Below, piece after piece: positions 1 to 64,000 of a DNA stretch of 64,000 nucleotides. The DNA is from Phaeosaccion multiseriatum (Eukaryota; Protista; Ochrophyta, other classes). The notes beneath the pieces were generated by a model. The model saw only the letters and a program-made list of their open reading frames with translations, was not told where the DNA came from and did not search any database. Positions within the stretch are counted from its first letter, which is position 1, and every line of letters starts with the position of its first letter. The stretch spans positions 1,054,001-1,118,000 of the forward strand of contig OZ218956.1 in the NCBI GenBank assembly GCA_965112735.1, in the 5' to 3' direction. A program made the position numbers and the translations under genes.

Positions 1-2720
1 CTATAACTACGGCTTAGTTAGTCATCACGCGTTCGCAGGAATCGTGACGCTCGACCGTAGGCGGCTGCTCGAGCTATCTCGGAGATCCCTCAGCGTATGT
101 CTGGATATCTTGGACCACATCGTGCTCGCCCCTGCTGGCGTAGCAGCAGTAGGAGGAGGCAAGGGTCCTGACCGGCCCTTCAGGTCCTCTGCGCCGGAGT
201 CTGCAGTCACTCTTTATGAGGATTGCCGGAGCACTTTGGCGGATACTTACCTCCTCCTACGGGGCATGCCGTACACACTCCTCGCCAAGGAAGACGAAGT
301 ACTCGAGGAGTATTACTACCAGCAAGCTCCGATTCCATACGGAGATGAGGGTTCATTAGCCACAGAAAGCGAGAATGCCTGCTTGCTGGAACGGGCCCTC
401 CTTCACGCTCGCTTTCGGCGGCACGACGTTGCCATCCAGATGCTACTCCCCCACTGCGACGCCAATCCAGGTGGCTATGCCCCCCGGGAGTGTAGAGGTA
501 CGCATGTACGCAGCAAAGAGGGAGAGGAGGCTAATGTGGGTGGGGGATGCTGTGAGGAAGATCGGAGTAGCAGGGAAGGGGGGCTCGAGCACGATGGGGA
601 CATTGATGTTCGTCACCAGCTCGACCCCTACTTCGCCACGCCGAGCAAGAGGCAGCCAAAGCGGCAAGAGACGAAAGGTAGCGTCGGAGAGTGCTTCTGC
701 AGGGCTATCGAGGTCATCCAGAAGCATGCTTCAGTAAGTGTGAGCCTTTCACATGTACACCGGCTCTTGGATGCGGTCATGCCCCTAGGCCAGGCGGGCT
801 ACCACTTTTCTCCCACCCCTGTCGCTGCTGTCCATGGCGAATCTCTTGCTCACCAAGAGGGTTCGGGGCCAACAGCGAGGCGGGAGGCCTTGAGGGAAGC
901 AGCGGAGCAAGGCGATGATTCCGTGCCAGCAACGGTGGGGATCTTCCTCCTGCTGGGCCAGGAGAGGATGGAGCTGGCCGCCGCTCACCCGCTGCTTTGC
1001 CGTTCGCTGCTTCATCTCTGGCGCTCACCTGAGCATCGAGCTACTGTGGCGAGGTGCCGCCTGCACGTAATTGGCTCGATCAGGTCAGTGATGTCAATGG
1101 GAGACAAGGACAGGTAGACGCTTTCGTGACTTTCCTCTCACCATCTTTCTCTATGGTTCCCTCGGGCCTGGCCTCAGCCCCGCTTACCCGCAGCAGGAGG
1201 AGAGCTTCCGCCGGGCACTGGGGGAGGCCGCCGACCACCTGTGGGGCGGTTACCACCTCGTAAGAGGGGCGGACTTGCCCCAATACGCTTGGGACGGAAA
1301 CTATCTGCGGTACGTGCGTGTGTTGGTTGGTCGTATCGTGCTTGCGGTGCCTGCAAAGTAAAGTGCTTGTGTCTCTTCCCATTCAGTGCGAGTCTGAGGT
1401 CCGCCCTTTCCCGTCAACTGAAGCCCTCTGATGTAGAATCATACGCTTTTTACTGACCACGTCGTCTTACCCGCTACACCTTCTCTTGTTCTCCTCACTC
1501 GTGCGCTGCAAGCCCTTCTTACCTCCCTCGTCCCTTCTCTCCTGGAACATCGTAGGAAAGTTTACTCCTTCTATTGGCTAAGCGCTTCTCTGGGGTACAC
1601 TCATGTCATGAGTGTCGACGACGACATAATCATCTCGCCGTACGCGCTCGCTTCCCTCGTGAGCAATGCGGACAAGCTAACTTACACCCCTCATCCCCCG
1701 GGCGGAGAGGAGTCGAAAGACAGGGCCCGCGAGGAGGAAGGACAGGCAGAGGCAGGAGAGATGATGGCGACGGCGGAAGCATCCAACTACCGCCACCGCT
1801 CGGCCAAGGGCACAGAAGGAGCAGAAGCGCGAGCATGTAGTATCCTCTCTCCCGCACTCTCTACGGGCATACCCTCCACGGAGATGTGGATCGACGCGCA
1901 CCTGCTGTCGGACAGTAGCGGGAGAGAGGATGCTGTCGATGCAGAGGCCATTCTGAAGTGTTTCGCGCAGTCGACGGTTCCCGAAGGAGACTTGCAGACA
2001 TTTCTTGGCTCGTCCTATCTACCAATGGAGCAGGGCTGGAATTCCTCCGCGCACTACGCGCAGGTGCAGGCTGCAATCGACGCAGGGCATCTGCTGCAAC
2101 CGACCCATACGCACTCCTACGGTGCAGGGCTACACCCAGTGAGGTGGAACAGGACCTGCTCGGAGCAGCTGGCACGAGTGGTTGAGCGGCTGCTCCCCAA
2201 AGAGCTGCTCGTGGACCGTAGTCACGAGGTACGCGTGAGCCAAGTGACCGGTGGGTAGGAAAGGGGTGTGTGGATTGACGTTGAGAAACAAGATCGCCCG
2301 CCCTCCTCCTTACGGTATGCCTCCCTCGTCGGCTGTACGCTCTTTCCCCCCCTCCCCTCCCCACTCCCCCTACACGCGAAGGTGGTCCATGAGCCAACGG
2401 GGAAGTTCCCCTACTTGTGTAACTCCATTTGGGTTGCGCCACTGTCGCTCGTATACCAAACCCTCACTCGCTTCGAGTGGATGAGGTGGTCGCACCCTTT
2501 TGACGAGGCGGTTATGAACAAAATCGTCCACGAAGAGCAGCTGGACTTGTGCTTCGTGCGAAACGCCTTTGCTGTACATCCCACATACCTGCATGACCAG
2601 CGGGACAGAGAGCTTGTTTTCAGCATGCACATCGCCGCCGACAAAATCTTATCGGAAGGGCTGTCTCCGCGGGAGAGCGAGAAAGAGGGGGAGGGAATTG
2701 GAAGATTGGGGATGGACTAG
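1..2720 (+). CDS. Putative GT-A-fold (DxD) glycosyltransferase with TPR-like N-terminus, paralog A; 5' end lies outside the window; at least 4 exons
   Basis: Frame is open from base 2 (YNYG...). Exons approx 2-1083/1112, ~1194-1309 (LWGGYHLV...DGNYLR), 1556-2228 (HVMSVDDDIII, LSPALSTGIP, GLHPVRWN) and 2382-2720 (FPYLCNSIW, HPFDE, FAVHPTY). Collinear with the paralog at 4272-8023. Confidence 0.7.
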
Positions 2721-4271
2721 GGTGAAGGTTGTAAAGACAGGTGTAAAAGAAGATTCCGTTGGCGGGATAAACAACGGGGAAGACGGGAAGCGACACGGGC
2801 GCCAAGCGGGGCGACATTCAATAGAGGAAGAGTGTGGGAGAAGCAACGACAGGACATTCTGCCCTGCCCACTAAGCCCCCCTCGGTTCCTCCCTTGCTCG
2901 CTCGCACGCCCGCAGGCGCTAACGCACGCACGCACGCACCTGCACGGCTCTTCCCGCCCAGCGCAATCCCCGCCGCAGCGCCGCCCTCTCCCTCTCTGCG
3001 TCGCGATACGAAGCCTGACGAAGACTGCTCCAACTGGAATGACTTCGTCGTATTGGAGCCCCACGCGGAGTCTCCGACGGTTGTAAGGAGTGTGGATCAA
3101 GGGCCCTGACCGATTCTTCAGCACAACCAACGCACCCCTGCCACCAGTCACGCCTTCTCTGAATCGGCTTGGTGAGCCTTGGGCCCGGGAAAGGCTGTTC
3201 CTTCATCGGCACGGGGTCTGAAACTGCAGAGATTCGACTGCTGTTGGCCGTACTGCTGCTCCTCCTTTAAAGCGTGAGGGAGGCTCGTCGATCGAGCTGA
3301 AGGAATAGAACGGACAATGAATAAATAAACACCCTTCCCTTTGGAGGGCGAAGCTTCAGTTTGTGTAAAGTGCTTGCTCCGCGAAGCAGAAACAAACTCC
3401 GTATCTCTATGTCGAGCAATAGCTAGTTGCGTGTGCAAGACTGGTGGCATCTGGCTGACCAACTGACCTAAGGACGTAGCTATGAAGCTGTTGGAGTGGT
3501 GGACAAGGACTTTGATTATCGATTAGCAAAGCACGTCTACGGAAGGGCTGATGAGGACTAAGACTCGGTCAATGAGCAGCTGCTCTGAGATCTGGGCTGA
3601 AGAAAGTCAGCTCAGTCAGAGTAAGCTCAGTTGGCCACCAAGAACTTGTCCATCCCCGCACTGGAAAAGACGACGTACGTGTGTAGCTGAGCTTCACGTG
3701 TGCGTTTCATACACGCACTTCCACACCATGTGTGTTTCGCAATCATACATACCGCTAAGACATTTGTCAGCATCGCTCTTGCCTGTGCAGCTAAAGCTCC
3801 ACGTGTGTGTTTCGTAAGCATCACACACCACTCACTGTACACTCACTGAGGCGAAGGCAAGGAGGAGCTGCATCTCGGCCAGCTGTGGTCGGCCTCTCAG
3901 TTCTCTCCAGGGTTGCTGCTGGTCGCCAGCCAAGTGGGAACACCGCCCGTTTCAACATAGGCCTGACAAGTACGCCTGCCAGGGGGAGAGCGGCAGCCAC
4001 GCCTACGCAAGAAAAACAGTCAGGCCTCCCGGTGGCTGTACTTGCTTCGAGAGCCTACTTGGTCCCAGCCATCTGGCTCTGATCTGTGTGAACTCTCTCC
4101 TGCCGAGTGCCACGGATATGGCTGGTGCGTGCTCTTTGCGTCCCTCTGGTGGGTGAAGTGGCGCACCCGTGATCAAGCTTTCCATTCGCATGGCTTCCAT
4201 GAGGTTCGGAAGAGCCGTCTTCCCGTGCCGTTTAGATAGCAAGCGCTTGATGCAGAACAGCAGCCAACAAG

Positions 4272-7200
4272 CTACCCTGCAGAAAACGCCGTAGCGTAAC
4301 AGCGAGAGAGACACTCAACAGAGGCATGTCGATAGTCGCTGCCCTGGGAGTGCCGCTCCAGCTGCTCATCTCCCAAGCTCCACATCTCAAAGTGGGTGTG
4401 AGCACCTATCGAAGCGCTTGCTTTGCCACCCTCACCACCTGCAGCAGCCACAGAAACCGCGGGCCCCCCTATCCAATGCTCAAGTGTCCGCTCCCACGCC
4501 ATGTTCCCAGGGGGAGGGTAGTCGAAGAGGTCAAGCCTCTTTTGCGGGGTTCCGAGCTGCGCCAAATAGTCTGCTCTTGCCCACCAAACGTTTCCTGAGT
4601 AGAACCAGGAGTCTTGCGGCCCGGCCATGAGATCCACCCCACACGTCACAGTCTGTGAGCCTTGTTCTTCGCCATCACCGGGCAGCAGTCTCTCAAGGCA
4701 AAGGCGGTGGTGGTCCAATGTAAAGTAGCTGAGGTAGTCTCTCCATTGTGCCGACCCGAGGTGCTCGGGTCCCCCTCTACCCTTGTTGGCGTTGAGGTAG
4801 AGAATAGAATGATTCCCGTGTCCTCTGGCGAAGTGCCAAACACGCATGAGCACGGGAAGCTCTTGCAACAACAGCATGTGTGGAAAGCACTCGACCTCAA
4901 TGTCAAGACTCTCCGCAGAGCTGCGAAAGGCGTTTTGATGCGAAATCACCTCTTGACACTCGGTAGAGCCCTCCGCTGTTACCACAAGAAAGACTTGCAG
5001 GTTCTTCACCGTCTCGGGAAGGCCTGAGGCAGTTATGCGACTCAGAAGCTCGCTGAGAATGCCCTCCCAACCAGCCAACGCCCTCAGGTGCAAAAACACG
5101 GCGACTTCGGCCGCAGATACAGCGGCAGCAGCAGCAGCAGCAGTCCGAGGAACGTGCTCACAAACCTTCTGTTCCTCTCCTTCTGATGAAGGGCTGCAAC
5201 ACGCCGCCCTCTTGACGACTCGTCTTGGGGGAGAAGCCTTGCCTTTGTCGCCTACCTCAGCCCCAAGAGACTCCGCCTGAGCCTGGGCCAGAGACGTGTC
5301 CCTAGAGAGAGGCACAGTGAAAATCTCTTCCCCCAAATCCTCCTCCTCTGCACCTCCTTCGCTTGCTTCAGTCGCGGCCTTGAGCACTGTATCTGCCTCT
5401 CTGTACAGCTCGAGATGATCTACCCAGCCTTGGTCGTCATGAAAGTATGAGGGGTGCACTGCAAAGGAGTTCTGCACATAGCAAGTGGTCAGTTGCTCTT
5501 CTTTCACGAGCATCGTCATGGGCGCTTCGTCGTACGGATGACTCCTGGAGAGGGAGGGGTCGAGAGAGGAAGCGAGCGAGGAAAAGGGCTGTGAGAACTA
5601 TCCCGGCGAGGCGGTGCCAGGAAACCAAGCTCAACGTCATGTCGTGAAGGGGAGGGGACTTCCGAGCCAGACAAGGTATCCCGTTTTTAAAAAAAAGTCC
5701 GTATCGTAACCATAAAACGTTCTCACCGCACAACTCATCACACAACTCATACCGCCCCTCACTCTCACCATGTGTACCAGTCCGCCCGAGAGAGGACCTC
5801 GAAGACAAACTCCACAGAGGCCATCCACATGCTGTTACAAAAGTAGGGGAACTCGTCCCAGGCTGCAGCATAGAGGCGGTGCTCCTGCTCGGTACGCTCC
5901 TTCCTTGTCACGTTGCGGTGCCTCTCAGTCTCCTTGTGCTGCTGCTGCTCTTCCTTCGTCTCGAAATCTGCCCATTTCCCTCCCGTTCCACCCCTCCTCA
6001 GGAGCTCCGTCTCCATAAGTCGACGGGCCGCATCTCCCATCAAAGTCGAGCACTCCCTGTTGAAGCGCACAGGATGTATGCCCCCAGCGAACGCTCGCAC
6101 GTTGCCTGGCTCAAGGATGTGAGGCAAAGCCCTCTTGACCCGACCGTAAAATGCCTTTGAGTCAAAGTCTCTCCATGGAAAATCGCCGACCCCGATCTCG
6201 ACGTTAGCTTCATTGGGCAGGTCAAACTCAAACTCAGCCTGCGCTTCGTCCGGTTGCTGTCCAAGCCTCAGGGCGGCCAAAACATCCTCCGGTAGCACAG
6301 TTCTGGCGAAGCAGTCTCGCACGCCTACTGCCTCGTCCTCAGAGAGGAAGCTTTCGATGAACATGTCCACTGTGGGAATCCCAGTCGAGAGCGCTGGGGC
6401 GAGGTAGGCACACCTCAATGGGTGCGCTCCTCCTCCACCCTCCCATCCCTCGCTCCTTCCGGCACCATCGCCATTCTTTGGGTGCCTTTTTGGTCGCTCA
6501 TAGCTCACAGACGCTTGTTGCTCGATCATGAACGCAAGCGCTTCGGGAGAGATGATGATATCATCATCGACGCTCATTATGTGAGAGTAACCCCTCTTGA
6601 GACTCACATCGAAGGCTGTAAAGATCTTGCGGAGATAGTTTCCATCCATGGGTTGGGACGGCACCTCCTGCCCTGCCACAAGGTGCAACCCTCCCCACAG
6701 CGCGTGCCCTACTTCCGCCAGCCCCTCCAAAAACTTGTGCTCATCGCCCTCCCAGGTGCTAAGGACGTGTAAGCGGACGCGCTCCACCACAGGGCGATAC
6801 TGCGGTGATCGGTAGAGCAGGAGGAGCGCCCGACAGAGAACGGGGTGAGTCTGAACTAAGTTGAGTCGCTCCACACCCATCAGGAGAAATATGCCAATCT
6901 CTGGCGCCTTGTCGCCGACCTCGCCCACCTCCCTCTCTTCCTTCACCCCAATAGTAGGCCTAGCCTCCCCCTCGACAGAATCACACTTCTCGCGAAGGTA
7001 CTGCTGACTCCTGCTGCTCCTGCTATTGATCGGGGTGCTCTCCCTTTGCTGGACATTGCCGTTCTTCCCTTCCGGAGCGTGCCCTTTGCTGTCCAACGGG
7101 TCGACTAACGCAATCGCTGCATCATACACGTCGTCGCTTACAAGCGTCAGAAGCGCTGACGAATGCCTCTCCACAAGCTCCTGAACGCCATTTAAGGCTT

Positions 7201-8023
7201 CGCTTTCTTCGTCACTGCTCTCTCTGTCTCCCAATACTCCCAGCACGGTCCGCGCATCTTCAGTCTGTCGGTACCGCTCGAAGAGTAAGGCAAGCTGCAA
7301 GGGCACCTCAATAGACTCTTGCGGCAGGAAGTGTGCCGGCAAGGGGTGACACCAATCTTGTCCCGCCTTCTCGACGAAAGGGTGGGGCGCTCGAGAAGTG
7401 GCGCTCGTCAAGAGCACTAGTCCGGTCGCGCAGTTGGCATACAGTTGTCGCATCTTCTCGCCCACGGACTCATCGCCGGGGCTACCCTGCTCTGCCCCTG
7501 CTCTGTCGTCGCCGTCTCCAGACATGGGCTGCAGCAGGGGTGGTAGGAGGTGTATACAAGTCCAAAAGGACCTCCTTGCGGCCGCAATGAGTGCGAATTG
7601 GTCATACGCACCACTATAAATGTCAGGGTAGGATCTGAGGCAGGCAGCGCCGTAGTTATAGAAAGCCGTTCCTAGCAGTAGAACGTCCCCCTCCTTCATC
7701 GACGGCAATGACCCCGCCACCTCCACAGCTTCAGACACCATCACTCCAAAAAAGCGCAGAGCACAATCGTACTTTCCTTCGGAGAGGCATGAGCCAGCGG
7801 CCTCAAAATCTCGATGCTTAACGATCCGCCGATGTTCCTCGTACGAATCCACATCGTTCACCAGCGAGCTTCGTAGGGCACTGGCGCCGGCACTTCCCAG
7901 AAAAGGCGCGTCTTCCAGAGCACCAGAAGGGCGGGAAAGCCTCGCCGCGCGGGCAGACCTACCAAGATACAGGAGCAGACAAGCCATCGCCGCCACCTTC
8001 GTTCTCTCCCGATGCCGCTTCAT
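4272..8023 (-). CDS. Secreted multidomain protein: TPR-like region, DxD GT-A-like domain (paralog B) and a C-terminal YL..KG/SGNxWW domain of unknown function
   Basis: Hydrophobic N-terminus (AAMACLLLYLG). Exon 8023-~5770 has SVDDDIII, LSTGIPT, GIHPVRF and PYFCNSMW. Exon 5544-4272 continues WSHPYDE...FAVHPSY, then ELPVLMRVWHF, YLNANKG, WRDYLSYF, FYSGNVWWARADYL and EHWIG. Confidence 0.75.
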
Positions 8024-8289
8024 AAGAATACCAAACGAGCTCAGCCATTAGAGCGTTGCGAGCTCAAAGGATGGAAGGAAGAGCAAGCCTGGGAAGGCTG
8101 GTGGGATTTGGAGGCACATGGGCCGTCAACTGCCGGTGTAAGATCTTCCTCGGAGGGGTGATGAGTGTTTTCTTGAAGAGCCCTTGACTTGAGGATGCAG
8201 TAGTAGCAGTAGGAGCCATAGCTAATTCTTGCGAAGGCGCACTTATTCATATAAGTGCTTAGGAGTCTGCGGAGCTGAGACCAAGGGGG

Positions 8290-10041
8290 ATGAGGTTGCA
8301 TTTTCAAGCTGGTGTGCTGCTACTGCTCACCGTCCTTTTGCATGGCGAGAGAGCTCGTGGCGGCGAAGTCATTCCAGCAGACGGCTCTGCCTCTGGACAG
8401 GAGTACACCCTCCTGCATGATCTCGCCACCCAGTTCAACACTGACAAGGTGCAGGGGGAGAAGGGGTTCAGTGAGTCCTTGCTTGATGGGCCTTAGCTAC
8501 CCCTTACTTTTTCGGTGTGTGTCAACCTGCCTCAGGCTGCCCATGGCTTTGCTCCCTTGTACGAGGAGCGGTTTGGTCATCTTCGCCACACTCCGGCAGC
8601 CCTCCTTGAGGTGAGTGCGAGTCACTCTGCAGCCACCAGGCCTGCCCATCCTTTCCTGATGAGGCCGAAGCTGACGCAGCGGGCAGCGTGGGGCCTTTTT
8701 CGAAGCCCGATCTCGCTGAATGTCTCTTCTCCCCCCCCCCCCCACCTACCCACTACTGCTTCGCTCCTCCTGGCATGTCTTGCTTATGGCGGTTTGTCTG
8801 ATATCGGTTCATGGGCTCTTGCTTGTTGCTTGTTGCCCGAAGGTGGGGGTGTGGCAAGGCGCGTCGCTGAGCATGTGGCACGCCTTCCTCGATCACGCAG
8901 AGGCTCGGGTTGTTGGTATCGACCACTTCAAGGGGGGGCGTTTCAATCCGGCAGTGTGAGTTGTGCTCAAGCGCGGGGGAAGGAGGGGGAGCGATCCGAT
9001 AGAGCAAGAGAATTGCATCTCGGAGGAGCTGTGTTCATATGTCGTTCCTTATCTGTCGTCATCCCTTCAGGCACATCGAAGATGAAGGTAGGCGCTTTGT
9101 GTCCGTCGAGAGTCAACGCTCGTCACCCGCTGATCCTGCCCGAGTACTGCGGGCATACCAATACGGAGAATTACCACATGGTAAGGACTGAGAGGCTCAC
9201 TCACATTCACACTCACAGAGTTTTCCCCGCTGACCTTCTAACCCCCCTCTTCCCTACCTTGTAATACTCTTACTCTTTTCCACAGGTCAAGAAGTCTATA
9301 TGGTGGACCAGAGCGATAGGAAAGAGCTCGCTCGCTTCGTCTCTCTTCTCCAAAGGTCAGTGAAACACCCACGCCGCCTCAGTCTCCCTTCTTTGCTTAA
9401 CCGCTGTCCCCCCCGGCTCCGACAGGACAAACTCCGCCTTCGATGTCATTATCGACGACGGCAGCCATGTCATGAAGGACCAACAGCAAACGATGGGGAT
9501 GCTGTTTCCCTTCATCAGGCCCGGGGGCATTTTTGTGATGGAAGACACGACAACCTCGCGGCCCCCATGGACAGGTGGAACGGCAGCTCCCCCCTCTAGC
9601 CTCTTCTGCCTGAGCGTACCCCAGGACTAGATGCTTGACGCTGGCAGCGCTTACGCAGTAGAGCTGATGCTCCGAATGAATTCTCCCCCCGCGTCATGTC
9701 CTTCAGGCTATGGCGTGTTGCCAGACTCGTCCAATAACTGGTGGGCCCTGGTGAAGACGTGGCAGAGCACGGGAAAGGTGGAGTCGATGTACATGACACC
9801 AGAGGAGATGGCGTACATGACTCAGTGGACCGACAGCATGGTGAGTGACCACCGGTAGGCGGAACATACTCGCTCGCACTCGCTGACGTACGCTAACACC
9901 AACGCTGTTGATCTGTCACCTTCCCTTGGTCACCAGGAGTGCTTCATTCTCGTGGAGGGCAAGTCCGAGACGTGTCTCGTGCACAAAAAGGCCACCGTTG
10001 GAGGGCCAACCAGCAACAACCTCGAACAACTGGAAAGATAG
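8290..10041 (+). CDS. Secreted MycE/OleY-type SAM-dependent sugar O-methyltransferase, copy 1 (~8 exons)
   Basis: Signal peptide MRLHFQAGVLLLLTVLLHG. Spliced motifs TDK|AAHGFAPLYEERF, LLE|VGVWQGASLSMW, VVGID, DQSD, FDVIIDDGSH, IRPGGIFVMEDT. Last exon ECFILVEGKSETC ends at TAG 10039-10041. Confidence 0.85.
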
Positions 10042-10056
10042 GATAGGATTGTACAT

Positions 10057-11762
10057 TCATTCAATAGAGTCTCTTTTATGAAGGAGGCATGTTTCGGACT
10101 GGCCTTTCACCACCAGAAAGCATTCCTGTGAGGGGTGTGAGGGGCCAAAACAAAAGCGAGAGAGAGCGCTAGTGTTAGTTACAGGTGGGTCTGGCTGAAT
10201 AGGTACGGTCCACACCATGTGCGACTTACAATCTTGTCAACCCAGCGCGTCATGTATCGCTCCTCCTCGGTCGTCATGTAGATGGACTGAATGGTGCCTG
10301 CCGCCCGCCACATGTCCATGACGGCCCACCAGTTGTTGCTCAGGTCCGGAAGGAGGCCGTACCCTGACAGAAGGGTGGCAGGGAGGCAAACCTGAGGCAC
10401 TCTGCCCCTTGTCGATGCATAAAAATTTTCCGTCCCCCTCTTTTGATGACGGGAATCATCCCTTGGAACCTCTCCTACCTGTGTGTTTTGGGTGTGACGT
10501 ATGCGTGTCTTCCATGACGTACACGCCCCCCGGCTTGACGAAGGGAAAAAGCATCCCCATCGTTTGTTGTTGGTCCTTCATAATGTGGCTTCCGTCGTCG
10601 ACAATAACATCAAAGGATGACTCCGTCCTACTTGCATGGTTCGGAGAGGGAACACTTGTTGGGCTCACTCCTCATTGTGGACTGCTCGGTACAAGAGCAC
10701 GCCTTACCTGTGAAGCATAGCCGTAAAGCGCTCAAGGTCGCTCCTTTCTCCCTGGTCCGTCATGTACACCTCTTGGCCTGTTCAGGTGGCCAAGCCATCA
10801 CACCATTGTGAGTCAGAAGGGGGGGCGAGTGGACAACGCTCTGATATGAACCCTCCCCTCGCCGCAACATTCACCTTTGGGAAGCTCCCCAAAGTGATAG
10901 GCTCGGAAGAATACCAGGGGATCGAGTGGCAATGATGCCACACTATCAACTGCCACGAACATTGTCCCTTCCTCCTCAAGGTAACTGTGGATAGCGGCGG
11001 AACCCGTGGTGGAGAGAGAGAGAGACGGCGGTCAGGGTAGAGGGCAGATCTACAAAAAGGTGCAGGAGGCAAGGACTTACACGGGCTTGGTCTTTAGGTA
11101 TCCCTGGAACTTGTCTACACCAACGATTCGAGCATCCGGGTGGTCGACGTAGGCGTGCCACATGTTCAAAGAAGCCCCTAGAAAGACCCCCACCTATTGG
11201 CAACGCGCCGAAAACATGAGATGGGAGAAAGGGGAGAGCGATAAGAGCGACAGCAGAAGACAGGGCGAGCTGCCAACTAAGCCCAAAGAGCATAGCATAC
11301 GCACCTCAAGTAGGTCCGTGGGCTTGTGCCGAATGTGTCCAAGCTGGTCCTCATAAATGACAGCGTAGCCATGACTTGCCTTCGGGAGTGTCAGAGAACA
11401 AAGTAATGAGATGGATAATATGGTCATATCTGATAGGACTAGGACCTGTTGTTTCGGACCTTGTCTGTCTTAAACTGGACTGCGAGGTCCTGAAGAATGG
11501 TGTGCTTGTCTGCCGCCTCGCCAAGCAAACGCGCAGCAGCATCAGCGCCCTTCTTTGTCTTCTCCATCCACTCCTCTTCTGAGTCTTCTTGGCCGTGCGA
11601 GTACTTCGAATACTGTGCCCGTGGTGCGCCATACTTGTTGACATCTCCTTCTGCTTCTACAGCGGCGCTGGCTCCTGCCACTGCTGCTACGCCTACAACA
11701 ACAACTATTCCTGCTAGCCTTCTCCATCTTCCACCGCGGCTGCTCCTGCTCACACCTCTCAT
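10057..11762 (-). CDS. Secreted or membrane-anchored MycE/OleY-type sugar O-methyltransferase, copy 2
   Basis: Hydrophobic anchor LAGIVVVVGVAAVAGASAA. Motifs TDK|ASHGYAVIYE, LLE|VGVFLGASLNMW, FDVIVDDGSHIMKDQQQ, VKPGGVYVMEDT. Last exon ECFLVVKGQSETCLLHK, with stop at 10057-10059. Most intron positions match copy 1. Confidence 0.85.
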
Positions 11763-11919
11763 GTAATTTGTTTCTTTTTTTTCCTCTTTTATTTTTACCA
11801 GATTTTTACCGTCGGCATCGGTGTGCAGGTGTTGGTTCTACAGGAGGAGGAAAAGGAATTTTACTTTTATCCCCGCCCCCGCCCCCTCCCTCGGCGACTC
11901 CCAACAAGGTCTGTAGGCA

Positions 11920-12963
11920 ATGGCGCTGTGGCGGCTTCTCCTGATTCTGCTGGGGGTACTATATGGAATAATCCACACAAGAGGGTTGCAGTTTAGTGGC
12001 CTGGTTAGGGGAACATCAGCCGGAAAGGCTGGAGGTGTGACCGAAAGAAAAGAGAGGCTTAGCAGAAGAAGCTTCATCGCTGCTGCTTCTGCTCTGCCGA
12101 TAGGTCTCCTTCGCAGCAAGAAGGCTTCTGCCACAGGTGTGATATACGAAAATCATGTTGTGAAGGCTTTCCTTTTTCCTCTCTCACCCTCTAAAATGCT
12201 GTGTCCTCTCTATCAAGCAACAGGCGCGGAACCCCCGGCTGGCACAGCAGAGAACGTGCGAAAAGTCCTGGAGAGTGACTACGTCACCAAAAAGTATATG
12301 CTCACTGGAGATCTCACGCGCAGGTTAAGATTTGAGGCGGGAAAGCCAACGTGATTGTGGGTGGCAGAGCTCGGCCGCCCAGTGTTGCGACCATTATTTC
12401 GTCGGTTCTGTGATGGCCGGCTGACGCAATGCGCTCTCCGCCTCTCTTTATTCTCGACAATGCAGCATCTACAAGCCCGACTGCCGCTTCACTGACCCCA
12501 CCACGGATGTGAGCTCTGTGGACAAATACGTAGCGGCCGTGAAGATCTTATTTGACCCTGCCCACTCTCAGCTGGACCTGCTGTCGCTGAAGGCCATTGA
12601 TGAGGCGCACATTGAAGCCAAATGGAGGCTGGGTGAGTGGAACTGGGCTCAAATACTGTTAAAGCGTGTTCTTGTTCCCTTCACATGCTGGATACCGCTA
12701 GTACCCCTCGCTCGCACTTTATTCACTGCCTCGGCGCACACGTCTTCAATGATGCCAATTTTTTGTTCGTGTCCGACACGTTGTTGTCACTGTTCATAGG
12801 CGGCTACATCAAGTTTCCATGGCATCCGTATGTCAAGCCGTACGAAGGTAGCACTGTGTTCACGTTGAACAAGGAAGGACTCATCCAGTCACACGCGGAG
12901 CAGTGGGGAATCTCTGCTTTGGATGCCTTGGTAGCGACATTGAGGCCGACCAGGGGGCCATAG
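11920..12963 (+). CDS. DUF2358 (SnoaL/NTF2-like) protein, probably plastid thylakoid-lumen targeted
   Basis: Signal peptide, then a Tat-like LSRRSFIAAASALP...ASA. Spliced core YMLTGDLT..IYKPDCRFTDPT...KWRLGGYIKFPWHPYV...HAEQW is typical of DUF2358. Confidence 0.75.
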
Positions 12964-13525
12964 CTGCTACAGTTAGAGGGGGAGACCATGGTATTAGATA
13001 GTTGTAACAGCAATTTTATGGGGGGTAGAAGAGAGAGGGAGAGCGATACAAGAGGGATACACAAAGATAGAGAAAATGGAGAGCAGAGAGAGCGACGTGG
13101 TAACGCGCCAATAGAATAAATATAACCTTGGCCCGTGGGAGTGTAAGACGATTGGGGGGGGGCGGGCGGCGCAGAGGTGCAGGTGCAGGTGCAGGCTGCC
13201 TTTGCGCGTGACTTTTGGCAGGTCTTGGCCACGCCTGCGGCGGTCCTATCCGAGGCGGACCGGGAAGAAAAGCTTCCCATACTGAGGGCAAGTTATCTCC
13301 CGTACAAATAAGATGAAAGAGTGAAAAGTGAAAAGAAAAAGAAAGAACAGAGTTGAGTGCCATCTGTGCGTGTTGGTGCTCCAAAACCTCGAGACCGGTG
13401 AGCTTTACTTTATAAAAAAAAAAAATTAAAAGAAAGCCCAGCAACACGACAAAACCACCACCCAAAATGATTTAGGCTTGCTTTGCAGAAGAGGCCGAAG
13501 AAGGAGAGGGAATCTTCTGAGAACC

Positions 13526-15574
13526 ATGCTTGCAGCCTTCGGCGTCAAGCTTCTGGTGCTCTCATTGGCAGCATTGGGAGTTCAGGCTCTGGAAGAAGTG
13601 GGTGTCGGAGGGGCTGACGTTTCCAAATCAATATCTCTGTCATTCCGCATAGACGGTCAGCCCGACTGGTATCGAGATGTGGTTGTTGACGGGGAAGGAG
13701 AGCCTCTTTATAACCGGTTTGTGACCAGTTGGTGAGTATTATTGAGAACAAGGGAAGAAGAAAAAAGGGAAAAGAGATAGGAGGTAGAATGATGCTAATG
13801 CGTATCCCTTCCTCTCCTCATCCTTTCCTTACCAGTTCCAGTATAATGGCGGATGATATTGGTGACTGCGTGATGCATTGCTTTGAGTTGGTTGAGCTCA
13901 AGTACGGTACAGACGACCCGGCACTGCAGCCGGAGGAGGCTTTGGTCTTGGGTGCACTCCAACGCCCCGACACTGTGAAGGTCAGTCGTGCTTTCGCCCT
14001 GTCGGTTCCCCACATCTTTAATCGACTAAGTGCGTGTAGTTTGCCCCGGCCTCTTGTTCCCTAAACGCAATGCGCAGGAGGGCAGTCCTTCGAAGATCCA
14101 CTCAGACGCCTACCTGAATCTCGCGGTCGGCGCCATCACGGGAAAGCTTTATCCCGAGGACACTCTCCGCAATGGGTATGAGCAGAGCAAGTCGAACGAT
14201 TACCAAAGGTATGTCGTCCTTTCCCCCAGCCACTCCCTATTCCTGATTGTACTTGCCTCACACCAATTCTCAAACCTGCTCCTGTGCCACTGGCGCCGCC
14301 GCTCCCGATCCTCTCCCCTTCGCTGCTCTGAACAGAGACAATGGGGTTGACTGGCCCACGCTCGGCTACACCATGGTGGGCACACACCGCACCCAGCTGC
14401 TGCGCACCGTACTCGAAGTCGTCATCAGCGAGGGGATACCGGGGGACTTCCTCGAGGCGGGGGTGAGTGCGGTGCTTGACTTTGCTTTGGCCTCCCATCC
14501 CCATGGAATTTAAGTGCGTCATTCGTTCTTTAAAGTTTCAAACTGCGCGAATCGTAGCCATCATCTCTTTCCTCCGTCTTGCTCAAGCCCTTCTTGTTTG
14601 TTCCTCCGAAAGGTGTGGCGCGGAGGCCAGAGCGTGTTCGCAAAGGCCTTACTGGACTGGTACGGGGAAGGGTCACAGCGCACGGTGTTCGTGTGCGACT
14701 CCTTTGAGGGGCTGCCCCTCCCCTCCAATCCTGAGCAAGATTCGGCCGTATGGAGCGAGATGGACTACCTGCGGGTGGGCCTGCCGCAAGTCAGAGACGC
14801 CTTCGATCGGATGGGTGTATCCCAGGAGAACGTACAGTTTGTCAAGGGCTTCTTCCGTCACTCCATGCCCGAGCTACGGAAAGTTTGGCCTGGAGTGGTG
14901 TTCTCCATCTTACGGGTACGTCGGAGCAATGGATGGGGGAGCGAGGTCGTTAGCCACACGTACATACTGTCACCTCCGATGAGGGAGCAAGCTGGCAGGA
15001 GAATATGCAGGCCTACTTGGCGGGTGTTAGAGCATAGTCAGCCTTCGCCCTGGCTGGGTCGGGGGAAGCGATGGCCCTCGAGCAAAGGAGGGCCCCTCAG
15101 AAGCCCTGCCGTGTTCGATTCTTAATGACGCGGTCCAATTACCTTTATTCGGTGTCTGTAAATGTCTCATCAGTTGGATGGAGACATGTTCGAATCGTAC
15201 TTCGACTGCCTCTTCAACCTGTACGACGCCTTGAGCATCAATGGGTTTGTTCTCGTCGACGACTACGTGGTAGTGGACGGACGAAGGGCCGTCACCGAGT
15301 TTCGCAGGTGAGCTGCACAAGCGACAAGCGCGCTTCTCCTCTCCTGCATCACTGAACAGGCACGCTCGTTTCGCGCAGGCGATCTAATTCGCTCTCTCCT
15401 CCTACCTCCTCATCCTCGGTTATGTTTCCGGTGCTCTCCGACAGGATACACGGCATAACAGACACTCTCTATCTCACCAAAGACGGCATGGGCGCCTACT
15501 GGAGGAAGAGCAAGGAGGTGCAGCTCGACATGGGGCACTACTTCGAGGTCATGAAGCTCGAGTCCAGCAGCTGA
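13526..15574 (+). CDS. Secreted TylF/MycF/NovP-family sugar O-methyltransferase
   Basis: Signal peptide MLAAFGVKLLVLSLAALGVQA. Motifs DWPTLGYTMVG, IPGDFLEAG|VWRGG, VCDSFEGLP, FVKGFF, SILR|LDGDMFESY, VLVDDY, AVTEFR, GAYWRK. Stop TGA at 15572-15574. Confidence 0.9.
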
Positions 15575-15969
15575 GGCCGCTGCTTCGAGGTATCGAGGCC
15601 GGGGTCCAGCGATTGTGGAGTGCTTGCAGGCCATCGCAGGCCATCGCAGGCACGCCATGTGCAATACTTGCTGCCGCGATGTTTTCCCTTCCCACCGCTC
15701 GGAACCGTACACATGCAGACCGAGGGAGACCCACGTCTCTTCCTGGGCAACACGCACATTCAGTGTCTTCGGCTCTCACTCTTGGTCTAGAGGAGCTAAA
15801 ATAGCACCACTAGAAGCTCCACAGGCTTGAAAGTGCAACTGCATCACACCCCACTCCGATTGTACACTGGGATTTGAGGCACGATAGCTGGAGCTGCTAG
15901 TACCCTACACTTGCGGTTGAGAAGGAGTGATGCAAAAACACTGGCAGCGCATCTCTTCCTTCCCTCCCC

Positions 15970-16378
15970 TCACTTCATCCTTGATCTTAAAAGAAGCTCC
16001 GCACCATCCTTCGACGTTGATAACCCATGAGCTGAGGCAGCGACATAGACTCCCACTCCCACCCTTCCGTCTTGCATGAGCGAGCTGTGCGTCACACCAG
16101 GGCCCCCGAGGATCGCCTGCACTTCCAGCGGGGGAGAGGCAAGCACCAAGCCGAGTCCCAAAACGTCTTCCCACGCGCGCTTAACGTCAAAGTACAAGTC
16201 GTCCACCACGAGGACGTGCCAGTCTCTGTGTGAGACAAACAAGACCCCAAAACACAGGTGCACCGATTCATCGGGGGGGAGGAGGGCCTTTCGTGTAAGC
16301 GGACGGTTCGCAAAGACAAAAGGCTGACCCAAAAGCAGGACGCTGAGTGGGTCAGAGAGGTTGGCAAAACCCGTGCTT

Positions 16379-16416
<38 letters not shown>

Positions 16417-17990
16417 CACTTGCTGGCGAGGTCCTTGAAGTTCACAATGTCCGCCAAGGCCGTGCTGTACGAATGGCCGCCGTCTACAAAGATCATGTCA
16501 CACATGCCCAAAGATTCACTCTGTTCACTCCGCTCTTCCCCGGGCCCGATCTGCAAGGTCCGCTTCATCTGCCTCACCTGCTCGAAGAGGGTGGAGCCGC
16601 GCGGAAGGCGAGAGGGGTGGAAAGTAATGGAGAAGAGAGGGATGAGTGGGAGGGCGAAGAGAGGAGGGCAGGAAAGATAATTGTTCTGTTGCTTGCCCCA
16701 GAATACACGGCAAATTATAAACACCTCCTCTTTATGAGGAATGTTCGACCCCTGACACACTATCGCCCACATTCTCGATAGCGCGCTATCGGCCGCGGCC
16801 GTCAGGGGTCGAGAATGTGCGCTTTGGAGATTCCCAAAGTCTCTCCTAAAGGGCGTTCCAACCATTTTAAGCCTAGCTCCATTCACATCTACTCACCAGG
16901 GATGGGATAGAGAGCTCGGAGTCGCCAAGGACGAGGTTGAAGTCTGCATACGGGAAGCTCGATTGAATGTAACGGTTTGCAACTTGGGAATACCACCACG
17001 ATCCCAAGTCGAAGCTCAGAACGTGCACGGAAGGGTCGGCCGTGAGGTAGCTAAGGGCTGACCTGTAGAGTGTAAGGGCAAAAGCGATGTAGTGATGATG
17101 GATGTGGTTCACCGGAGAAAATGAACTATGCGGGTAGAGCATCGTTACGCACCTTCCCATGTTGAATCCAACCTCGCAGATGGTCTTGACTTGGGGAAGG
17201 GCGGCAAGCTCTTGCAACAAAAACACTTTGGCGGGGAAAGAGGTAATGTCCCCCTCGTATCGCCTGTCTGTCTGCGGATGCTCGGCAAGATGTTCGTCCA
17301 TGGTGTTGCGAAGAGCGAACACGTGGTGCAGGAGCTGCGCCTCTCGAGAACAGGTCACGCACCCAGCAGCTACTGAGTCTTGAGAAGTCCCTCTTCCCTC
17401 ATCACCTAGAGAAGGCGGGGATGCTCCCTCGACTCTGGGCCGGTAGCATTTCGCCACGTTATCAGACTCGTCGCAGCCGGAACCCTCCTCTCCACAATAC
17501 CACTCAAGAAGCTGCATCACACATATCTCAAGCTCTTTGTCGACCACCAGAGCATCTCGGCACGAGGCCAAAGCCACCAGATGGGGGGGAGAGGCGCGAG
17601 GCCACAAGGGCGTTGCCGCGCTGCTGTTGCTCGCGAAGTTTCCGTCCGCCGAGGAAGACATGAAGCTAAACTCTAAGTTCACTTCCTGCGCAAAGGACAA
17701 GTGCACGACGTGTAGAATGCGGGCGGCTGCTGAGGTGCGAAGTTGGAGGCTACAGATGCAAGGGTCACGGAAGCTCATACCTTCCACAAGCCACCCTCCA
17801 ATTCGTCGCTCCCTTCTAAGACCTGAGTGTGATGGGAACACCAAGAAAGAGGCAGAGGTCTCCGCATCAACAACAAAAAAGAGAAAGAGGATGTATCTGT
17901 GCTCTCCTTCCCTCAACACTCACATTTGGTGGATGCCATGCACTGACTCCCACGCACGCCAACAAGTGGTAAAATAGGGTTGATGTATAC

Positions 17991-17992
<2 letters not shown>
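15970..17992 (-). CDS. Secreted class I SAM-dependent methyltransferase (Methyltransf_24-like)
   Basis: First exon MYTSTLFYHLLACVGVSAW followed by a GTGAGT donor. Core KTICEVGFNMG|SALSYL, VLSFDLG, LVLGDS, CDMIFVDGGHSY, VLVVDD. Confidence 0.8.
16745..16812. mobile_element. 68-bp MITE-like element (family A, short copy) inside an intron
   Basis: 12-bp TIR TCGACCCCTGAC...GTCAGGGGTCGA flanked on both sides by GAATGT. Internal CACATTCTCGATAGCGCG is the reverse complement of sequence in the copies at 34.8 and 38.3 kb. Confidence 0.75.

Positions 17993-18024
<32 letters not shown>
17993..18024. repeat. (AG)n microsatellite abutting the start codon of the 15970-17992 gene
   Basis: Visible dinucleotide run. 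Confidence 0.9.
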
Positions 18025-18025
<1 letters not shown>

Positions 18026-18380
18026 AGTTGGTTTAATCGGGGGGTTCGAGAGAGGAGCAGCTCTCTCTCAAACTATGTTGGCAGGTAAAAGATACGATTT
18101 AGAGAACCAACACGCCTCCTTCGGCAGGAGAAGTTTTTCCCTCCTGCCGATAAAGTCTCCTGCCGACAGCCGACACAAACACCTAATATTCATACACACC
18201 CGGCAGCCTCCTTCTTCTCGCTCCACGGCTTGATTGCGTCCACGCTCTGTACGAAGAAGATGCACCTCCAATTCGTTTCTCGAAGGGGCAGTCACGGCGT
18301 TTGACGAGGACGCTGTCACAGTGCTGATCGTTTTTACAGCAGGCTTCTCTGTGACAGAAGGGGCGATGTGCATTGGCAAC

Positions 18381-19880
18381 ATGCTGCTCGCAATCTCACT
18401 GGCGCTGCTGCTCTGGCCAACAGCCGTCCAGGCGGGGGCAGGCGATGTCGGCGAACCAGCAATGGTTGTGTGGGACTTCTGCCACCAGCAGCTTCCCCCC
18501 ACCCACGGCAAGCAGCAGGAGAACCATCCGCAGAGGGACTTACTACTTCAGTGTATCGAACGGGGCGCTCGGGTTTGTGGAGTTGACTTTGAAGAGCGGT
18601 TGTATGGACACGAACGCCAGCAGCAGCAGGAGGAGGAGGGGCAAAAGGGAGGGGCTTCTCGCTCCTTCATAGAGCGAGATACAGGCTACCTTGTCATGCC
18701 TCCAGCCTCCGCTCAGGAGTGTGCTTTGATCCTCGCCCGTCACAGAGATTCATGGGTCATGGCTCCACCCGCGGTTGATGTAGATTGTACTTCCGAGCGC
18801 ATGCGCGGAGAAGAAGGGAGCCCACCGCAGATCCTCATTCGCAGCCCTCTACACGGCACGACCGTCGTCTCCGATGCCGTGGGAGTGTCTTACTCCGTCA
18901 CTCCCCAATGTGTCTCCAGCTCAGCGAAAGTGGAAGGAGAAGCCTCCATAGGGGGTGGCGGTAGAAGCAGTACCACAGCTTTGCTCGTTTGCCTGGACCA
19001 CGTGCGGCTTGACCCGCGTGTCGCGCTGAACGATCACGTACAAGTCGCCAACAGCGGCAGAGACCAGGAGCATGAGTATGAGCATGAGCAGCGTGTGCGC
19101 AACTGCTGGATGAGTGAGGCTTCCACGGCGACGATGGAGGACTCCATTTGGCTTGAGGTGGGTCAGAGAGCAGCCAACACTCATAGCGTTCTCTCCTACC
19201 TGTCTTCTTCGTGCTGTCGCTCGTGTCGGAAGGCTTCTCCATTAGGCTAAGGAAGGGAATGTGCTGGGATTGGGGGGCAGAGAATTGGGGCTTCCGCTTG
19301 CTGCTTAGATGCGAATGTTGGGAGGACGAGCCACGTCACCGCCTAGGCCGTGCCCACAAGGCCTTCTCCTTCGCGCTTGACCTTCTTTTTTGGTCTCATC
19401 TCTCCCCTCTCAATCAAACCCTTTGAATTTCAGCTCGACCCAGGCTTCAGCTACTCTATTCGGCTTTCGCTCTACGCGAACGAAGATGGGGATGAAAGCG
19501 ACGGGGTCAGCAATGGGAGCAACGAAGAAGTCACCGCAGGCAGAACGGCCTTGTCCACCACTCCGAATGTGATTGTATCCGTAGCCCAAGAATGCCAACG
19601 GGCTGAGGCGATTGAGTCCGACAAACGTGAGGACGAAGAGGCGGCCAGCCCTGCCCCGAGGCTGTTCGACTGCTTCATCTTCTTCGACGAGCTGGAGCTG
19701 CTGGAGATCCGACTGCACGAGCTGCACGAGGTGAGGGAAACGTGCTTTTGGGGACTGCGGTGCCATGTACCATCGACTGACTTTCTTCGGCCAAACTGCC
19801 ACGCCATCTCATTCTCTCGTGGGTGGTTGGTTCTGAACAGTGGGGCTCGTCTTCTCCCCAAAGGAGAGGGTGCTTTGATT

Positions 19881-19948
<68 letters not shown>

Positions 19949-21652
19949 GCTGCTGCTATTGCTGCTGTTGTTGTTGTCGTTGTCTCCTCACGCTGTTCGT
20001 GCTGCTGCTCTCGGTGGCGTCTGTTAGGCAGTCGATGTGTTCGTCATCGCTGAGGCGTCAGAAACCTTCCAGGGGCAACCCAAGCCGTTACACCTCAAGG
20101 AGCGCTTGCTGGCCAAAGACCCGCGTTTCCTCCCCTTCCTGGACAAGCTGTTTCTCGTCCATGTGCCTCCCCTCCCATCTCCTTCGTTGAGCTCTGGGGC
20201 CGGTGCGGCGCCAGCATCAGACGGGGAAGAGGGAAGGGGGCAGGCCAACGGCGAGGAGGAGGGAGTGGGCACGAGCCACTCTTCGTTTTCGGCTGAAATC
20301 TACCAGGTAGGAACGGGGCGGGGCGTGTTGATGCTCTGCGCTGGGACTGACAGCTGTGGTGATTGCTATACCCGATTCTATGCGTATATTCCACCGTTTT
20401 CGTCCTCCCGTTCACCACGTTTGAACTTGGTTTTCTGGCCATCTGTATTTTTCTGCCTGGTTCTTGCAGCGGGAAGCCTTGGTGCGAGGTTTGGCCCAGG
20501 CAGGGGTCCGGAGGGTAGACTATGTCAAGTTTGGCGACGTAGACGAAATACCCACCCTCGGCGCATTGCACATGCTCAAGGGCTGCATCAACGTGCAGCT
20601 CCCCATCGTGTTTCACCAAGACTTCCACTACTACAGCTTCCACTGGCGGAAGCGGGCCACAATCGAAAACTACCACGTGAGCACTGACTTGCGGAGCTCT
20701 TGTATGAGAATGATTCGATCGCTTCCTTCCTCCACACACGCGCATCTTCCTCTCTGCCCTTCCCTTTGTCGCCGCGCTACCTTAGCAACCCTCGTGTTCT
20801 CAAGTGTCCTTTCCTTCCACCCGAATCCCTCTAGCCCCACCATATAGAAAGTTACCCTCCTGGTACAGACTGCACGTCCGCTCCTATTCGACGTGGCCTC
20901 GGCATGCTCATTCCTGCTCCCCCCTCCCTACCCTTGCCAATACGCCAATAGCTGACGCAGGCTAGCTTGCTCTCGGCTGTGCGCCTCTCCGTTCTCCGGG
21001 GCACGGGTTACAGCAAGACCTTCCCCGTGGATGTGGCGAGAGATGTGTCCGGAGTATTGCCTGTGGCAAGGCTCACCAACGGGGCAGGCTGGCACTGTAG
21101 CTACTTTGGGGGGGTGCAGGTGAGGCGGCGCGGTCTCTTCTCGGGTGATGAGAGCTGTTGCGCAAAGAATAGAAGGGGTATCTCGAAAGCAAAGTGAATT
21201 AATGTCTCTGTCTGTCTGTCCTTCCTGCACCTATTCAGAGCATCATCCGGAAGATTGAGTCCTTCTCCCACGACGAGCTGAACAGGGGAGGTGAGAAGAG
21301 TGTGTGTGGCGGGGCGGCTTGGGGGTGTTCGTGGACCCCCTAGAGCCTCACACACTGAAGCGATGCTTGTCCTTCTTTCCCCCACTACTGCTGCCCTCAA
21401 CACTTGAATTTCCTTTCAGAGTTCAAGGACCCCGCCAGCATAACCTTGCGTGTGCACAGTGGGGAGGATCTGTTCGGGCGGGGAGGCGTAGACGAGATGG
21501 ACTTTGTGGCTGCTCCCACGGTGCCTCGCCTCGTGGCCAGCGAGAGCGCTTTGGGAGAAGGGCGCTTCCTCTACATGGCACCTCATTGCCGAGGCTTTAC
21601 GGGCAATCCTCCGGTGTGCATCAGTGACAAGCATCGAGAAGGGAAGGCGTGA
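18381..21652 (+). CDS. Secreted GT17-family glycosyltransferase (GnT-III-like) with an N-terminal Ig-like module
   Basis: Signal peptide MLLAISLALLLWPTAVQA. Motifs LFDCFIFFDELELLEIRLHEL, FVIAEASETFQGQPKPL, YQREAL, FGDVDEIP, FHYYSF, GWHCSYFGG, KIESFSH, GEDLFGR. Confidence 0.88.
19881..19949. repeat. (TTG)n microsatellite in a GT17 intron
   Basis: Visible trinucleotide run between the donor at ~19731 and the acceptor at ~20027. Confidence 0.95.
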
Positions 21653-22059
21653 AGCATCCCCAGGGCCTCTTGAGAGCTCCATGAGCCGCTTCGAGGAGGC
21701 CGATCAGCAGCAGCAAGGGGGTTTCACTTTGCAAGCGCCAGACGCGGATACACCCGTTTGACGTCTCCGGCTTCAAAAACTGCTTGTTTTGGGCGACTGA
21801 AGGTTTTCGGGCGGCTCAGGCTCAGCCTGAGGGGCCGCTCTAACTCGTCTACAGCATTCCATTACATTCTGTTGTTGAATGTTGTTCAGTGGGAAAGAAG
21901 CTCTCGGGCTCTCTCCATCTCAGTCAATCGCCGGGGATCCACCATGGCTTGGAGAGGCGCTACTACTACGGTAACATTCGGACGGCCCCCGTTCATGTAA
22001 ATGTCTCAAGTCGAGCATTTGATTGGGAGGGAAGAAGTCGGGCGAAGAGACGCTGCCAC

Positions 22060-25000
22060 TCACTGAACAAGCCTCGGGTTGACGGCTGAGAGCACACCGT
22101 CTCTGACGAGCACGGGCCCGAAGGGCGTGAGGTTCATGGTGAAGAACGGGAAGTCTCTTGTAATGACCCAACCGTGCTCCTGCAGCAGCGCCCGTAAGTC
22201 GTCGTGGATGAGCATGGAGTGTGTTCCGATGTGCATGTGCGCTACCCTCTCGTCGATGACAGACATGGAGGCCATCATCACTTCGTGCTCCGAGTTCTGA
22301 ATGTCGAGGTCTAAATAGTCCACCTGCACAGTGCAGGACAGCGGCAAGTGCAAGGGGGTCGGGGGGTGGTGGGGTCAGAAACTGGGGCCCAAGCAGGTAG
22401 GCAGGCTTCCTTCGAAGAGGCCGTCCAGTACTGCGCACGAACTCCGCACCTTTTCGTACTGCTGAATCACGTCGTGCAGATGCACAGCCCAGGGCATCTT
22501 CTCGTCCACTTGAGAAGGACACGAATGAGATGAAACGGGACGGACAGGAGAGGAGAGCGGGTCAGATAGGAGGAGGAGAGAAAGGCAGAGAGGACGGGGG
22601 ACAAGCGACTGTTTGGCGGTACTCTCTCTTCGCTACAATACATAAGCTTTGGGGTCGCATGGGGTTTCCTTCTCACCAAAGCACGGCCAGACGTCGACGT
22701 TGCTCATGGGAATGGAGTTGCGTGCGAAGTGCTCGTGCATCTTCTTCAGGTTCTCGGGGCTGCTCTCGGCCAAAACGAGCGTGTAGGGGAGGTTGTTCAT
22801 ACCGCGATTTAGACCAACAGCCTGGGTGGGGGACGAGGGCAAGGGAGAGGGGGCGGCAGTTCCGCTCGCAAGCCGGGGCGAGGGCAAGAGAGAGGAGGGG
22901 ATGTCAGCAGTTGCGCTCGCATAGCCGGGCGAGCCAAGACAAGGAGTCCCCCTCACTCAGTCTGGCAGCACAGCTCCGAAATGAGTGCCAAGCTGTAGCG
23001 TGGCACCCCTAAGAACTCTCTCGCATGCCGTCCACTCCTTGCCGCAGAAGAGGGAGGAGTTGGGATGGTTGGTTCCTGATTCACTCACCCTGCCCGTCCA
23101 TACACCATACCCTGCCCCGAGCTCCACCACCACGAGCTGGTCCCGAGCCGCTCTCACTGCGGCGGTCAAATCCTGCTCAGCCAAAGAGAAGGAGCAAGGG
23201 CACGGGTCGGGACAGCAGTTGGGGGTTGGTGAGCGGGCAGGCAGACACACAAGGAAGGAAGTATGTAGTTATGTACACAAGAGTGGGTCCCTCTCCATCA
23301 CTATGCTCGAGACTCTCTTACCATCCATTCGAAGAACTCTTCGCCGACTTGCGGGTATGGTCGCTGCACGTGTTGGTCCACCGCCGCGTCCGATGGGAAA
23401 ATTAGCCTGTGAGTGACAAAGGGACAAAAAGCAAGGCAACAATGGGCCAGCGGCAGCATAACAAGAGAGCCGCACCACACAGATATAGAGGAGGTCATGG
23501 AAAGTCGGGTGGGAAGGGCTCTTGAGCCATGTCAACACAGGAGAGAGGAGGGTAGCGCGGGCAGGGTAACGGCAGGGCCGTAGACAGACAGGCCAGACTG
23601 AGAGCTTCCGAAAGTGTCGCTGTAAGCCCCAGGCTGGGCTGGTCTCAGAGACGACCAAGGCGCCTGGCCACGGGGGAGACTTACGATTTGCCCAGACTAT
23701 GTGGCTGGCCTGTCAACATCCGAGCCCATTCCTGAAAAGAAGGGCGGGAGGGAGGGGTAGCACAGTAAGATGGTGGTCGTCTCTCGTTCAATCGAATACC
23801 CACGCAAATCTCTCCCTGTCCAGTTCCTTACTTCATAAAGTAGGCAGTCGTAGGAGCGCCCCGGGGCCCATGTTCGATAGTTGATGGTGGATGAGGACGG
23901 CCGGACGGACATGCTTTGGCGGAGAAGAAGGGGAAAGAGAGGCTTGTGAGGAGGAAGGCAATCGAAAAGGCAAGGTCCTACAGGCTCTTGCCCGGTAGGG
24001 ATCAGAGTGTACGCCGAGGAGGCAGAGGGCCGCTTCAAAGCCGGTCTTGAGTCTTAACGTGTGTGCAGGCCAAGTCCCGGAAGAGGACTTACCCCCCAAT
24101 ATCATTGCCAAGAAACTCCCAGTCCTCCTGCGAGAGAAGAGAGGGGAGGGAGGGGAAGGTGAAGGTGAAGGGGTGAGGCAGTGCATGGGGACTCAGTCGC
24201 TTACAGGGCTGTTTTCCTCTTACCCGACAGTCGAATGTGTAGTCAGTCATGATGCCGGTGAAGTCGGTGACGACTCCGGGTATGAAGGGCCCAACGTAAG
24301 GCGTCAGCTCCGAGAAAACAGGGCTCTGCTCACGCGGAGAGCAGCGGGAGGGTTGGAAAGCAGCGGGAGAGACTGATGAGAAAGCATTTTCCAACGAGAC
24401 TGAATCGATACCCCTCTCTGGCAATAAGAGGGGAATGACTGACGGCAGCGAAGAGAGACTCAACCGCCTGTGCCCGCACCTGCATGTAGCACCGCTCTGG
24501 ATCGAAGGCGTTGAACACCCCCAGTCTGGACCACACCTCCTCCATGGGATTGGACATGGGAGGGCGGCAGATGTTATTGTGCACCTGAGCCGGGCCAAGG
24601 GAAGCAAAGGCATGGTGGGGGAGTGGGGTAGAGGAAATGTTGGTGCATGCCATGGCGGACATGTGTCCACTAATCCACCCCTCGTTTACCTCTAAGCGAG
24701 ATTCGTACTCCAGCATCATGAGGAAGAGGTTCTCCTGTAGTCCAGGATTGACAGGCAGCTGGGTATAATGTGCCCACGTGGGCTGCTTCATCCCCTCCTG
24801 CTTGCCCCGCTCCAAGTGCTCCTTCACCAGTCTTTGCCTCCTGCGCCGCCCCTCTATGGGCGTGGCTCTGCACTCGTCAACGCCATCCTCATTTTCAGGC
24901 TCGCATGTCAGCCATTGATCGTCAAGCTCTTCACTCTCTGCATCTTCTTCTGCGTACCGCGTCCAAGGCTCCTTCACTGCCTGTTCAACCGTTGTCACGA

Positions 25001-25304
25001 GCCTCGACAACAGAGCCCCCTTCCGGGCGGGAGCGTCGTCCCTCCCTTCAGGGTAGTGCTCCTCCAGCCACGACATGACAGAACCGTACACAGAGAACCC
25101 CTTCTTGACGTGTAGCAATGGCCTGGTGTCCGCGTCGCGGCCACTGCTCGGAAGGAGGGATGAAAGATCCACCTGGGCAACGATCTGTTGCCCCCCTTCA
25201 AGCAGCAGGGGATCCTCGTACATGTACGAATCAGAGCGTGATAGCCACCCCCCAGTAGCTGCAGCGGTCAGAGCAATGGAACGACGCCTGCACACCAATC
25301 GCAT
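22060..25304 (-). CDS. FkbM-family SAM-dependent methyltransferase with a long N-terminal extension
   Basis: Spliced motifs PQVGEEFFEW, VVVELGAGYGVW, LVLAESSP...HFARN, VDYLDLDIQNSE, HMHIGTHS, DGVLSAVNP, as in bacterial FkbM-type enzymes. Confidence 0.75.
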
Positions 25305-25594
25305 GGTGTCAAGAAGGAAACACTTAAATAAGCTAAAAAACGATGTCCAGTAATGCTTCGCAGCTCAAGTTAGACAAGAAGAGGTAAGAAGAAAGCAAGA
25401 AGGGAGGGAGAGAGCCAAGATACGCGCAGAACAATCTCCAGAGACGCTTCACAGGTCGAGCAGGAGAAGAGAGACAAAGGGGAAAAAAAAGGCGGTAAAG
25501 GCGTTGACTCTGTGAATTTTGGAGAACCAACACACGATCTTCACTTCTCTTTTTTTTGCTACAGTTGTACAGTGGATTGCAGTGTGTATTGCTC

Positions 25595-28500
25595 ATGAGG
25601 TTCAGGAATGGCTTACACCAGATTAGAAACGCTGCGGCACTGCTTTGTGCTCTCCTCATCAATGTTTTTGATGTAGGGAGGTGTACAAGCGGAAGCATCC
25701 GGGACGATGGAAGTGGAGCTGAGATTAATATCAATTGGCCACGGCCTTACCCGTGGGTTTCCACCCTTGCCATCTGCAAGCAGTTGCAGGGAAGAGAGCT
25801 CCAGCAGTGCCTTACTGACGTCAAGTTACTTCTGTGCTATCTGAAACAACAGCACGAGGACGAGCGGGAAGGGGCGTCGCTTGACAAAGTAAGAAGGCCT
25901 CTTCTTTATTGTGTCTCTCTCCTTCCCTCTCATGCAGCCACAATAAATCGCTCGCGACTCAGAATCAACAGGGCGCTGGTCCTGGTCTCAGGGGAGAGGG
26001 TGGAGAGATTGAGGAGTTCTGCGAGCGCGAGGCAAAATCGTGTTGTCCATGTGAGTCGCCAGGCAGGTGGAGAAAGACGGTGCAGAACTTGCGACATACT
26101 AGCTACTTCTCGGCTCCCTTTCTTGCCCTATCGAGGTACAATTATAAGTCTCGTCAAATCCTGAATCCTCTACTTCGCTCTACTCACAGCATCCATCCCA
26201 TGTTGCGATGCCTGTGCCCAGTGATAGGCGACCTCGTCAGCTGCTTCAGCGTGTGCTCTCCGGAGCGTTCCTTCGTGAAGACCGCTGCACTCCTGGAAGC
26301 GTACCAACGGGACAGCCAATCGCAGAATGGAGGCGCACAGGTATGTCACTGGTAGTAGGATCGTAGTAGGTTCCAGTGAGGTTTGAAACGCACTGCCAAG
26401 CTGTGTGGACTCAACTCGCGCTGCCCCCCTCGCTGGCTTCCCGTCTGCCACACCTCCGCAAGGTCGATGGGCAAGACCCGCTGCTCTCTTCCTCGCTCGA
26501 AGGGACCGTGCCCCTTCTGCAGCACCTCGCGGCTCTACCTGAGGCCCGGCAAGTTTGCGAGATCAGGTGCGCCGAACGTAGAAGCTCGGGCTCCCCTTTG
26601 TCCGTCTTTATCTTCTATTGTTGGTCCTGGTGTAATAATATCACCCTTGAATCGAAATCGTGCCAATGACAGCCAAAGGGGCCCCGGCCTGGCAACGCTA
26701 GCCCTGCTCACGGCTAAGCCAGATGCTCTGCTGACGAACTTCGCGTCGCACTCTGCTGCCGGTGGGGCATCTTCTGTTATGGACTTCATTCTCAGCCACT
26801 TCCGCTTGAACTCCGTGTCCTTCGTGGTCGGCCGGGAGGTGGGGCAAATGCTGTCATCCTTCCACCGACAGCATCCAGCCTTCCGATGCAACCTCATTGT
26901 CGTGTCACCCTCTGCCCTCGGGTCATACCACCTGGCATACGATACCCTGTCCGCGCTGCGAGCCCTTGCTCACCCCGACTGGAATCTGCTCGTCGCACCG
27001 AGCTGGTTCAGTGCGCACGAGCCCTTCGCTTCTTCATCATCGTTCTTGGTGTGGCAAAGCTTCATCGCTCGAGGGTGGGCCTCGCTCGACCTTCCACTAC
27101 CGAGGGACACGTTGACATCGCCTGACGTGAGGATATGCGGGGCCACCGAAGAGGCTGGAGGTATGAGAGTGGGTTGATGTGCTTAGAGTGGGGAACGGGA
27201 CACATGGATGAGCTTGCATCCTTCGAGAAAGCGCACTTGATGTACAGTTATACTCATCCAGTCACAACCCCAAACCTCCAATCCCACTTCTCCTCCCTCT
27301 TCCTTTCCAATTCAGCTTGTGTGGGCCTCATCTCTTTCCCTTCGACGGGGGATTCCCCAAGCACCACCTCTACCGCCTCTAGTGATAGCTTTCAAGAGAG
27401 AGCGCACAAGCCACTGGCCGGTACAATGGCGGGAGTGCTGCTGCCACTGTCCTTGCCTCCCTCCATCGTCACCGAAACGAACACGACTCGTTTGGAGGCC
27501 AACTCATCTCTCCGCCTGACCGTGCCTGAGTCTGTGCTGGTCATGGGGGACAGCCACGCAAACTCCCTGCTCCATATCGGCTTTGACATCGTGGTGGTGA
27601 GTCACCTTCTGCATACGAGAAGGGTTTCCCCTCAGCGTAGCCCCTCCCCACCTTGTCTGCCCTCGACGGTAGTGTATATACATATACATCATCCTGTCAA
27701 TCTCCTACTTGCTGTCGTTCTCTTGCACCGTGCCTCGGCCACAGGTGCCCGGAGCAACAGCGCAGGGAGCAATCAATCCTCACAGCAAGAGCAACGCCCT
27801 GGCCACCTTTACCGAGTTCTGCAATAAGGAGAGGGCGAGACAAGCCGACTACGCGGAAGCTGCGCGGGACCTCGTGGTCATCATGATGGGAGAAGTGGAC
27901 TGCGGCTTTGTGAGTAAGACGCGAGCGAACCGCAGAGGCCCCCATGGTCTTGCTGCAAGGACTTGACATGCCCCTTGCTGACCCGAGCTGAGCTGTGTAT
28001 CTCTGCGTCTCTCTCTCTCTCCCTCTCGTTCACATGGCCTCCATGTGATTGTCGACACCGTACGACGACGCTGTCGGGGCACGGGTGGATATGCATGTGT
28101 GCGTGTGTGCGTACAGGTTATTTGGTTCAGGTATGTGTGAGGGTGTACACGCGAGCGTCTTGCGGGGAGAGAGACCAAGAGACCAATGCTCCCTCCCGTG
28201 CCGCTGTCGCTTGGCCTCCATTCAACGTGCAGGGCGGAGAAGCACCACATCCCGATAGAAGAGCAGACGTCCTTGTCCATCTCCAACCTGCTCAAGTTCG
28301 TCACAGATGTCGTGGTCGGCGTGTTGGGCGTCCCTCCCGGGAGGGTCGTACTCGTAGGACCACACCTCCCAACCATTCCAGACAACTCAGCATTCCACGG
28401 GGAGGTCGCAAGTGAGTGGAAGGAGTAAGATGTCCGTCTGTCAAGCCTGTCTTCCCTCCTTGGCCCTTCATGACGGCCCTAGACCCGGCCAGCCTGTGGC

Positions 28501-31339
28501 CCTTCCGCCCATGGGCCCACAGCCCCCACGTCGTATTTCAACATGCATGATGGCCTCACCCGATCCTCTGCTCTGAATGTCCAACCCACAGATGCCCGCT
28601 CCACCGTACACGCGAGTCGACCGGGACGGACGGCCCTGACGCTGCGCTTTTGCGAGCAGCTGCGGCGGGAGAGTGAGAGGGCAGGATTCAGGTGCGTGCC
28701 GGGGGCGGGCGAGGCCTTGCTGCTAGACCTCGATACACACACACCTCTTCCTTCCCCTTGCTTGAAGGACCAATAAGGCCCTGTCCAATCGTGTGGTTAG
28801 CGAAGGCGTCAGTGAGGAGATGTGTGCGTGAATTCTATCTGGAAGCGCGTGTTGCAGTGGGTTGAAAGGCTCCCTCGCTGTTGTGTGCTCCCTGCCCTAC
28901 GGTTGTTGGTTCACTTCTGCTTCACCCACTCTGCTGCATGCCCTCCACACACGTATCTCGGGCAGGTACCTCGACATCACACATGAGACTATGTCGCCCC
29001 TCACTGGAGAGGTACAGACGGTACGGTGCCCACGTGTGATGATCACGTGATGTGTGCTTGGTGGGGTTCGTTTCAGGAGGGCCCAAATAGTTTTGTGGTT
29101 GTCGACAGTCAATGCGTGTGTCCACCCAATCGAACCAACCATCAAACCCGCTCAATCCCCCCCCCAACGTTCATTATTCGGCAGGCATTCCTGCACCATG
29201 ACAAGGCGAACGATCACCACCTCGACTCTTCAAGCATCACGTCCCTCTACGCCCTCAAGTTCGCGGCGCTATGGGGCAGTATCGTGCGAGAGGAGGAGGA
29301 GGAGGAGGAGGAGGAGGAAGCCGAAGTTCATGCGGGCAATCTGAGTGCGAGATCACCACCACTGCTCTGTGATCGTGGCGCTGCTGCGAATTCTTGCGGA
29401 CAGGTCCGGAATGGAGCCCGAGAGATTGCGGAATTGCAGGCACGCGGGGTAGAGCTTGTGTCTTTCGATTCAGAAGAGGACCCCCGTAGATACGGAGTGG
29501 TGTACCATGAAGGTGAGAAGCTAAGTGAGACAACACAGTGAGAGTGCTAACCCTGACTAAGCAGCGACGGGTGTGGGGAGGGAGGACCGCCGGGTGTTGT
29601 ACAGGAGGGAGGCTCTATCCCTTCGCCCTGTCTACCGGTCCCCATGTGCACAGCCCTGAGCAGACCGACCTCTCCCCCCCTTTGTCGTTCGGTTAATTCC
29701 TGGCTCACGCTCGCTCACGCAATCACAGGAGCTGTCGAGGTGGGAAGGTGGTGGCACAGAGCATGAAGCGCTCCATGTGCTGCCCACGCGCCTCGCCTCG
29801 CGCCTCGCGTGGCGGGCATGTGGTGACGCTCGTTCTCTCAAGGCGGGTGACGGTCTTTGGGGAGAGCGGATGCTCCTCATGGGCGGGAATTACAGATTCT
29901 TCTTTATGCTTAGTGGGCTTCATCTCTGCAGCAGCCCAGTCTGCCTCGCGGGTACTTCCACGCCGCCTCTACGCAACGGGCACAGAGGCTCGGGTGGAGC
30001 TTCAGCGTGGCGCCAAACCTGGAGAGTGCCTTCGCCTTCGAACGTGTCATCTTCCTCTACAGCCGGGATGCTGCAGGTGTCCTGCGGGCCGCGTTACGCT
30101 GGAAAATCGAAAAAGGGTTGATCTCGGAGGAGGCTGCGACGGACGAATCTTACGCGTTATCTGAGGCTTCCAAGTACGGCGCCTACTTGTAGGACTGGCT
30201 CGTGTTCAGCCAGACACGCACAGCGGATGACGCCATCGCCTTTGCGCACGAGGACGTTTGGGAAGAGGGAGACTTTCCTGGGACGGAGATGACGCGCCTC
30301 GCTTCCTTCCTGGGCAACAGCTCGTACCGTCGGTCAGTCAGTGAGCGGGCCGCAGTATGCTCAACACACCTTCGCCAGCGAGGAGCATCCCCTCCTGCTG
30401 CTCGTAGCGAGGACGATGGCGCTGGCAGTGCGAGCGGTCTAGAACCATTCGCTGCACGGTTCTCCTCTCTCATCTTGTAGACAGTCCAGTGGCCGAGGCA
30501 CGCCCCGGTGACCAGCAACGAGGTACACGCTTTGCTTGCTTTCGGGCAGGCGTTGCCCATGGTGTGCCCAAGTCATAGTAGTATGCAGCCTTGCAGTAGA
30601 GGGCCCAGAGACAGCCGTCCGCTTGCCGTATTGTGCCGAGGAGCCGAAGGGCCTACGCGGCGCTGCCTCCATCGTCCAGTCGCGGTCCAGACGGCGTCTA
30701 CTCTGTAACGCGCCAGCCTTGCAGGTAGAAAGAAGCATTGAAGGAGCGGTACACAGGCGTAGCTTGTACACCCTCCTCAGGGCTGTAATGAGCGCCAAAC
30801 CTTCCCTGGGCATCCTCATGGTAGCCCCCCCACACGCCGTCCCTGCCCACGAGTTGGGGAGACCACTGGTGGCGATGCATGCCCGCTGGAGGCCCGCTTG
30901 GCTCCTGCTGCTGCCTTCCCCTCTGTAGACCCGACTGTGTCTCGGCTTCGGGGTGCAGTCGGAGCAGCAAAGTGGCAACGCTCTGCTGGACCTGGTGCGC
31001 GGTGGAGGAGGTGATATACAAGCGCAAAGTGTCAAGGACGCTACTTGCTCAGGTCACCCTGGGCAAGGCACGTGGCGCACCTGCTCTTGCATGGCGGATT
31101 TAAAGCTCCGATACCACTGCATGGACCGGGCCTGTAGTCTCGCAAACTCGGCAGGGCTGCGCACAGAGAGAGAGCGGAAAGATGAGTTCAACGCAAGCAA
31201 AGGGACCCGTGGGGGGGGGGGGGCGATGGGTGCCCCCTGGGGCACCATGTCACGCACCTGGAGAGGTAGGGCTGTAGCACGGCATCCAGGTCGCTCCAGT
31301 CAGGCTTCACCACCGGAAACGGTGGTACCCATCTTTTAG
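25595..31339 (+). CDS. Secreted fusion protein: degenerate Methyltransf_24-like domain, SGNH-like domain and a sulfotransferase-like segment; 3' part uncertain or disrupted
   Basis: Hydrophobic N-terminus. LQHLAALPEARQVCEI...CNLIVV resembles the 15970-17992 gene. VLVMGDSH, GATAQG, MGEVDCG and NDHHLD are SGNH-like. Y..W...HEDV...LASFLG lies near 30.2-30.3 kb. In-frame TAGs at 30190, 30478 and 30926 make the end uncertain. Confidence 0.55.
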
Positions 31340-31515
31340 CAACAACAAACAAACGACAACGAGAAGTGTGGTGTTCAGAATGAATTCAAATGGTCGGGAA
31401 TACTTGCGGTTGAGGCGCTTCTGTTTTCTATCAGAGGGTCTGCAGGGGTGTCCCCCCCCCCCCCCCCCCCCCCCGGTAGCGTAGAGAAAGAAAACAGAAA
31501 CAGAGACTAACTTGC

Positions 31516-33049
31516 TCACCTCTCTTCGTGCGGCTGCTCCGGCCCCTCGCTGCAGTCGATGCCGTCATACAGGCCGCAAGGAGAGGTGCCCGAGAAGCTG
31601 AAATTGGCTTGACGGAGGGATTCTTGCCAGGTCAAGGACATACCCTTGCTGAGTCTCTGCATTCTGATGGAGAGGGCGAGAGAGAGAGACCCGTACGGAA
31701 AGCAAGGAAGAGGGGCGGGTTGCACTGTCATGCAAATGCGAAGGGAATGCCGGCCCCTCTTCGCTCATTCTCTTCGCTCATCTCGTGTGAGAGGAGGGCT
31801 GCCTCTCTCTATTCCTCTCTCTCTCCCTCTCTCTCTCTTTGTGTGTGCCGGTCTCTTCCTCTGTCTCTCGCTCACCTCTCCTTCAACAAGCTCATGTTCT
31901 CCATTCCATGGTCCTCAAGGATTGGTACTGCTCCGTGCTCCAGAGCTTCGTACATGCGCATAGTGTTCATGCCGCTGAAGAAGGGCTCCGCGGCCTGCCC
32001 CGTTCGATACACGTTGGACAAGAGGGTTGCAGTGAAGGGTTGTAGTGAGGTTGCAGGCATGCCGAGCTCCATCCCCTTCCCTTCCCTATCTTACCTTGCA
32101 CCCCACAGGACAGGCGACGAAGCGGCTCGATGCATACACCTCCGCGACCTCGCTTGCGCTGAGTCCATTCTCGTCTGCCCATTTCCCAGTCTCGAAGAGG
32201 AAGTGGTCCGGGATGGAGGCCACGGCCTGAGCCATGGCCAGTCGGTGGCCTTTCATGACACTCCCTGTGTCGCCGATGAATGACACTGCGTAGGGCTTGG
32301 CTGTGCTGCTTCCATTGTCTCCGCTGCTGCTGCTACTGCTGCTGCTGGTGGTGGTGCTTCTGCTCGTCTCTCGGTGCAGATGGTGATAATCTGGGCAAGA
32401 CTCCGACCCACAATCCTGAGCCGCAGAGCGCCACTCCGACGCGTCCCCTATGCCATCGAAGGTCTGCTGATACCTCCCTTCTGCCTCTCCCTCCCTGCTC
32501 GCTCCAGCATGACCATCCTGCTGATGCAGCCCCTTCTCCTCTCCCTCTCTGCTTGCTCCAGCACCATCGCCATATCCCAGGCCGACTGACACAATGTAGG
32601 GGCGCGGTTTGACTGCGAAGGAAGGGTCGGCGAAGTTGCGCACCACCACCTTTGCACGGGAGTAGTGAGCACGACACCCGCTGACTCCCTCGTCGTGCAG
32701 ATGCACTACCCCATACGCGTAGCCGAGGGCGTCGAAGCGCCGCAGATAGTCCATCAGCGCGTAGTCCGCGACACCCCCTGACGCGAAAGGGTTGGCGCAC
32801 TGATCTCCGAAAGAGACAGTGACGGGCGAGGGGGGGGGGGTCAGGCAAAGAAGAGACTGCCGAGGTCTGAGAGGGACAGTAGAAAGAAACAGCACCGCCA
32901 GCAATGCCCCACCTGCTCGGAGTAGTAAATGATGAGGGCGTTGTTCCGCACAACCGAGAAGCTTCCGTCCAGAACCGTTTCGTATGTGTAAGGACGGTTG
33001 TTGCCTCCCTCTTCCCCGGCCACCTGCTCAGTCGTTTGGCAGTAGTAGT

Positions 33050-33106
<57 letters not shown>

Positions 33107-34264
33107 CGGTGTGCGTTAGTCCTTTCCGACGCAGTGTCAAAGAACTCAGCTTTTCCCCTCCCTCTGACCTTCGCTCGCTGGCCCGCTCGCCCCCCCAGCA
33201 AGTCGAGCACCCAGTCCATCACCGTCCCGTCGCCCCCAAAGTACTGCGAAATTACGGTAAGGTGCGGTGTTTGCTGCGGGGGGGGCGGAGGGTAATCGTC
33301 CTTCCTGTCTTCACAGCCCACCGTGACTTTGTCAACGCCCTCGCCTTCGCCCCCTCCTGATCCCGCCTCAGCAGAGAGACCAACGTTGGTGGAGAGAGTA
33401 CAGGACGTATTCTCGTGCGCTTCCCCCACACTTGGCAGTGCCTCCCTCAGCTCTCCCTCCACTCTGACCCGGTAGGTGGCGTGGGCGTCTTGCTGGCGCT
33501 GTATCGCCGCTGCATTCCCAACCTGCACCGCGACGCAGCCGCAGGAGATTCAGATTGAGAAAAAAATCCAGCTCTTGCCCCCCCTCCTGAATGTAGCGAG
33601 ACTCCGTGTAACCCACGCCCACCCTCCCCTATTGCAGTCTCACCTTGTGCACGATCTCGCCCCACAGCATGTCAACATGGCTGTCACTGTACGTATCAAC
33701 GATGAAGTAATCGTCTGCGATTGAGTGAAGCCACGCCACGACATTGTCCCTTGCATTCACGAGTATGCCATGCTCCCTGGTGTCCACGGTCAGCGAAATA
33801 GTCTCTGTCGCTAGCGCGTCCACTGTTAACTCAAATACCGCAGCAGTAGAGTTCCCAGCGGGATTTAGAGCGGGAAAGTGCGAGTCTTGGAGGAGGAGGA
33901 AAATGTTTATGATGTGATCCCGGATCCACAGGGCGGGCGAGGCGAGTGCGTCGTGCTCTAATCCCAGATGATGACAGCACTCCTTCCATTGGTTCTGGAA
34001 GAGGCTCGAGTAAAGGAAGAACGGAGCAGGTGCTTCTTTCTCAACCCTCTCTGTCTCTCCTGTCTTCCCTGCCGCAGCGCTGCCTGCCTCCGACGTGTAC
34101 TCCTCCGGTAGGACGAACACGCACTCCCTTCCCAACATCTGATGCAGATCTTCCGTTACAATCACCCGAAGGGGAAGGGGACTGTTGTCTTGATGAGCCG
34201 CAGCTTGAAGAGCTGCTTGTCCCAGGCTGAATAGCACAGTCCAAAGTTGAGCCCATTCCCGCAT
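31516..34264 (-). CDS. Secreted GT47/exostosin- or RXYLT1-like glycosyltransferase
   Basis: Signal peptide MREWAQLWTVLFSLGQAALQA. Motifs GVVHLHDE, VVVRNF, VGLGY, AVSFIG, VYASSRFVACPVG, RMYEALEHGAVPILE. Confidence 0.75.
33043..33104. repeat. (TAG)/(CAG)n microsatellite in an intron
   Basis: Visible trinucleotide run. Confidence 0.9.
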
Positions 34265-34591
34265 CTCACGACGCCTGAATTCAGTCAAGCAAATAACTAA
34301 GGGAATAGGGGGGGCACTATAGCAAAGAGGGTAGGTTTGGCTCTGCCATTCCCTCTTCTTTCCATTTGGAGGTTAAGTAAATCTTGGAGGCAAACAAACG
34401 GTGGGGAAAAAGTCAACAAAAAATTGGTTGTTCTCTTGCCAGCCTGTTGAATGGCTTTGCACCTTCTCGGCGGCGCGCGATTGGCCGTTGCGCTCCAGCG
34501 GGCCCGACACGAAAGATCGATTCGACATAGGATCCTGGCTGGTATCAACTTTATGCCGATAGGGAGAACTGACGCATCGGAGGGATACGAC

Positions 34592-34761
34592 CTCGGGGGC
34601 TAAGTTCCCCGGGGCGGTGAGACATTACAGTACTTTTAGACAATCATAGATGGCACTTAAGGGTGTAATACAAACCTTCTCGGGGGCTAAGTTCCCCGGG
34701 GCGGTGAGCCATTACTTTTAGACAACCATAGATGGCACTTAAGGGTGTATATACCTTCTCG
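34592..34761. repeat. Tandem duplication of a ~80-87 bp unit beginning with a GC hairpin
   Basis: CTCGGGGGCTAAGTTCCCCGGGGCGGTGAG...ATAGATGGCACTTAAGGGTGTA...ACCTT occurs at 34592 and again at 34679. Confidence 0.9.
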
Positions 34762-34797
34762 ACCCTGGCTGCCTGGGTGGAATATATTCTCCCCTTC

Positions 34798-34939
34798 TCA
34801 AGCCCTGACGCACTATCCGCTATCCGCTATCGCCGGCGCCAGCCGGCGCGCTATCCGCTATCGACGGCGCCAGCCGATCCGCTATCCGCTATCGACCGCG
34901 CGCTATCGAGAATGTGGGCGATAATGCGTCAGGGGTCGA
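34798..34939. mobile_element. MITE-like element, family A
   Basis: Imperfect TIR TCAAGCCCTGACGCACTATC...GATAATGCGTCAGGGGTCGA. Internal GCTATCC repeats and a CCGGCGCCAGCCGGC core. Flanks are CCCTTC/ACCTTC. An extra TCGACCCTGG left end at 34759 is preceded by a perfect ACCTTC. Confidence 0.75.
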
Positions 34940-34994
34940 ACCTTCGAGATCCCTCCTTCGCGCTGAGCGAGTGACGCGCGGAGCTAGCTGCAAT

Positions 34995-35057
34995 CTACTA
35001 TCACCGGCGGCCGATAGCATGCTATCGAGATTGCGTCGATAGCACGTCAGGGGTCGA
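34995..35057. mobile_element. Degenerate partial family A copy (right end only)
   Basis: GATAGCATGCTATCGAGA...GTCAGGGGTCGA. Confidence 0.55.
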
Positions 35058-35778
35058 GCCTGTAGCGTCAGCCGGCCTGGTACTCCCTTCTTCCCTCTCT
35101 TCAAGTAGCTAGTAGTTCTCGTTAAAAAAGATGCATTTACAGTCCCCTTCGACTAGGACCTTTTCTTGGTGTCTCCCCCCTCGTCTGCTGCCCCCTCCCC
35201 CCCCGCTACTATTCAGCTGCCGACGTCAGCCGGCGCGACGTGGGCCAGCTAGCTGTGAGGACGACACGGCGACGGGGGGCATACCAACACTTCTTCCATG
35301 AGCACACCACCCCCGGTGGACCTGCTGGTACTGAACCTGTGCTGCCGCACAAGAGGCATCAACAGCCTATCCAGACGCTCCACCTACCGTCGATGCCAGC
35401 ACACCTCCAGGATGCCAACACCGGACCTCCCCCCCGAGCCTGCTCGATCGCGCTTCTCGGTCAGCGGTTCAGGGTTCAGGAGGGGGGCAACTGTGCTCTA
35501 CGTCCACGCCAGAGTGTTCTTTGGTAGGACTGCAACTCCTTCTGCCGCGAAGAGCGCCGCTACCAGGTAGCAGTATTTCAAGGTGCTCGACTTTCCAAAC
35601 TGCTTCTGCTGCTGCCGTCGCTCCACATGCAAAAGTCGCACGAGTAAAAATCGCTCTGTGATCGTCCTGCCCCGCCGACAGGTCGCAGGGCGTGGCTTCA
35701 GTCGGCGGAGGCGATACGTACGGCGCCTAACCTTGCCTCTGCAGAGCTGCGCAATGACTGGAGCGCTTCCCATATCAA

Positions 35779-36876
35779 TTAGGTGAGTTCTTTCCGCCTG
35801 GCGGGAAGGGTCATCTTGTAGCGGGGAGAGGACGGGTCTTGATTGAAGAAAGCCCTAAGCCCTTTCTGTTCAACCTCGCAAGACAAGCACCACTCTGAAT
35901 ACTCGAATCCCCCCTTCCCCTCTCCGATATCGGAGTCTGCCTTTTCACCTTGACAAGCACTCCTCAGCAGGTAAGTCTCGCTGTAAAGTCGCTCGACCTC
36001 CCGTTCGGAGTCATGCACAAGAACGACACTGTCCCCATGGGCCAGACGAGAAGCCATGAAGATGGAACTCATGCGCCCTGGTAAGAGCCAAGAGTAGCGA
36101 GAGAGAGAGAAAAATCACAACGCGATGGACTGGTGTGGGTACTTGGGAAAGCATGAGTGGCGATGGCATGCCAGGTACAGCGAAGATGCATTTCATTCTC
36201 CCGTTCTCCCACCCTCCTTACCTGGTGATTCACTTTTCCAGCCCGTTGGCCCATCCACCAGCACCACGTCCCACTTGTTTGGCTCAGTCACAGACAAGGG
36301 AAGATTGGGAAGATGCAGCTTTTCCTCGTCACCTAGAAGCAGGCGAGCCTGAGAGAGCTGTGTAGAATACTCTATCACGTACACCTCTTTGCAGCCAGCC
36401 TCTCGAGCCATTGCCGCATACTCGGCGTTCTCCTCGAGGATAACCGTTCGCCCTCGACTATTGCCGTGGCACCAGAGAGGAGAGTCATATCCAGCACCCC
36501 AGACGAGGACTCGCGGCTCCGCATAGGATAGAATGGCCCGCATGACCATGTGAACCTCGTCTCTAGACAGTTGAATCTTCCCTTCCGCTGCCTCGTACAA
36601 ATCCATTACTGTGGAAGCCTCTCCTCTGAGCATATCGATCTGGCTCCTGATGGCAGTCTCACACCCCCTGCCCTCTACCCGCCACTTGGAGCAGAAGTGA
36701 GCAGCGACTTTTAGACTGTCGTCACCTGACCATGTCACCATTACAACCGTTGAACTCCCCCCTTCTCCATCCTCCATCTCAACCTCAAAAGCCAGCTCAT
36801 GCCCCCCCCGCCAGGTGGAGCTCGCCGGCCAACAAAGCAAACTGGCAGCGAGCAGAGCAAGCAGCAGCGTCATCAT
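35779..36876 (-). CDS. Secreted DUF579-family (glucuronoxylan 4-O-methyltransferase/GXM-like) polysaccharide methyltransferase
   Basis: Signal peptide MMTLLLALLAASLLCWPASS. Motifs QLSRDE, VLVWGAGYDSPLW, NSRGRTVILEEN, WDVVLVDGPTG...PG|RMSSIF, VLVHDSEREVE match the DUF579 pattern. One intron at ~36078-36221. Confidence 0.85.
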
Positions 36877-37036
36877 CCTAGAATGATGATGGGGTTAATA
36901 ATTTTGTTATTTTCCATCTGTCGATCCCGATCCCAGCAGCACCTTCACGTGTTGTAGCTCTTTCACAGATGGATTTCCAGGCGAATAAGGAATAAAGAGG
37001 GGGCATCCCGGGATCGCTGTAAAAAAAAGGAGAAGG

Positions 37037-38314
37037 ATGCGACGTCAGCGGCGGCAGACGCCGGATCGTAGCGTCGGCTCACCGTCCACCTTGTTTGGCC
37101 GCCTCCCTGAACTCCCTGAAGCGATGCAAACCCGGATTTTTTCCTGCATGGGGCCCAACTTTCTGTTTCTGGCTCCCGTTACGAAGGCCTTCAGGGCCAC
37201 GTACGCGAGCGCATTTCACGGTAGCAACCAGACGGCTTTCTCGATGGCCCTCTCCTCTGTTGAGGCACTACAGTACGCCGAGGGGTTTTCTGGAGACGCA
37301 TCTGAAGGAGGAGGCAGACGGTCATCCCGCTCAAGCCGCTCGAGCCATGCGGGTCTTACGGTGGAAAAGAAAGGTTTCCTCTATGGCAAGTACGGATCGA
37401 TGGAGGTGATAAAATATCTTGAAACACGGGGAGAGCTGGGAGTGGACTGTTTCGCTGGCCTCCTCAGGGGTGCCGTGGTGGCGGAGAGATGGAACGTCGT
37501 AATGATGTGTGTTGAAGGGGATGGAGCTGCCATTTCGCCGCAACATCTGGGGGATAGAGCCGCCACATTGCTGCTGAGATCGGCAGAGATTGCAGCCAAA
37601 GCTGGTTCGGCCACGTTCTTGGAACGCTTGTGGAAGCTGCCGACATTTCCACGAAATGTGATGCAGGGAAGCCATCAGAGAGTGGAACGAAGGCAAATGT
37701 GTGAGGGTGCAGCAATGGGCGGCAGCGTTGGTGTGCTGTCTTGGCTGGAGGAAGTAGGCATCCTCTGCGACACGCGGAAGATGGTTTACTGGGCAGTCGT
37801 CTCCGGACAGCTGGAGGCCGCGCAATGGCTCATGGAGAGAAGCTTCAAGGTTGGGAACGATGGGCATGTCTTGGAGGCAGCGGTTCGGGGCAACAATGCC
37901 GCTGTGCTCTGGTTCCTGCGCTCTCGTGGGGTAGGGATACGCTCTGCTTCTCCAGACTGGAGCGGAGCGATGAAGAGTCGTTTGATGGAGAGGAGCTTTC
38001 AGGAGGGAGCTCGTGAGGCTGCAAAAGTCCTGCGACAAGTGGGCACCCCCTGGCCGAAACAAGGGGTGATGCTGGCCATGAATTCTACAGACCCAGCCGT
38101 GACGGCCCAGAGGGCCCTTGCTTTTGTGCAGTGGGCCCGACGCGAAGGCTGCCCGTGGGGGGTGAGGAGAGAAGTCTCTACTTTCTGTGCCCGTTTGACG
38201 GTCAACTCCATGTCCCCTTTCTTCCGCGCCCAGGCGTTAAAGAGGTCTGAGCTATTTATCTGGCTCCATGATAACGACTTCCCATGTCCCTGCTCTCAGA
38301 ATGTCAACCCCTGA
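37037..38314 (+). CDS. Intronless F-box-like plus degenerate ankyrin-repeat protein
   Basis: LPELPEAMQTRIF...FLFLAPVTKAFR, then repeats CEGAAMGGSVGVLSWL, AVVSGQLEAAQWL, AAVRGNNAAVLWFL, WARREGCPW and WLHDNDFPC. Confidence 0.7.
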   Translation: MRRQRRQTPDRSVGSPSTLFGRLPELPEAMQTRIFSCMGPNFLFLAPVTKAFRATYASAFHGSNQTAFSMALSSVEALQYAEGFSGDASEGGGRRSSRSSRSSHAGLTVEKKGFLYGKYGSMEVIKYLETRGELGVDCFAGLLRGAVVAERWNVVMMCVEGDGAAISPQHLGDRAATLLLRSAEIAAKAGSATFLERLWKLPTFPRNVMQGSHQRVERRQMCEGAAMGGSVGVLSWLEEVGILCDTRKMVYWAVVSGQLEAAQWLMERSFKVGNDGHVLEAAVRGNNAAVLWFLRSRGVGIRSASPDWSGAMKSRLMERSFQEGAREAAKVLRQVGTPWPKQGVMLAMNSTDPAVTAQRALAFVQWARREGCPWGVRREVSTFCARLTVNSMSPFFRAQALKRSELFIWLHDNDFPCPCSQNVNP

Positions 38315-38432
38315 TACACTATCCGCTATCCGCTATCTGCTATCGCCGGCGCCAGCCGGCGCGCTATCCGCTATCGGCCAGCGCCCGATAGCGCGCTATC
38401 GAGAATGTGGGCGATAGTGTATCAGGGGTTGA
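38304..38432. mobile_element. MITE-like element, family A (best copy), overlapping the stop codon of the ankyrin gene
   Basis: Perfect 20-bp TIR TCAACCCCTGATACACTATC...GATAGTGTATCAGGGGTTGA. Flanks are AGAATG/AGAATT. Internal GCTATC repeats and CCGGCGCCAGCCGGC. Confidence 0.85.
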
Positions 38433-38866
38433 AGAATTGCTTTTTTTTTTTTTTTAAATGAAATCTTTAGTCGAGCAAAAGTATACGGCCACGCATACTC
38501 TGCGCGGGGCGGAGTGTATGAGGGCGGCGAGGAATCATTGACCGACAGTGGCCGACTGGCACTCCTACCTATGTTACCAGGGGGTACTGAGGGGCTTCTT
38601 CGCTGCTGCCCGCCCCTTTAGGAGTCTTCTTCTCTGGCCTGGCCTGCCGGCACGCCAGTACCGCCGGCCTAAGGCGTGTGTGTGAGGCGCCCCTCGGCCT
38701 TGCCCGGAGACTCCCTTGTGGGTGCTGCGCTGTGCTGACCAGGCTGCTGAGACCAGAGTCATGCTCCAGGAGGAAGCCGTCACTTGACTCTCCCTTTTCT
38801 CTCGTCAGGGGCGGGAGCTCGCCCGTTAATGTCTCTGAACCATCGCTCGGCTTAGCTGAACTCAGT

Positions 38867-41800
38867 TCACTTGTACGGTGCCAAAGGCGCAAGGGCCGGC
38901 TGAGCGGCTTGCCACAGCCCTTCCTTGAGCGACTGGGCGAAGCTACTGCTCAGCACCTGCGGGTGCCAAGAGAAGTACTTGTCCAATGCACGGGGCTGCA
39001 GCGGCGGGGCCGACACCATCTCCAGCCACAGAGTCTCATTGCGCGCCACGCTCGCCACCCGCTCAGCACACGCGCGCAATTGACCAGCCACGTCGGCCTC
39101 TCGCCCCCCTTCAGCACCCCCCCCCCCTCCTCCTCCACAGTTTATAAAGGCCGCCGGATTGAAGATGAGGTCGACGTCTGCAGGCCCCCAGTAGACGGGC
39201 ACCGCGGCAGCCAGAAAAGCATTCACAATCTTCTCGGTCCAGTACCCGTCCTGGACGTGACTGTTCTCAAAGGCCACGACGAATCGGTAGGGCTCGTAAG
39301 CCTCCACTGCCGAGTCCAAGTACGTCGAGTCGAAGCGCCCCGCCAGCCTAGGCCCGGCATAAGCGCCATCATCATTCTCGTCCCTTTTGAGGTGATGCTG
39401 CTGCTGCTGCTCCCCCTCCTCTTGCTCGCCTGTGCGGCCACTGCGCTGTCTTTGGCTTCCTCGACACGGCCCGAGTGCATATGTATCCGGCACGAGAGTG
39501 GAAAGCTCATCGAACATGTGCTCACGAATGGAGCGGTCGCAGCGGGAGTAGAGGTAGGCTACATTGCGGCGTTTGAGAGGCAGCACCCGCTGCAGCAAGG
39601 AGTCTCTGGACACCGCAAGGTCAGAGGGAGTATGGACCAACCGTTCCGCGAAGGAGGCTGCCGCCACGGACAGGTGAATGTGCATTGTGCCCCTTGCGCC
39701 ACCACGTGCTGTCGGTGATGCCCCGTCCGCGAATCGGTGCAAAGGAGGAGGGCTGAGAGAGGAATCGCTTGAAGCGTGCAGCACCACAGCCGCTCGGGCG
39801 AAGGAGGACACGTCCCATGGCTCACCGCAGACCATCACCACCAAGGCTTCCGGGTGGTCACGCTCCGCCATGTCCCGCGCCGTTTGCTGGCAATGCGACT
39901 CCCACTGTCCTCCCCCGCAGCCCCCATCCAATGCCGACAGGAGCAGAACGTGCACGTGAATGTGGGGAGGGGGTAGGGGGGGGGGCAGCATCACAACCTC
40001 CATGGAAGGGAAGGCCTCCTGCAGAGTCACTCGAAAGAGACGCGAAAGGTACGAGGCCATTGGGCTCACAGCGACCATGAGGCGCTGTCCCTGCGCCTGC
40101 CGCTGCTGCGGCTGCTGCTGCTGCTGCTCCTCCTGTCCTTTGCGAGCAGATACTGTACCCAGCACACCTCGTCTACCCTTCTTTGCAACAATTTCCTCGT
40201 AAAACTCGGCAACTCGTCCGCAGTAGTGTTGCCAGCTGGCCTCTTCCCACACCCCCTTTCGAGCATTCTCCAGAGCGGTAAGCGAGATATCCTCCTCCTC
40301 CTCCTCCTCCTCCTCCTCCTCCTCCTGAACTCCGCTCCACGCCTTCCCAGCTTCTTGCTCGGCGCTCCTCTCGAGCAGCGGTTGAGTCCCTCTCGTCGTC
40401 TTCTCCAGCACGAGCACCACTGCCGCCGCAATGCGCTCGACAGCCTGTGTCCCTTCGTTTCCGTCCATGACCCCACCTACGGGCTGCCTCGGTCCAGCGC
40501 TTCTCTCCGCTCCTCCTCCCCCCCTGACCAGCACCCCTGCGCCTCGCTTGACGGACTCCTCGTGGCCGCTCGACGCCGTCGCTACCACAGGGGTCCTGGT
40601 CAGCAGTGCTTCCACATTCCCAATGCCGTAGGTTTCCGAGGGGCTCGTGTTGATCATGACGTGGAGACTTGCCAAGAAACTCACGACGTCCTCGGTGCCA
40701 ATGTTGCCGAGAAAGGAGGTGTGGTTTGCAACTCCCAGAGTGATGGCGAGGTCCTTCACAGCAGGGAGGAGGTGTCCTTCCCCAGCCAGCAACAGTTGGA
40801 CCCGCTGACCTCCGCCACCATTGCTGCTGTTCTTCTCCTCCAGCATCTCCATCACTCGCTTGCCCACATGCAGGAACAGTCCAGGACCCTTGGTGCTGTC
40901 GACTCTGCCCAGCATGCCGAGGCGAAAGGCGCCACTCTCATCCTTGGCAGCAGTGAGGCGCGGTAGGTCTGTCAAGACGTCCGCATTGACTGTCAAGACT
41001 GGCGGGTGAATCACCTCCACAGGGCGGCCCAGGCTCTGTAGGTATGGGCCTGTGGCGACAAAGTGTGAGGGGGCCTGGAGATGGGTCGGTCGTAGGGATG
41101 GAGACGCGGGGGGCAGAGCGTCGTATTAAGTAAGGGCTCTGATGGGGAGGTGAGACTCGACACACACACACCACTTACCAGATACACCTCCACGGGGACA
41201 TCGGAGTGCGGGGAAGTGTTCGGGAGCTCCATGACACTGACGGGTACGCCAGCGAGGCGCACGAGTTCGAACAGCACCTTCTGCTCTTCGCTCTCCAAGC
41301 TGTTCGGACCCACTGCGGCGTCGAAATTGAGCAGCGCGCGTAAGACGCCCGACACGCTGTGCAGGCCCTCGCCAGAGAGCTCGTGGAGGAGAGGGTGCAC
41401 CTCAGCTACCGCCTGCTGCTGCTGCTGCTGTTGGTGGTATGAGGTGCCATGGTGGGTCAGAGGATCTCGCCTTCGAAGAAGCTCGAGGAGGTGCCGAGGG
41501 CACGACGGTGAGTAGGACACGAAATGGACAGGGACCATGAGAGCCGTCAGCTCTGCTAGGAGATCCGTCCTCCGCCTCTCGTCTCCGCTGCTGCTGCTGT
41601 TGCTGCTGCTGTCGCCATCACATTCGCCGACTTCAGAGACGAAGAACCACTCCACCTCAAAGGAGGCTCTCGGCAGGTACTTGGTCTGTAGCAGGAAGAG
41701 CTTGTTCTGACTGTGCCCCTCTAGATTGGCTATATTCAGAGGAGGAAGGCAGCAGTGAGAGAAAAATGAGCAACACGTCATCCCGATAGAAGGATTAAAG

Positions 41801-44800
41801 TCACTTGCGCTGAGGCACCTTGCCATCTCTCTCCCTCTCTGTACCACTCTACAACATCGCCCCCTCACCTGAGATGACAGCGATTCGTATGGGGCGATCC
41901 CTAGTCAGGTGGAAGGGCGCCACCTGCTGCCGCGACCACTCACGGGAGGCAGCAGGGACGACATCGATAATGACAGAGGCCTCTGCAAGCTGAAGGACTC
42001 CTGCGTCTTTCCGTCCCGTCCCAGGGGCCACAGGGGGAGTCTCCATCATAACGCGGATGGTGAGCACGTGCGTGCCTGCTCTGATACCGTCCGCGATGAA
42101 AGGAGAAAACGGGATGACGCTGCAGTCCGGCGGCCGCGCTGAGGCAGAGGACTCAATCACGATGCAGGCGTACACTGATGGAACTTCCCCCTGCCCCCCC
42201 CGTCCCACCCCCGCCACTGCTGCTGCTGCTGCTGCTGCTGCTGCAAGTACGTCATCGGTGCCGTCTACATGAAAGTCAACGACAACCTCCGCCACATGCT
42301 CCGACTCCTTCTCCACAATGACCGCCCCTGACGCAGGGGTGGTGATGGTGATGACAGGAAGGGCCTTGACATGAAGCAGCCACTTCGGCGGTTCTTGCTC
42401 AGCATTGTGGGCCAAAGGACGTACTCTGTCACTCTTCGTCTCAGCCGAGCCAGTCACTCTTCTTCCCTGCACTGCCGGCAAGAGGCAAAGCATTCGCTGC
42501 CGCTCACTCCAGTCCGCCACTGGAAGGCTCTCACACCCGTCGTTGCGTTGGGGCCCTTCCGACCCTCCCCCTCTGAGTTCTCCATTGGTTCCACCTTCTC
42601 GGCGGACTTGCAAGTGCCAATGCCGTAGGGAAGGTGGAAGCGCGTAAAGCGGCTGCGTCACTGCTTCCTTAAACGCCTCCGGTTTGGTGGGGTGCAAGTC
42701 GGAGAGGCTGTGGTCCAAGTCCCAGCGCAACCACTTGTCCTCCAGCCAGCGACGCCCTACGTCGTCAGCGTGGGCAAAGGACTCGACCTGCATGGGTTGG
42801 AGAGAGTGATCGTTGAGATGGCGCCATCGTCTACGAAAACAAACCCGTGAGTACGCCACAATGGCGGCAAAGACATTCTCATAGAGCACCGGACGAGGCC
42901 TCAATGAGCAGCAGCAGCAGCAGGAGCATCAGAGCGGCGCACACGCACACGCACCTTCTTGCGAAGCTCCGTCGTTGTGCGGACGTAGCTCAGGTGATGG
43001 CAGATGGCAACTGATGGGTCGATTTCTGCCCCTTCCTGCTGCTCCACGGGTATCCCGGGGCTGACGGTGCAGCTCAATTCACGAGCTCGTATCCACTTAC
43101 AGCGGTAAGGGTCTACAAGCCACAAAATACGGAGGGTTTCCGGGGGTTGTATGGCGATTCGGAAAGACTGTCGGGCATTTCGGGACATGGGGGAAGGAAA
43201 GGGGTACCGAAATTGGCTGAAAGGAGTGAGGGGACGGCACACAACATGGTGGGGAGGACGATCCACCGGGTTCGTTCCGTCTCTCCCTGGCACTCATTTA
43301 ACGCTCCTTACCTTCCAGTATGTGGCCATGGTAGCCTGGAAGAAGGGCACATGCGGGTTCCACGCGGCGAGCACCAGGCCTTTGACGAGGTCAACGGGGT
43401 GCCAGAATTCGTCTGTATCAAGAACAAGAACGCGCAAGCTGCCCCCTTCTCCTTCAGCACCACCCGGCCCCCACCGCGCCTTGGCTTGCTCGTTTCCGTG
43501 TTGTCGCTGCGCCTCTTCAGAGGGCCAGTCGCCGACCTCGAACACCAGTTTGTCGGCAAGCAATCGTCTGCTCCTCCAAGACCCGCCAGTGCGGCGCTTG
43601 CTGCTGTCCGCTAACCCTTCATCAGGAGCGTCGAAGCGTTGCAAGCTCTCGAGAAGACGAATGGTCCCCGAGTTGTCCCTCGCCTGCCCCTTCCACGGCA
43701 TGGCGCTGACCAGGACGAGGACGTGGTCCACAACGAGGGCGACCTCCTCAAGGGTGGCTAGGAGGAGCGCACAGTCATCATACACCAGCATCACGGCCGC
43801 AACCTGCAGCCGATCGTCTCCGCCCAGCCAAGCTGCCACCGGCGGGCTCATAACAGCGCCCATCCAGCCGGAGTGAAACGCATAGTCTTCCTGCAGCTGT
43901 GCTACCGCCGGCTGAGAAGCCCCATATCCTCCGGACGCCGCCTCCTCTGCTTCGAGGCCCAAGTTGAGAAAGAGCAGGTCCGAGTCCAACTGGATAAGCG
44001 CCTTAAGCTGGGCAACATTCAAGCCTCCACCCCACCGATCGAGCCAGAGCATGGGGTAAGAGTCCTGTTCCTGTGCCCTTTCGTCATCGCAGGTCTCTTG
44101 CTCACTTCTGCCCTGCTGCGTCCTTTCCACTCCTTCAGTCTCCTCCTTTCCCGACCCCTCCGGATGCAAGTGGCTGCTGTACTCACCCACATGAAAATGG
44201 TACGGATGGTGCTCAGAAAAGAAGGCTTCCCGGTCTAAAGGGCTGAGGCCTCGGTGACTCTGGAAACCCATGTGGCGGATCCAATCGGCAATCCCCGCTT
44301 GGAAGAGATACCTGTCGTTCAGAGGCCCCAAGGAGGAAAAGGCGGCACCGTCGAAGACGAGAGCAGGGAAAGGCAGAAGCCCCCCGAGGCTCTCCGTGAA
44401 GTAGGGAGCGGGGGGCACCGCGCTTGCTTTCCCCCCCTCCTCTCTTTGCTGGTCTGGCAACTGTGGTACAGCACTGAGAAGCAGAGCACTTCCTCCTTCG
44501 CTTCCGTACTCCAAGCGCTGGGCCTCGTAGGCTTCGAAAATGTCTCTGCTGATGCGGACAAGTCCTGCCTTCGATCCGCCCGCCGCTTCCGGCTTCGCGT
44601 CTAACAGCGGCCCTCGACGTCCGGCTGGCCTCAGCAGAGGCGTGGAAGTAGTAACAACCACGAGTATTGCCCCAGGAGACACGACCGAGGCTGCCCTGTT
44701 CAGAGCACTAGGGTAGCCTTCAAACTCTGGCAGTTCAAGAAAAGTCAGAGAGGGCCAAAGTTCCGTCGAGCCTGCGGAGGATGACGCAAAAGAAGAGCAG

Positions 44801-45374
44801 GAAAGCAGGAGGTCCCAAGCCTCCTTCCTCTCTGCTTGAGACAGTGCATACCCATTGAGGACGACAAGGACGTTAAGCCCAGGGCTTGCGGCATGTCGCA
44901 CAGACGCCTCCAGGGTTTGCGAGAGCGGGGTCAGACGGAAGTCGTGGTATCGAACATCGTTTGCGATACTCAGCACCACGACCCATCTCTCCGCCTGAAA
45001 CGATCCACCTATCCATGCGCAAAAAGGGCGAAGGGGGTGAGTTGGGCGAAACGGAATGGGCAAAGCGAAGTCGGAGAGAAAGAGAAAGGGGGAGGAGAAG
45101 GGAGGTTTGTACCTTCGTCCCGGAGCCCCCTTTCCTCCTCAAAAGAAACGTCTTCTCCAGTCCCCTCAGCTAGAGGGTGCCTTCGCCCATGGGAGTGCTT
45201 GTACCACACCGGAGCGAGGTCCACATCTTGGCGCAGGTTACCCTCCGGCGAACCATCAGCAGTACAAGACGTGCAAGCGCCAGGCTGCAGGAACCACAAC
45301 GAATGCCCTAAGAGAGCAGTCAAGACCGTTCTGAGCAGGGCAGCCCACGGGTAGGAGGGAAGAGGCCTGGCCAT
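38867..45374 (-). CDS. Giant secreted multi-glycosyltransferase: degenerate GT2-like, GT-A (DTDE), Ig-like, GT4 and GT10 (alpha-1,3/4-fucosyltransferase-like) domains
   Basis: One signal peptide at 45374 and ~6 exons. GT2-like: GYPSALNRA, LGPLNDRY. GT-A: VLVLDTDEFW, HHLSYVR. GT4: MLGRVDSTKGP, SETYGIGNVEAL. GT10: AYLYSRC, YRFVVAFENS, GYWTEKIVNAF, VPVYWG. GT4 and GT10 share one uninterrupted 717-aa ORF. Confidence 0.75.
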
Positions 45375-45644
45375 TAACCGCGCTCCCGCCCTGCTCCAAA
45401 TTTTGATCCGTTCAGAAACTTCACATTTATATGCAATGCTCTCTGCTGTGAGTTGGGTTCTTGCTGCTGCTTCACTGCCGCTGCTGCTGCTGTGTATCAG
45501 GATCTATTGTCCTCGCCTCTTACTGTGAAAGAGAAATGAAGAGAAGGACGATCGAAGGACAGTTGGGAAAAGCATGACAGTTGGTTCTCCGATCGTACTT
45601 ACAGTTGGCGATTGTTGCTGGGAGAGGGGAAGTGTTTCCCGGCG

Positions 45645-48600
45645 ATGAGGAGAGCTTCCTCACCGGCAACAGCAGCAGCCCTTTCAGGAAGCAGAAGATT
45701 CCTGGTCACTCGAGTGAGCGCTGGGGGTCCGCAGCTTTCAAGAAAGAGGAGGAGGAACGGCGCGGTGCCCAGTCCCTGTGGCACTGCCTGCTCCGGAATT
45801 GATGCGTGGAGGAGCAGAGTCGGAGCGTGTGGGAGGGGTCTGCTGTCCCTGGGTCAGCGTGACTATCACCAGCAGCATGCTGCTCGGACTCAGACGGGGG
45901 GGAGGGGGGGGCGGCGTGAGGCTCAGGCGCAAGACCAGGACTCATGGCGCGAGAGGTGGAGCAGGGTCATGCGGACGAAGCAGGGCAAAGCGAGGCAGCA
46001 GGAATTGGTCAAGGAGATCGGATTGCTAGGCCGCAAAGGTAGGCTGCAGGATCTTCGCTGCTTGGTGGAGCAGGCTGAATCAGAAATCTGGGTTGGGGCG
46101 AGTGTGGAGAAGGGGAGAGGTGGGTTCGAGAGAGGAAGGCTCTCTGGCCCTGAATGGAATGCTTACGTGTACAACGCCATTATCTCTGCATATGGGCGTT
46201 GCGGACAGTGGCGTGAGGCTGTGGCCGTTCTCACCAAGATGACAGGCTCTGGAGTCACGCCGGACATTGTAAGTGAGACGCGGACGAGGGAGGGGGGGGA
46301 GGCAGGGCTTTGTGGGTCGCAGTAGAGCGCATCCGACGTTCAGGTAGGGGGAGTCTTACCAAGGCCTCGCCCTCTTAATCGAGTCCTTTCAGATCTCTTA
46401 CAACTCGGCCATCGCTGCCTGCGCCAAGGCCGGTCAACATGTCTTGAGCCTGTCGCTCATGAAGAGGGCCGAGCGAGGCGGCCTCGTTCCAGACGTGTTC
46501 ACCTACAACGCTTGCATAAATGCGTGTGCCAGGTACGGACGGAGTCTCCTGTATTGTTGTTTCTCTTTCTTGTTTGTATGGTACACCACTGCATGCCCAT
46601 GGGTGCCCGCTGACGTACAAACACACGTCCTTCCTTCCTTGCGAAAGGTACGGGCAGCAGGCGCAGGCGGAGTCCGTCTTCCGCGCGATGCAGCAGCAAG
46701 GAGTCGCTCCCGACGCCATTACCTTCAGCTCTCTTATGAAGGTGCACAACCGCGCCATGGACTTTGACGCAACGCTTTCCCTGCTTCGCTCTATGAATGC
46801 CGAGGAAGCAGAGCCGACGGGGGGAAGGGAAAGGGGGGACCAGGGCAGCAATGCCGGAGCGAAAGCAGACGCCCACTGCTACAGCGCAGCAATGGATGCC
46901 TGCGCTGGGCTGGGGGACCCAGAGAGAGCCGAGGTAGGTGCCTTTGCTCCTTCCCCCGATCGCGGGCACTGCTTACCTCCGTTGCGTTCGGATTGGATCT
47001 CTGATCCAGTTGTGAGTCCGTCCAGAGAGAGGTGCACGGAATCTTTTGCCCTGGTCATGTGATGTTTAGTCTGTTTGTGGGTATTAAGCCTCTTTTGACC
47101 TGGGCCCGCCTGATCTCAGCCGCTCTCCCCCCAACGTATGCTGCGAGACAAGGCCCTGCTCGACGAGATGCGCCGCGTCGGATTGGAGCCCACGGTGCAG
47201 TGCTACAACATCGCTATGAAGGCCTTCGCTGACGAGGGGAATACAGGCAGGACAGTACAGGTGACAGTCGAGAGGCACTACTCACGAGGAATGAGATGAA
47301 TCGTGGAGGTCGATTACGCGCATTCGGGCAGGATAGGAAAACAACTCTCACTCTCACACACACACTTCAATGCGTGCCTCCGCCCCGTGCTCCTATGTCG
47401 GTGTCCCGCGCAGCTGCTGCACGACATGTTGGACGCAGACACAGCGGTGCGGCCCGACGTTGTGAGCTACAACACCGCACTGCTGGCGCACTCGGTGGCC
47501 GTTCGGATGGAGATGTCTGCATCGTCGTGGTCGGGGTCGTTGGGGGAGACGAGGCAAAGCGTTGAAGTGGGGGGTGGCGAGGACGCGGAAGGCGCCCAAC
47601 GCGTGCAGAGGAGAGACGGCTGCGCTCGGCTAGTGGGGTGGATGGTCGCGATGCTTCAGAGCATGGAGAAGGGCGGTACAGGTAAGAGCAAAGCGCCTGC
47701 AGCAGGGTGTGGTTCAGCAGCAGCGGCTCTCGTCCTCTGTACTCAGCTTGTGTATCCTTTCCTCCCCCCCCGTCTGTTCTGGATTTCCGACACGAGAGAA
47801 GGGCGTGTGCGACCTAATGCGGTATCCTATGGAACCACAATGTCTGCCTGCGCGCGCGCGGGTGACGCTGTGTCTGCCCTGCAGCTACTGGACGTCATTG
47901 CTCGACATCCTGAGGTGGACGTGGATGAAAAGATGTATTGTGCGGTCATCTCCGCCTGTGCCAAGGTGAGGAGAAGTGAAAAGATGCGGGGGATGGGCCG
48001 GAACTCTCGGCTTTGTGCAGAGTCTGAAGGAGAAGTCCCTTAGGTCGAAGAATAGACGGACAGGCGGACGACAGTACACTCGAACTTGTGGAGCTGCATG
48101 AAGGCGGGATGCACGCTCAAACTGTCTCTCCCCCCCCCTCCCCGCCCGTGATGCTCTGGCAACCCTCTTCCCCTCCGACATCCTTTCTGTGGCCGCGAGA
48201 GTGCAGGCAGGGCGCTTGACATCGGCCCTGGATTTGCTGCAAGAAATGCGCGAAGGGGGGAGGCCTCCAGTCCGCTCCCAACACGTGGGAAGACAACAAG
48301 GGCAGAGAACAGCGCAAGGGAAGCATGGCAAGCCACTGAGGCCCAATGCACACTGCTATGCTGCTGCGATTTCGGGCTGTGCCGCGACTGGCGACCTCGA
48401 GCAAGCCCTCACACTGCTTCAAAGGTGCGATGCTGAGCTCATTTTTGACACACCGGGGAGGAGGGGGGTGAGGAGTGGGGGATTATACCTGCTAAGCTGA
48501 CCATCCCCTTTTCTGCGTACAGGATGCAAGACGACGGCTTACAAGCAGACACAGCGTGCTACAACGCTGCCATCACTGTGTGCAGGGTCGGGCGGCAGTG

Positions 48601-49575
48601 GGAGGAGGCTTTGCGACTCTTTGGCAGACTGGAGGGAAGCGGTGAGTCTTTGCCTTACACTTACCCCTTCTTCTTGGCTGTTGGCAGGCTCTCCACCCTC
48701 CCGTCTGCGTCGGAACTGCCTCCACTCGGGTGTGCTTTGGCCACTTTACTTCCTTGTCTTCTCACGGCGACACTTTTCCCTTTCCCTTACCCCATGCTCT
48801 CCCCCCTCACAGCCTTTGCGCGGCCCACCTGGGAAACTTTCCGCCAGTTGCTGGAGGTGCTGGACGCTGCTGAGAAAAGCGAGCTCGCAGACTCTCTGTA
48901 CCTCGAACTTGTTGCCCTGGGCTATGCAGAGCACCAGCAGGAGGGGGGCCATTCAGCAGCGCTGCGTCGGGAGGGCGACGAGCAGGCTTTCTCGCCCATG
49001 GTTCTTTCTGCCGGTAAAGGCATGAAGGGGGGGATTGGCCGCACAGCACAAGACGATTCCTGCCTCTCGCTGAGGGGCCACACGGTGTCCATGTCCAAGG
49101 TGAGCTTGTGATACAATACCTCACATTTGGCGACATCAGACGCGTTCACGGCCGTCACATATGATCCAAAGGTGGCGCGGCAGTGCGCATGTCTCAATCC
49201 ACTTCCACTGCATCATGTTGTGTCTGTGTGCAGGCCGCCCTTCGGCACGCTCTGAGGGGCTTGGAGCAGAGGTGGAGAGGAGAGTCAGGGGGTGAAGGTG
49301 AAGGTGAAGGTCGCATAGGCGACCTGGTGATCATGACCGGCGGAACATGGAGAAAGGGCGAAGGAAAGCTAGGCCCGGCGATCGCCGAATATGCCTTGCA
49401 GGAGTATGGCTTGGCATCTAAATGGATATTGGAGGAGGACGAAGAGGGTTTGAGTGCCCCCGATATGGAAAGCGATTGTGGGGAACATACGGCAAGCAGG
49501 GGGCAAGAGTTTCGGGCGTTGGTCATCCGAGAGCAGTGCTTGCAGGGGCTGTTCGAAAGGCGAAGACAGGTGTAG
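45645..49575 (+). CDS. Pentatricopeptide repeat (PPR) protein with a C-terminal SMR-like domain
   Basis: Repeats YNAIISAYGRCGQW, YNSAIAACAK, PDVFTYNACINAC, PDAITFSSLM, YSAAMDAC, PNAVSYGTTMSAC, YNAAITVC. C-terminal LSLRGHTVSMSKAALRHAL...LVIMTG. Arg/Ser-rich transit-peptide-like start. Confidence 0.9.
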
Positions 49576-49714
49576 CCTTCTTAAGGCCTGAAAAATAATA
49601 TTTACTCTTCGCGCAATACAAATCTCATCGGTCCATCTGCGTGCTTCTCTCTCTCTTGTCCACTCCATTCCCCCCATCCCGCCGTTCAAGCGTTTTCCCT
49701 CTGCCCCTCCCTCC

Positions 49715-52700
49715 TCAGCCCTCAGCACAGGGTCGGCGCCCAATCTCCACATGACGGTAGAAGCTCTCGAGCCTGTCCTTCGCCCGTGCGTAGCCCCTCA
49801 TGGCGTCGCTCTGCGCTGCTCGGCCGAGTCTCTCGCTCAGGTCGCCTCCCTCCAGCAGACTCTCCAGGGCGTTGGCCAGGGCCAGCGGGGTGGGGAGCGG
49901 GACCAACAGGCCATTCTCTCTGTGCCGGATAAGCTCTGCTGCTCCTCCGAAGCCGAAGGTAACGACGGGAAGGCCTTGGGACATGGCCTCTGGTCCCACC
50001 TGCAGGCAGTCGAGAAAGGACGGAGGGAGAGGGAGGGGATTAAATAAGCGTCAGTGATGGCGACTTGGAAATCAAGGCCAGGCAGGGTAGAGAAGAATAG
50101 AGACACGCGCTCTGAGACAGAGCACACTCACCATTCCAAAGGTTTCGCAGCCGAGGGACGGAAAGACCAAAGCCAAGACGTCGGATGTGAGTATGGCGTG
50201 GTGCACTCGGTCTGAGGGGACATAGCCCCCGAAGGTCACGTTGGCTTGCATCTGCAGCGCGAGACGTCGCATCTGCGGCAAGATTGATCCGCTGCCAATG
50301 AGGACACCATGGGCAGACGGATGGTCCTCGTTCAGTATGGCCATCGCCCTGACGAACATTCCTGGGCCTTTCTCCCCTGACAAGCGTCCAAAAAAGACAA
50401 AGTGGGTCCAAGGCGGTATGACCCACCGCTCAGCCCTGTCCCTCGGGGCATCGCCAGAGACTTCACTGCGGTGCCCCCTCCTTCCACCTCCTCTAAGCGC
50501 CATGAGAGGGGGGAGGATAAACACTGGCCTCTTGAAGTTGCCGACGAGCTTCACGTAGCTGGAAGGGGAAACCAACGCCGTGAACGCCTCGATGGAGGCA
50601 GTCGTGCCGCCGCTGTTGCCCCCATCCGACGCTGGGGGCCGGGCTCCTACGTCAAGAATTCGCGCGTCGACCCCAGCGAGTCTAGCCACCTGCACAAGGT
50701 ATGCGTCGTTTCCCCCTGGGGCAGTCACTCCAGGGCCGTTGGCCATGACAAGAATATCAAAGCTCGACAGCACGTCATACAGACCTTGCAGGCCCTGTCG
50801 CAAGGTGTCGTCCACGCCGCTGACAACGTCCCACGAAGGAGACGTGTGAAGCACACTGTGTACGTAAGCATGCACTCCAAGCCCTCGCGAGGAGGCATGC
50901 TCCGCGACTACGGAGTCCAGCTCGGTGCAGTACTTCACCACATGAAGACTTGGAGCTTTGACCCCTTCAAAGAGCTTCAACTTCTCTCGCACCATTCTCT
51001 CCAGGGGTCTCAGATGCTCTGCCGCACTCCGCGCTTCCTCCTCCTCCTCTTGCCTGCAATATCCACCATCCAACGCAGAGCCCTCTGGGGCACAGGCACC
51101 ATCAGAGACTATACCAGGACCGACAGCGCTGCTGACGTCTCTCCTGTCACCGGACTCGTCGGTATCGACACGGGACTCATCCTTCCAGCACGACAGGTCC
51201 AAAAGGGTCACTTCAAAGCTACCTGTCCCTGCCAAAAGCACAGCCTGGTTTAAGAAGTTCACCTTTACCCCATCCACAGAGCCCAGATCAAATATATACA
51301 CGATGCTCCTCAGAGATGGAGGCCCTTCCAGGGTGCAGTGCTCGATATCGGAGTCCGAGATGGGCTCTTCCACCAGCGCCTCGAGTGTGCTGAGAGCGGC
51401 AGTTTGGGACGGAGAGCGAGAGAGTACGATACTTTCGTCGGGGGTATACACCTCCAGCGATACGTACATGGAGGGCACATCGTCGCAGCACACAAGCTCT
51501 CCGCTCTCTGCGTCCTCCCGGGCCTCTGAGGTGAGCCCACAAAGGAAGCATGCCTCCACACTGAGAGAGCCATAGACGCCCTTGGTGCTGATGGCCGCTC
51601 CCACGCGGAAAGCCTCTGACACGCTGAGCACCTGTGGGTACGCATTGTTCAGCGTAACTCGAATCAAAGAAGAGGGCATGGTGGGCACGGGTGCTTGGCT
51701 CTCGTGCATGGCACATAGACTGATGCGCATTGCATCATTTCTGCCGTTGATGATGGCGCCATCCTGGTTGCCGGGCTGGGCCGTGGGCGCTTCCCCCTGG
51801 TGGCCATCCCTGCCCCCTTCTACTCCATCAGCCCCCCCCCCCCTCGCGGGGTCCCAATGCAGCAACCGTGGCGAGAGTAAAGGAAGTTCGAGGCGCGTAG
51901 TGCCTCCCGCTGCGGTGCAGGTCACTTCCAGTGAAGTGAGACGTATGCGCTGCCACACTGATGGGCCTTCCCCCTGCCCGTGGGCAGAAATAACTTTGGT
52001 GAAGCCCTCGAAGCCCTCCAAAGCATCGACCTCCGCACTGCGATTTTCAAAGCTCACGAGATACACACCCGTCATCCCGTAGGGCCTCTCGAAGTCGTGC
52101 AGAGGGCGTACCACCACCATCCAGCAGGGGCGAGCAGTGTGTCTCCACAGCACGCGTAGTGCCCTCGCCGCACCACATCCTCCTTCATCAGCAGCAAGCG
52201 CACACCTATCTTCAGTCTCGGTATCGTCCCAGTCGCTGGCCGAGTGCAGGATGTAGCTTCCCACGCATTTGGTCAACGGAGGAGTGAGCGAGGGCGAAGG
52301 GTGCAGAGCCACAGACTCGCAGGGAGGACACCGCACCGAAACTTGGCGGTGGACACGCAGAAATCCCTGAGGCTCGTGGGGTTCGCTCCCCTCTGCCAGT
52401 TCCCAATGAATCAACCAGCCCCAGCTCCTCCTTGGCGGCTGTGTGGCGCCATCCTCTGTGGAAGCCCCTCTCCAATCCCACCCTGCCTCATTCTTCCGCG
52501 TCTCGTGCTCGTATGGAGAGACCGGCACGTAAGCTAAGACGTGTTCTTCATCGTTGCGCCCCCCTCCTGTATCGGGTCTGGGCAATGTGATGACCCAGGC
52601 ATCTGTCCCCGTGGAGAGAAGTGCGCGGTGGAGCTGCAAAACAGACCGATCGCCAACATCCGCCCCCACCCACCTTCCCTCGGAAGACATTGCGTACCCC

Positions 52701-52921
52701 CCAGAGAGGAAGTCTCCCAACCCCTCCACCTGCACTATACCGCAGGGAAGGTCCGGAGAAGGGCGGCCTGGGAACGACTCCCACGCCCGAGCTGCGGCAC
52801 CCGAGGTGAGCGGCACCTCCAGGTAACCCACCGACGGAGGAGCAGCTTGTGCCTGTGTGGCGAGAAGACCCAGCAGGACGAGGGATGCGCGGACTCCCAT
52901 CCTGAAGTAGGGCACAGCCAT
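49715..52921 (-). CDS. Secreted GT4-family (GT-B) glycosyltransferase with a large N-terminal region
   Basis: Signal peptide ASLVLLGLLATQAQA. Motifs FFGRLSGEKGPG, FPSLGCETFGM|VGPEAMSQGLPVV, ELIRHRENGLLV. One intron at ~50000-50130. Confidence 0.88.
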
Positions 52922-53076
52922 TGCAGCAGCTCATCCCCCTCAACTCTCGTGCTTCCGCCTCTTACTTTAGGTGTGTGTAATTTCTGTGAGCCCTCCCTGC
53001 ATACCCCGCAACTGTCGGTTGAAATGACCCCCAAGTCTCCTACAAGTAGGCTACTGATGCTTTGCACATTGGCGAG

Positions 53077-56000
53077 ATGGGAGGCGCCGAGGAAGGCAGC
53101 GAGCTTCGGGACTTGCAGGCGCAGGGAAAGACGCCTCCTACTGAGATCGATGGGACCGTATACACCGTCGATCAGCTGCTCTCTCATGTGGGAGAGGGAA
53201 AGTACCAGGCAAGTAAGGAGGGGGCGTGGGGGGGTTGACTGGCTCATCCTTGCTGGACCTTCACATCTTGTCGTTGGTTGTGTATGGATTGTCGGACCTT
53301 GTTGTCTGCCATGACATCAGTGATGACCTTGCTTCCTCCATCACTGTCGGACCTTCTTGTTTTGTTCCATCCTTCTTCCTCCAGCGCCACTGATCGTATA
53401 CGACCTTCTTTCTCGTCCCGCTCTCTTCTATTTTGCAGCTATGCTTACTAGTTTGGTGTGGGCTCTCTTATACAGCCTATTCGTGTCAGGTGAGGGGCAC
53501 TCCAGTGAGAATATTTATCGTATCGGCTCTCGTAGCGACACGCTCTCCTCCCCCGCCTCTCTACTTCCTCCGCTGCTTTCCTGATGCCTGCCCCTCCTGA
53601 TTCCCGTCTCTGCCTCCAAGGTGATCCTAATTGGGTTCCTGTCCACTTGCGCGGCGAGAGACTGGGGCCTTGTACCCGCTGCCAGGAGCTCTATCTCTGC
53701 CAGCTACTTTGTGGGACAAATTCTCGGAGCTGCCACCCTTGGACCAGTCAGTGATCACTGGGGCCGCAAGCCTGCCTCCATTTTGTCGAGCGCCTTCATC
53801 CTCGTCTTCGGCCTCTTGTCAGCCGTCTCACCCAACATGTGAGTGACCGAGAGTGAGTGAGAGATGGAGAGAGAGAGAGCGAGGGAGCAAGTCGCCCACT
53901 CACTCTGCCCCATGTTGGGGCAGACACCAATGTCGGACGACTTAACTTGCCTTGCCCTTGACCTGCTATTGCCCAAGCCCTTTCACCTTCTCACCTGACA
54001 CCTAGTCTACTTGCGTCGCGCCCCTGACCTCGACGAACCTCAGGTGGTATCTGATGTGTGCTCGGATGCTGGTGGGCTTTGGGATAGGAGGCATCTGTGT
54101 GCCCGCCGACTTGCTCGCGGTGAGGCAGGCAGCCAGGGGCAGTCAAGTCAAGAGTGCCCTCGTATGTCAGGTAGTCAGTCAGCCGTTACCTCCCTCTGCT
54201 GTACTCTCTGTTGCCATTCTTCTCGACACAAACAGGAGTTTTCCAGCACCAAGCGGCGCGGTAGAAACCTTCTCATCATTCAGGTGGGCTGCGGGAGGAG
54301 CTTGAAGCGCAAAAGGGTTCTTTTGCTCGTCCCACTGCCTGCTGCCCCTCTCCGTCCCCTTGTCTTCTCTTACAATCCCATCATCCGAGGAATGAAGCCC
54401 AAAAGGGTTCTTTCGCTCTCATGCCTCTTAGACGTCCTTTGTCCTGCCCTGTCTCTGTTCACTCTCTCGCTCTTCATGCTGCTCTCTTGTAAGCCCATCG
54501 TCCTGCTCTGCCTCTGTTCATTCTCTCGCTCATCACACTGCTCTCTTGCAACCCCATCGTCCTGCTCTGCTCTGCTCTGTCTCTGTTCCTCTCTGCCTCT
54601 CCCATCTGTTCAGCTCTTCTGGGCTGTAGGTGCCGTGTGCGTGGTCTTCTTGGCGTGGTGCATCCTCGAGTCCCGGGGGTGGAGGGCGCTGGCGCTGCTG
54701 TGTGCGCTGCCGATGGTCGTCATTACGATCGCGAGTCTCTGGATGCCTGAGTCGCCTCGTTGGCATCACGTACGCGGCAGGCCCCAGGCGGCCCTGCAGG
54801 TGCGTGCGTGGTGCATGTCAGAAAGCCTCCCCCCCTCCCTCTTGAGCTTCGAAGAGTCAGCCGAGATGTCTTTCCAGGCGCATCTGCCACAATCTGCCAC
54901 CACTTGAGATAGAAATAACTCCGCGGAGGCAGGCTCCCTCCCCTTGACCCCCCTTGCCCTCTCTTACGTAGTCAGCCGTCAGTTGTGCCTCATCATCACC
55001 CATTGTTTGTTTATGTTCCCGTCGTACTGTCGGTTCGGACCCCACACCACTGGCCCCACAGACTCTGCGTGTGGCGGCGCAAGTCAATGGCCGCAAGCTG
55101 CCACCGGATGCTAAACTTTCCGAGGCCGAGTGTCTTGACGGCGTGGAGGTGCATGGCTTCAAGAATGTGGGGAAGCTCTTCATGCCCCGTCTCAGGTGGC
55201 TGACAGTCAGGCTGTGGATTCTTTGGTTCTCCTGGGGCTTCGCCTACTATGGCATTATCCGTGAGTGTCTCAAATCGCGAGAGCGGCACACTTACACTAA
55301 AGAGGAACAGGGGGAGACGGAAACACGTTGACACCTCGAAGCGGCCCTGCCGTCCTGCTGTGCCGTTGTGCTCTGTTCGATTCCCAACCTCTCCCTGCCC
55401 CCTCTTGCTCCCCCCTTGCCCTTGCCCTTGCCCTTGCGTGCACACGCCCGCACTCACGCACGCACATGAAGTGCTCAATGTCAGACTTTTCGAGTCCGAC
55501 CTGTGGAACGAGGATACGTGCGCCTTCAATTACGAGGTTCGGAAGGGGGGGGGTGGGGGGCACTCGCCGAAAGAAGTGCGCTGTGCAGAGGCATGCGACG
55601 GCGCTAACAATCTCTCACATACTGTCTCTGCCTCCTCCCCTTTGTTCCCTTTCCCTTTCCCGGTGGCCGTTCGAGGATGGGCAGTCATTGGCCATCGTGG
55701 ACTCTGCGGAGGCCGTGGGCATACTCCTCGCGCTCCCCCTTATCGACACCGTGGGACGCGTAGGGACCCAGGCTGTAACGTACCTGCTGGGGGCCGCTCT
55801 CCTGGTGCCCATCGCATTCGAGGTGACTTCATAACGGGAGAGGGAAGACTTTGGGGGTGCACCGATGAACGAACTAGTGTCTGCTGCGTCTTTTTCTCTC
55901 AGATGATCCTCCTCAGTGCTGAACGTGTCTCCCTTCTGCTTTGTGTCCCGTCTGCTTTGTCGCTCGGTCTCGGTCGCTCTCAGGTGTCCCCGCAGGTATT

Positions 56001-57155
56001 GATTGTGCTCATCGCCTTCGGGACGGTGGCCTGTATGCTCGCTTCGAGCAGCACCTCATGTGTTCACCTCCTAGGTCAGTCAGTCCAGTCAGTCAGGCAG
56101 GCAGGCAGGCATAATTTTACGCGGGAATATGCCGTGCGGGTGTGTACCGTGGCGACTTGGCGACATCTGTGGAGGGCGGGCTGTCGTGTAAAGGAATGTC
56201 GTCATCACCTCCTCCTCTTGGCGGCGGCTGAGTACCGCGGCTCATACGTCAGCGAGGGGCGCGTCTCGAGGTAGTCCAGCAGGGCCACCACGAAGCGGGG
56301 AATCAATACAATAGCCGATAGTAAGCGCTTCTGTTTTGTTCCGCTGCCGCTTTCTTCTGCTCCCACCCTCCTTTGACCGTTCTGTTTACCTCTCCTCCGA
56401 CCTGTGCTGCCCTCCCTTCCCCCGCTCCTGGACCATGTCTCTACCCTCTGCCCTCTGCCCTACCCTGCGCGACGTAGAGCTGTACACGACGGACGTTCGC
56501 GGAACGGGGCACGCATGGGCCAACTTGCCGGTGAGGAGGGGGGATGGCTGAACAAGTGTTGAGTGCATAATTTTAGAGACACACCGCCATTGCGCGAGCG
56601 CTCTTTGTACGTCGCGCCTTCGTTAAGACCGCCCCTGCCTGCCTGCCCTGTCCCTTCGTGCGAAAGGAATGCTTGGGGGGCTTTCTTTCCCCCTATTTGG
56701 TGCAGAGCGACTTGTCCATCTTCACCTGCGCCATGAGCATCTCCGCCGTGCTCGTGGTGGCAGGTGAGTGAATGAGTGAAGAGAAAAGGGGGGGGGCTGG
56801 GTGGTGGGGCTTGGTTGTTTGCTTGGCTCCGGCCGATTCTCTCTTGTGAGGCGACCCGCTCTTCACTCCCGCTCTTTTTCTTCTTCTTGTGTAATCGCCG
56901 CCACTTGGTGCTCATCTTTGGCCGACTGCTTCGTCGATCCACATCTCACCTCTCTCTCGCCCGCTTGGCCTGACTGCTGGTGCCCTTCGTCCGCCCTACC
57001 ACACAGGCGTCATCAGTCTGACGTTCCAGGAGACCGCGGGGAGGGACCTAGACCAAACCAACGACCCACCAGAAGCAGGCCCAACAACGGGGGAAGAAGC
57101 AGGAGGAGCAGCAGGGAAAGAGGAAGAGCCGTCACAAATACGGAATTTGCTGTAG
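53077..57155 (+). CDS. SVOP/SV2-related MFS transporter, paralog 1 (many exons)
   Basis: YTVDQLLSHVGEGKYQ with a GC donor at 53209. Motifs GPVSDHWGRK, RMLVGFGIGG, EF...RRG, FWAVG, GWR, MPESPRW, WGFAYYGII, IDTVGR, ELYTTDVRGTGH, QETAGRDLD. Stop at 57153-57155. Confidence 0.88.
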
Positions 57156-58074
57156 TTGCGTCGTGTTTTAGACTCCTTGGATCAAAGAGGAATCCCTGCC
57201 CTAGCGGATACACCCCTTTAAAGGACAGCACCTGCTAGCTACCCCCCCCTCCCCCCCCCCTGAGTTTTTGTAGCCCACTACTGGCGCCGCTCTCGCTTCC
57301 CTGTCTTGGCCCTACCTACTACTTTTCGGAAGCGACAATCTTACGTACGCGACCCTCAGTCCCCATCCCTCCTGGGGCGCCTTCGCACTCTTGGCACCCG
57401 CTCGAGACTTGGCACCCGAGACTACCGTCGCCGTAGAGTAAGGACACAATGCGTCGTGTCCGCCAACCACTTTATGCTACAAGCACTGAGGGAAGATGCA
57501 GCTCTTGGACTGCTTTTCCCTCATGTCTTGCTCTTGCGTGTGAAGGCATTAAGCTCGCGTTATATGTTGTAAGAGAAGAAAAGACCTTTTTAGCGTGTTT
57601 CCCGAGGGGTTGGGGCAGACCTTGAGTCATACCCCATGCTACACATGCCCGAATGGCTTGCGTGTCCTTTCTACTCTGTTGTGCTGCGTCTTCTTTCCGT
57701 TCCTCTAGTGGAATGAGTTCAGCAGGAATTGCTTCGTGGGTAACTGTTGTGTCTCGATGTTGCGTGTCGAGTCATGTCGAGTCCTATATCAAAGATGGAC
57801 ATGTCCTTCCAACAGATCGACAGCGCTGCGTGCTTGCTCACCCCCAGGCAGGGCTACTTGCGCCTCAGTCGTCTCTCCAGTCGGTAGCTTCAAGACATTC
57901 CGCATCATTGTCGTCGGAAACGGGAAGAGGGTAAGCCTGGCTCTGACTCTGCTGCACCTCGGAATGGACTTTCCGCAGGGCACCGACCGAAATCTGAAGA
58001 GAGTGACCATTTAGTGGTCCCCAGGTGAAAGAAGTGCCCAGTGGCTATGGTGCCAGCGAATGAGGGGATGATGC

Positions 58075-59880
58075 TCAGTAGCCGGTAGTCTTGTCCACGG
58101 TGTGGAAGCATACGGGCTTGTTGGCCAGGAAGTTGGCCACCTCCTTGGCGAAGACCGCGGTGGACTCGTGCGCAAAGGTATCCGTGAAACCATTGTGGCT
58201 GGAGATGAAGCAGCGGTCCTTGTCCAGACCCCACATGGGGTGGTCGGGGGGCAGCGGCTCGGTGCAGAACACATCAAGGGCAACGCCTCTGATGGCGCCT
58301 CTCTGCACCACATCCATGAGGGCCTCCTCGTCGATAAGGCCGCCCCTCCCCACGTTGATGAGTACGGCCGACGGTTTCATTTTTGCGAGTTGAGCGGCGC
58401 CCACCATGCCCCTGACGAATACCCAAGGAGGGGTGGAAAGTTTGGGGCGGTGGGGTGGCGCCCAGAGGGCAAAGGGGCACTACACTGAGAAGAAAAGGGG
58501 GTAAGGGGCGCGAGGCGGGAGGTGTGGGACGAAGGAGGGACACCTGCCTGCTGTCCTCCGTGAGGGCGGCTGCGACGACGATGTAGTCGCTCTCCTCGAA
58601 GAGCTTGTCGATGTCTTCTCGAGCGTACATCTTGTCGGCGAGGGGCGACGGCGTTGCTTGTCGCCGCAAGCCGATGATACGCATCCCAAAGGCCCTCGCT
58701 GCATCACCGTGTTTCACGAGGGAGGAGAGAGGGTTGAGACACGACAGAGAGAAGGAGAGGGGGTAGTGATACGCACAGCTTCCTTCAGCTTGGGATGGGC
58801 CTCGAGCAGTTCCATTCGTCCACTGTTACCCTCCCTCTCTTGATACACTCCCTTCCCCCGCCTCGGAGTTTTGCCCATATGCTCTCTCCATCCCCTCAGC
58901 CGCACGACCCACCGAGCTTGGCGGTGGTCTGCCCGATATCGCCAAAGCCCACCACGCCCATGGTGGTGCCCCTCAGCTCCCCCACGCTAAACTGGTCCCA
59001 CAGTTTGTTCTCCTGGTTGCGCTGCCACCTCCTCACGTCCTTGGAGAAGTACAGGCAGGCGAAGAGGCAGTACTCGGCCAGAGTGGAGCTGTAGTGACCT
59101 CTGGCGTTGGTGAGCACCGCTGGATGCGCCGCCAGCGCGGGGCAGAGAAAGTGGTCCACGCCGGCGGACAAGGAGTGTACCCACCGCAGCCTGCGTGGGT
59201 GGGAAAGGGGGAGGCCTGTCAGTGAGAGCACATTACTGCGGTGAGTGGTGTGCGGCCCCCGCCAGACCACAAGGGAAGCACTGGTACTCCTTGAGGGCCG
59301 ATCGAACGGTGCAACCACTGTAAAGCTTTCGAGCGTCTGCAGAGTGCACTCACATAGGCATGTGCGGCAGAATGGCAGCCATGACCGCAGCGTTGGCACT
59401 CCAGGTAAAGAGCACATTGCACTGGGAAAGCTTGCGCACCACCTCCGTTGCCGCCCAGTCAGTGCCCTCAGGTGCGAAGATGCACGCAGAGCAATGTGCC
59501 TAAGGGGTCACATCGGGAAACGGCAAACACGGAGGATGATGAGTGAAGGGGGGGGCGGCTTTTTGCCCAACAACCAAGCTCCTGCACGTAACTGGGAGGT
59601 TCCGAAGCTCACTCAGGAAGGGGCTGTCAGTTTCGGCCAGCACGACAATGCTGGCCCCGGCCTCTTTGGCCCGTGTTGCAGGGATTTGAGTCTTGTAGCG
59701 GTGGTAGGCCGGAACACCAACACGCGAGCTTCCAGAGATGCTGTCCGAAGTAGTAGGAGGGGTGTCAGACGCCACGCGAGCGTCCTTCCCTGCTGGAGGT
59801 ATGTTGGTCTGAGCTCCACCGCCCGAAGCGTCGGGAGCTCCATCCCTCTCGGCCTCCATCCTCAGAAAAGGAATGATCAT
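58075..59880 (-). CDS. D-isomer-specific 2-hydroxyacid dehydrogenase (NAD(P)-binding)
   Basis: LRWVHSLSAGVDH, LTNARG, LAEY, MGVVGFGDIG, AALT, MKPSAVLINVGRG, ALDVFCTEPLP, ISSHN. Confidence 0.92.
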
Positions 59881-60009
59881 TGAAAACAAAAAAGGAAATC
59901 GAATAATCGTTGACTTAATTTTAATGACTTATTTTTCAAAATAGGAGTCGACATTTGTGAATGGAGGGGAGTAGCCGGCAGCTGGCCAGGCAGACACAGC
60001 GATACCCGC

Positions 60010-60038
60010 ACACCCACCCACCCACCCACCCACCCACC

Positions 60039-60076
<38 letters not shown>
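60010..60076. repeat. (CACC)n(CA)n microsatellite
   Basis: Visible tandem run. Confidence 0.9.
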
Positions 60077-60077
<1 letters not shown>

Positions 60078-60154
60078 CACATTCACACTTTCAGTTTCTT
60101 AGGTGATTCCTATATTCCCCCTGACCTTCTTCTCCTTTTTCTTCTTCTTCTTCC

Positions 60155-61552
60155 CTATCTTCTTGGTTCCTGGTTCTGGCCGGCGCCAGCCGGCCTGGCA
60201 GGTTCCAGGTTCTGGGGGAAAGCCATGTAATAAGGCAATGATGAGGGCCTCAAGGGGGGGGGCGCATGGGCGCGCGCGCCCACCCGCCCCCTGGATTGCT
60301 CGTCTCCCCCGGCCGCCGCCCCTGCCCGAAAACGTGCTTTCGAGACTATCGACTCGCAAACTCGCTCTTCTCGAAGACGATAATACACAAGCGTTTCCGC
60401 GTATTTGCAAACTATGGAAAGAGCGTTTGCAAAGTCATCATCCGCAATCGTCATAGCAACTCGGATGTGACCTGCAGCGGCCATCCCAAAGCTTTCCCCG
60501 GGCATCACGGCGACGTGATGCTCTTCCAACAGACCATTGGCAAAGCCTTCACCAGACAGCCCCGTGGCACGGACATCTAGCATCAGATACATCGCCCCCT
60601 GTGCGGGCACCAAAGACAGGGCCGTTTGCCCCGACAAGATCTGATGAGCTATCGCCCGTCTGCGCCGAAATGGAGCCGCCACCTCTGCTTCAAACTCGGC
60701 CCCTTGATGCAAGGCAAAAACAGATGCGTCCTGGATATAGCCTGGCACGCCGTAGTTGGTGTTGGTTGCCAGATTGGTTAAAGCCTCAATCGCAAGCTCT
60801 GGTCCCACGATCCAGCCGCACCGCGATCCGGTCATGGCATGGGACTTTGACATGGACCCAACCACCAGCGTGCGCTCTGCCATACCGGGCAGCGCGCGGG
60901 GACTGAAATGATTTCCTTCCCAGACTTGACTGTCATAAACCTCATCCGAGATAAGCCAAAGGTCATGAGCCAGACAAACCTCGGCTATACCCTCCAGCGT
61001 GTCCCTACGATAGACTATGCCCGTTGGATTGTTGGGCGAATTGATCAAAAGCGATCTCGCGCTCGGCGCGTGAGCTGCGATGTCGGACGCCCGCGGTTGA
61101 AAAGCATCTTCAGGACGGGTTTGCACCGCGATAGGAACCACGCCGGCACTCCGAATGGTGCCCGGGTAGGTGATGTAACAAGGATCAATGTAGAGCGCTG
61201 CGTCCCCTGGATCGCAAAGCGCCATGTGGCCCGCGAAAAGGCCTGCCTGACAACCTGGTGTGATGAGCACATTTGCAGGGCCCGTGGCGACGCCGGTTCT
61301 TGCTGTCATCCGACGCGCCACAGTTTCGCGCAAAGCATCAGTGCCTGGAACAGCCGCATAGCCCGTATGGCCTCCCATAGCCTGCGCATGCATATGCTGT
61401 AAAATGGGGGCAGCCGTCCGAATATCATGCTCGCCTATGGTCAACTCGGTGACAGCGATGCCAGCCTTACGCATCTCGCGTGCCCGGTAAAACACCTCCC
61501 ATCCGTCTGATCCCCCTGAGAGTATGTGACGAATGCGGCGGCTTAAAGACAT
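60155..61552 (-). CDS. Intronless class I/II PLP-dependent aminotransferase of alphaproteobacterial (Rhodobacteraceae-like, AruH-related) type with a non-homologous C-terminal extension
   Basis: MSLSRRI...GGSDGWEV, LTIGEHD, GHTGY, LLINSPNNPTG, LISDEVY, PLP-lysine motif GSMSKSHAMTGSRCGW, VAVMPGESFG, GHIRVA. The ~388-aa core ends near 60389. Confidence 0.9.
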   Translation of the reverse strand: MSLSRRIRHILSGGSDGWEVFYRAREMRKAGIAVTELTIGEHDIRTAAPILQHMHAQAMGGHTGYAAVPGTDALRETVARRMTARTGVATGPANVLITPGCQAGLFAGHMALCDPGDAALYIDPCYITYPGTIRSAGVVPIAVQTRPEDAFQPRASDIAAHAPSARSLLINSPNNPTGIVYRRDTLEGIAEVCLAHDLWLISDEVYDSQVWEGNHFSPRALPGMAERTLVVGSMSKSHAMTGSRCGWIVGPELAIEALTNLATNTNYGVPGYIQDASVFALHQGAEFEAEVAAPFRRRRAIAHQILSGQTALSLVPAQGAMYLMLDVRATGLSGEGFANGLLEEHHVAVMPGESFGMAAAGHIRVAMTIADDDFANALSIVCKYAETLVYYRLREERVCESIVSKARFRAGAAAGGDEQSRGRVGARAHAPPPLRPSSLPYYMAFPQNLEPARPAGAGQNQEPRR

Positions 61553-62233
61553 TGGGGTAGTTAAAAAAATCTGAGGGAAGGAGTGAGGGAGGAGGAGGGA
61601 GGCAGGGAGGAGGAGCCGAGCGAGGAGGAGAGGAGGAAGCAAGATGGCCGCATTTCCCGCAGAAGAGGAGGAGAAAACTGGCTTTCCCCCCCAAAAAGAA
61701 TCAAGTCAATTTTATTTTTATTTTTTTTAAAAGGGGATTTCTCGAAAACCTCCGCGACGGGCTTTTCTTGAAAACCTCCTCGGACGGGCTTCTTTTCGTG
61801 GTTGACGTCAAGGGTACTTTTAAAAAGAAAACGACGACAAAATAGGTACCCCTGTTGACGTAGCTAAACACCTACAACTTGTAACAAGGATCGGCCCCCC
61901 GCGGGGCTTCTCGGGCCCCCCATTACCTTTGGCTGTGGTTAGTACAGAGGATGTGAAGGAGGAGGGTGATGCCGCCGGAGGAGCCGCCGGAAGAAGAAGT
62001 TTTCAACAAGCCGCCGGAGAGTCGTGTACCTTGCTTTTTGAAGCACGTGAATGGTTTGCAACACCAGGATGAAGCCAGTTACTACGCGCCCATTAGTGAG
62101 GAGGAGCGAGGAAGATGAAAGGGTCGGCGCGCTTTGACTTGATCACCCTTGTATTGACTGCAGGCAGGCAGGGGGCAAATTATTTTTTGTAGCTAAGATT
62201 CGGCTCCAGGAGACTGGCTTATTGCTTAGCAGA

Positions 62234-62369
62234 AGCCTAGGCCTAGAGACGAAATTCGGCCGGCCTAGGGGGGTTAGCGGCCCCCGGCCTAGGCCTAGCT
62301 AGAGGGGACCGCAGGCCCCCGGCCTAGGCCTATTTTTGGCGCAGCCCCCCCGGCCTAGCTAGGCCTAGA
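62234..62369. repeat. Cluster of palindromic (CC)GGCCTAGG(CCTAG) motifs
   Basis: GCCTAG is repeated many times in both orientations with intervening CCCCCGG. Confidence 0.75.
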
Positions 62370-62621
62370 TCGACCCTGGACAACAAGGTTACGGTGTGCG
62401 CCGGCCGTAATCATTAATCAGCCCCCAGCTGGCGCATAATCAGTAATCAGGCCGGCTGGTCACGGGCTGTAAGCAACCAGGCCGGCTGGCGCCGGCCATT
62501 TCCTCGGGCTGGCGCCATAATCAGTAATCAGGCGCCAGGCCGGCTGGCGCCGGTCATAATCAGTAATCAGGCTGGCTGCGCCGGCCGTAATCAGGAATCA
62601 GATAATCTTGTCCAGGGTCGA
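62370..62621. mobile_element. MITE-like element, family B
   Basis: 14-bp TIR TCGACCCTGGACAA...TTGTCCAGGGTCGA. Internal TAATCAG tandem repeats and GCCGGCTGGCGCCGG (reverse complement of the family A core). No target duplication is visible. Confidence 0.75.
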
Positions 62622-62945
62622 CTCCCTCCCTCGCTCCCGCCCTTCCTCCCTCCCTCCCTCCCTCCCTCCCTCCCTCCCTCCTTCCCTCCCTCCCTCCCTC
62701 CCTCCCTCCCTCCCTCCCTCCCTCCCTCCCTCCCTCCCTCCCTCCCTCCCTCCCTCCCTCCCTCCCTCCCTCCCTCCCTCCCTCCCTCCCTCCCTCCCTC
62801 CCTCCCTCCCTCCCTCCCTCCCTCCCTCCCTCCCTCCCTCCCTCCCTCCCTCCCTCCCTCCCTCCCTCCCTCCCTCCCTCCCTCCCTCCCTCCCTCCCTC
62901 CCTCCCTCCCCCCTCCCTCCTTCCTTCTATCCCTCCCTCCCTCCC
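62622..62945. repeat. Long (CCCT)n microsatellite
   Basis: About 320 bp of near-perfect tetranucleotide repeat starting right at the family B right TIR. Confidence 0.95.
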
Positions 62946-63193
62946 TCTCTATAGTTATCCTGCTGCCCCGGGGGGAAGAGAGAGGGGGGGGGATGCTGCT
63001 GCTCTCTTGTTAGAGGTGTGGGGAAGGGGGGAAAGGAGAGGGAATATTGAGGAGCCACAGGTAGGCCCAAATATTGCCCCAACCCCCGCTCCCTTTGCGG
63101 CTTTCTTTTTTTTTGCCCGTGGTCCATTCACTGCCATCTCTCCGTATCCTCTAGGTTACTTTTAGACACACAGAGAAGGCGCCAACCCTTTGA

Positions 63194-64000
63194 ATGGAGC
63201 CTTCCATGGGCCATGCGGGGAGGGAGGGCACTGTGTACACTATCGACGAGCTCCTTTTCTCGCATGTGGGCGTGGGGAAATATCAGGCAAGATAGGCAGA
63301 GGAAGGAAGGTGTGAGAGATCCACCTTTTTCAGTTGTTTTGTTCTTTCTCTCCCCCTCAGCTGTGGCTCCTTGTGGCATGTGGCTTGTCCTTTATGGCCG
63401 ACGCCTTCGAGGTAAAGTATACAGTGCTCGTTCCGCTCCCTCTCTCGTTCTCTCCCCCTCTCACTGCCCTCCTTGCCTGTTCTCTCTAGGTGACCCTGCT
63501 ATCGTACCTTTCTGTGTGCGCGGCCGATGGGTGGGGCCTCAGTAGCTCCGCGGAAAGCTCCATCACTGCCAGCGTCTTTTTCGGCGAGATGTTAGGTATA
63601 AAGTGATGTGCCTTGCGACCCCTTGTTCTGTGGGACGGCCGCCCCCCCCCCCTTACTGTTCCCTCCCTTCTCTTTCCCAACCACTCTTCCTTCTTTCCCC
63701 CCCATTGTGTGCTTCTCAGGGGCTCTGTGCTGGGGACCTTTCTCCGACCACTACGGACGGAAGCCTGCCTTCATCCTGGCGGCGTCCTTCATTCTCGTCT
63801 TTGGTCTCCTTTCAGCCACAGCGCCAAACGTGTAAGGATACGCCTTCTTATTTCTCCACTCCCTCTTCCTCTCCCTCTAGGCCCCTCTCTTTCCGTTAAG
63901 CGTTTTCTCATGGCCCAGGAAGGTCAGGCTACCTGGTCCTGTCCATGAATGTCAAGTAATGGCCTCGCTCAAGGGGCCACTTCTCATGTCTTTTCCCCGA
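63194..64000 (+). CDS. SVOP/SV2-related MFS transporter, paralog 2 (runs out of the window)
   Basis: MEPSMGHAGREGTVYTIDELLFSHVGVGKYQ with a GC donor, then LWLLVACGLSFMADAFE|VTLLSYL, SVFFGEMLG|ALCWGPFSDHYGRKP. Confidence 0.85.

What the first reader, a model, noticed from the sequence alone, without database searches (positions are those of the whole stretch)
1..52921. Eukaryotic gene cluster for a methylated extracellular glycan: 13 co-located glycosyl- and methyltransferase genes from many unrelated families
Seen: 13 of 16 genes in this interval encode glycosyltransferase domains (two GT-A-like, GT17, GT47-like, GT2-like/GT4/GT10, GT4) or SAM methyltransferases (two MycE-type, TylF, two Methyltransf_24-like, FkbM, DUF579). 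Most start with a signal peptide or anchor. The families are unrelated, so tandem duplication alone cannot explain the grouping. Known: this mix resembles bacterial capsule/O-antigen loci and giant-virus glycosylation islands, whereas eukaryotic Golgi glycosylation genes are normally dispersed. Inference: a biosynthetic gene cluster for a heavily O-methylated, fucosylated and possibly acylated or sulfated cell-wall, mucilage or glycoprotein glycan made in the secretory pathway.
Basis: partly seen in the sequence, partly recalled or inferred. Interest (0 to 1): 0.9.

Follow-up and report, generated by a model that had tools for sequence, protein, structure and literature searches.

The report
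Algal sugar-chain building and methylating gene cluster
About 53 kb of an alga's nuclear DNA packs roughly 13 of 17 genes for enzymes that build sugar chains or methylate sugars, a bacteria- or virus-style grouping that is rare in eukaryotes and points to the genes behind a methylated, fucose-bearing surface glycan.

Summary
My own gene models give 16-17 intron-bearing genes in 1-52921, and 13 look like glycosyltransferases (GT) or sugar-type methyltransferases (MT).

- **Firm (7 genes):** TylF/MycF-type MT; two MycE/TylE-type MTs (their shared exon matches only MycE and TylE in the PDB); DUF579/GXM MT; GT17; a 1909-aa protein with GT4 and GT10 domains; a GT4 protein.
- **Moderate (4):** two GT-A-like paralogs, one carrying a DUF8361 domain; an FkbM-like MT; an RXYLT1/exostosin-like GT.
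- **Weak (2):** two Methyltransf_24-like genes.

Only two gene pairs are recent duplicates. Chance co-location is very unlikely, even under conservative assumptions. GC content matches the flanks, host-type genes (PPR, DUF2358) lie between the enzymes, and I saw no viral hallmark genes.

New here: the same families sit next to MycE-type MTs in unrelated viral, metagenomic and bacterial contigs. One such locus also carries GDP-fucose synthesis genes. In two viral ORFs a DUF8361-like domain is fused to the MT. This supports a shared fucose/deoxyhexose glycan-methylating module.

Not shown: expression (the public runs were DNA), conserved linkage (homologs of the giant GT are not clustered elsewhere), and any acyl or sulfate chemistry. 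First-stage notes flag a further glycan cluster just upstream, which I could not check.

The parts
1..2720 (+). g1: GT-A-like gene. It runs off the window start, is a paralog of g2, and lacks the DUF8361 domain.
   Evidence: Model. Paralogy to g2: tblastn 1.6e-54. The DxD stretch SVDDDIIISP is shared with g2.
4272..8023 (-). g2: 1176-aa protein in two exons (8023-5769 and 5544-4272). It has an N-terminal signal-like segment, a GT-A-like DxD domain and a DUF8361 GT-A-like domain.
   Evidence: Model; intron read. Galactosyl_T E 0.018 at the DxD. Atlas 0.92 with only GT-A families. Atlas 0.97 to DUF8361.
8290..10041 (+). g3: MycE/TylE-type sugar O-methyltransferase with 8 exons and a signal-like N-terminus.
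   Evidence: Model. Methyltransf_24 hits on two collinear exons. The exon profile hits only MycE (3ssm, 3.5e-11) and TylE (8ia9, 1.3e-9).
10057..11762 (-). g4: second MycE/TylE-type methyltransferase, an inverted tail-to-tail duplicate of g3. Six internal exon lengths are identical in the two genes.
11920..13311 (+). g5a: DUF2358 gene. Not a GT or MT; a host-type gene lying inside the cluster.
   Evidence: PF10184, E 3.5e-7.
13526..15574 (+). g5b: TylF/MycF-type metal-dependent sugar O-methyltransferase with 7 exons and a signal-like N-terminus.
   Evidence: PF05711 on three exons covering profile positions 51-100, 100-189 and 198-244. PDB matches to MycF (1e-10) and NovP. The DGD...DD motifs are visible in the model.
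15970..17992 (-). g6: probable Methyltransf_24-like class I methyltransferase. The gene model is imprecise.
   Evidence: PF13578, E 0.002. The motifs ICEVGFNMG and DMIFVDGGHSYS appear in the model. Weak.
18075..21843 (+). g7: GT17-family glycosyltransferase with a long N-terminal extension.
   Evidence: PF04724 at 26.7 bits plus a weak second exon. It matches GT17 ORFs in L024, L031, L078 and L178 (1e-19).
22060..25223 (-). g8/9: a single 518-aa model, an N-terminal region of unknown function plus an FkbM-like methyltransferase.
   Evidence: Merged model. PF05050 E 0.048. tblastn 5e-29 to an L007 ORF next to a MycE-type MT; that ORF scores 21.8 bits to FkbM.
   Evidence: Three weak collinear matches to g6, including the SAM motif I region. 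No Pfam hit. Weak.
29050..30192 (+). g11: doubtful ORF with no detectable family.
   Evidence: Model. No meaningful Pfam hit.
31307..34264 (-). g12: RXYLT1/exostosin-like (GT-B type) glycosyltransferase. The conserved motif is split by an intron.
   Evidence: RXYLT1_C E 0.003 on exon 31875-32090. phmmer 6.4e-6 to an L032 ORF that scores 44 bits to RXYLT1_C and 27 bits to Exostosin_GT47. Model.
35498..36876 (-). g13: DUF579 (IRX15/GXM) methyltransferase with a signal-like N-terminus.
   Evidence: PF21729, E 1.4e-19, plus a second exon at E 4.9e-6.
37037..38314 (+). g14: ankyrin-like protein. Not a GT or MT.
   Evidence: Weak Ank_2 hit, E 0.029.
38867..45374 (-). g15: 1909-aa multi-domain glycosyltransferase in 5 exons. 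GT4 and GT10 (fucosyltransferase) domains lie at the C-terminus, after GT-A-like regions.
   Evidence: Model. Pfam GT4 and GT10. FENS...YWTEK motif. Collinear full-length homolog P0001, E 2e-123.
45969..49569 (+). g16: PPR-repeat protein. Not a GT or MT; its 3' end is uncertain.
   Evidence: Weak PPR-family hits, E about 1e-4, on the exon at 47300-48040, and a weaker one on the exon at 48449-49108.
49715..52921 (-). g17: 1025-aa protein with a signal-like N-terminus, an 800-aa region of unknown function, and a GT4 domain split by an intron.
   Evidence: PF00534 profile positions 18-109 on exon 1 and 111-171 on exon 2. Model.
11831..11839 (-). Copy of the motif AGAACCAAC, about 70 nt upstream of the g4 start. 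Other copies lie at 18103(+), 25523(+), 45580(-) and 19826(-).
   Evidence: Five matches against 0.38 expected; none of 100 shuffles reached five. Sequence contexts.

Best explanation
This is a genuine nuclear gene cluster of an intron-bearing alga. It spans at least 53 kb and probably continues upstream of the window.

About 13 of its 17 genes encode lumen-directed glycosyltransferases and sugar-type O-methyltransferases, drawn from roughly nine sequence-unrelated families. Most likely they act together in the ER and Golgi to build and cap one lineage-specific glycan that contains fucose or another 6-deoxyhexose and carries several O-methyl groups.

**Proposed division of labour (inferred)**
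- The GT-A/DUF8361, GT17-like, RXYLT1/exostosin-like and GT4 enzymes extend the chain.
- The GT10 domain adds alpha-linked fucose.
- The MycE-type and then the TylF-type enzymes methylate neighbouring hydroxyls of a terminal deoxyhexose. MycE and MycF do this on mycinose, and A064R-D3 and A061L do it on rhamnose in chlorovirus PBCV-1.
- The DUF579, FkbM-like and Methyltransf_24-like enzymes methylate other residues.

Short head-to-head promoters, for example g2|g3 and g6|g7, may help co-expression.

**Shown:** gene content, introns, paralogy, lack of any GC anomaly, and recurrence of the same family combinations in unrelated loci.
**Inferred:** a single product, the order of steps, and the cellular location.
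For: - **Family calls:**
- **Eukaryotic gene structure:** introns interrupt the TylF, GT4, DUF579 and MycE-type domains. g3 and g4 share six identical internal exon lengths. The duplication therefore came after intron gain, so the genes are long-term residents.
- **N-termini:** hydrophobic in 9-10 of 13.
- **Relatedness:** only two recent paralog pairs.
- **Enrichment over chance:**
- **Recurrent association.** Within 10 kb of MycE-type MTs in 240 unrelated loci I found TylF in 6, GT10 in 4, GT17 in 4, and FkbM-like, RXYLT1_C-like and nearby DUF8361-like ORFs in 1 each. A DUF8361-like domain is fused to the MT in one ORF in 2 loci.
- **Locus L044** combines GDP-mannose dehydratase, a GT10 FucT, a MycE-type MT, an epimerase, TylF and an RXYLT1_C-like ORF.
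- **Composition:** GC is uniform with the flanks.
- **Literature:** sequential 2-O then 3-O methylation by two MTs is documented for PBCV-1 (PMC9614988).
Against: - No expression or co-expression data. The public runs are genomic DNA.
- No nucleotide-sugar synthesis, nucleotide-sugar transporter, flippase or polymerase gene was found in the window.
- Three or four unrelated genes lie inside the cluster.
- The full-length homolog of g15 in another eukaryote, and related picoeukaryote contigs, have no GT or MT neighbours within 10 kb. Linkage is therefore not conserved at that distance.
- g6 and g10 are weak calls, and the g1/g2 first domain has no detectable homolog.
- The co-occurrence rate in other loci is modest, 19 of 240.
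- The background GT/MT density of this genome was not measured. Earlier notes suggest a GT-rich genome.
Confidence: 0.55

Rival explanations
1. A surface-glycan diversification island rather than one pathway. Bacteria- or virus-type GT and MT genes accumulate, duplicate and turn over in this region. They make several different cell-surface decorations, perhaps under pressure from viruses. The model is the Mamiellales small outlier chromosome.
For: - Ostreococcus chromosome 19 and its equivalents carry 5-14 GT and 0-11 MT genes, including RgpF-like GTs and an FkbM MT, and are tied to prasinovirus resistance (PMC5082852).
- This region has local inverted duplications, g1/g2 and g3/g4.
- Nearest feature-space relatives of the g2 domains are mostly viral clusters.
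- Earlier notes, unchecked, report endogenous giant viruses elsewhere in this genome.
- Linkage around g15 homologs is not conserved.
Against: - No GC anomaly relative to the flanks, whereas outlier chromosomes are known for a distinct GC content (my recollection).
- Genes are intron-rich and intact. No transposon genes were seen among the ORFs scanned.
- The family combinations recur as compact modules elsewhere, which favours cooperation.
Confidence: 0.25
2. A domesticated block acquired in one piece from a giant virus or a bacterium, which later gained introns and signal peptides. On this view co-location reflects common descent rather than selection for clustering.
For: - Every MT and several GT families here are typical of bacteria and viruses.
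- MycE-type relatives are plentiful in IMG/VR (248 loci), and 10 of the 80 loci kept there carry other cluster families, against 4 of 80 bacterial loci.
- Fusion and adjacency patterns in those contigs mirror g2|g3.
Against: - No viral hallmark or bacterial housekeeping gene in the window.
- GC and codon signature are the same as the flanks.
- Host-type PPR and DUF2358 genes lie between the enzymes.
- Identities to viral and bacterial homologs are low, 27-36% over whole domains, and no close relative turned up in single-protein scans.
- g15 has full-length eukaryotic homologs, and DUF579 is a plant and algal family.
Confidence: 0.1
3. The enzymes decorate small-molecule glycosides or glycolipids, such as sugars on polyketide toxins or lipids, rather than a glycan polymer or glycoprotein.
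For: - The only solved relatives of g3/g4 and g5b are MycE, TylE, MycF and NovP. From memory, the first three methylate sugars on macrolides and NovP acts on the noviose sugar of novobiocin.
- TylF-family genes in algae have been read as polyketide-related (PMC10756674).
- Earlier notes mention PKS genes in this genome.
Against: - No PKS, NRPS or lipid-synthesis gene in the window.
- DUF579/GXM, GT17, GT10 and RXYLT1-like families act on polysaccharide or glycoprotein glycans.
- The enzymes have signal-like N-termini.
- Locus L044 couples the same MTs to GDP-fucose synthesis and a FucT.
Confidence: 0.07
4. Chance neighbourhood, or an artefact of over-reading weak domain hits.
For: - Several calls are weak (g6, g10) or indirect (g1, g8/9, g12).
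- The background density was not measured.
- The genome appears GT-rich.
Against: - Seven genes are firm on their own.
- Even 7 independent families among 15 genes at a 5% background gives a corrected P of about 0.004.
- Only 20 of about 4400 first-stage notes mention a glycosyltransferase, and none of the eight shown for other parts of the genome describes a multi-gene GT/MT cluster.
Confidence: 0.03

Closest known systems
Small outlier chromosome of Mamiellales green algae (Ostreococcus tauri chromosome 19, the 'viral immunity chromosome'; PMC5082852)
   Same: A eukaryotic algal genome region enriched in GT and MT genes of bacterial or viral type, including RgpF-like GTs and an FkbM MT. They are thought to remodel surface glycans.
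   Different: That case is a whole 100-290 kb chromosome. GT and MT genes make up about 15-25% of its ORFs, it carries sugar transporters, epimerases and transposons, and its GC content is atypical (my recollection). Here the cluster is compact, about 75% of genes are GT or MT, the genes are intron-rich, GC is normal, and no nucleotide-sugar genes are present.
Giant-virus glycogene clusters and chlorovirus PBCV-1 A064R/A061L (PMC9614988)
   Same: The families co-locate in the same way: GT-A-like GTs with class I sugar MTs. Multi-domain GT proteins occur. A terminal deoxyhexose is methylated sequentially at 2-O and then 3-O. IMG/VR contigs carry MycE-type MTs next to TylF, GT10, GT17, FkbM-like and DUF8361-like ORFs.
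   Different: The genes here are nuclear, spliced and carry signal-like N-termini, with host genes between them. There is no capsid or other viral gene. Identity to the viral homologs is only 27-36%.
Bacterial O-antigen, capsule and glycolipid loci (for example locus L044; the Mycobacterium locus L228 with MycE-type plus TylF)
   Same: Many unrelated GTs and sugar MTs are grouped for one product. Locus L044 has GT10, MycE-type, TylF and RXYLT1_C-like ORFs.
   Different: There is no operon: the genes lie on both strands, each with its own promoter. No Wzx/Wzy, ABC exporter, initiating transferase or NDP-sugar synthesis gene was detected.
MycE/MycF (mycinamicin) and TylE/TylF (tylosin) deoxysugar O-methyltransferase pairs
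   Same: g3 and g4 match only MycE and TylE in the PDB, and g5b matches MycF. The DDGSH and ED residues align with MycE. The two MT types are neighbours, as in the macrolide clusters.
   Different: This is a eukaryotic host with signal-like N-termini and spliced genes. No macrolide synthase is present, and the acceptor is unknown.
Plant GXM/IRX15 DUF579 glucuronoxylan methyltransferases
   Same: g13 scores 70.8 bits to PF21729, above the curated cut-off.
   Different: No close homolog was retrieved by the word-based search. The substrate in an alga with no known glucuronoxylan is open.
Fungal exopolysaccharide clusters (Aspergillus fumigatus galactosaminogalactan five-gene cluster; from memory, not checked here)
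   Same: A eukaryotic, co-located set of non-homologous enzymes for one extracellular glycan.
   Different: That cluster is much smaller and has no methyltransferases. Its co-regulation has been shown; here it has not.

Membership tests
Eukaryotic biosynthetic gene cluster (three or more non-homologous enzyme genes of one pathway, adjacent and co-regulated) | Physical adjacency of several non-homologous enzyme genes | tested here: met
   13 GT or MT genes from about 9 sequence-unrelated families in 53 kb. Only g1/g2 and g3/g4 are recent paralogs.
Eukaryotic biosynthetic gene cluster | The members act in one pathway | not testable with these tools
   Only indirect support: the same families recur as neighbours or fusions in unrelated loci.
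Eukaryotic biosynthetic gene cluster | Co-expression of the members | not tested
   The four runs found were genomic DNA contigs. A shared upstream 9-mer is a lead only.
Bacterial O-antigen or capsule locus | Export and polymerisation genes (Wzx/Wzy or ABC), an initiating transferase and NDP-sugar synthesis genes, arranged as an operon | tested here: not met
   None of these families appeared in Pfam scans of about 90 ORFs. Genes lie on both strands and contain introns.
Endogenous giant-virus element | Viral hallmark genes (capsid, PolB, A32 ATPase and others) and a compositional contrast with the host | tested here: not met
   No such Pfam hit. GC is 0.52-0.61 inside the cluster and 0.56-0.60 in the flank. 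Nearly every gene has introns, and PPR and DUF2358 genes lie inside.
Mamiellales-type outlier glycan chromosome | GT plus MT enrichment | tested here: met
   See above; compare the table in PMC5082852.
Mamiellales-type outlier glycan chromosome | Distinct GC content, transposons, and response to virus resistance | tested here: not met
   No GC contrast and no transposon domains in the scanned ORFs. Response to viruses cannot be tested here.
MycE/TylE sugar O-methyltransferases (g3, g4) | Specific sequence similarity to MycE and TylE, including the DDGSH...ED block | tested here: met
   Only MycE (3.5e-11) and TylE (1.3e-9) are significant in the PDB, and the aligned block is conserved. The MycE N-terminal tetramerisation domain was not tested.
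TylF/MycF methyltransferases (g5b) | PF05711 above its cut-off, and acidic metal-binding motifs | tested here: met
   76.6, 51.9 and 47.4 bits on three collinear exons against a cut-off of 23. MycF at 1e-10. The DGD and DD motifs are visible in the model; their metal-binding role is from memory.
GT10 fucosyltransferase (g15 C-terminus) | PF00852 above its cut-off, and the FxxxFENS...Y.TEK motif | tested here: met
   42.7 bits against a cut-off of 23.9. Motif seen.
GT17 (g7) | PF04724 above its cut-off | tested here: met
   26.7 bits against 26 on one exon, with a second collinear weak exon. Homologs that are clear GT17 members.
GT47/exostosin (g12) | PF03016 above its cut-off | tested here: inconclusive
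   No direct Exostosin hit. RXYLT1_C at E 0.003. Its homolog in L032 is above the cut-off for RXYLT1_C but below it for Exostosin_GT47.
FkbM methyltransferase (g8/9) | PF05050 above its cut-off | tested here: inconclusive
   14.2 bits directly. A strong homolog in L007 scores 21.8 against a cut-off of 22.7.
DUF579/GXM (g13) | PF21729 above its cut-off | tested here: met
   70.8 bits against a cut-off of 27.8.

The most novel reading that the evidence does not exclude
A eukaryote has assembled its own 'O-antigen-like' gene cluster from enzyme families otherwise typical of bacteria and giant viruses. The cluster makes a permethylated deoxyhexose or fucose cap on a cell-surface glycan. The same enzyme module is shared with the viruses that infect such algae, so cluster and viruses would be two sides of a glycan arms race involving receptor masking or mimicry.
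Probability: 0.25. Interest if true: 0.8.

Novelty: new variant of a known kind. Interest (0 to 1): 0.62.

Why it matters
Natively O-methylated sugars are widespread in algal walls, scales, mucilages and N-glycans. As far as I found, the methyltransferases responsible are essentially unassigned in eukaryotes.

This cluster offers about seven candidate sugar O-methyltransferases and six glycosyltransferases in one place, so the question can be tested directly by knockouts, co-expression or in vitro assays.

It is also an unusually dense eukaryotic example of glycan genes organised as in bacteria and giant viruses. That bears on how metabolic clusters form in eukaryotes and on gene traffic between algae and their viruses.

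The recurring module found here may help annotate viral and bacterial glycan loci as well. It consists of a MycE-type MT with TylF, GT10, GT17, DUF8361 and RXYLT1-like partners, and is sometimes fused into one ORF.

Tried and rejected
- **Word-based homolog searches.** The g2 exon (whole, and restricted to the GT-A region) and the DUF579 exon found nothing. This lineage is too divergent for that index.
- **Exact look-up of g2:** not on record.
- **Single-protein scans of viral contigs** with the g2 domains and the TylF exon found no close relatives. One call failed on a frame slip and was corrected.
- **PDB phmmer** with single exons of g2, g3, g6, g8, g12 and g15 found nothing useful.
- **NCBIfam** on the weak exons found nothing.
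- **AlphaFold** of the two g2 domains gave pLDDT 42 and 41. I ran no fold search because the models are unusable.
- **Read laying:** the runs proved to be genomic DNA, so there is no splicing or expression evidence.
- **Hexamer coding model:** overfitted and replaced by a codon model.
- **Promoter k-mer enrichment:** borderline. The 9-mer is over-represented in the window, but I could not tell whether it is specific to the cluster.
- **Dispersed 15-mer** reported elsewhere in this genome: absent here.
- **Spliced proteins** could not be submitted to remote tools because no reference exists for them. Multi-exon genes were therefore judged exon by exon.
- **Rejected readings:** bacterial contamination (introns, a PPR gene, a 254-kb DNA contig); a recent viral insertion; tandem duplication as the sole cause.

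Full report
**What the window is.** GC is 0.52-0.61 throughout, with no step at the edges of the reported interval. Long ORFs have the same codon-position signature everywhere. Reading two junctions showed ordinary GT-AG introns of 90-230 nt. I wrote a small splice-aware predictor based on codon log-odds plus donor and acceptor scores. It gives 16-17 genes in 1-52921.

Two results validate the models.
- g3 and g4, predicted independently on opposite strands, have six internal exons of identical length: 75, 113, 110, 70, 149 and 134 nt.
- Pfam profile positions run on collinearly across predicted introns in the TylF gene (51-100, 100-189, 198-244) and in the GT4 domain of g17 (18-109, 111-171). 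In the DUF579 gene the two exon hits are collinear with a gap between them (2-79, 131-177).

These are therefore spliced eukaryotic genes, not contamination.

Spliced proteins have no reference, so remote tools could only see exons. This weakens all the scores.

Firm calls:
- TylF/MycF-type MT (g5b).
- Two MycE/TylE-type MTs (g3, g4). A 49-residue exon profile finds only MycE (3ssm, 3.5e-11) and TylE (8ia9, 1.3e-9) among 177,635 PDB sequences, and the DDGSH...ED block is conserved.
- DUF579/GXM (g13).
- GT17 (g7).
- A 1909-aa protein with GT4 and GT10 domains and the canonical fucosyltransferase motif (g15).
- A 1025-aa protein with a GT4 domain (g17).

Moderate calls:
- g2 is one gene of two exons, which the raw ORF list shows as two ORFs. 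It carries a DxD domain whose only similarities are to GT-A families, and a second domain that matches DUF8361 at 0.97 in the protein atlas. The structural neighbours of the top atlas hit's model are RgpF, GT17, GT34 and GT31.
- g1 is a paralog of g2 without the second domain.
- g8 and g9 merge into one gene ending in an FkbM-like domain.
- g12 has an RXYLT1/exostosin-like C-terminus whose motif is split by an intron.

Weak calls: g6 (Methyltransf_24, E 0.002, plus typical motifs) and g10 (only collinear similarity to g6).

Not GT or MT: DUF2358, an ankyrin-like gene, a PPR gene and a doubtful ORF.

I found no sulfotransferase or acyltransferase family.

**Is it more than chance?** All-against-all BLAST links only g1/g2, g3/g4 and, distantly, the two GT4 domains. 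Duplication therefore explains little of the grouping.

A deliberately conservative binomial test used only the firm and moderate genes as I then classed them (9 of 17; 11 in the classification above), collapsed the paralog pairs to 7 of 15, assumed a 5% background and corrected for 1100 windows. It gives P about 0.004. With all 13 genes P is below 1e-10.

The background rate is assumed, not measured. As a crude check, 20 of about 4400 first-stage notes on this genome mention a glycosyltransferase. The eight shown describe single fusion genes, one of them g15 in this window. A neighbouring note flags more glycan genes just upstream of the window, and a kinase-MT fusion lies 9.5 kb before it (unchecked). 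The cluster probably extends leftwards; g1 itself runs off the window start.

**Anatomy.** Crude hydropathy shows signal- or anchor-like N-termini in g2, g3, g4, g5b, g7, g10, g13, g15 and g17, and weakly in g12. This fits lumenal enzymes.

Genes are arranged largely as head-to-head pairs with short shared upstream DNA: g2|g3 266 bp, g4|g5a 157 bp, g6|g7, g9|g10, g13|g14 and g15|g16.

A 9-mer, AGAACCAAC, occurs five times against 0.38 expected. Four copies lie in sense orientation 70-210 nt upstream of the starts of g4, g7, g10 and g15. It could be a shared regulatory element or simply this organism's initiator. I could not decide which.

**Relatives elsewhere.**
- A full HMMER search with the GT4-GT10 exon found no close ortholog; the best hit was 4e-53 at 40% identity.
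- The spliced g15 model aligns collinearly over its whole length with P0001 from another eukaryote assembly, E 2e-123. Picoeukaryote-like metagenome contigs encode GT31-GT4-GT10 proteins. Such multi-GT proteins are therefore an existing algal or protist family.
- Their neighbours within 10 kb are ordinary genes with no cluster family. Linkage is not conserved at that distance.

**The most informative result.** I scanned with the conserved MycE-type exon. Relatives are abundant in IMG/VR viral contigs (248), in metagenomes and in bacteria. I then searched my gene models against all ORFs within 10 kb of those hits.

Other families of this cluster sit beside the MycE-type MT in 10 of 80 viral, 5 of 80 metagenomic and 4 of 80 bacterial loci:
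- TylF in 6 loci.
- GT10 in 4.
- GT17 in 4.
- An FkbM-like ORF overlapping the MT gene's end (L007).
- An RXYLT1_C/exostosin-like ORF together with a GT10 FucT (L032).
- A DUF8361-like domain fused to the MT in one ORF (L074, L077; BLASTP 3e-7, sharing the ...SG..WWA..DY... block with g2).

Pfam confirmed these ORFs. Locus L044 reads like a minimal version of the algal cluster plus substrate supply: GDP-mannose 4,6-dehydratase, GT10 fucosyltransferase, MycE-type MT, an epimerase/reductase, TylF and an RXYLT1_C-like ORF. None of the non-GT/MT genes of the window found partners in these loci.

This recurrence, including a fusion that mirrors the g2|g3 head-to-head pair, is independent evidence that these families cooperate on a fucose or deoxyhexose-containing glycan.

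**Mechanism proposed.** GT-A/DUF8361, GT17-like, RXYLT1-like and GT4 enzymes extend a secretory-pathway glycan. The GT10 domain adds fucose. MycE-type and then TylF-type enzymes methylate adjacent hydroxyls of a terminal 6-deoxyhexose. The models are MycE then MycF on mycinose (family knowledge), and A064R-D3 then A061L on rhamnose in chlorovirus PBCV-1 (PMC9614988). DUF579 and the other MTs methylate further residues. Only the gene content and the associations are shown; the product, the order of steps and the location are inferred.

**Rivals.**
- A Mamiellales-type surface-glycan island with several products, linked to virus resistance (PMC5082852), is the main alternative. It shades into the favoured reading.
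- Acquisition in one block from a virus or bacterium is disfavoured by the normal GC, the interspersed host genes, the low identities and the eukaryotic homologs of g15.
- Decoration of small-molecule glycosides is possible, because the solved relatives act on antibiotic sugars (from memory: macrolide sugars for MycE, TylE and MycF, the noviose of novobiocin for NovP). No aglycone genes are present, though.
- Chance is very unlikely.

**Limits.**
- The public runs holding this DNA are genomic (flat depth, contigs crossing introns), so expression is untested.
- The organism is not identified.
- Structure prediction failed for the orphan domains.
- The weakest two family calls could fall without changing the conclusion.

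**Verdict.** It is a new variant of a known kind of system and offers good experimental handles.

Noticed in passing
window 11831-11839(-), 18103-18111(+), 25523-25531(+), 45580-45588(-), 19826-19834(-): The 9-mer AGAACCAAC, often in the longer form (G/T)AGAACCAACAC, occurs five times against 0.38 expected. Four copies lie in sense orientation 70-210 nt upstream of the predicted starts of g4, g7, g10 and g15. It is either a candidate shared promoter element or a general initiator.
   Followed up: partly
window 8290-11762: g3 and g4 form a tail-to-tail inverted duplication, with 15 bp between their stop codons and six internal exons of identical length. The duplication therefore came after intron gain. 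g1 and g2 are also convergent paralogs, but their intron numbers differ (3 against 1) and g1 lacks the DUF8361 domain.
   Followed up: partly
window 13164-13940: In all four genomic DNA runs, which come from one sample, this stretch breaks into short contigs with variant letters. Two joints skip 65 nt (13391 to 13457) and 195 nt (13601 to 13797), overlapping exon 1 and intron 1 of the TylF gene. This is probably allelic or repeat heterogeneity.
   Followed up: no
window 34817-34903, 38331-38400, 62525-62601; also 34592-34754: Short tandem arrays of a related 31-32-bp unit (CCGCTATCCGCTATCG...GCCGGCGCCAG-like) occur at three intergenic sites, and there is an 82-bp repeat. They may be remnants of miniature transposable elements.
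   Followed up: no
window 62622-62947 and 19881-19983: A long (CTCC)n microsatellite of about 82 copies lies near the window end. A (TTG)34 array lies in or next to an exon of the GT17 gene.
   Followed up: no
L074:8894-10249 and L077:8882-10249 (IMG/VR contigs): Single viral ORFs fuse a DUF8361-like GT-A-type domain to a MycE-type methyltransferase. This fusion mirrors the adjacent g2 and g3 genes of the alga.
   Followed up: partly
L044:5400-15400 (IMG/VR contig, GC 0.28): A compact locus holds GDP-mannose dehydratase, a GT10 fucosyltransferase, a MycE-type MT, an epimerase, a TylF MT and an RXYLT1_C-like ORF. It looks like a methyl-fucose glycan module. Whether the contig is truly viral or bacterial was not checked.
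   Followed up: partly
window 53999-61705: To the right of the cluster lie an MFS sugar-transporter-like gene (54.0-54.9 kb) and a single-exon class I/II aminotransferase (60158-61705, E 9.5e-53). Neither is a nucleotide-sugar enzyme, so I did not count them as part of the cluster.
   Followed up: no
L001 (GCA_964200425.2) and L002-L004 (marine metagenome contigs): Proteins of 1400-1500 aa that combine GT4 and GT10 domains, with a GT31 domain in P0002 and P0004, exist in other protists and picoeukaryotes. They are homologous to g15, over the full length in the case of P0001. This is a recurrent multi-GT architecture outside any cluster.
   Followed up: partly

What the first reader, a model, noticed from the sequence alone, without database searches (positions are those of the whole stretch)
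8290..15574. Two MycE-type plus one TylF-type methyltransferases: the actinomycete deoxysugar permethylation trio, retargeted to the secretory pathway
Seen: two DDGSH/MycE-OleY-type genes and one TylF-type gene lie within 7.3 kb, all with signal peptides and many introns. Known: rhamnose 2',3',4'-tri-O-methylation in spinosyn (SpnI, SpnK, SpnH) and elloramycin (ElmMI, ElmMII, ElmMIII) uses two OleY/MycE-family enzymes plus one TylF-family enzyme. Inference: this alga may sequentially methylate a terminal 6-deoxyhexose (fucose or rhamnose), possibly the fucose added by the cluster's GT10 domain.
Basis: partly seen in the sequence, partly recalled or inferred. Interest (0 to 1): 0.78.

Follow-up and report, generated by a model that had tools for sequence, protein, structure and literature searches.

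The report
Three secretory sugar methyltransferase genes
This alga has three real, intron-split genes side by side for metal-dependent methyltransferases of two bacterial sugar-methylating families, each starting with a secretory-type signal. They are good untested candidates for the unknown enzymes that methylate algal glycans, but they are not a transplanted actinomycete enzyme trio.

Summary
Gene A (8290-10041, +, 8 exons, 304 aa) and gene B (11762-10057, -, 8 exons, 340 aa) carry the DDGSH catalytic core. Their only clear solved relatives are MycE and TylE. Gene C (13526-15574, +, 7 exons, 391 aa) is a TylF-family enzyme with its metal-binding motifs intact. All three start with the most hydrophobic segment of the protein.

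- A and B are inverted tandem duplicates: 59% identical, same exon lengths, sisters in the tree.
- They sit in a protist-only clade (MMETSP transcript, Triparma), apart from the actinomycete MycE/TylE clade.
- They lack MycE's N-terminal auxiliary domain and its Tyr208 loop.
- Many stramenopile algae have TylF-like proteins, several with N-terminal membrane anchors. Gene C's own place in a quick tree is unresolved.
- An unrelated gene lies between B and C.
- The GT10 domain is 23 kb away.
- Two Triparma relatives have no TylF gene nearby.

My reading is luminal glycan O-methyltransferases in a glycosylation-rich neighbourhood. Substrate, order of action and expression are untested, because only DNA runs were available. 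Joined spliced models were sent to no search tool. The scan's other notes on this stretch are first-reader notes only.

The parts
8290..10041 (+). Gene A: MycE-like (DDGSH) SAM O-methyltransferase, 8 exons, 304 aa, N-terminal signal peptide
   Evidence: The model has GT..AG introns and an open frame. Exon 6 matches MycE and TylE. tblastn hits of protist relatives cover exons 2, 3, 6, 7 and 8.
10057..11762 (-). Gene B: inverted paralogue of A, 8 exons, 340 aa, Arg-rich N-terminus followed by a 20-residue uncharged segment (signal-anchor type)
   Evidence: The model is. B is 59% identical to A over 257 residues without a gap, and exons 2-7 have identical lengths. A and B are sisters in both trees.
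9426..9574 (+). Gene A exon 6: catalytic core with the DDGSH motif and the downstream ED pair
   Evidence: It aligns without gaps to MycE chain residues 286-340. The counterparts of Asp275, His278, Glu303 and Asp304 are all kept (numbering from PMC9275233).
10479..10627 (-). Gene B exon 6: the same catalytic core
   Evidence: It is 76% identical in DNA to A exon 6. DDGSH and the ED pair are present.
10042..10056 (.). 15-bp gap between the stop codons of the convergent genes A and B
   Evidence: Coordinates come from the two models. The 3' untranslated regions must overlap.
13526..15574 (+). Gene C: TylF-family SAM O-methyltransferase, 7 exons, 391 aa, signal peptide plus about 90 residues without a family match ahead of the TylF domain
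   Evidence: The model is. PF05711 matches exons 4-6. Solved relatives are 5i10/4cdz, MycF and NovP. Exons 1-2 have no Pfam match.
15174..15307 (+). Gene C exon 6: DGD and DD metal-binding and base motifs of the TylF family
   Evidence: It aligns without an internal gap to the NovP segment that holds DGD and VDDY.
8024..8289 (.). 266-bp head-to-head spacer between gene A and the 752-aa ORF at 5768-8023 (-)
   Evidence: ORF list and the gene A model. It may be a shared promoter; this is inferred only.

Best explanation
Genes A, B and C encode metal-dependent, SAM-dependent O-methyltransferases that enter the secretory pathway. They most likely methylate hydroxyl groups of sugar residues on a secreted or cell-surface glycan in the ER or Golgi lumen.

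A and B arose by a local inverted duplication within a protist-specific branch of the MycE-like catalytic domain. They have diverged enough (59% identity) to differ in position or acceptor. C is a divergent TylF-family enzyme.

Shown here: gene structures, family membership, kept catalytic residues, the duplication, and hydrophobic N-termini.

Inferred: the luminal location, a sugar acceptor, and any cooperation between the three enzymes.

By analogy with MycE and NovP, the mechanism would be as follows. A divalent metal held by the conserved Asp/Glu residues binds hydroxyl groups of the sugar. The His of DDGSH (in A and B) or the second Asp of DGD (in C) removes the proton from the target hydroxyl, which then attacks the methyl group of SAM.
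For: Family and active site:
- Searches give the family matches.
- The counterparts of Asp275, His278 and Asp304 are kept in A and B.
- DGD and DD are kept in C.

Link to glycans:
- The nearest relatives of A and B include a Triparma protein that fuses a GT8 glycosyltransferase to this domain.
- Bacterial relatives are fused to GT2, FkbM or UDP-glucose dehydrogenase domains.

Secretory entry:
- The N-termini of A, B and C are hydrophobic.
- The Phaeocystis and Triparma relatives, and several algal TylF-like proteins, have N-terminal signal or anchor segments.

Neighbourhood:
- A GT4+GT10 protein at 38870-41020 and a GT4 at 50075-52921.
- A GXM/IRX15-type polysaccharide methyltransferase match at 36196-36876, E 1e-19.
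- A further Methyltransf_24-like piece at 16419-16601.

Background:
- O-methylated sugars are known in algal N- and O-glycans and in diatom walls.
- A 2020 review says that none of the enzymes involved has been characterised (PMC7773692). A 2025 review names no methyltransferase (PMC12507850). See also PMC4584364.
Against: - There is no RNA evidence, so the starts, and with them the signal peptides, rest on the first ATG of each model.
- No signal-peptide predictor was run.
- None of the three has an ER-retention tail, so A and C would be soluble and could be secreted to where there is no SAM.
- A luminal SAM supply needs a transporter, and none was identified here.
- All characterised members of both families act on small-molecule glycosides or glycolipids in the bacterial cytoplasm, not on glycoprotein or polysaccharide glycans.
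- The A/B-C adjacency is not seen in the two Triparma genomes checked.
Confidence: 0.55

Rival explanations
1. The three enzymes form one assembly line that methylates O-2, O-3 and O-4 of a single terminal 6-deoxyhexose (fucose or rhamnose), as SpnI/SpnK/SpnH and ElmMI-III do. The fucose might be the one added by the GT10 domain in the window.
For: - The composition, two MycE-like enzymes plus one TylF-like enzyme, matches the bacterial trios at superfamily level.
- Sequential methylation of one terminal deoxysugar has precedents: fucose in M. tuberculosis PGL-tb (PMC3594219) and rhamnose in PBCV-1 glycans (PMC9614988).
- MycE-like and TylF-like genes are immediate neighbours in 5 of 80 viral and 3 of 80 bacterial loci.
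- A and B have diverged to 59% identity, which leaves room for different regiospecificity.
- A GT10 domain exists in the window.
Against: - A and B are lineage-specific duplicates, not counterparts of the two bacterial MycE-type enzymes.
- They lack the Tyr208 loop and the auxiliary domain that shape the MycE acceptor site.
- The GT10 domain is 23 kb away, with other genes in between.
- An unrelated gene separates B from C.
- No TylF gene lies near the Triparma relatives.
- The window has at least two more candidate methyltransferases, so the number three is arbitrary.
- No deoxysugar evidence of any kind was obtained.
Confidence: 0.15
2. The enzymes tailor a glycosylated small molecule, such as a polyketide toxin or a glycolipid, rather than a protein- or polysaccharide-linked glycan. 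This is what their characterised bacterial relatives do.
For: - All solved relatives (MycE, TylE, MycF, NovP) are natural-product tailoring enzymes.
- A haptophyte genome paper read macrocin-O-methyltransferase homologues as a sign of macrolide production (PMC4580454).
Against: - No polyketide synthase or deoxysugar-pathway match was found among the window's large ORFs that were scanned.
- The neighbours are glycosyltransferases and a GXM-type polysaccharide methyltransferase.
- Relatives are fused to GT8 or GT2 domains.
- The N-termini are of the secretory type.
- The TylF-like family is common in diatoms, Nannochloropsis and brown algae. As far as I know (not checked here), macrolides are not known from them.
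Confidence: 0.1
3. The three genes have no shared function. A and B are neighbours only because they are tandem duplicates, and C lies nearby by chance or through regional co-expression. Each acts on its own acceptor.
For: - The duplication fully explains the A-B adjacency.
- An unrelated gene lies between B and C.
- There is no conserved synteny in Triparma.
- Both families have many copies across algae, which raises the chance of accidental neighbours.
Against: - Adjacency of the two families recurs in viruses and bacteria at 4-6% of loci. My rough estimate is that a TylF gene turns up by chance only about 0.1-0.2 times in this much bacterial DNA.
- The window as a whole is rich in glycosylation genes.
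Confidence: 0.2

Closest known systems
MycE/MycF (mycinamicin) and TylE/TylF (tylosin) enzyme pairs
   Same: - One MycE-type and one TylF-type metal-dependent SAM O-methyltransferase are encoded close together.
- The A/B core keeps the Asp275, His278 and Asp304 counterparts, and C keeps DGD and DD.
- In those pathways the two enzymes methylate neighbouring hydroxyls of one 6-deoxyhexose in a fixed order. This last point is from my own knowledge of the MycE and MycF papers, which the tools could not fetch.
   Different: - A and B have no N-terminal auxiliary domain and no Tyr208 loop.
- They carry a 35-45-residue insert encoded by exon 4 and a different C-terminal segment.
- They sit in a separate protist clade.
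- They have signal sequences and introns, and the acceptor is unknown.
Rhamnose permethylation trios SpnI/SpnK/SpnH (spinosyn) and ElmMI/ElmMII/ElmMIII (elloramycin)
   Same: The composition is the same at superfamily level: two MycE-like enzymes plus one TylF-like enzyme. ElmM1, ElmM2 and BusK are grouped with MycE in PMC9275233.
   Different: - A and B are sister duplicates and are not related one-to-one to the bacterial pairs.
- Action on rhamnose or fucose is untested.
- SpnI, SpnK, SpnH and the Elm sequences themselves were not available for a tree.
Chlorovirus PBCV-1 A064R domain 3 and A061L
   Same: Two SAM methyltransferases methylate O-2 and then O-3 of a terminal rhamnose of a protein N-glycan in a eukaryotic alga-virus system. 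The second enzyme needs the first methyl group (PMC9614988). This is the closest functional analogue for glycan capping.
   Different: - Those enzymes are viral and cytoplasmic, and are described only as class I SAM methyltransferases.
- I could not fetch their sequences, so homology to A, B or C is untested.
M. tuberculosis Rv2956, Rv2955c and Rv2954c
   Same: Three methyltransferases methylate O-2, then O-4, then O-3 of one terminal fucose, in that order (PMC3594219).
   Different: - The acceptor is a bacterial glycolipid.
- I did not test which families these proteins belong to.
Plant GXM/IRX15 (DUF579) Golgi polysaccharide methyltransferases
   Same: These are luminal, SAM-dependent methylation enzymes acting on a polysaccharide sugar in a eukaryote. 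A match to this family lies in the same window at 36196-36876.
   Different: It is an unrelated methyltransferase family and is not part of the three genes.

Membership tests
MycE/TylE/OleY sugar O-methyltransferases | Homologous catalytic methyltransferase domain | tested here: met
   A exon 6 against PDB gives MycE 7e-11 and TylE 2e-9. The profile A1 gives MycE 3e-32 and TylE 1e-31, with the next match at 0.012.
MycE/TylE/OleY sugar O-methyltransferases | Metal ligands Asp275 and Asp304 and the base His278 | tested here: met
   The gap-free alignment of A exon 6 to MycE keeps DDGSH and ED. The same holds for B. The residue list is from PMC9275233.
MycE/TylE/OleY sugar O-methyltransferases | Conserved Tyr208 in the loop after the LEIG strand | tested here: not met
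   Three true MycE/TylE-like ORFs (L117, L128, L135) have a 6-7-residue loop there. A, B and their protist relatives lack it. In MycE this loop holds Tyr208, by my count on the alignment.
MycE/TylE/OleY sugar O-methyltransferases | N-terminal auxiliary domain of about 150 residues (tetramer and acceptor site) | tested here: not met
   A has 36 residues and B has 84 residues ahead of the domain, and these are signal and linker only. L128 and L135 match MycE/TylE over their whole length at 1e-83 and 3e-86.
MycE/TylE/OleY sugar O-methyltransferases | Placement inside the actinomycete natural-product clade | tested here: not met
   The actinomycete rows form their own clade (98/89*). A and B fall in a protist clade (100/99*) elsewhere in the tree. 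The MycE-like rows filled under half of the columns, so the deep order of branches is unsure.
MycE/TylE/OleY sugar O-methyltransferases | O-methylation of a 6-deoxyhexose | not testable with these tools
   This needs an enzyme assay.
TylF family (PF05711) | Match to the family model above its gathering score | tested here: met
   Exons 4, 5 and 6 score 51.9, 78 and 47.4 bits against a cut-off of 23.
TylF family (PF05711) | DGD and DD metal-binding and base motifs | tested here: met
   Exon 6 aligns to the NovP, 5i10 and MycF segments that hold these motifs. The roles of the residues are from my own knowledge of the NovP structure paper.
TylF family (PF05711) | Membership of the large stramenopile algal TylF-like clade | tested here: inconclusive
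   C is 39% identical to the best member. In a quick tree it sits on a long branch, weakly (81) with bacterial and viral rows.
Deoxysugar permethylation trio (Spn, Elm) | Two distinct MycE-type lineages plus one TylF-type enzyme acting on one sugar | tested here: not met
   The two MycE-like genes are sister duplicates. Whether they act on one sugar was not testable.
Deoxysugar permethylation trio (Spn, Elm) | Encoded next to the transferase or pathway that supplies the deoxysugar | tested here: inconclusive
   A GT10 domain lies 23 kb away. The immediate neighbour, a 752-aa ORF, has no family match and only weak glycosyltransferase-like leads.
Secretory-pathway (luminal) enzymes | N-terminal signal peptide or signal anchor | tested here: inconclusive
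   Hydropathy fits in all three proteins and in relatives. No predictor was run and no transcript evidence for the starts exists.

The most novel reading that the evidence does not exclude
These genes, together with the anchor-bearing TylF-like and MycE-like families of stramenopile and haptophyte algae, are the long-sought Golgi enzymes that O-methylate algal glycans. At this locus, a duplicated MycE-like pair plus a TylF-like enzyme have independently assembled a stepwise permethylation line for a terminal deoxyhexose. That would be convergent with the actinomycete, mycobacterial and chlorovirus systems.
Probability: 0.15. Interest if true: 0.75.

Novelty: new variant of a known kind. Interest (0 to 1): 0.5.

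Why it matters
O-methylated sugars are common in algal N-glycans, O-glycans, walls and exopolymers. [quoted passage not shown]

This locus supplies three concrete genes that can be expressed, from two families with known chemistry. It also shows that secretory-type versions of both families occur in marine protists, some of them fused to glycosyltransferases. That makes the question of which enzymes methylate algal glycans directly testable.

It also corrects an earlier reading that took algal macrocin-O-methyltransferase homologues as a sign of tylosin-like antibiotic synthesis.

Tried and rejected
Searches and look-ups that gave little:
- Exact-sequence look-up of the neighbouring 752-aa ORF found nothing on record.
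- NCBIfam gave nothing useful on the exons.
- The word search with a 203-aa open frame of gene C found only one relative.
- The big representative search with A exon 6 found 2117 relatives, none above about 65% identity. The window's own proteins are not in the collections.
- The metagenome scan with A exon 6 found no close relative (best 63% over 43 residues), so synteny in sister species could not be tested.
- A search of PDB with A exon 3 alone gave only chance hits.
- Papers on MycE (PMC3193595) and SpnH/I/K (PMC2832084) are not held.
- I believe PDB 4cdz/5i10 is SpnH, but could not confirm it.

RNA evidence:
- The four runs found are DNA assemblies of one sample. They show no spliced joints.

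Gene models:
- For gene A exon 4 I first split off a micro-exon. I rejected that because the unsplit exon matches B's exon 4 in length and frame.
- The TTG start at 13478 for gene C was rejected in favour of the first ATG at 13526.

Plastid targeting was considered and judged unlikely. No aromatic residue follows the likely cleavage sites, and the following residues are acidic. I did not identify the organism beyond 'alga'.

Joined spliced proteins:
- They were built only inside local scripts, for one pairwise alignment, one multiple alignment and three trees.
- All such searches were done exon by exon, by reference.

Full report
WHAT IS THERE

The window is GC-rich (about 57%) eukaryotic DNA in which coding sequence is split into short exons. 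I built the three gene models by reading all frames, requiring GT..AG introns and an unbroken frame, and using the two paralogues to check each other.

- Gene A: 8290-10041, + strand, 8 exons, 304 aa.
- Gene B: 11762-10057, - strand, 8 exons, 340 aa.
- Gene C: 13526-15574, + strand, 7 exons, 391 aa.

Every intron begins with GT and ends with AG.

A and B converge, and their stop codons are 15 bp apart. A stands head-to-head, 266 bp away, with a 752-aa intron-free ORF (5768-8023, -). That ORF has no family match and only weak glycosyltransferase-like leads. Between B and C lies another gene on the + strand (about 11920-12963). It has a weak DUF2358 match (E 0.05, below the cut-off) and is probably unrelated.

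FAMILIES

Gene C is a TylF-family enzyme.
- PF05711 matches exons 4, 5 and 6 at 8e-14, 9e-22 and 2e-12, each above the gathering score.
- Solved relatives are 5i10/4cdz, MycF and NovP.
- Exon 6 keeps the DGD and DD motifs in register with NovP.
- The first 115 or so residues (exons 1-2) have no family match.

Genes A and B reach Pfam only weakly as Methyltransf_24, because each exon is short.
- Against solved structures, A's DDGSH exon finds MycE (7e-11) and TylE (2e-9) and nothing else of note.
- A profile of relatives plus the window's exons gives MycE 3e-32 and TylE 1e-31. The next matches are a TylF-type enzyme at 0.012 and CmcI at 0.04.
- The alignment keeps the counterparts of Asp275, His278, Glu303 and Asp304. 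A 2022 paper lists Tyr208, Asp275, His278 and Asp304 as the conserved active site of the family that holds MycE, ElmM1, ElmM2, OleY, TylE and BusK (PMC9275233).

HOW FAR THE MycE LABEL GOES

From the bacterial genome scan I obtained true MycE/TylE-family proteins by reference. An Umezawaea ORF matches MycE at 2e-83 over its whole length, and a Nocardia ORF matches TylE at 3e-86. Aligned with these, A, B and their protist relatives differ as follows:
- they lack the N-terminal auxiliary domain of about 150 residues;
- they lack the 6-7-residue loop after the LEIG strand, which in MycE carries Tyr208;
- they carry an extra 35-45 residues encoded by exon 4;
- they have a different C-terminal segment.

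So the catalytic core is MycE-like, but two defining features of the family are not met.

RELATIVES AND HISTORY

A and B are 59% identical over 257 residues without a single gap, and exons 2-7 have the same lengths. They are inverted tandem duplicates.

In two maximum-likelihood trees they are sisters (100/97* and 100/98*). They sit inside a clade of seven (100/99*) with an MMETSP transcript, two metagenomic proteins and two Triparma proteins. One of the Triparma proteins is a 1298-aa fusion with a GT8 glycosyltransferase. The actinomycete MycE/TylE-like rows form their own clade (98/89*) elsewhere in the tree. Those rows filled under half of the columns, so the deep order of branches is unsure.

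The best 120 hits of the word search contain no named MycE or OleY. Instead there are many 205-255-aa single-domain methyltransferases from metagenomes and bacteria. Some are fused to GT2, FkbM or UDP-glucose dehydrogenase domains. Relatives are also common in viral contigs (487 confirmed) and across many bacterial phyla (548 confirmed).

Gene C's family is common in stramenopile algae. Proteins of 330-420 aa occur in Skeletonema, Pseudo-nitzschia, Cyclotella, Nannochloropsis and Ectocarpus. C itself is divergent, with 39% identity to the best of them, and its place in a quick tree is unresolved.

Homologues of macrocin O-methyltransferase in haptophytes were noted in 2015 and read as a sign of a tylosin-like antibiotic (PMC4580454).

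TARGETING

In each of A, B and C the most hydrophobic stretch of the whole protein is at the N-terminus.
- A and C look like cleavable signal peptides.
- B has an Arg-rich start and 20 uncharged residues, like the signal anchor of a Golgi type II enzyme.

The Phaeocystis-type relatives have signal peptides, a Triparma relative has an N-terminal anchor, and several algal TylF-like proteins have clear N-terminal anchors. Secretory targeting is therefore seen in several protist relatives of both families checked, not only at this locus. I had no signal-peptide predictor and no transcripts, so this remains an inference.

DO THE THREE WORK TOGETHER?

For:
- The two families are immediate neighbours in 5 of 80 viral loci and 3 of 80 bacterial loci. 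I estimate roughly that this is well above chance.
- The window is rich in glycosylation genes: GT4+GT10 at 38870-41020, GT4 at 50075-52921, a GXM/IRX15-type match at 36196-36876 (1e-19), and a further Methyltransf_24-like piece at 16419-16601 (3e-4).

Against:
- The A-B adjacency is explained by duplication.
- Another gene separates B from C.
- None of 32 further loci has a TylF gene near the MycE-like gene. These include the Triparma and Thalassiosira genome loci.
- With at least two more candidate methyltransferases nearby, 'three' is not a natural unit.

EXPRESSION

The only public runs that hold the stretch are four DNA assemblies from one sample. They cover the introns and show no spliced joints. 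Expression and the exon models are therefore unconfirmed by RNA.

COMPARISON WITH WHAT IS KNOWN

The closest mechanistic models are the MycE/MycF and TylE/TylF pairs and the Spn and Elm trios. For capping of a glycan on a protein, the closest case is PBCV-1 A064R domain 3 followed by A061L on terminal rhamnose. For tri-O-methyl fucose, it is Rv2956, Rv2955c and Rv2954c of M. tuberculosis, which act in a fixed order.

VERDICT

The deoxyhexose assembly line is an untested analogy.

RULES FOLLOWED

- The joined spliced proteins were used only inside local scripts for alignments and trees.
- All database, structure-library and family searches were made exon by exon by reference, or with database relatives.

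Noticed in passing
window 10042-10056: The stop codons of the convergent genes A and B are only 15 bp apart. Their 3' untranslated regions must overlap on opposite strands, which could give antisense pairing between the two paralogues' transcripts.
   Followed up: no
window 15973-17919 (-): A further intron-split gene just downstream of gene C has a Methyltransf_24-like piece with a DGGH motif (16419-16601, E 3e-4) and a following VVDD segment. It may be a fourth SAM methyltransferase of yet another type.
   Followed up: partly
window 36196-36876 (-): This ORF matches PF21729 (IRX15/IRX15L/GXM, the plant Golgi glucuronoxylan methyltransferase family) at E 1e-19. It is a candidate polysaccharide methyltransferase of an unrelated family in the same neighbourhood.
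   Followed up: no
window 5768-8023 (-): An intron-free 752-aa ORF with a hydrophobic N-terminus and a DDD motif stands head-to-head with gene A, 266 bp away. It has no Pfam match. Its feature-based look-alikes are glycosyltransferase-like proteins of giant viruses and phages, at scores below 0.9, so they are leads only.
   Followed up: partly
window 11920-12963 (+): The gene between B and C, head-to-head with B at 157 bp, has a hydrophobic start, an RRSF twin-arginine-like motif and a weak DUF2358 match (E 0.05). It is probably a plastid or lumen protein unrelated to the methyltransferases.
   Followed up: partly
window 13200-15574: In the four DNA assemblies, genes A and B lie on one long contig. 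The gene C region is instead broken into pieces of 160-400 bp with variant letters and higher summed depth. This suggests two diverged alleles or a second near-identical copy of gene C.
   Followed up: no
L049, L011, L002, L018, L032 (viral); L092, L128, L152 (bacterial): A MycE-like and a TylF-like methyltransferase gene lie within about 1.3 kb of each other in these loci. The pairing therefore recurs outside actinomycete antibiotic clusters, including in viral contigs.
   Followed up: partly
P0164 (L081 10001-14087), P0002: Triparma columacea has a 1298-aa protein joining a GT8 glycosyltransferase to methyltransferase domains that include this DDGSH type. Cafeteria roenbergensis has a 1255-aa protein with four tandem copies of the domain.
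   Followed up: partly
window about 16380-16420 and 17990-18070: Dinucleotide repeats, read as runs of ERER or SLSL in translation, flank the gene downstream of C.
   Followed up: no

Follow-up and report, generated by a model that had tools for sequence, protein, structure and literature searches.

A six-exon gene of the ochrophyte alga Phaeosaccion multiseriatum predicted to encode a multi-domain glycosyltransferase ending in a GT4-GT10 pair

Introduction

None of the glycosyltransferases that make the fucose-containing glycans of brown-lineage algae has been characterised (PMC13380512), and the GT10 family has been set aside as a candidate for fucan synthesis, partly for its low copy number (PMC11468063). 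The locus described here raises the question of what a GT10 domain might do when it is the last module of a much larger protein. It lies in a window of 64,000 nucleotides of Phaeosaccion multiseriatum (the whole stretch of DNA that was analysed; contig OZ218956.1), in which a sequence-only reading had discerned an assembly-line glycosyltransferase of about 1,900 residues with four glycosyltransferase domains in one polypeptide. We ask whether one gene encodes all of these domains, which of them are likely to be catalytic, and what kind of product such a chain could make.

Results

A single gene on the minus strand runs from an ATG at 45374 to a stop codon at 38867-38869. Its six exons have consistent phases and total 5,850 nt, or 1,949 codons, and its introns, each of 104-167 nt, are all of the GT-AG type; the claim of one chain of about 1,900 residues holding four glycosyltransferase-fold domains is borne out. 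Exon 1 (45374-45113) was read directly from the start codon at 45374 to the donor AAG/GTACAA, and exon 2 (45008-43312) is an open frame. Exon 3 (43167-42955; 213 nt, 71 aa) is absent from the plain list of open reading frames and was recovered through homologues, by tblastn of the proteins P0001, P0165, P0166 and P0003. Exon 4 (42787-41869; donor CAG/GTGAGG) is one open frame ending in phase 1, its last codon taking its remaining two bases from the start of exon 5 (41729-41179; 183 aa), and exon 6 (41074-38867) is uninterrupted over 735 codons plus the stop. Homologues or an intron-free metagenome ORF match four of the five joins exactly, to the residue. Among these four, the residues on either side of the junctions between exons 2 and 3, 3 and 4, and 5 and 6 are neighbours in P0001, P0003 or P0005; exon 3 adjoins exons 2 and 4 in P0001 at residues 514/515 and 579/580, and exons 2, 3 and 4 are continuous in the intron-free ORF L016:1266-4433. 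The join of exons 1 and 2, for which no homologue match was found, was placed by GT-AG and phase alone. The upstream joins near 42.9 and 41.8 kb, where separate transcripts had been thought conceivable, are real: the former falls inside the second GT-A domain and agrees with homologues residue for residue, and the latter falls inside the N-terminal half of the GT4 domain. More generally, each domain boundary lies within an exon and each intron checked by homology lies within a domain. At the level of sequence we regard as confirmed that the gene is real and that its predicted structure has six exons. All sequence and fold searches reported below were run exon by exon rather than on the spliced protein.

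Near its N-terminus the protein has a moderately hydrophobic stretch (residues about 11-29; 19-residue Kyte-Doolittle mean 1.46, the hydropathy maximum), encoded by exon 1, which we take as a putative signal peptide or anchor. Exon 1 also contains an alternative donor of equal phase near 45245. GT-A domain 1 follows (43822..44994, minus strand; exon 2 residues 5-395, about 93-483 of the protein) and has a GT2-like fold. Its AlphaFold2 model, with a pLDDT of only 60.8, was aligned by VIA-align to 6yv7_A at Z 13.3 (rmsd 3.9 Å, 215 residues aligned), and the 50 matches listed are all of GT-A or related fold, with Z 13.3-10.3 against GT2/GT27-type GT-A enzymes; a Pfam GT2 match was not obtained for this domain even at E 10. 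In the place of the DxD motif stands T-T-S (44644-44661), and A/L-N-G occupies the position at which GT2 enzymes have D-D-G, so that the description of a degenerate GT2-like first domain with VVTTS for DxD was correct. As all four homologues (P0001, P0165 and P0166 among them) lack the DxD and also the Asp that usually binds the nucleotide, at most three domains of the chain look catalytic; domain 1 itself is, from its residues, probably non-catalytic. Comparison of domains 1 and 2 by hhalign gave a probability of 0.1%, and hence no sign that the two arose as a tandem duplication.

GT-A domain 2 is spread over three exons: an N-terminal part at 43312..43809 (exon 2 residues 400-565), a middle part at 42955..43167 (exon 3, with a conserved H-H-L-S-Y-V-R) and a C-terminal part at 42458..42787 (the first 110 or so residues of exon 4), all on the minus strand. 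The C-terminal part is conserved in P0001, P0003, P0165, P0166 and L015-L026, and exon 4 residues 1-55 are 60% identical to L016. V-Y-D-D follows the first strand, and an invariant D-T-D-E-F-W contains the DxD (43411-43419); D-x-D-E-F-W and V-Y-D-D are both kept across ochrophyte, metagenomic and viral relatives. A fold search over 48,161 chains, made with a model of the N-terminal 176 residues only (pLDDT 72), returned nucleotide-diphospho-sugar transferases for almost all of the top 50, at Z-scores of 8.8-6.4 that the tool itself rates as middling, and by Foldseek the fragment resembled generic Rossmann folds (best E 0.013). A second GT-A domain with DTDE had been proposed from the letters, and the invariant motif and the transferase fold matches support it. 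As modelled, domain 2 would have a GT-A fold with the DxD after the fourth strand, and it falls in no Pfam family: it has neither a Pfam match nor a PDB profile match, the N-terminal module, used as a profile against PDB sequences, retrieved an ion channel by chance and nothing else (E 0.79), and the bacterial and archaeal genomes scanned yielded no relative. A viral relative has a sub-threshold match to PF13704 (16.6 bits, E 0.011). On two IMG/VR viral contigs, a weak relative of domain 2 is fused to a methyltransferase or a GT2 domain.

Between domain 2 and the GT4 domain lies a beta-rich spacer with an Ala run (41918..42370, minus strand; exon 4 residues about 140-290), the former "Ig-like module". 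Its weak ESM-Atlas leads point to Big_7 and DUF4399 (scores 0.84-0.88), and neither Pfam nor the PDB sequences gave a match. The first strand of the N-terminal half of GT4, R-I-A-V-I-S, could be read directly at the end of exon 4 (41869..41887), and the rest of this Rossmann half is placed in exon 5 (41179..41729) by alignment to homologues. Exon 5 aligns to residues 820-942 of P0001, 376-498 of P0003 and 707-861 of P0005, just upstream of the GT4 Pfam match in each, and the next homologue residue corresponds to residue 1 of exon 6. Direct searches were silent on this region: exon 5 alone matches nothing in Pfam or among PDB sequences, exon 4 alone nothing among PDB sequences, and exons 2-5 nothing in Pfam at E up to 10. 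In exon 6 the match to the Pfam GT4-conflict profile starts at position 151, and an N-terminal half is therefore to be expected upstream. The C-terminal half (40400..41074, minus strand; exon 6 residues 1-225) matches PF00534 at 56.6 bits (cut-off 26.4; E 2.9e-15) and PF13692 at E 2.3e-13, and carries the EX7E motif (40610-40636), in translation S-E-T-Y-G-I-G-N-V-E at exon 6 residues 146-155; a Pfam score above cut-off and this motif establish the GT4 domain that had been claimed. Translation then gives a low-complexity linker of poly-Glu and Gln runs (40085..40399, minus strand), which match simple repeats genome-wide.

The chain ends with a GT10 fucosyltransferase domain (38867..40084, minus strand; exon 6 residues 331-735 plus the stop), as the sequence-only reading had it. 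It scores 42.7 bits against PF00852 (cut-off 23.9; E 6.5e-11), and phmmer aligns it to the α-1,3-fucosyltransferase of H. pylori, 2NZW, at E 3e-07, with R195, Y246, E249 and K250 all identical. Among PDB structures, a profile of its clade finds only those of GT10 enzymes, 2NZW at E 6e-25. The GDP-fucose-binding motif F-x-F-E-N...Y-x-T-E-K, here F-E-N-S...G-Y-W-T-E-K at 39230-39271, has its F, E, G, Y, T, E and K invariant in a 13-sequence clade alignment. The C-terminal donor-binding motif is common to this domain and to the single-domain GT10 enzymes 2NZW, human FUT9 (8D0O) and plant FucTA (9S6A), whereas the acceptor half of the algal protein, which has low-complexity inserts, is unalignable to these three at the sequence level; that N-terminal half, including the catalytic-base Glu, does not align to solved GT10s, and a nearly invariant G-E stands in the clade at exon 6 residues 417-418. 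The C-terminal half of GT4 and the GT10 domain share one uninterrupted exon of 735 codons, which upholds the direct fusion of the two. No GT4 exons were detected by tblastn upstream of three of the other GT10 matches of the same genome in the ranges searched. With their motifs kept in GT-A domain 2, GT4 and GT10, all in one gene, the polypeptide has at least two predicted intact catalytic glycosyltransferase domains.

The same layout occurs elsewhere in ochrophytes. P0001, an unnamed protein of Chrysoparadoxa australica (CAM9158120.1; 1,514 aa), is collinear with exons 2-6 through GT-A domains 1 and 2, spacer, GT4 and GT10, at a local identity of 30-40%, and is 435 residues shorter, with less extended linkers and inserts. 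The CAZy-curated table of Mazeas et al. 2024 (PMC11468063), which does not recognise the two N-terminal GT-A modules, probably lists this protein under "GT4-GT10, prot_C-australica_Contig_35.14.1". A truncated relative in Discosporangium (CAM9252953.1) shares part of the N-terminal module in the same domain order. The GT4-GT10 pair is also found in the pelagophyte Chrysophaeum taylorii (KAJ8614054.1) and in fragments from the raphidophyte Heterosigma akashiwo, a GT31-GT4-GT10 protein in the bolidophyte Triparma laevis (GMH62360.1), and GT31-GT10 proteins in oomycetes; the best GT10 matches fall in the same clade across these stramenopile "Fucosyltransferase" proteins. Their N-terminal partner is absent or is GT31 in other stramenopiles, the double GT-A arrangement being seen only in Chrysoparadoxa and, in part, in Discosporangium. 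By sequence comparison, GT4-GT10 is common in ochrophyte algae and the four-domain layout is not unique. The architecture is therefore already described as far as the GT4-GT10 pair is concerned, which is common and tabulated, but not in its N-terminal GT-A modules, and no member has been studied; none of the family has been biochemically characterised (PMC13380512). Word-indexed protein searches with exons 2 and 6 gave no match; low-complexity words probably filled the exon 6 candidates, and the length window left out long relatives.

Discussion

On balance, and with moderate confidence, we favour the view that this one nuclear gene encodes a multi-glycosyltransferase of the secretory pathway whose three catalytic domains act in turn on one acceptor. 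The exon structure, the folds and families of the domains and the conservation of the donor-binding motifs are shown directly. The protein would probably reside in the Golgi lumen; this localisation, the sequential action, the substrates and the product are what we infer. Domain 1 would no longer bind a nucleotide sugar and may serve as a scaffold or acceptor-holding module. Domain 2 would be an unclassified, metal-dependent (DxD) GT-A enzyme, and the GT4 domain, placed after the beta-rich spacer and before the flexible acidic and Gln-rich linker, a retaining one. The GT10 domain, an inverting α-1,3/4-fucosyltransferase, would add α-linked fucose from GDP-fucose. Acting one after another on a glycoprotein glycan or on a side chain of a matrix polysaccharide, GT-A domain 2, GT4 and GT10 could transfer as many as three different sugars, fucose included, and tethering would keep each intermediate near the next active site. 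A precedent in outline is A111/114R of chlorovirus PBCV-1, a three-domain glycosyltransferase for which three successive activities on one glycan have been proposed (PMC7826918). Like the algal protein, it holds several glycosyltransferase domains, including a fucosyltransferase, in one chain; unlike it, it is viral, works outside the ER-Golgi pathway and has domains of about 300 residues from other families, and no sequence relationship between the two was detected.

Might the enzyme be only bifunctional, with GT4 and GT10 as its catalytic domains and both GT-A domains kept for scaffolding, dimerisation or glycan binding? Domain 1 has lost its DxD and nucleotide-binding Asp in all homologues, neither N-terminal domain matches a Pfam glycosyltransferase model and many relatives consist of GT4-GT10 alone, all of which would suit such an enzyme. 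We nevertheless find it unlikely, given that the invariant D-x-D-E-F-W and V-Y-D-D of domain 2 would be hard to explain without catalysis. Rather less plausible is a processive polymerase, in which the fused domains would take turns in extending a fucosylated polymer of oligosaccharide repeats, in the manner of bifunctional bacterial capsule synthases. Several catalytic domains do share one chain, and the fold matches of exon 2 include the two-domain GT-A polymerases K4CP (2z86), PmHS2 (8viw) and CHSY3-CHPF; these matches reflect the shared GT-A fold only, with an rmsd of 10-14 Å over both domains. We found no transmembrane channel or polymerase feature, hydrophobic parts being confined to the N-terminus and the Rossmann strands, and a GT4-GT10 core with varying or no N-terminal partners suits step-wise decoration better than a fixed repeat. 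Furthermore, the pair is present in the pelagophyte Chrysophaeum, and pelagophytes are stated to lack fucans (PMC11468063). The earlier proposal of a processive enzyme that builds a fucosylated repeat is not supported, no sequence feature specific to processivity having been found and nothing pointing to a repeating product. That an N-terminal GT-A gene and a neighbouring GT4-GT10 gene were misread as one is very improbable: the two modules do occur separately in other organisms, but the single open frame of exon 4 runs from the last part of GT-A domain 2 through the spacer into the first strand of GT4, the introns lie inside domains and not between them, and one predicted protein with the same order exists in Chrysoparadoxa and in Discosporangium.

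Under sequential transfer by three domains, the order in which sugars appear in the product could be predicted from the fixed domain order. It is tempting to speculate further, though we hold it doubtful, that the double GT-A cassette represents one or two new glycosyltransferase families restricted to ochrophytes, certain other marine eukaryotes and a small number of large viruses, and that the four-domain protein is a self-contained synthase of a lineage-specific fucosylated glycan. If this were true, the product could be, for example, a primer or a branch of the matrix polysaccharides that contain fucose. The domain layout offers concrete expression constructs. In several ochrophytes, large fused enzymes end in GT10, and the partners of this domain include a conserved GT-A domain absent from Pfam and from the CAZy-curated table. 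The cassettes GT-A1/GT-A2 and GT4/GT10 appear shuffled among stramenopile glycosylation genes.

Results

Gene model

Long open frames that alternate in phase follow one another on the minus strand from 45374 to 38867, and the exon junctions were read directly from the sequence: E1 (45374-45113, 87 in-frame residues), E2 (45008-43312, 565), E3 (43167-42955, 71), E4 (42787-41869, 306), E5 (41729-41179, 183) and E6 (41074-38867 with the stop included, 735). None of the six exons holds an internal stop, and they sum to 5,850 nt or 1,949 codons, two split codons adding one residue each. E3 is absent from a simple ORF list and was recognised because tblastn alignments of four homologues continued through its frame. 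The donors are, in gene order, GTACAA, GTAAGG, GTGCGT, GTGAGG and GTAAGT, all acceptors end in AG, and the introns measure 104, 144, 167, 139 and 104 nt; since these introns are short and of GT-AG type, the gene is a native eukaryotic one, in a genome of 67 Mb on 22 contigs with a G+C content of ~58-60% around the locus.

All joins but E1|E2 have outside support. In blastp alignments with P0001, the Chrysoparadoxa australica homologue (CAM9158120.1), E2 residue 565 corresponds to residue 514, E3 1-71 to 515-579, E4 starts at 580, adjacent to the end of E3, and E5 183 and E6 1 fall on 942 and 943; for E5|E6, adjacent residues were also mapped by blastp in the homologues P0003 (498|499) and P0005 (861|862). 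Two marine metagenome contigs hold the counterparts of E2 402-565, E3 and E4 1-55 contiguously in an intron-free ORF (2346-2756, 2757-2996 and 2997-3161 in Ga0114994_10002793). The E4|E5 join is based on GT-AG, phase and the first GT4 strand, R-I-A-V-I-S, which ends E4, the rest of the N-half lying in E5. Every domain boundary falls within an exon (GT-A1/GT-A2 in E2, GT-A2/spacer/GT4 in E4, GT4/GT10 in E6) and introns interrupt GT-A2 and GT4; therefore, separate transcripts would each hold broken domains. The observation of four glycosyltransferase domains in one gene, made by a sequence-only reading, is confirmed, and we are highly confident that the locus is one single gene.

Domain composition

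Homology searches and folds were run exon by exon. The E2 model, built from an alignment of five sequences, has a mean pLDDT of 60.8 and contains long disordered inserts. Structure comparison of the predicted fold of domain 1 (GT-A1, E2 residues 1-395) matched it to GT-A enzymes with Z-scores of 13.3-10.3, among them PcManGT, BcsA, ppGalNAc-transferases, WrtF, TarP/TarS and CHSY3-CHPF. The degeneracy claimed for this domain holds: T-T-S replaces the expected DxD, and L-N-G stands at the GT2 D-D-G site (A-N-G in three homologues). The three homologues are equally degenerate at these motifs, and domain 1 is taken as a putative conserved pseudo-glycosyltransferase.

Domain 2 (GT-A2), to which no similarity of domain 1 was found, is matched by neither Pfam nor PDB profile searches. 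A 176-residue fragment folded by itself (pLDDT 72.4) gave generic Rossmann folds in Foldseek (best E 0.013), and a Foldseek-independent comparison with 48,161 chains returned, in its top 50, almost solely nucleotide-diphospho-sugar transferase folds at Z 8.8-6.4, among them IspD, MGS, EXTL2, BcsA, ArnC, hyaluronan synthases, SunS, GtrB and DPMS. The ESM Atlas gives a weak pointer to GT2, and a viral relative has a PF13704 match below threshold. The motifs W-x-S-E-x-x-Q-R-x-x-G and L-V-x-D-x-D-E-F-W are invariant. The most fitting description of domain 2 is a GT-A domain of the DxD type that is as yet unclassified. As for the beta-rich spacer of E4, its description as 'Ig-like' is a lead only.

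Pfam matches are confined to E6, where the GT4 C-half (PF00534/PF13692, residues 52-184) and GT10 (PF00852, residues 589-646) lie together, so the direct GT4-GT10 fusion stands. GT4 retains its EX7E motif. In a phmmer alignment with the H. pylori FucT 2NZW, R195, Y246, E249 and K250 are all matched in GT10, and a profile of the 13-sequence GT10 clade found solely GT10 structures (2NZW at 6e-25, then 5ZOI, 7YRO, FUT9 and plant FucTA), its acceptor half aligning to no solved structure. A nearly invariant G-E in the clade is a candidate for the catalytic-base Glu. Within the linker (40085-40399), the stretches that encode poly-Glu and poly-Gln match dozens of simple-repeat sites genome-wide and probably explain why a word-indexed protein search with exon 6 found no relatives.

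Relatives

A HMMER search of a library of 1.8 billion representative proteins yielded 4,146 matches at E <=0.001; as the best reaches only 190 bits and 41% identity, the species' own protein is absent from this library. All named best matches are ochrophyte or oomycete, and of the 164 matches retrieved the majority are GT10 only, the GT4 part being also matched in ~12 cluster representatives. The full architecture is shared by the Chrysoparadoxa protein (1,514 aa). GT4-GT10 occurs in Discosporangium (1,001 aa, with a predicted start inside GT-A2), in the pelagophyte Chrysophaeum and, as fragments, in Heterosigma; the bolidophyte Triparma has GT31-GT4-GT10 and oomycetes GT31-GT10. The GT-A1/GT-A2 cassette is also found without GT4-GT10 in Phaeothamnion (1,934 aa) and in a 1,305-aa metagenome protein and several marine contigs. 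Ga0114994_10002793, from a GC-rich marine eukaryote with ordinary eukaryotic neighbours (a DDX23-type helicase gene and a cyclophilin-RING gene), encodes at 1266-4433 an intron-free 1,056-aa ORF with a GT-A2 relative and a Glyco_trans_1_2-like C-terminus. Two IMG/VR contigs, one of them 169 kb, carry viral ORFs (L033:2989-4398 and L032:1397-2977) whose N-terminal ~130 residues are weakly domain-2-like (24-28% identity); in one ORF this region is fused with a class I methyltransferase, in the other with a Pfam GT2 domain. The genome of Phaeosaccion multiseriatum has a single copy of the N-terminal cassette and ~4 places with Pfam GT10 matches.

Discussion

The product is best read as a multi-step glycosyltransferase of the Golgi type in which three domains are probably active and one is dead; being tethered, they would add successive sugars, alpha-fucose included, onto one acceptor. 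The nearest functional precedent for the algal fusion is chlorovirus A111/114R, for which three successive activities, a fucosyltransferase among them, have been proposed (PMC7826918). Of the function first proposed, the multi-domain glycosyltransferase with a fucosyltransferase-family member is retained; processive synthesis of a fucosylated repeat is a less probable alternative for which no support was found. Modular decoration is favoured instead because the GT4-GT10 cassette has variable N-terminal partners and because one of its carriers is a pelagophyte, and this class reportedly has no fucans (PMC11468063). Mazeas et al. 2024 judged the brown-algal GT10 an unlikely fucan synthase (PMC11468063).

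The architecture is in part already on record: the CAZy-curated supplementary table of that work has entries for 'Chrysoparadoxa australica GT4-GT10' and for Saccharina japonica 'GT10-GT4 ... splicing problem', and its main text makes no mention of the fusion (PMC11468063). Our full-text literature search found no paper on GT4-GT10, GT10-GT4, GT31-GT10 or GT31-GT4, and according to a 2026 review none of these glycosyltransferases is characterised (PMC13380512). The family is publicly deposited, uncharacterised and essentially undescribed; new here is that the pair of N-terminal GT-A modules and the shuffling of cassettes are recognised.

The window is rich in glycan-modifying genes, given an ORF with an IRX15/IRX15L/GXM domain (DUF579-type polysaccharide methyltransferase, E 1.3e-19; 36196-36876, minus strand) ~2 kb away from the large glycosyltransferase gene at its 3' end, three sugar methyltransferase genes at 8.3-15.6 kb and a second large gene at 49724-52921 (minus strand). 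The 949-codon open frame of the latter (50075-52921) ends in a GT4 C-half (PF00534, E 2.6e-10) preceded by ~840 residues without a Pfam match, and its GT4 similarity extends to ~49724 across a likely intron. On the plus strand, a pentatricopeptide-repeat gene with several PPR matches (45612-48043) is arranged head to head with the large glycosyltransferase gene, and the gap of only ~240 bp between their open frames suggests a shared bidirectional promoter region.
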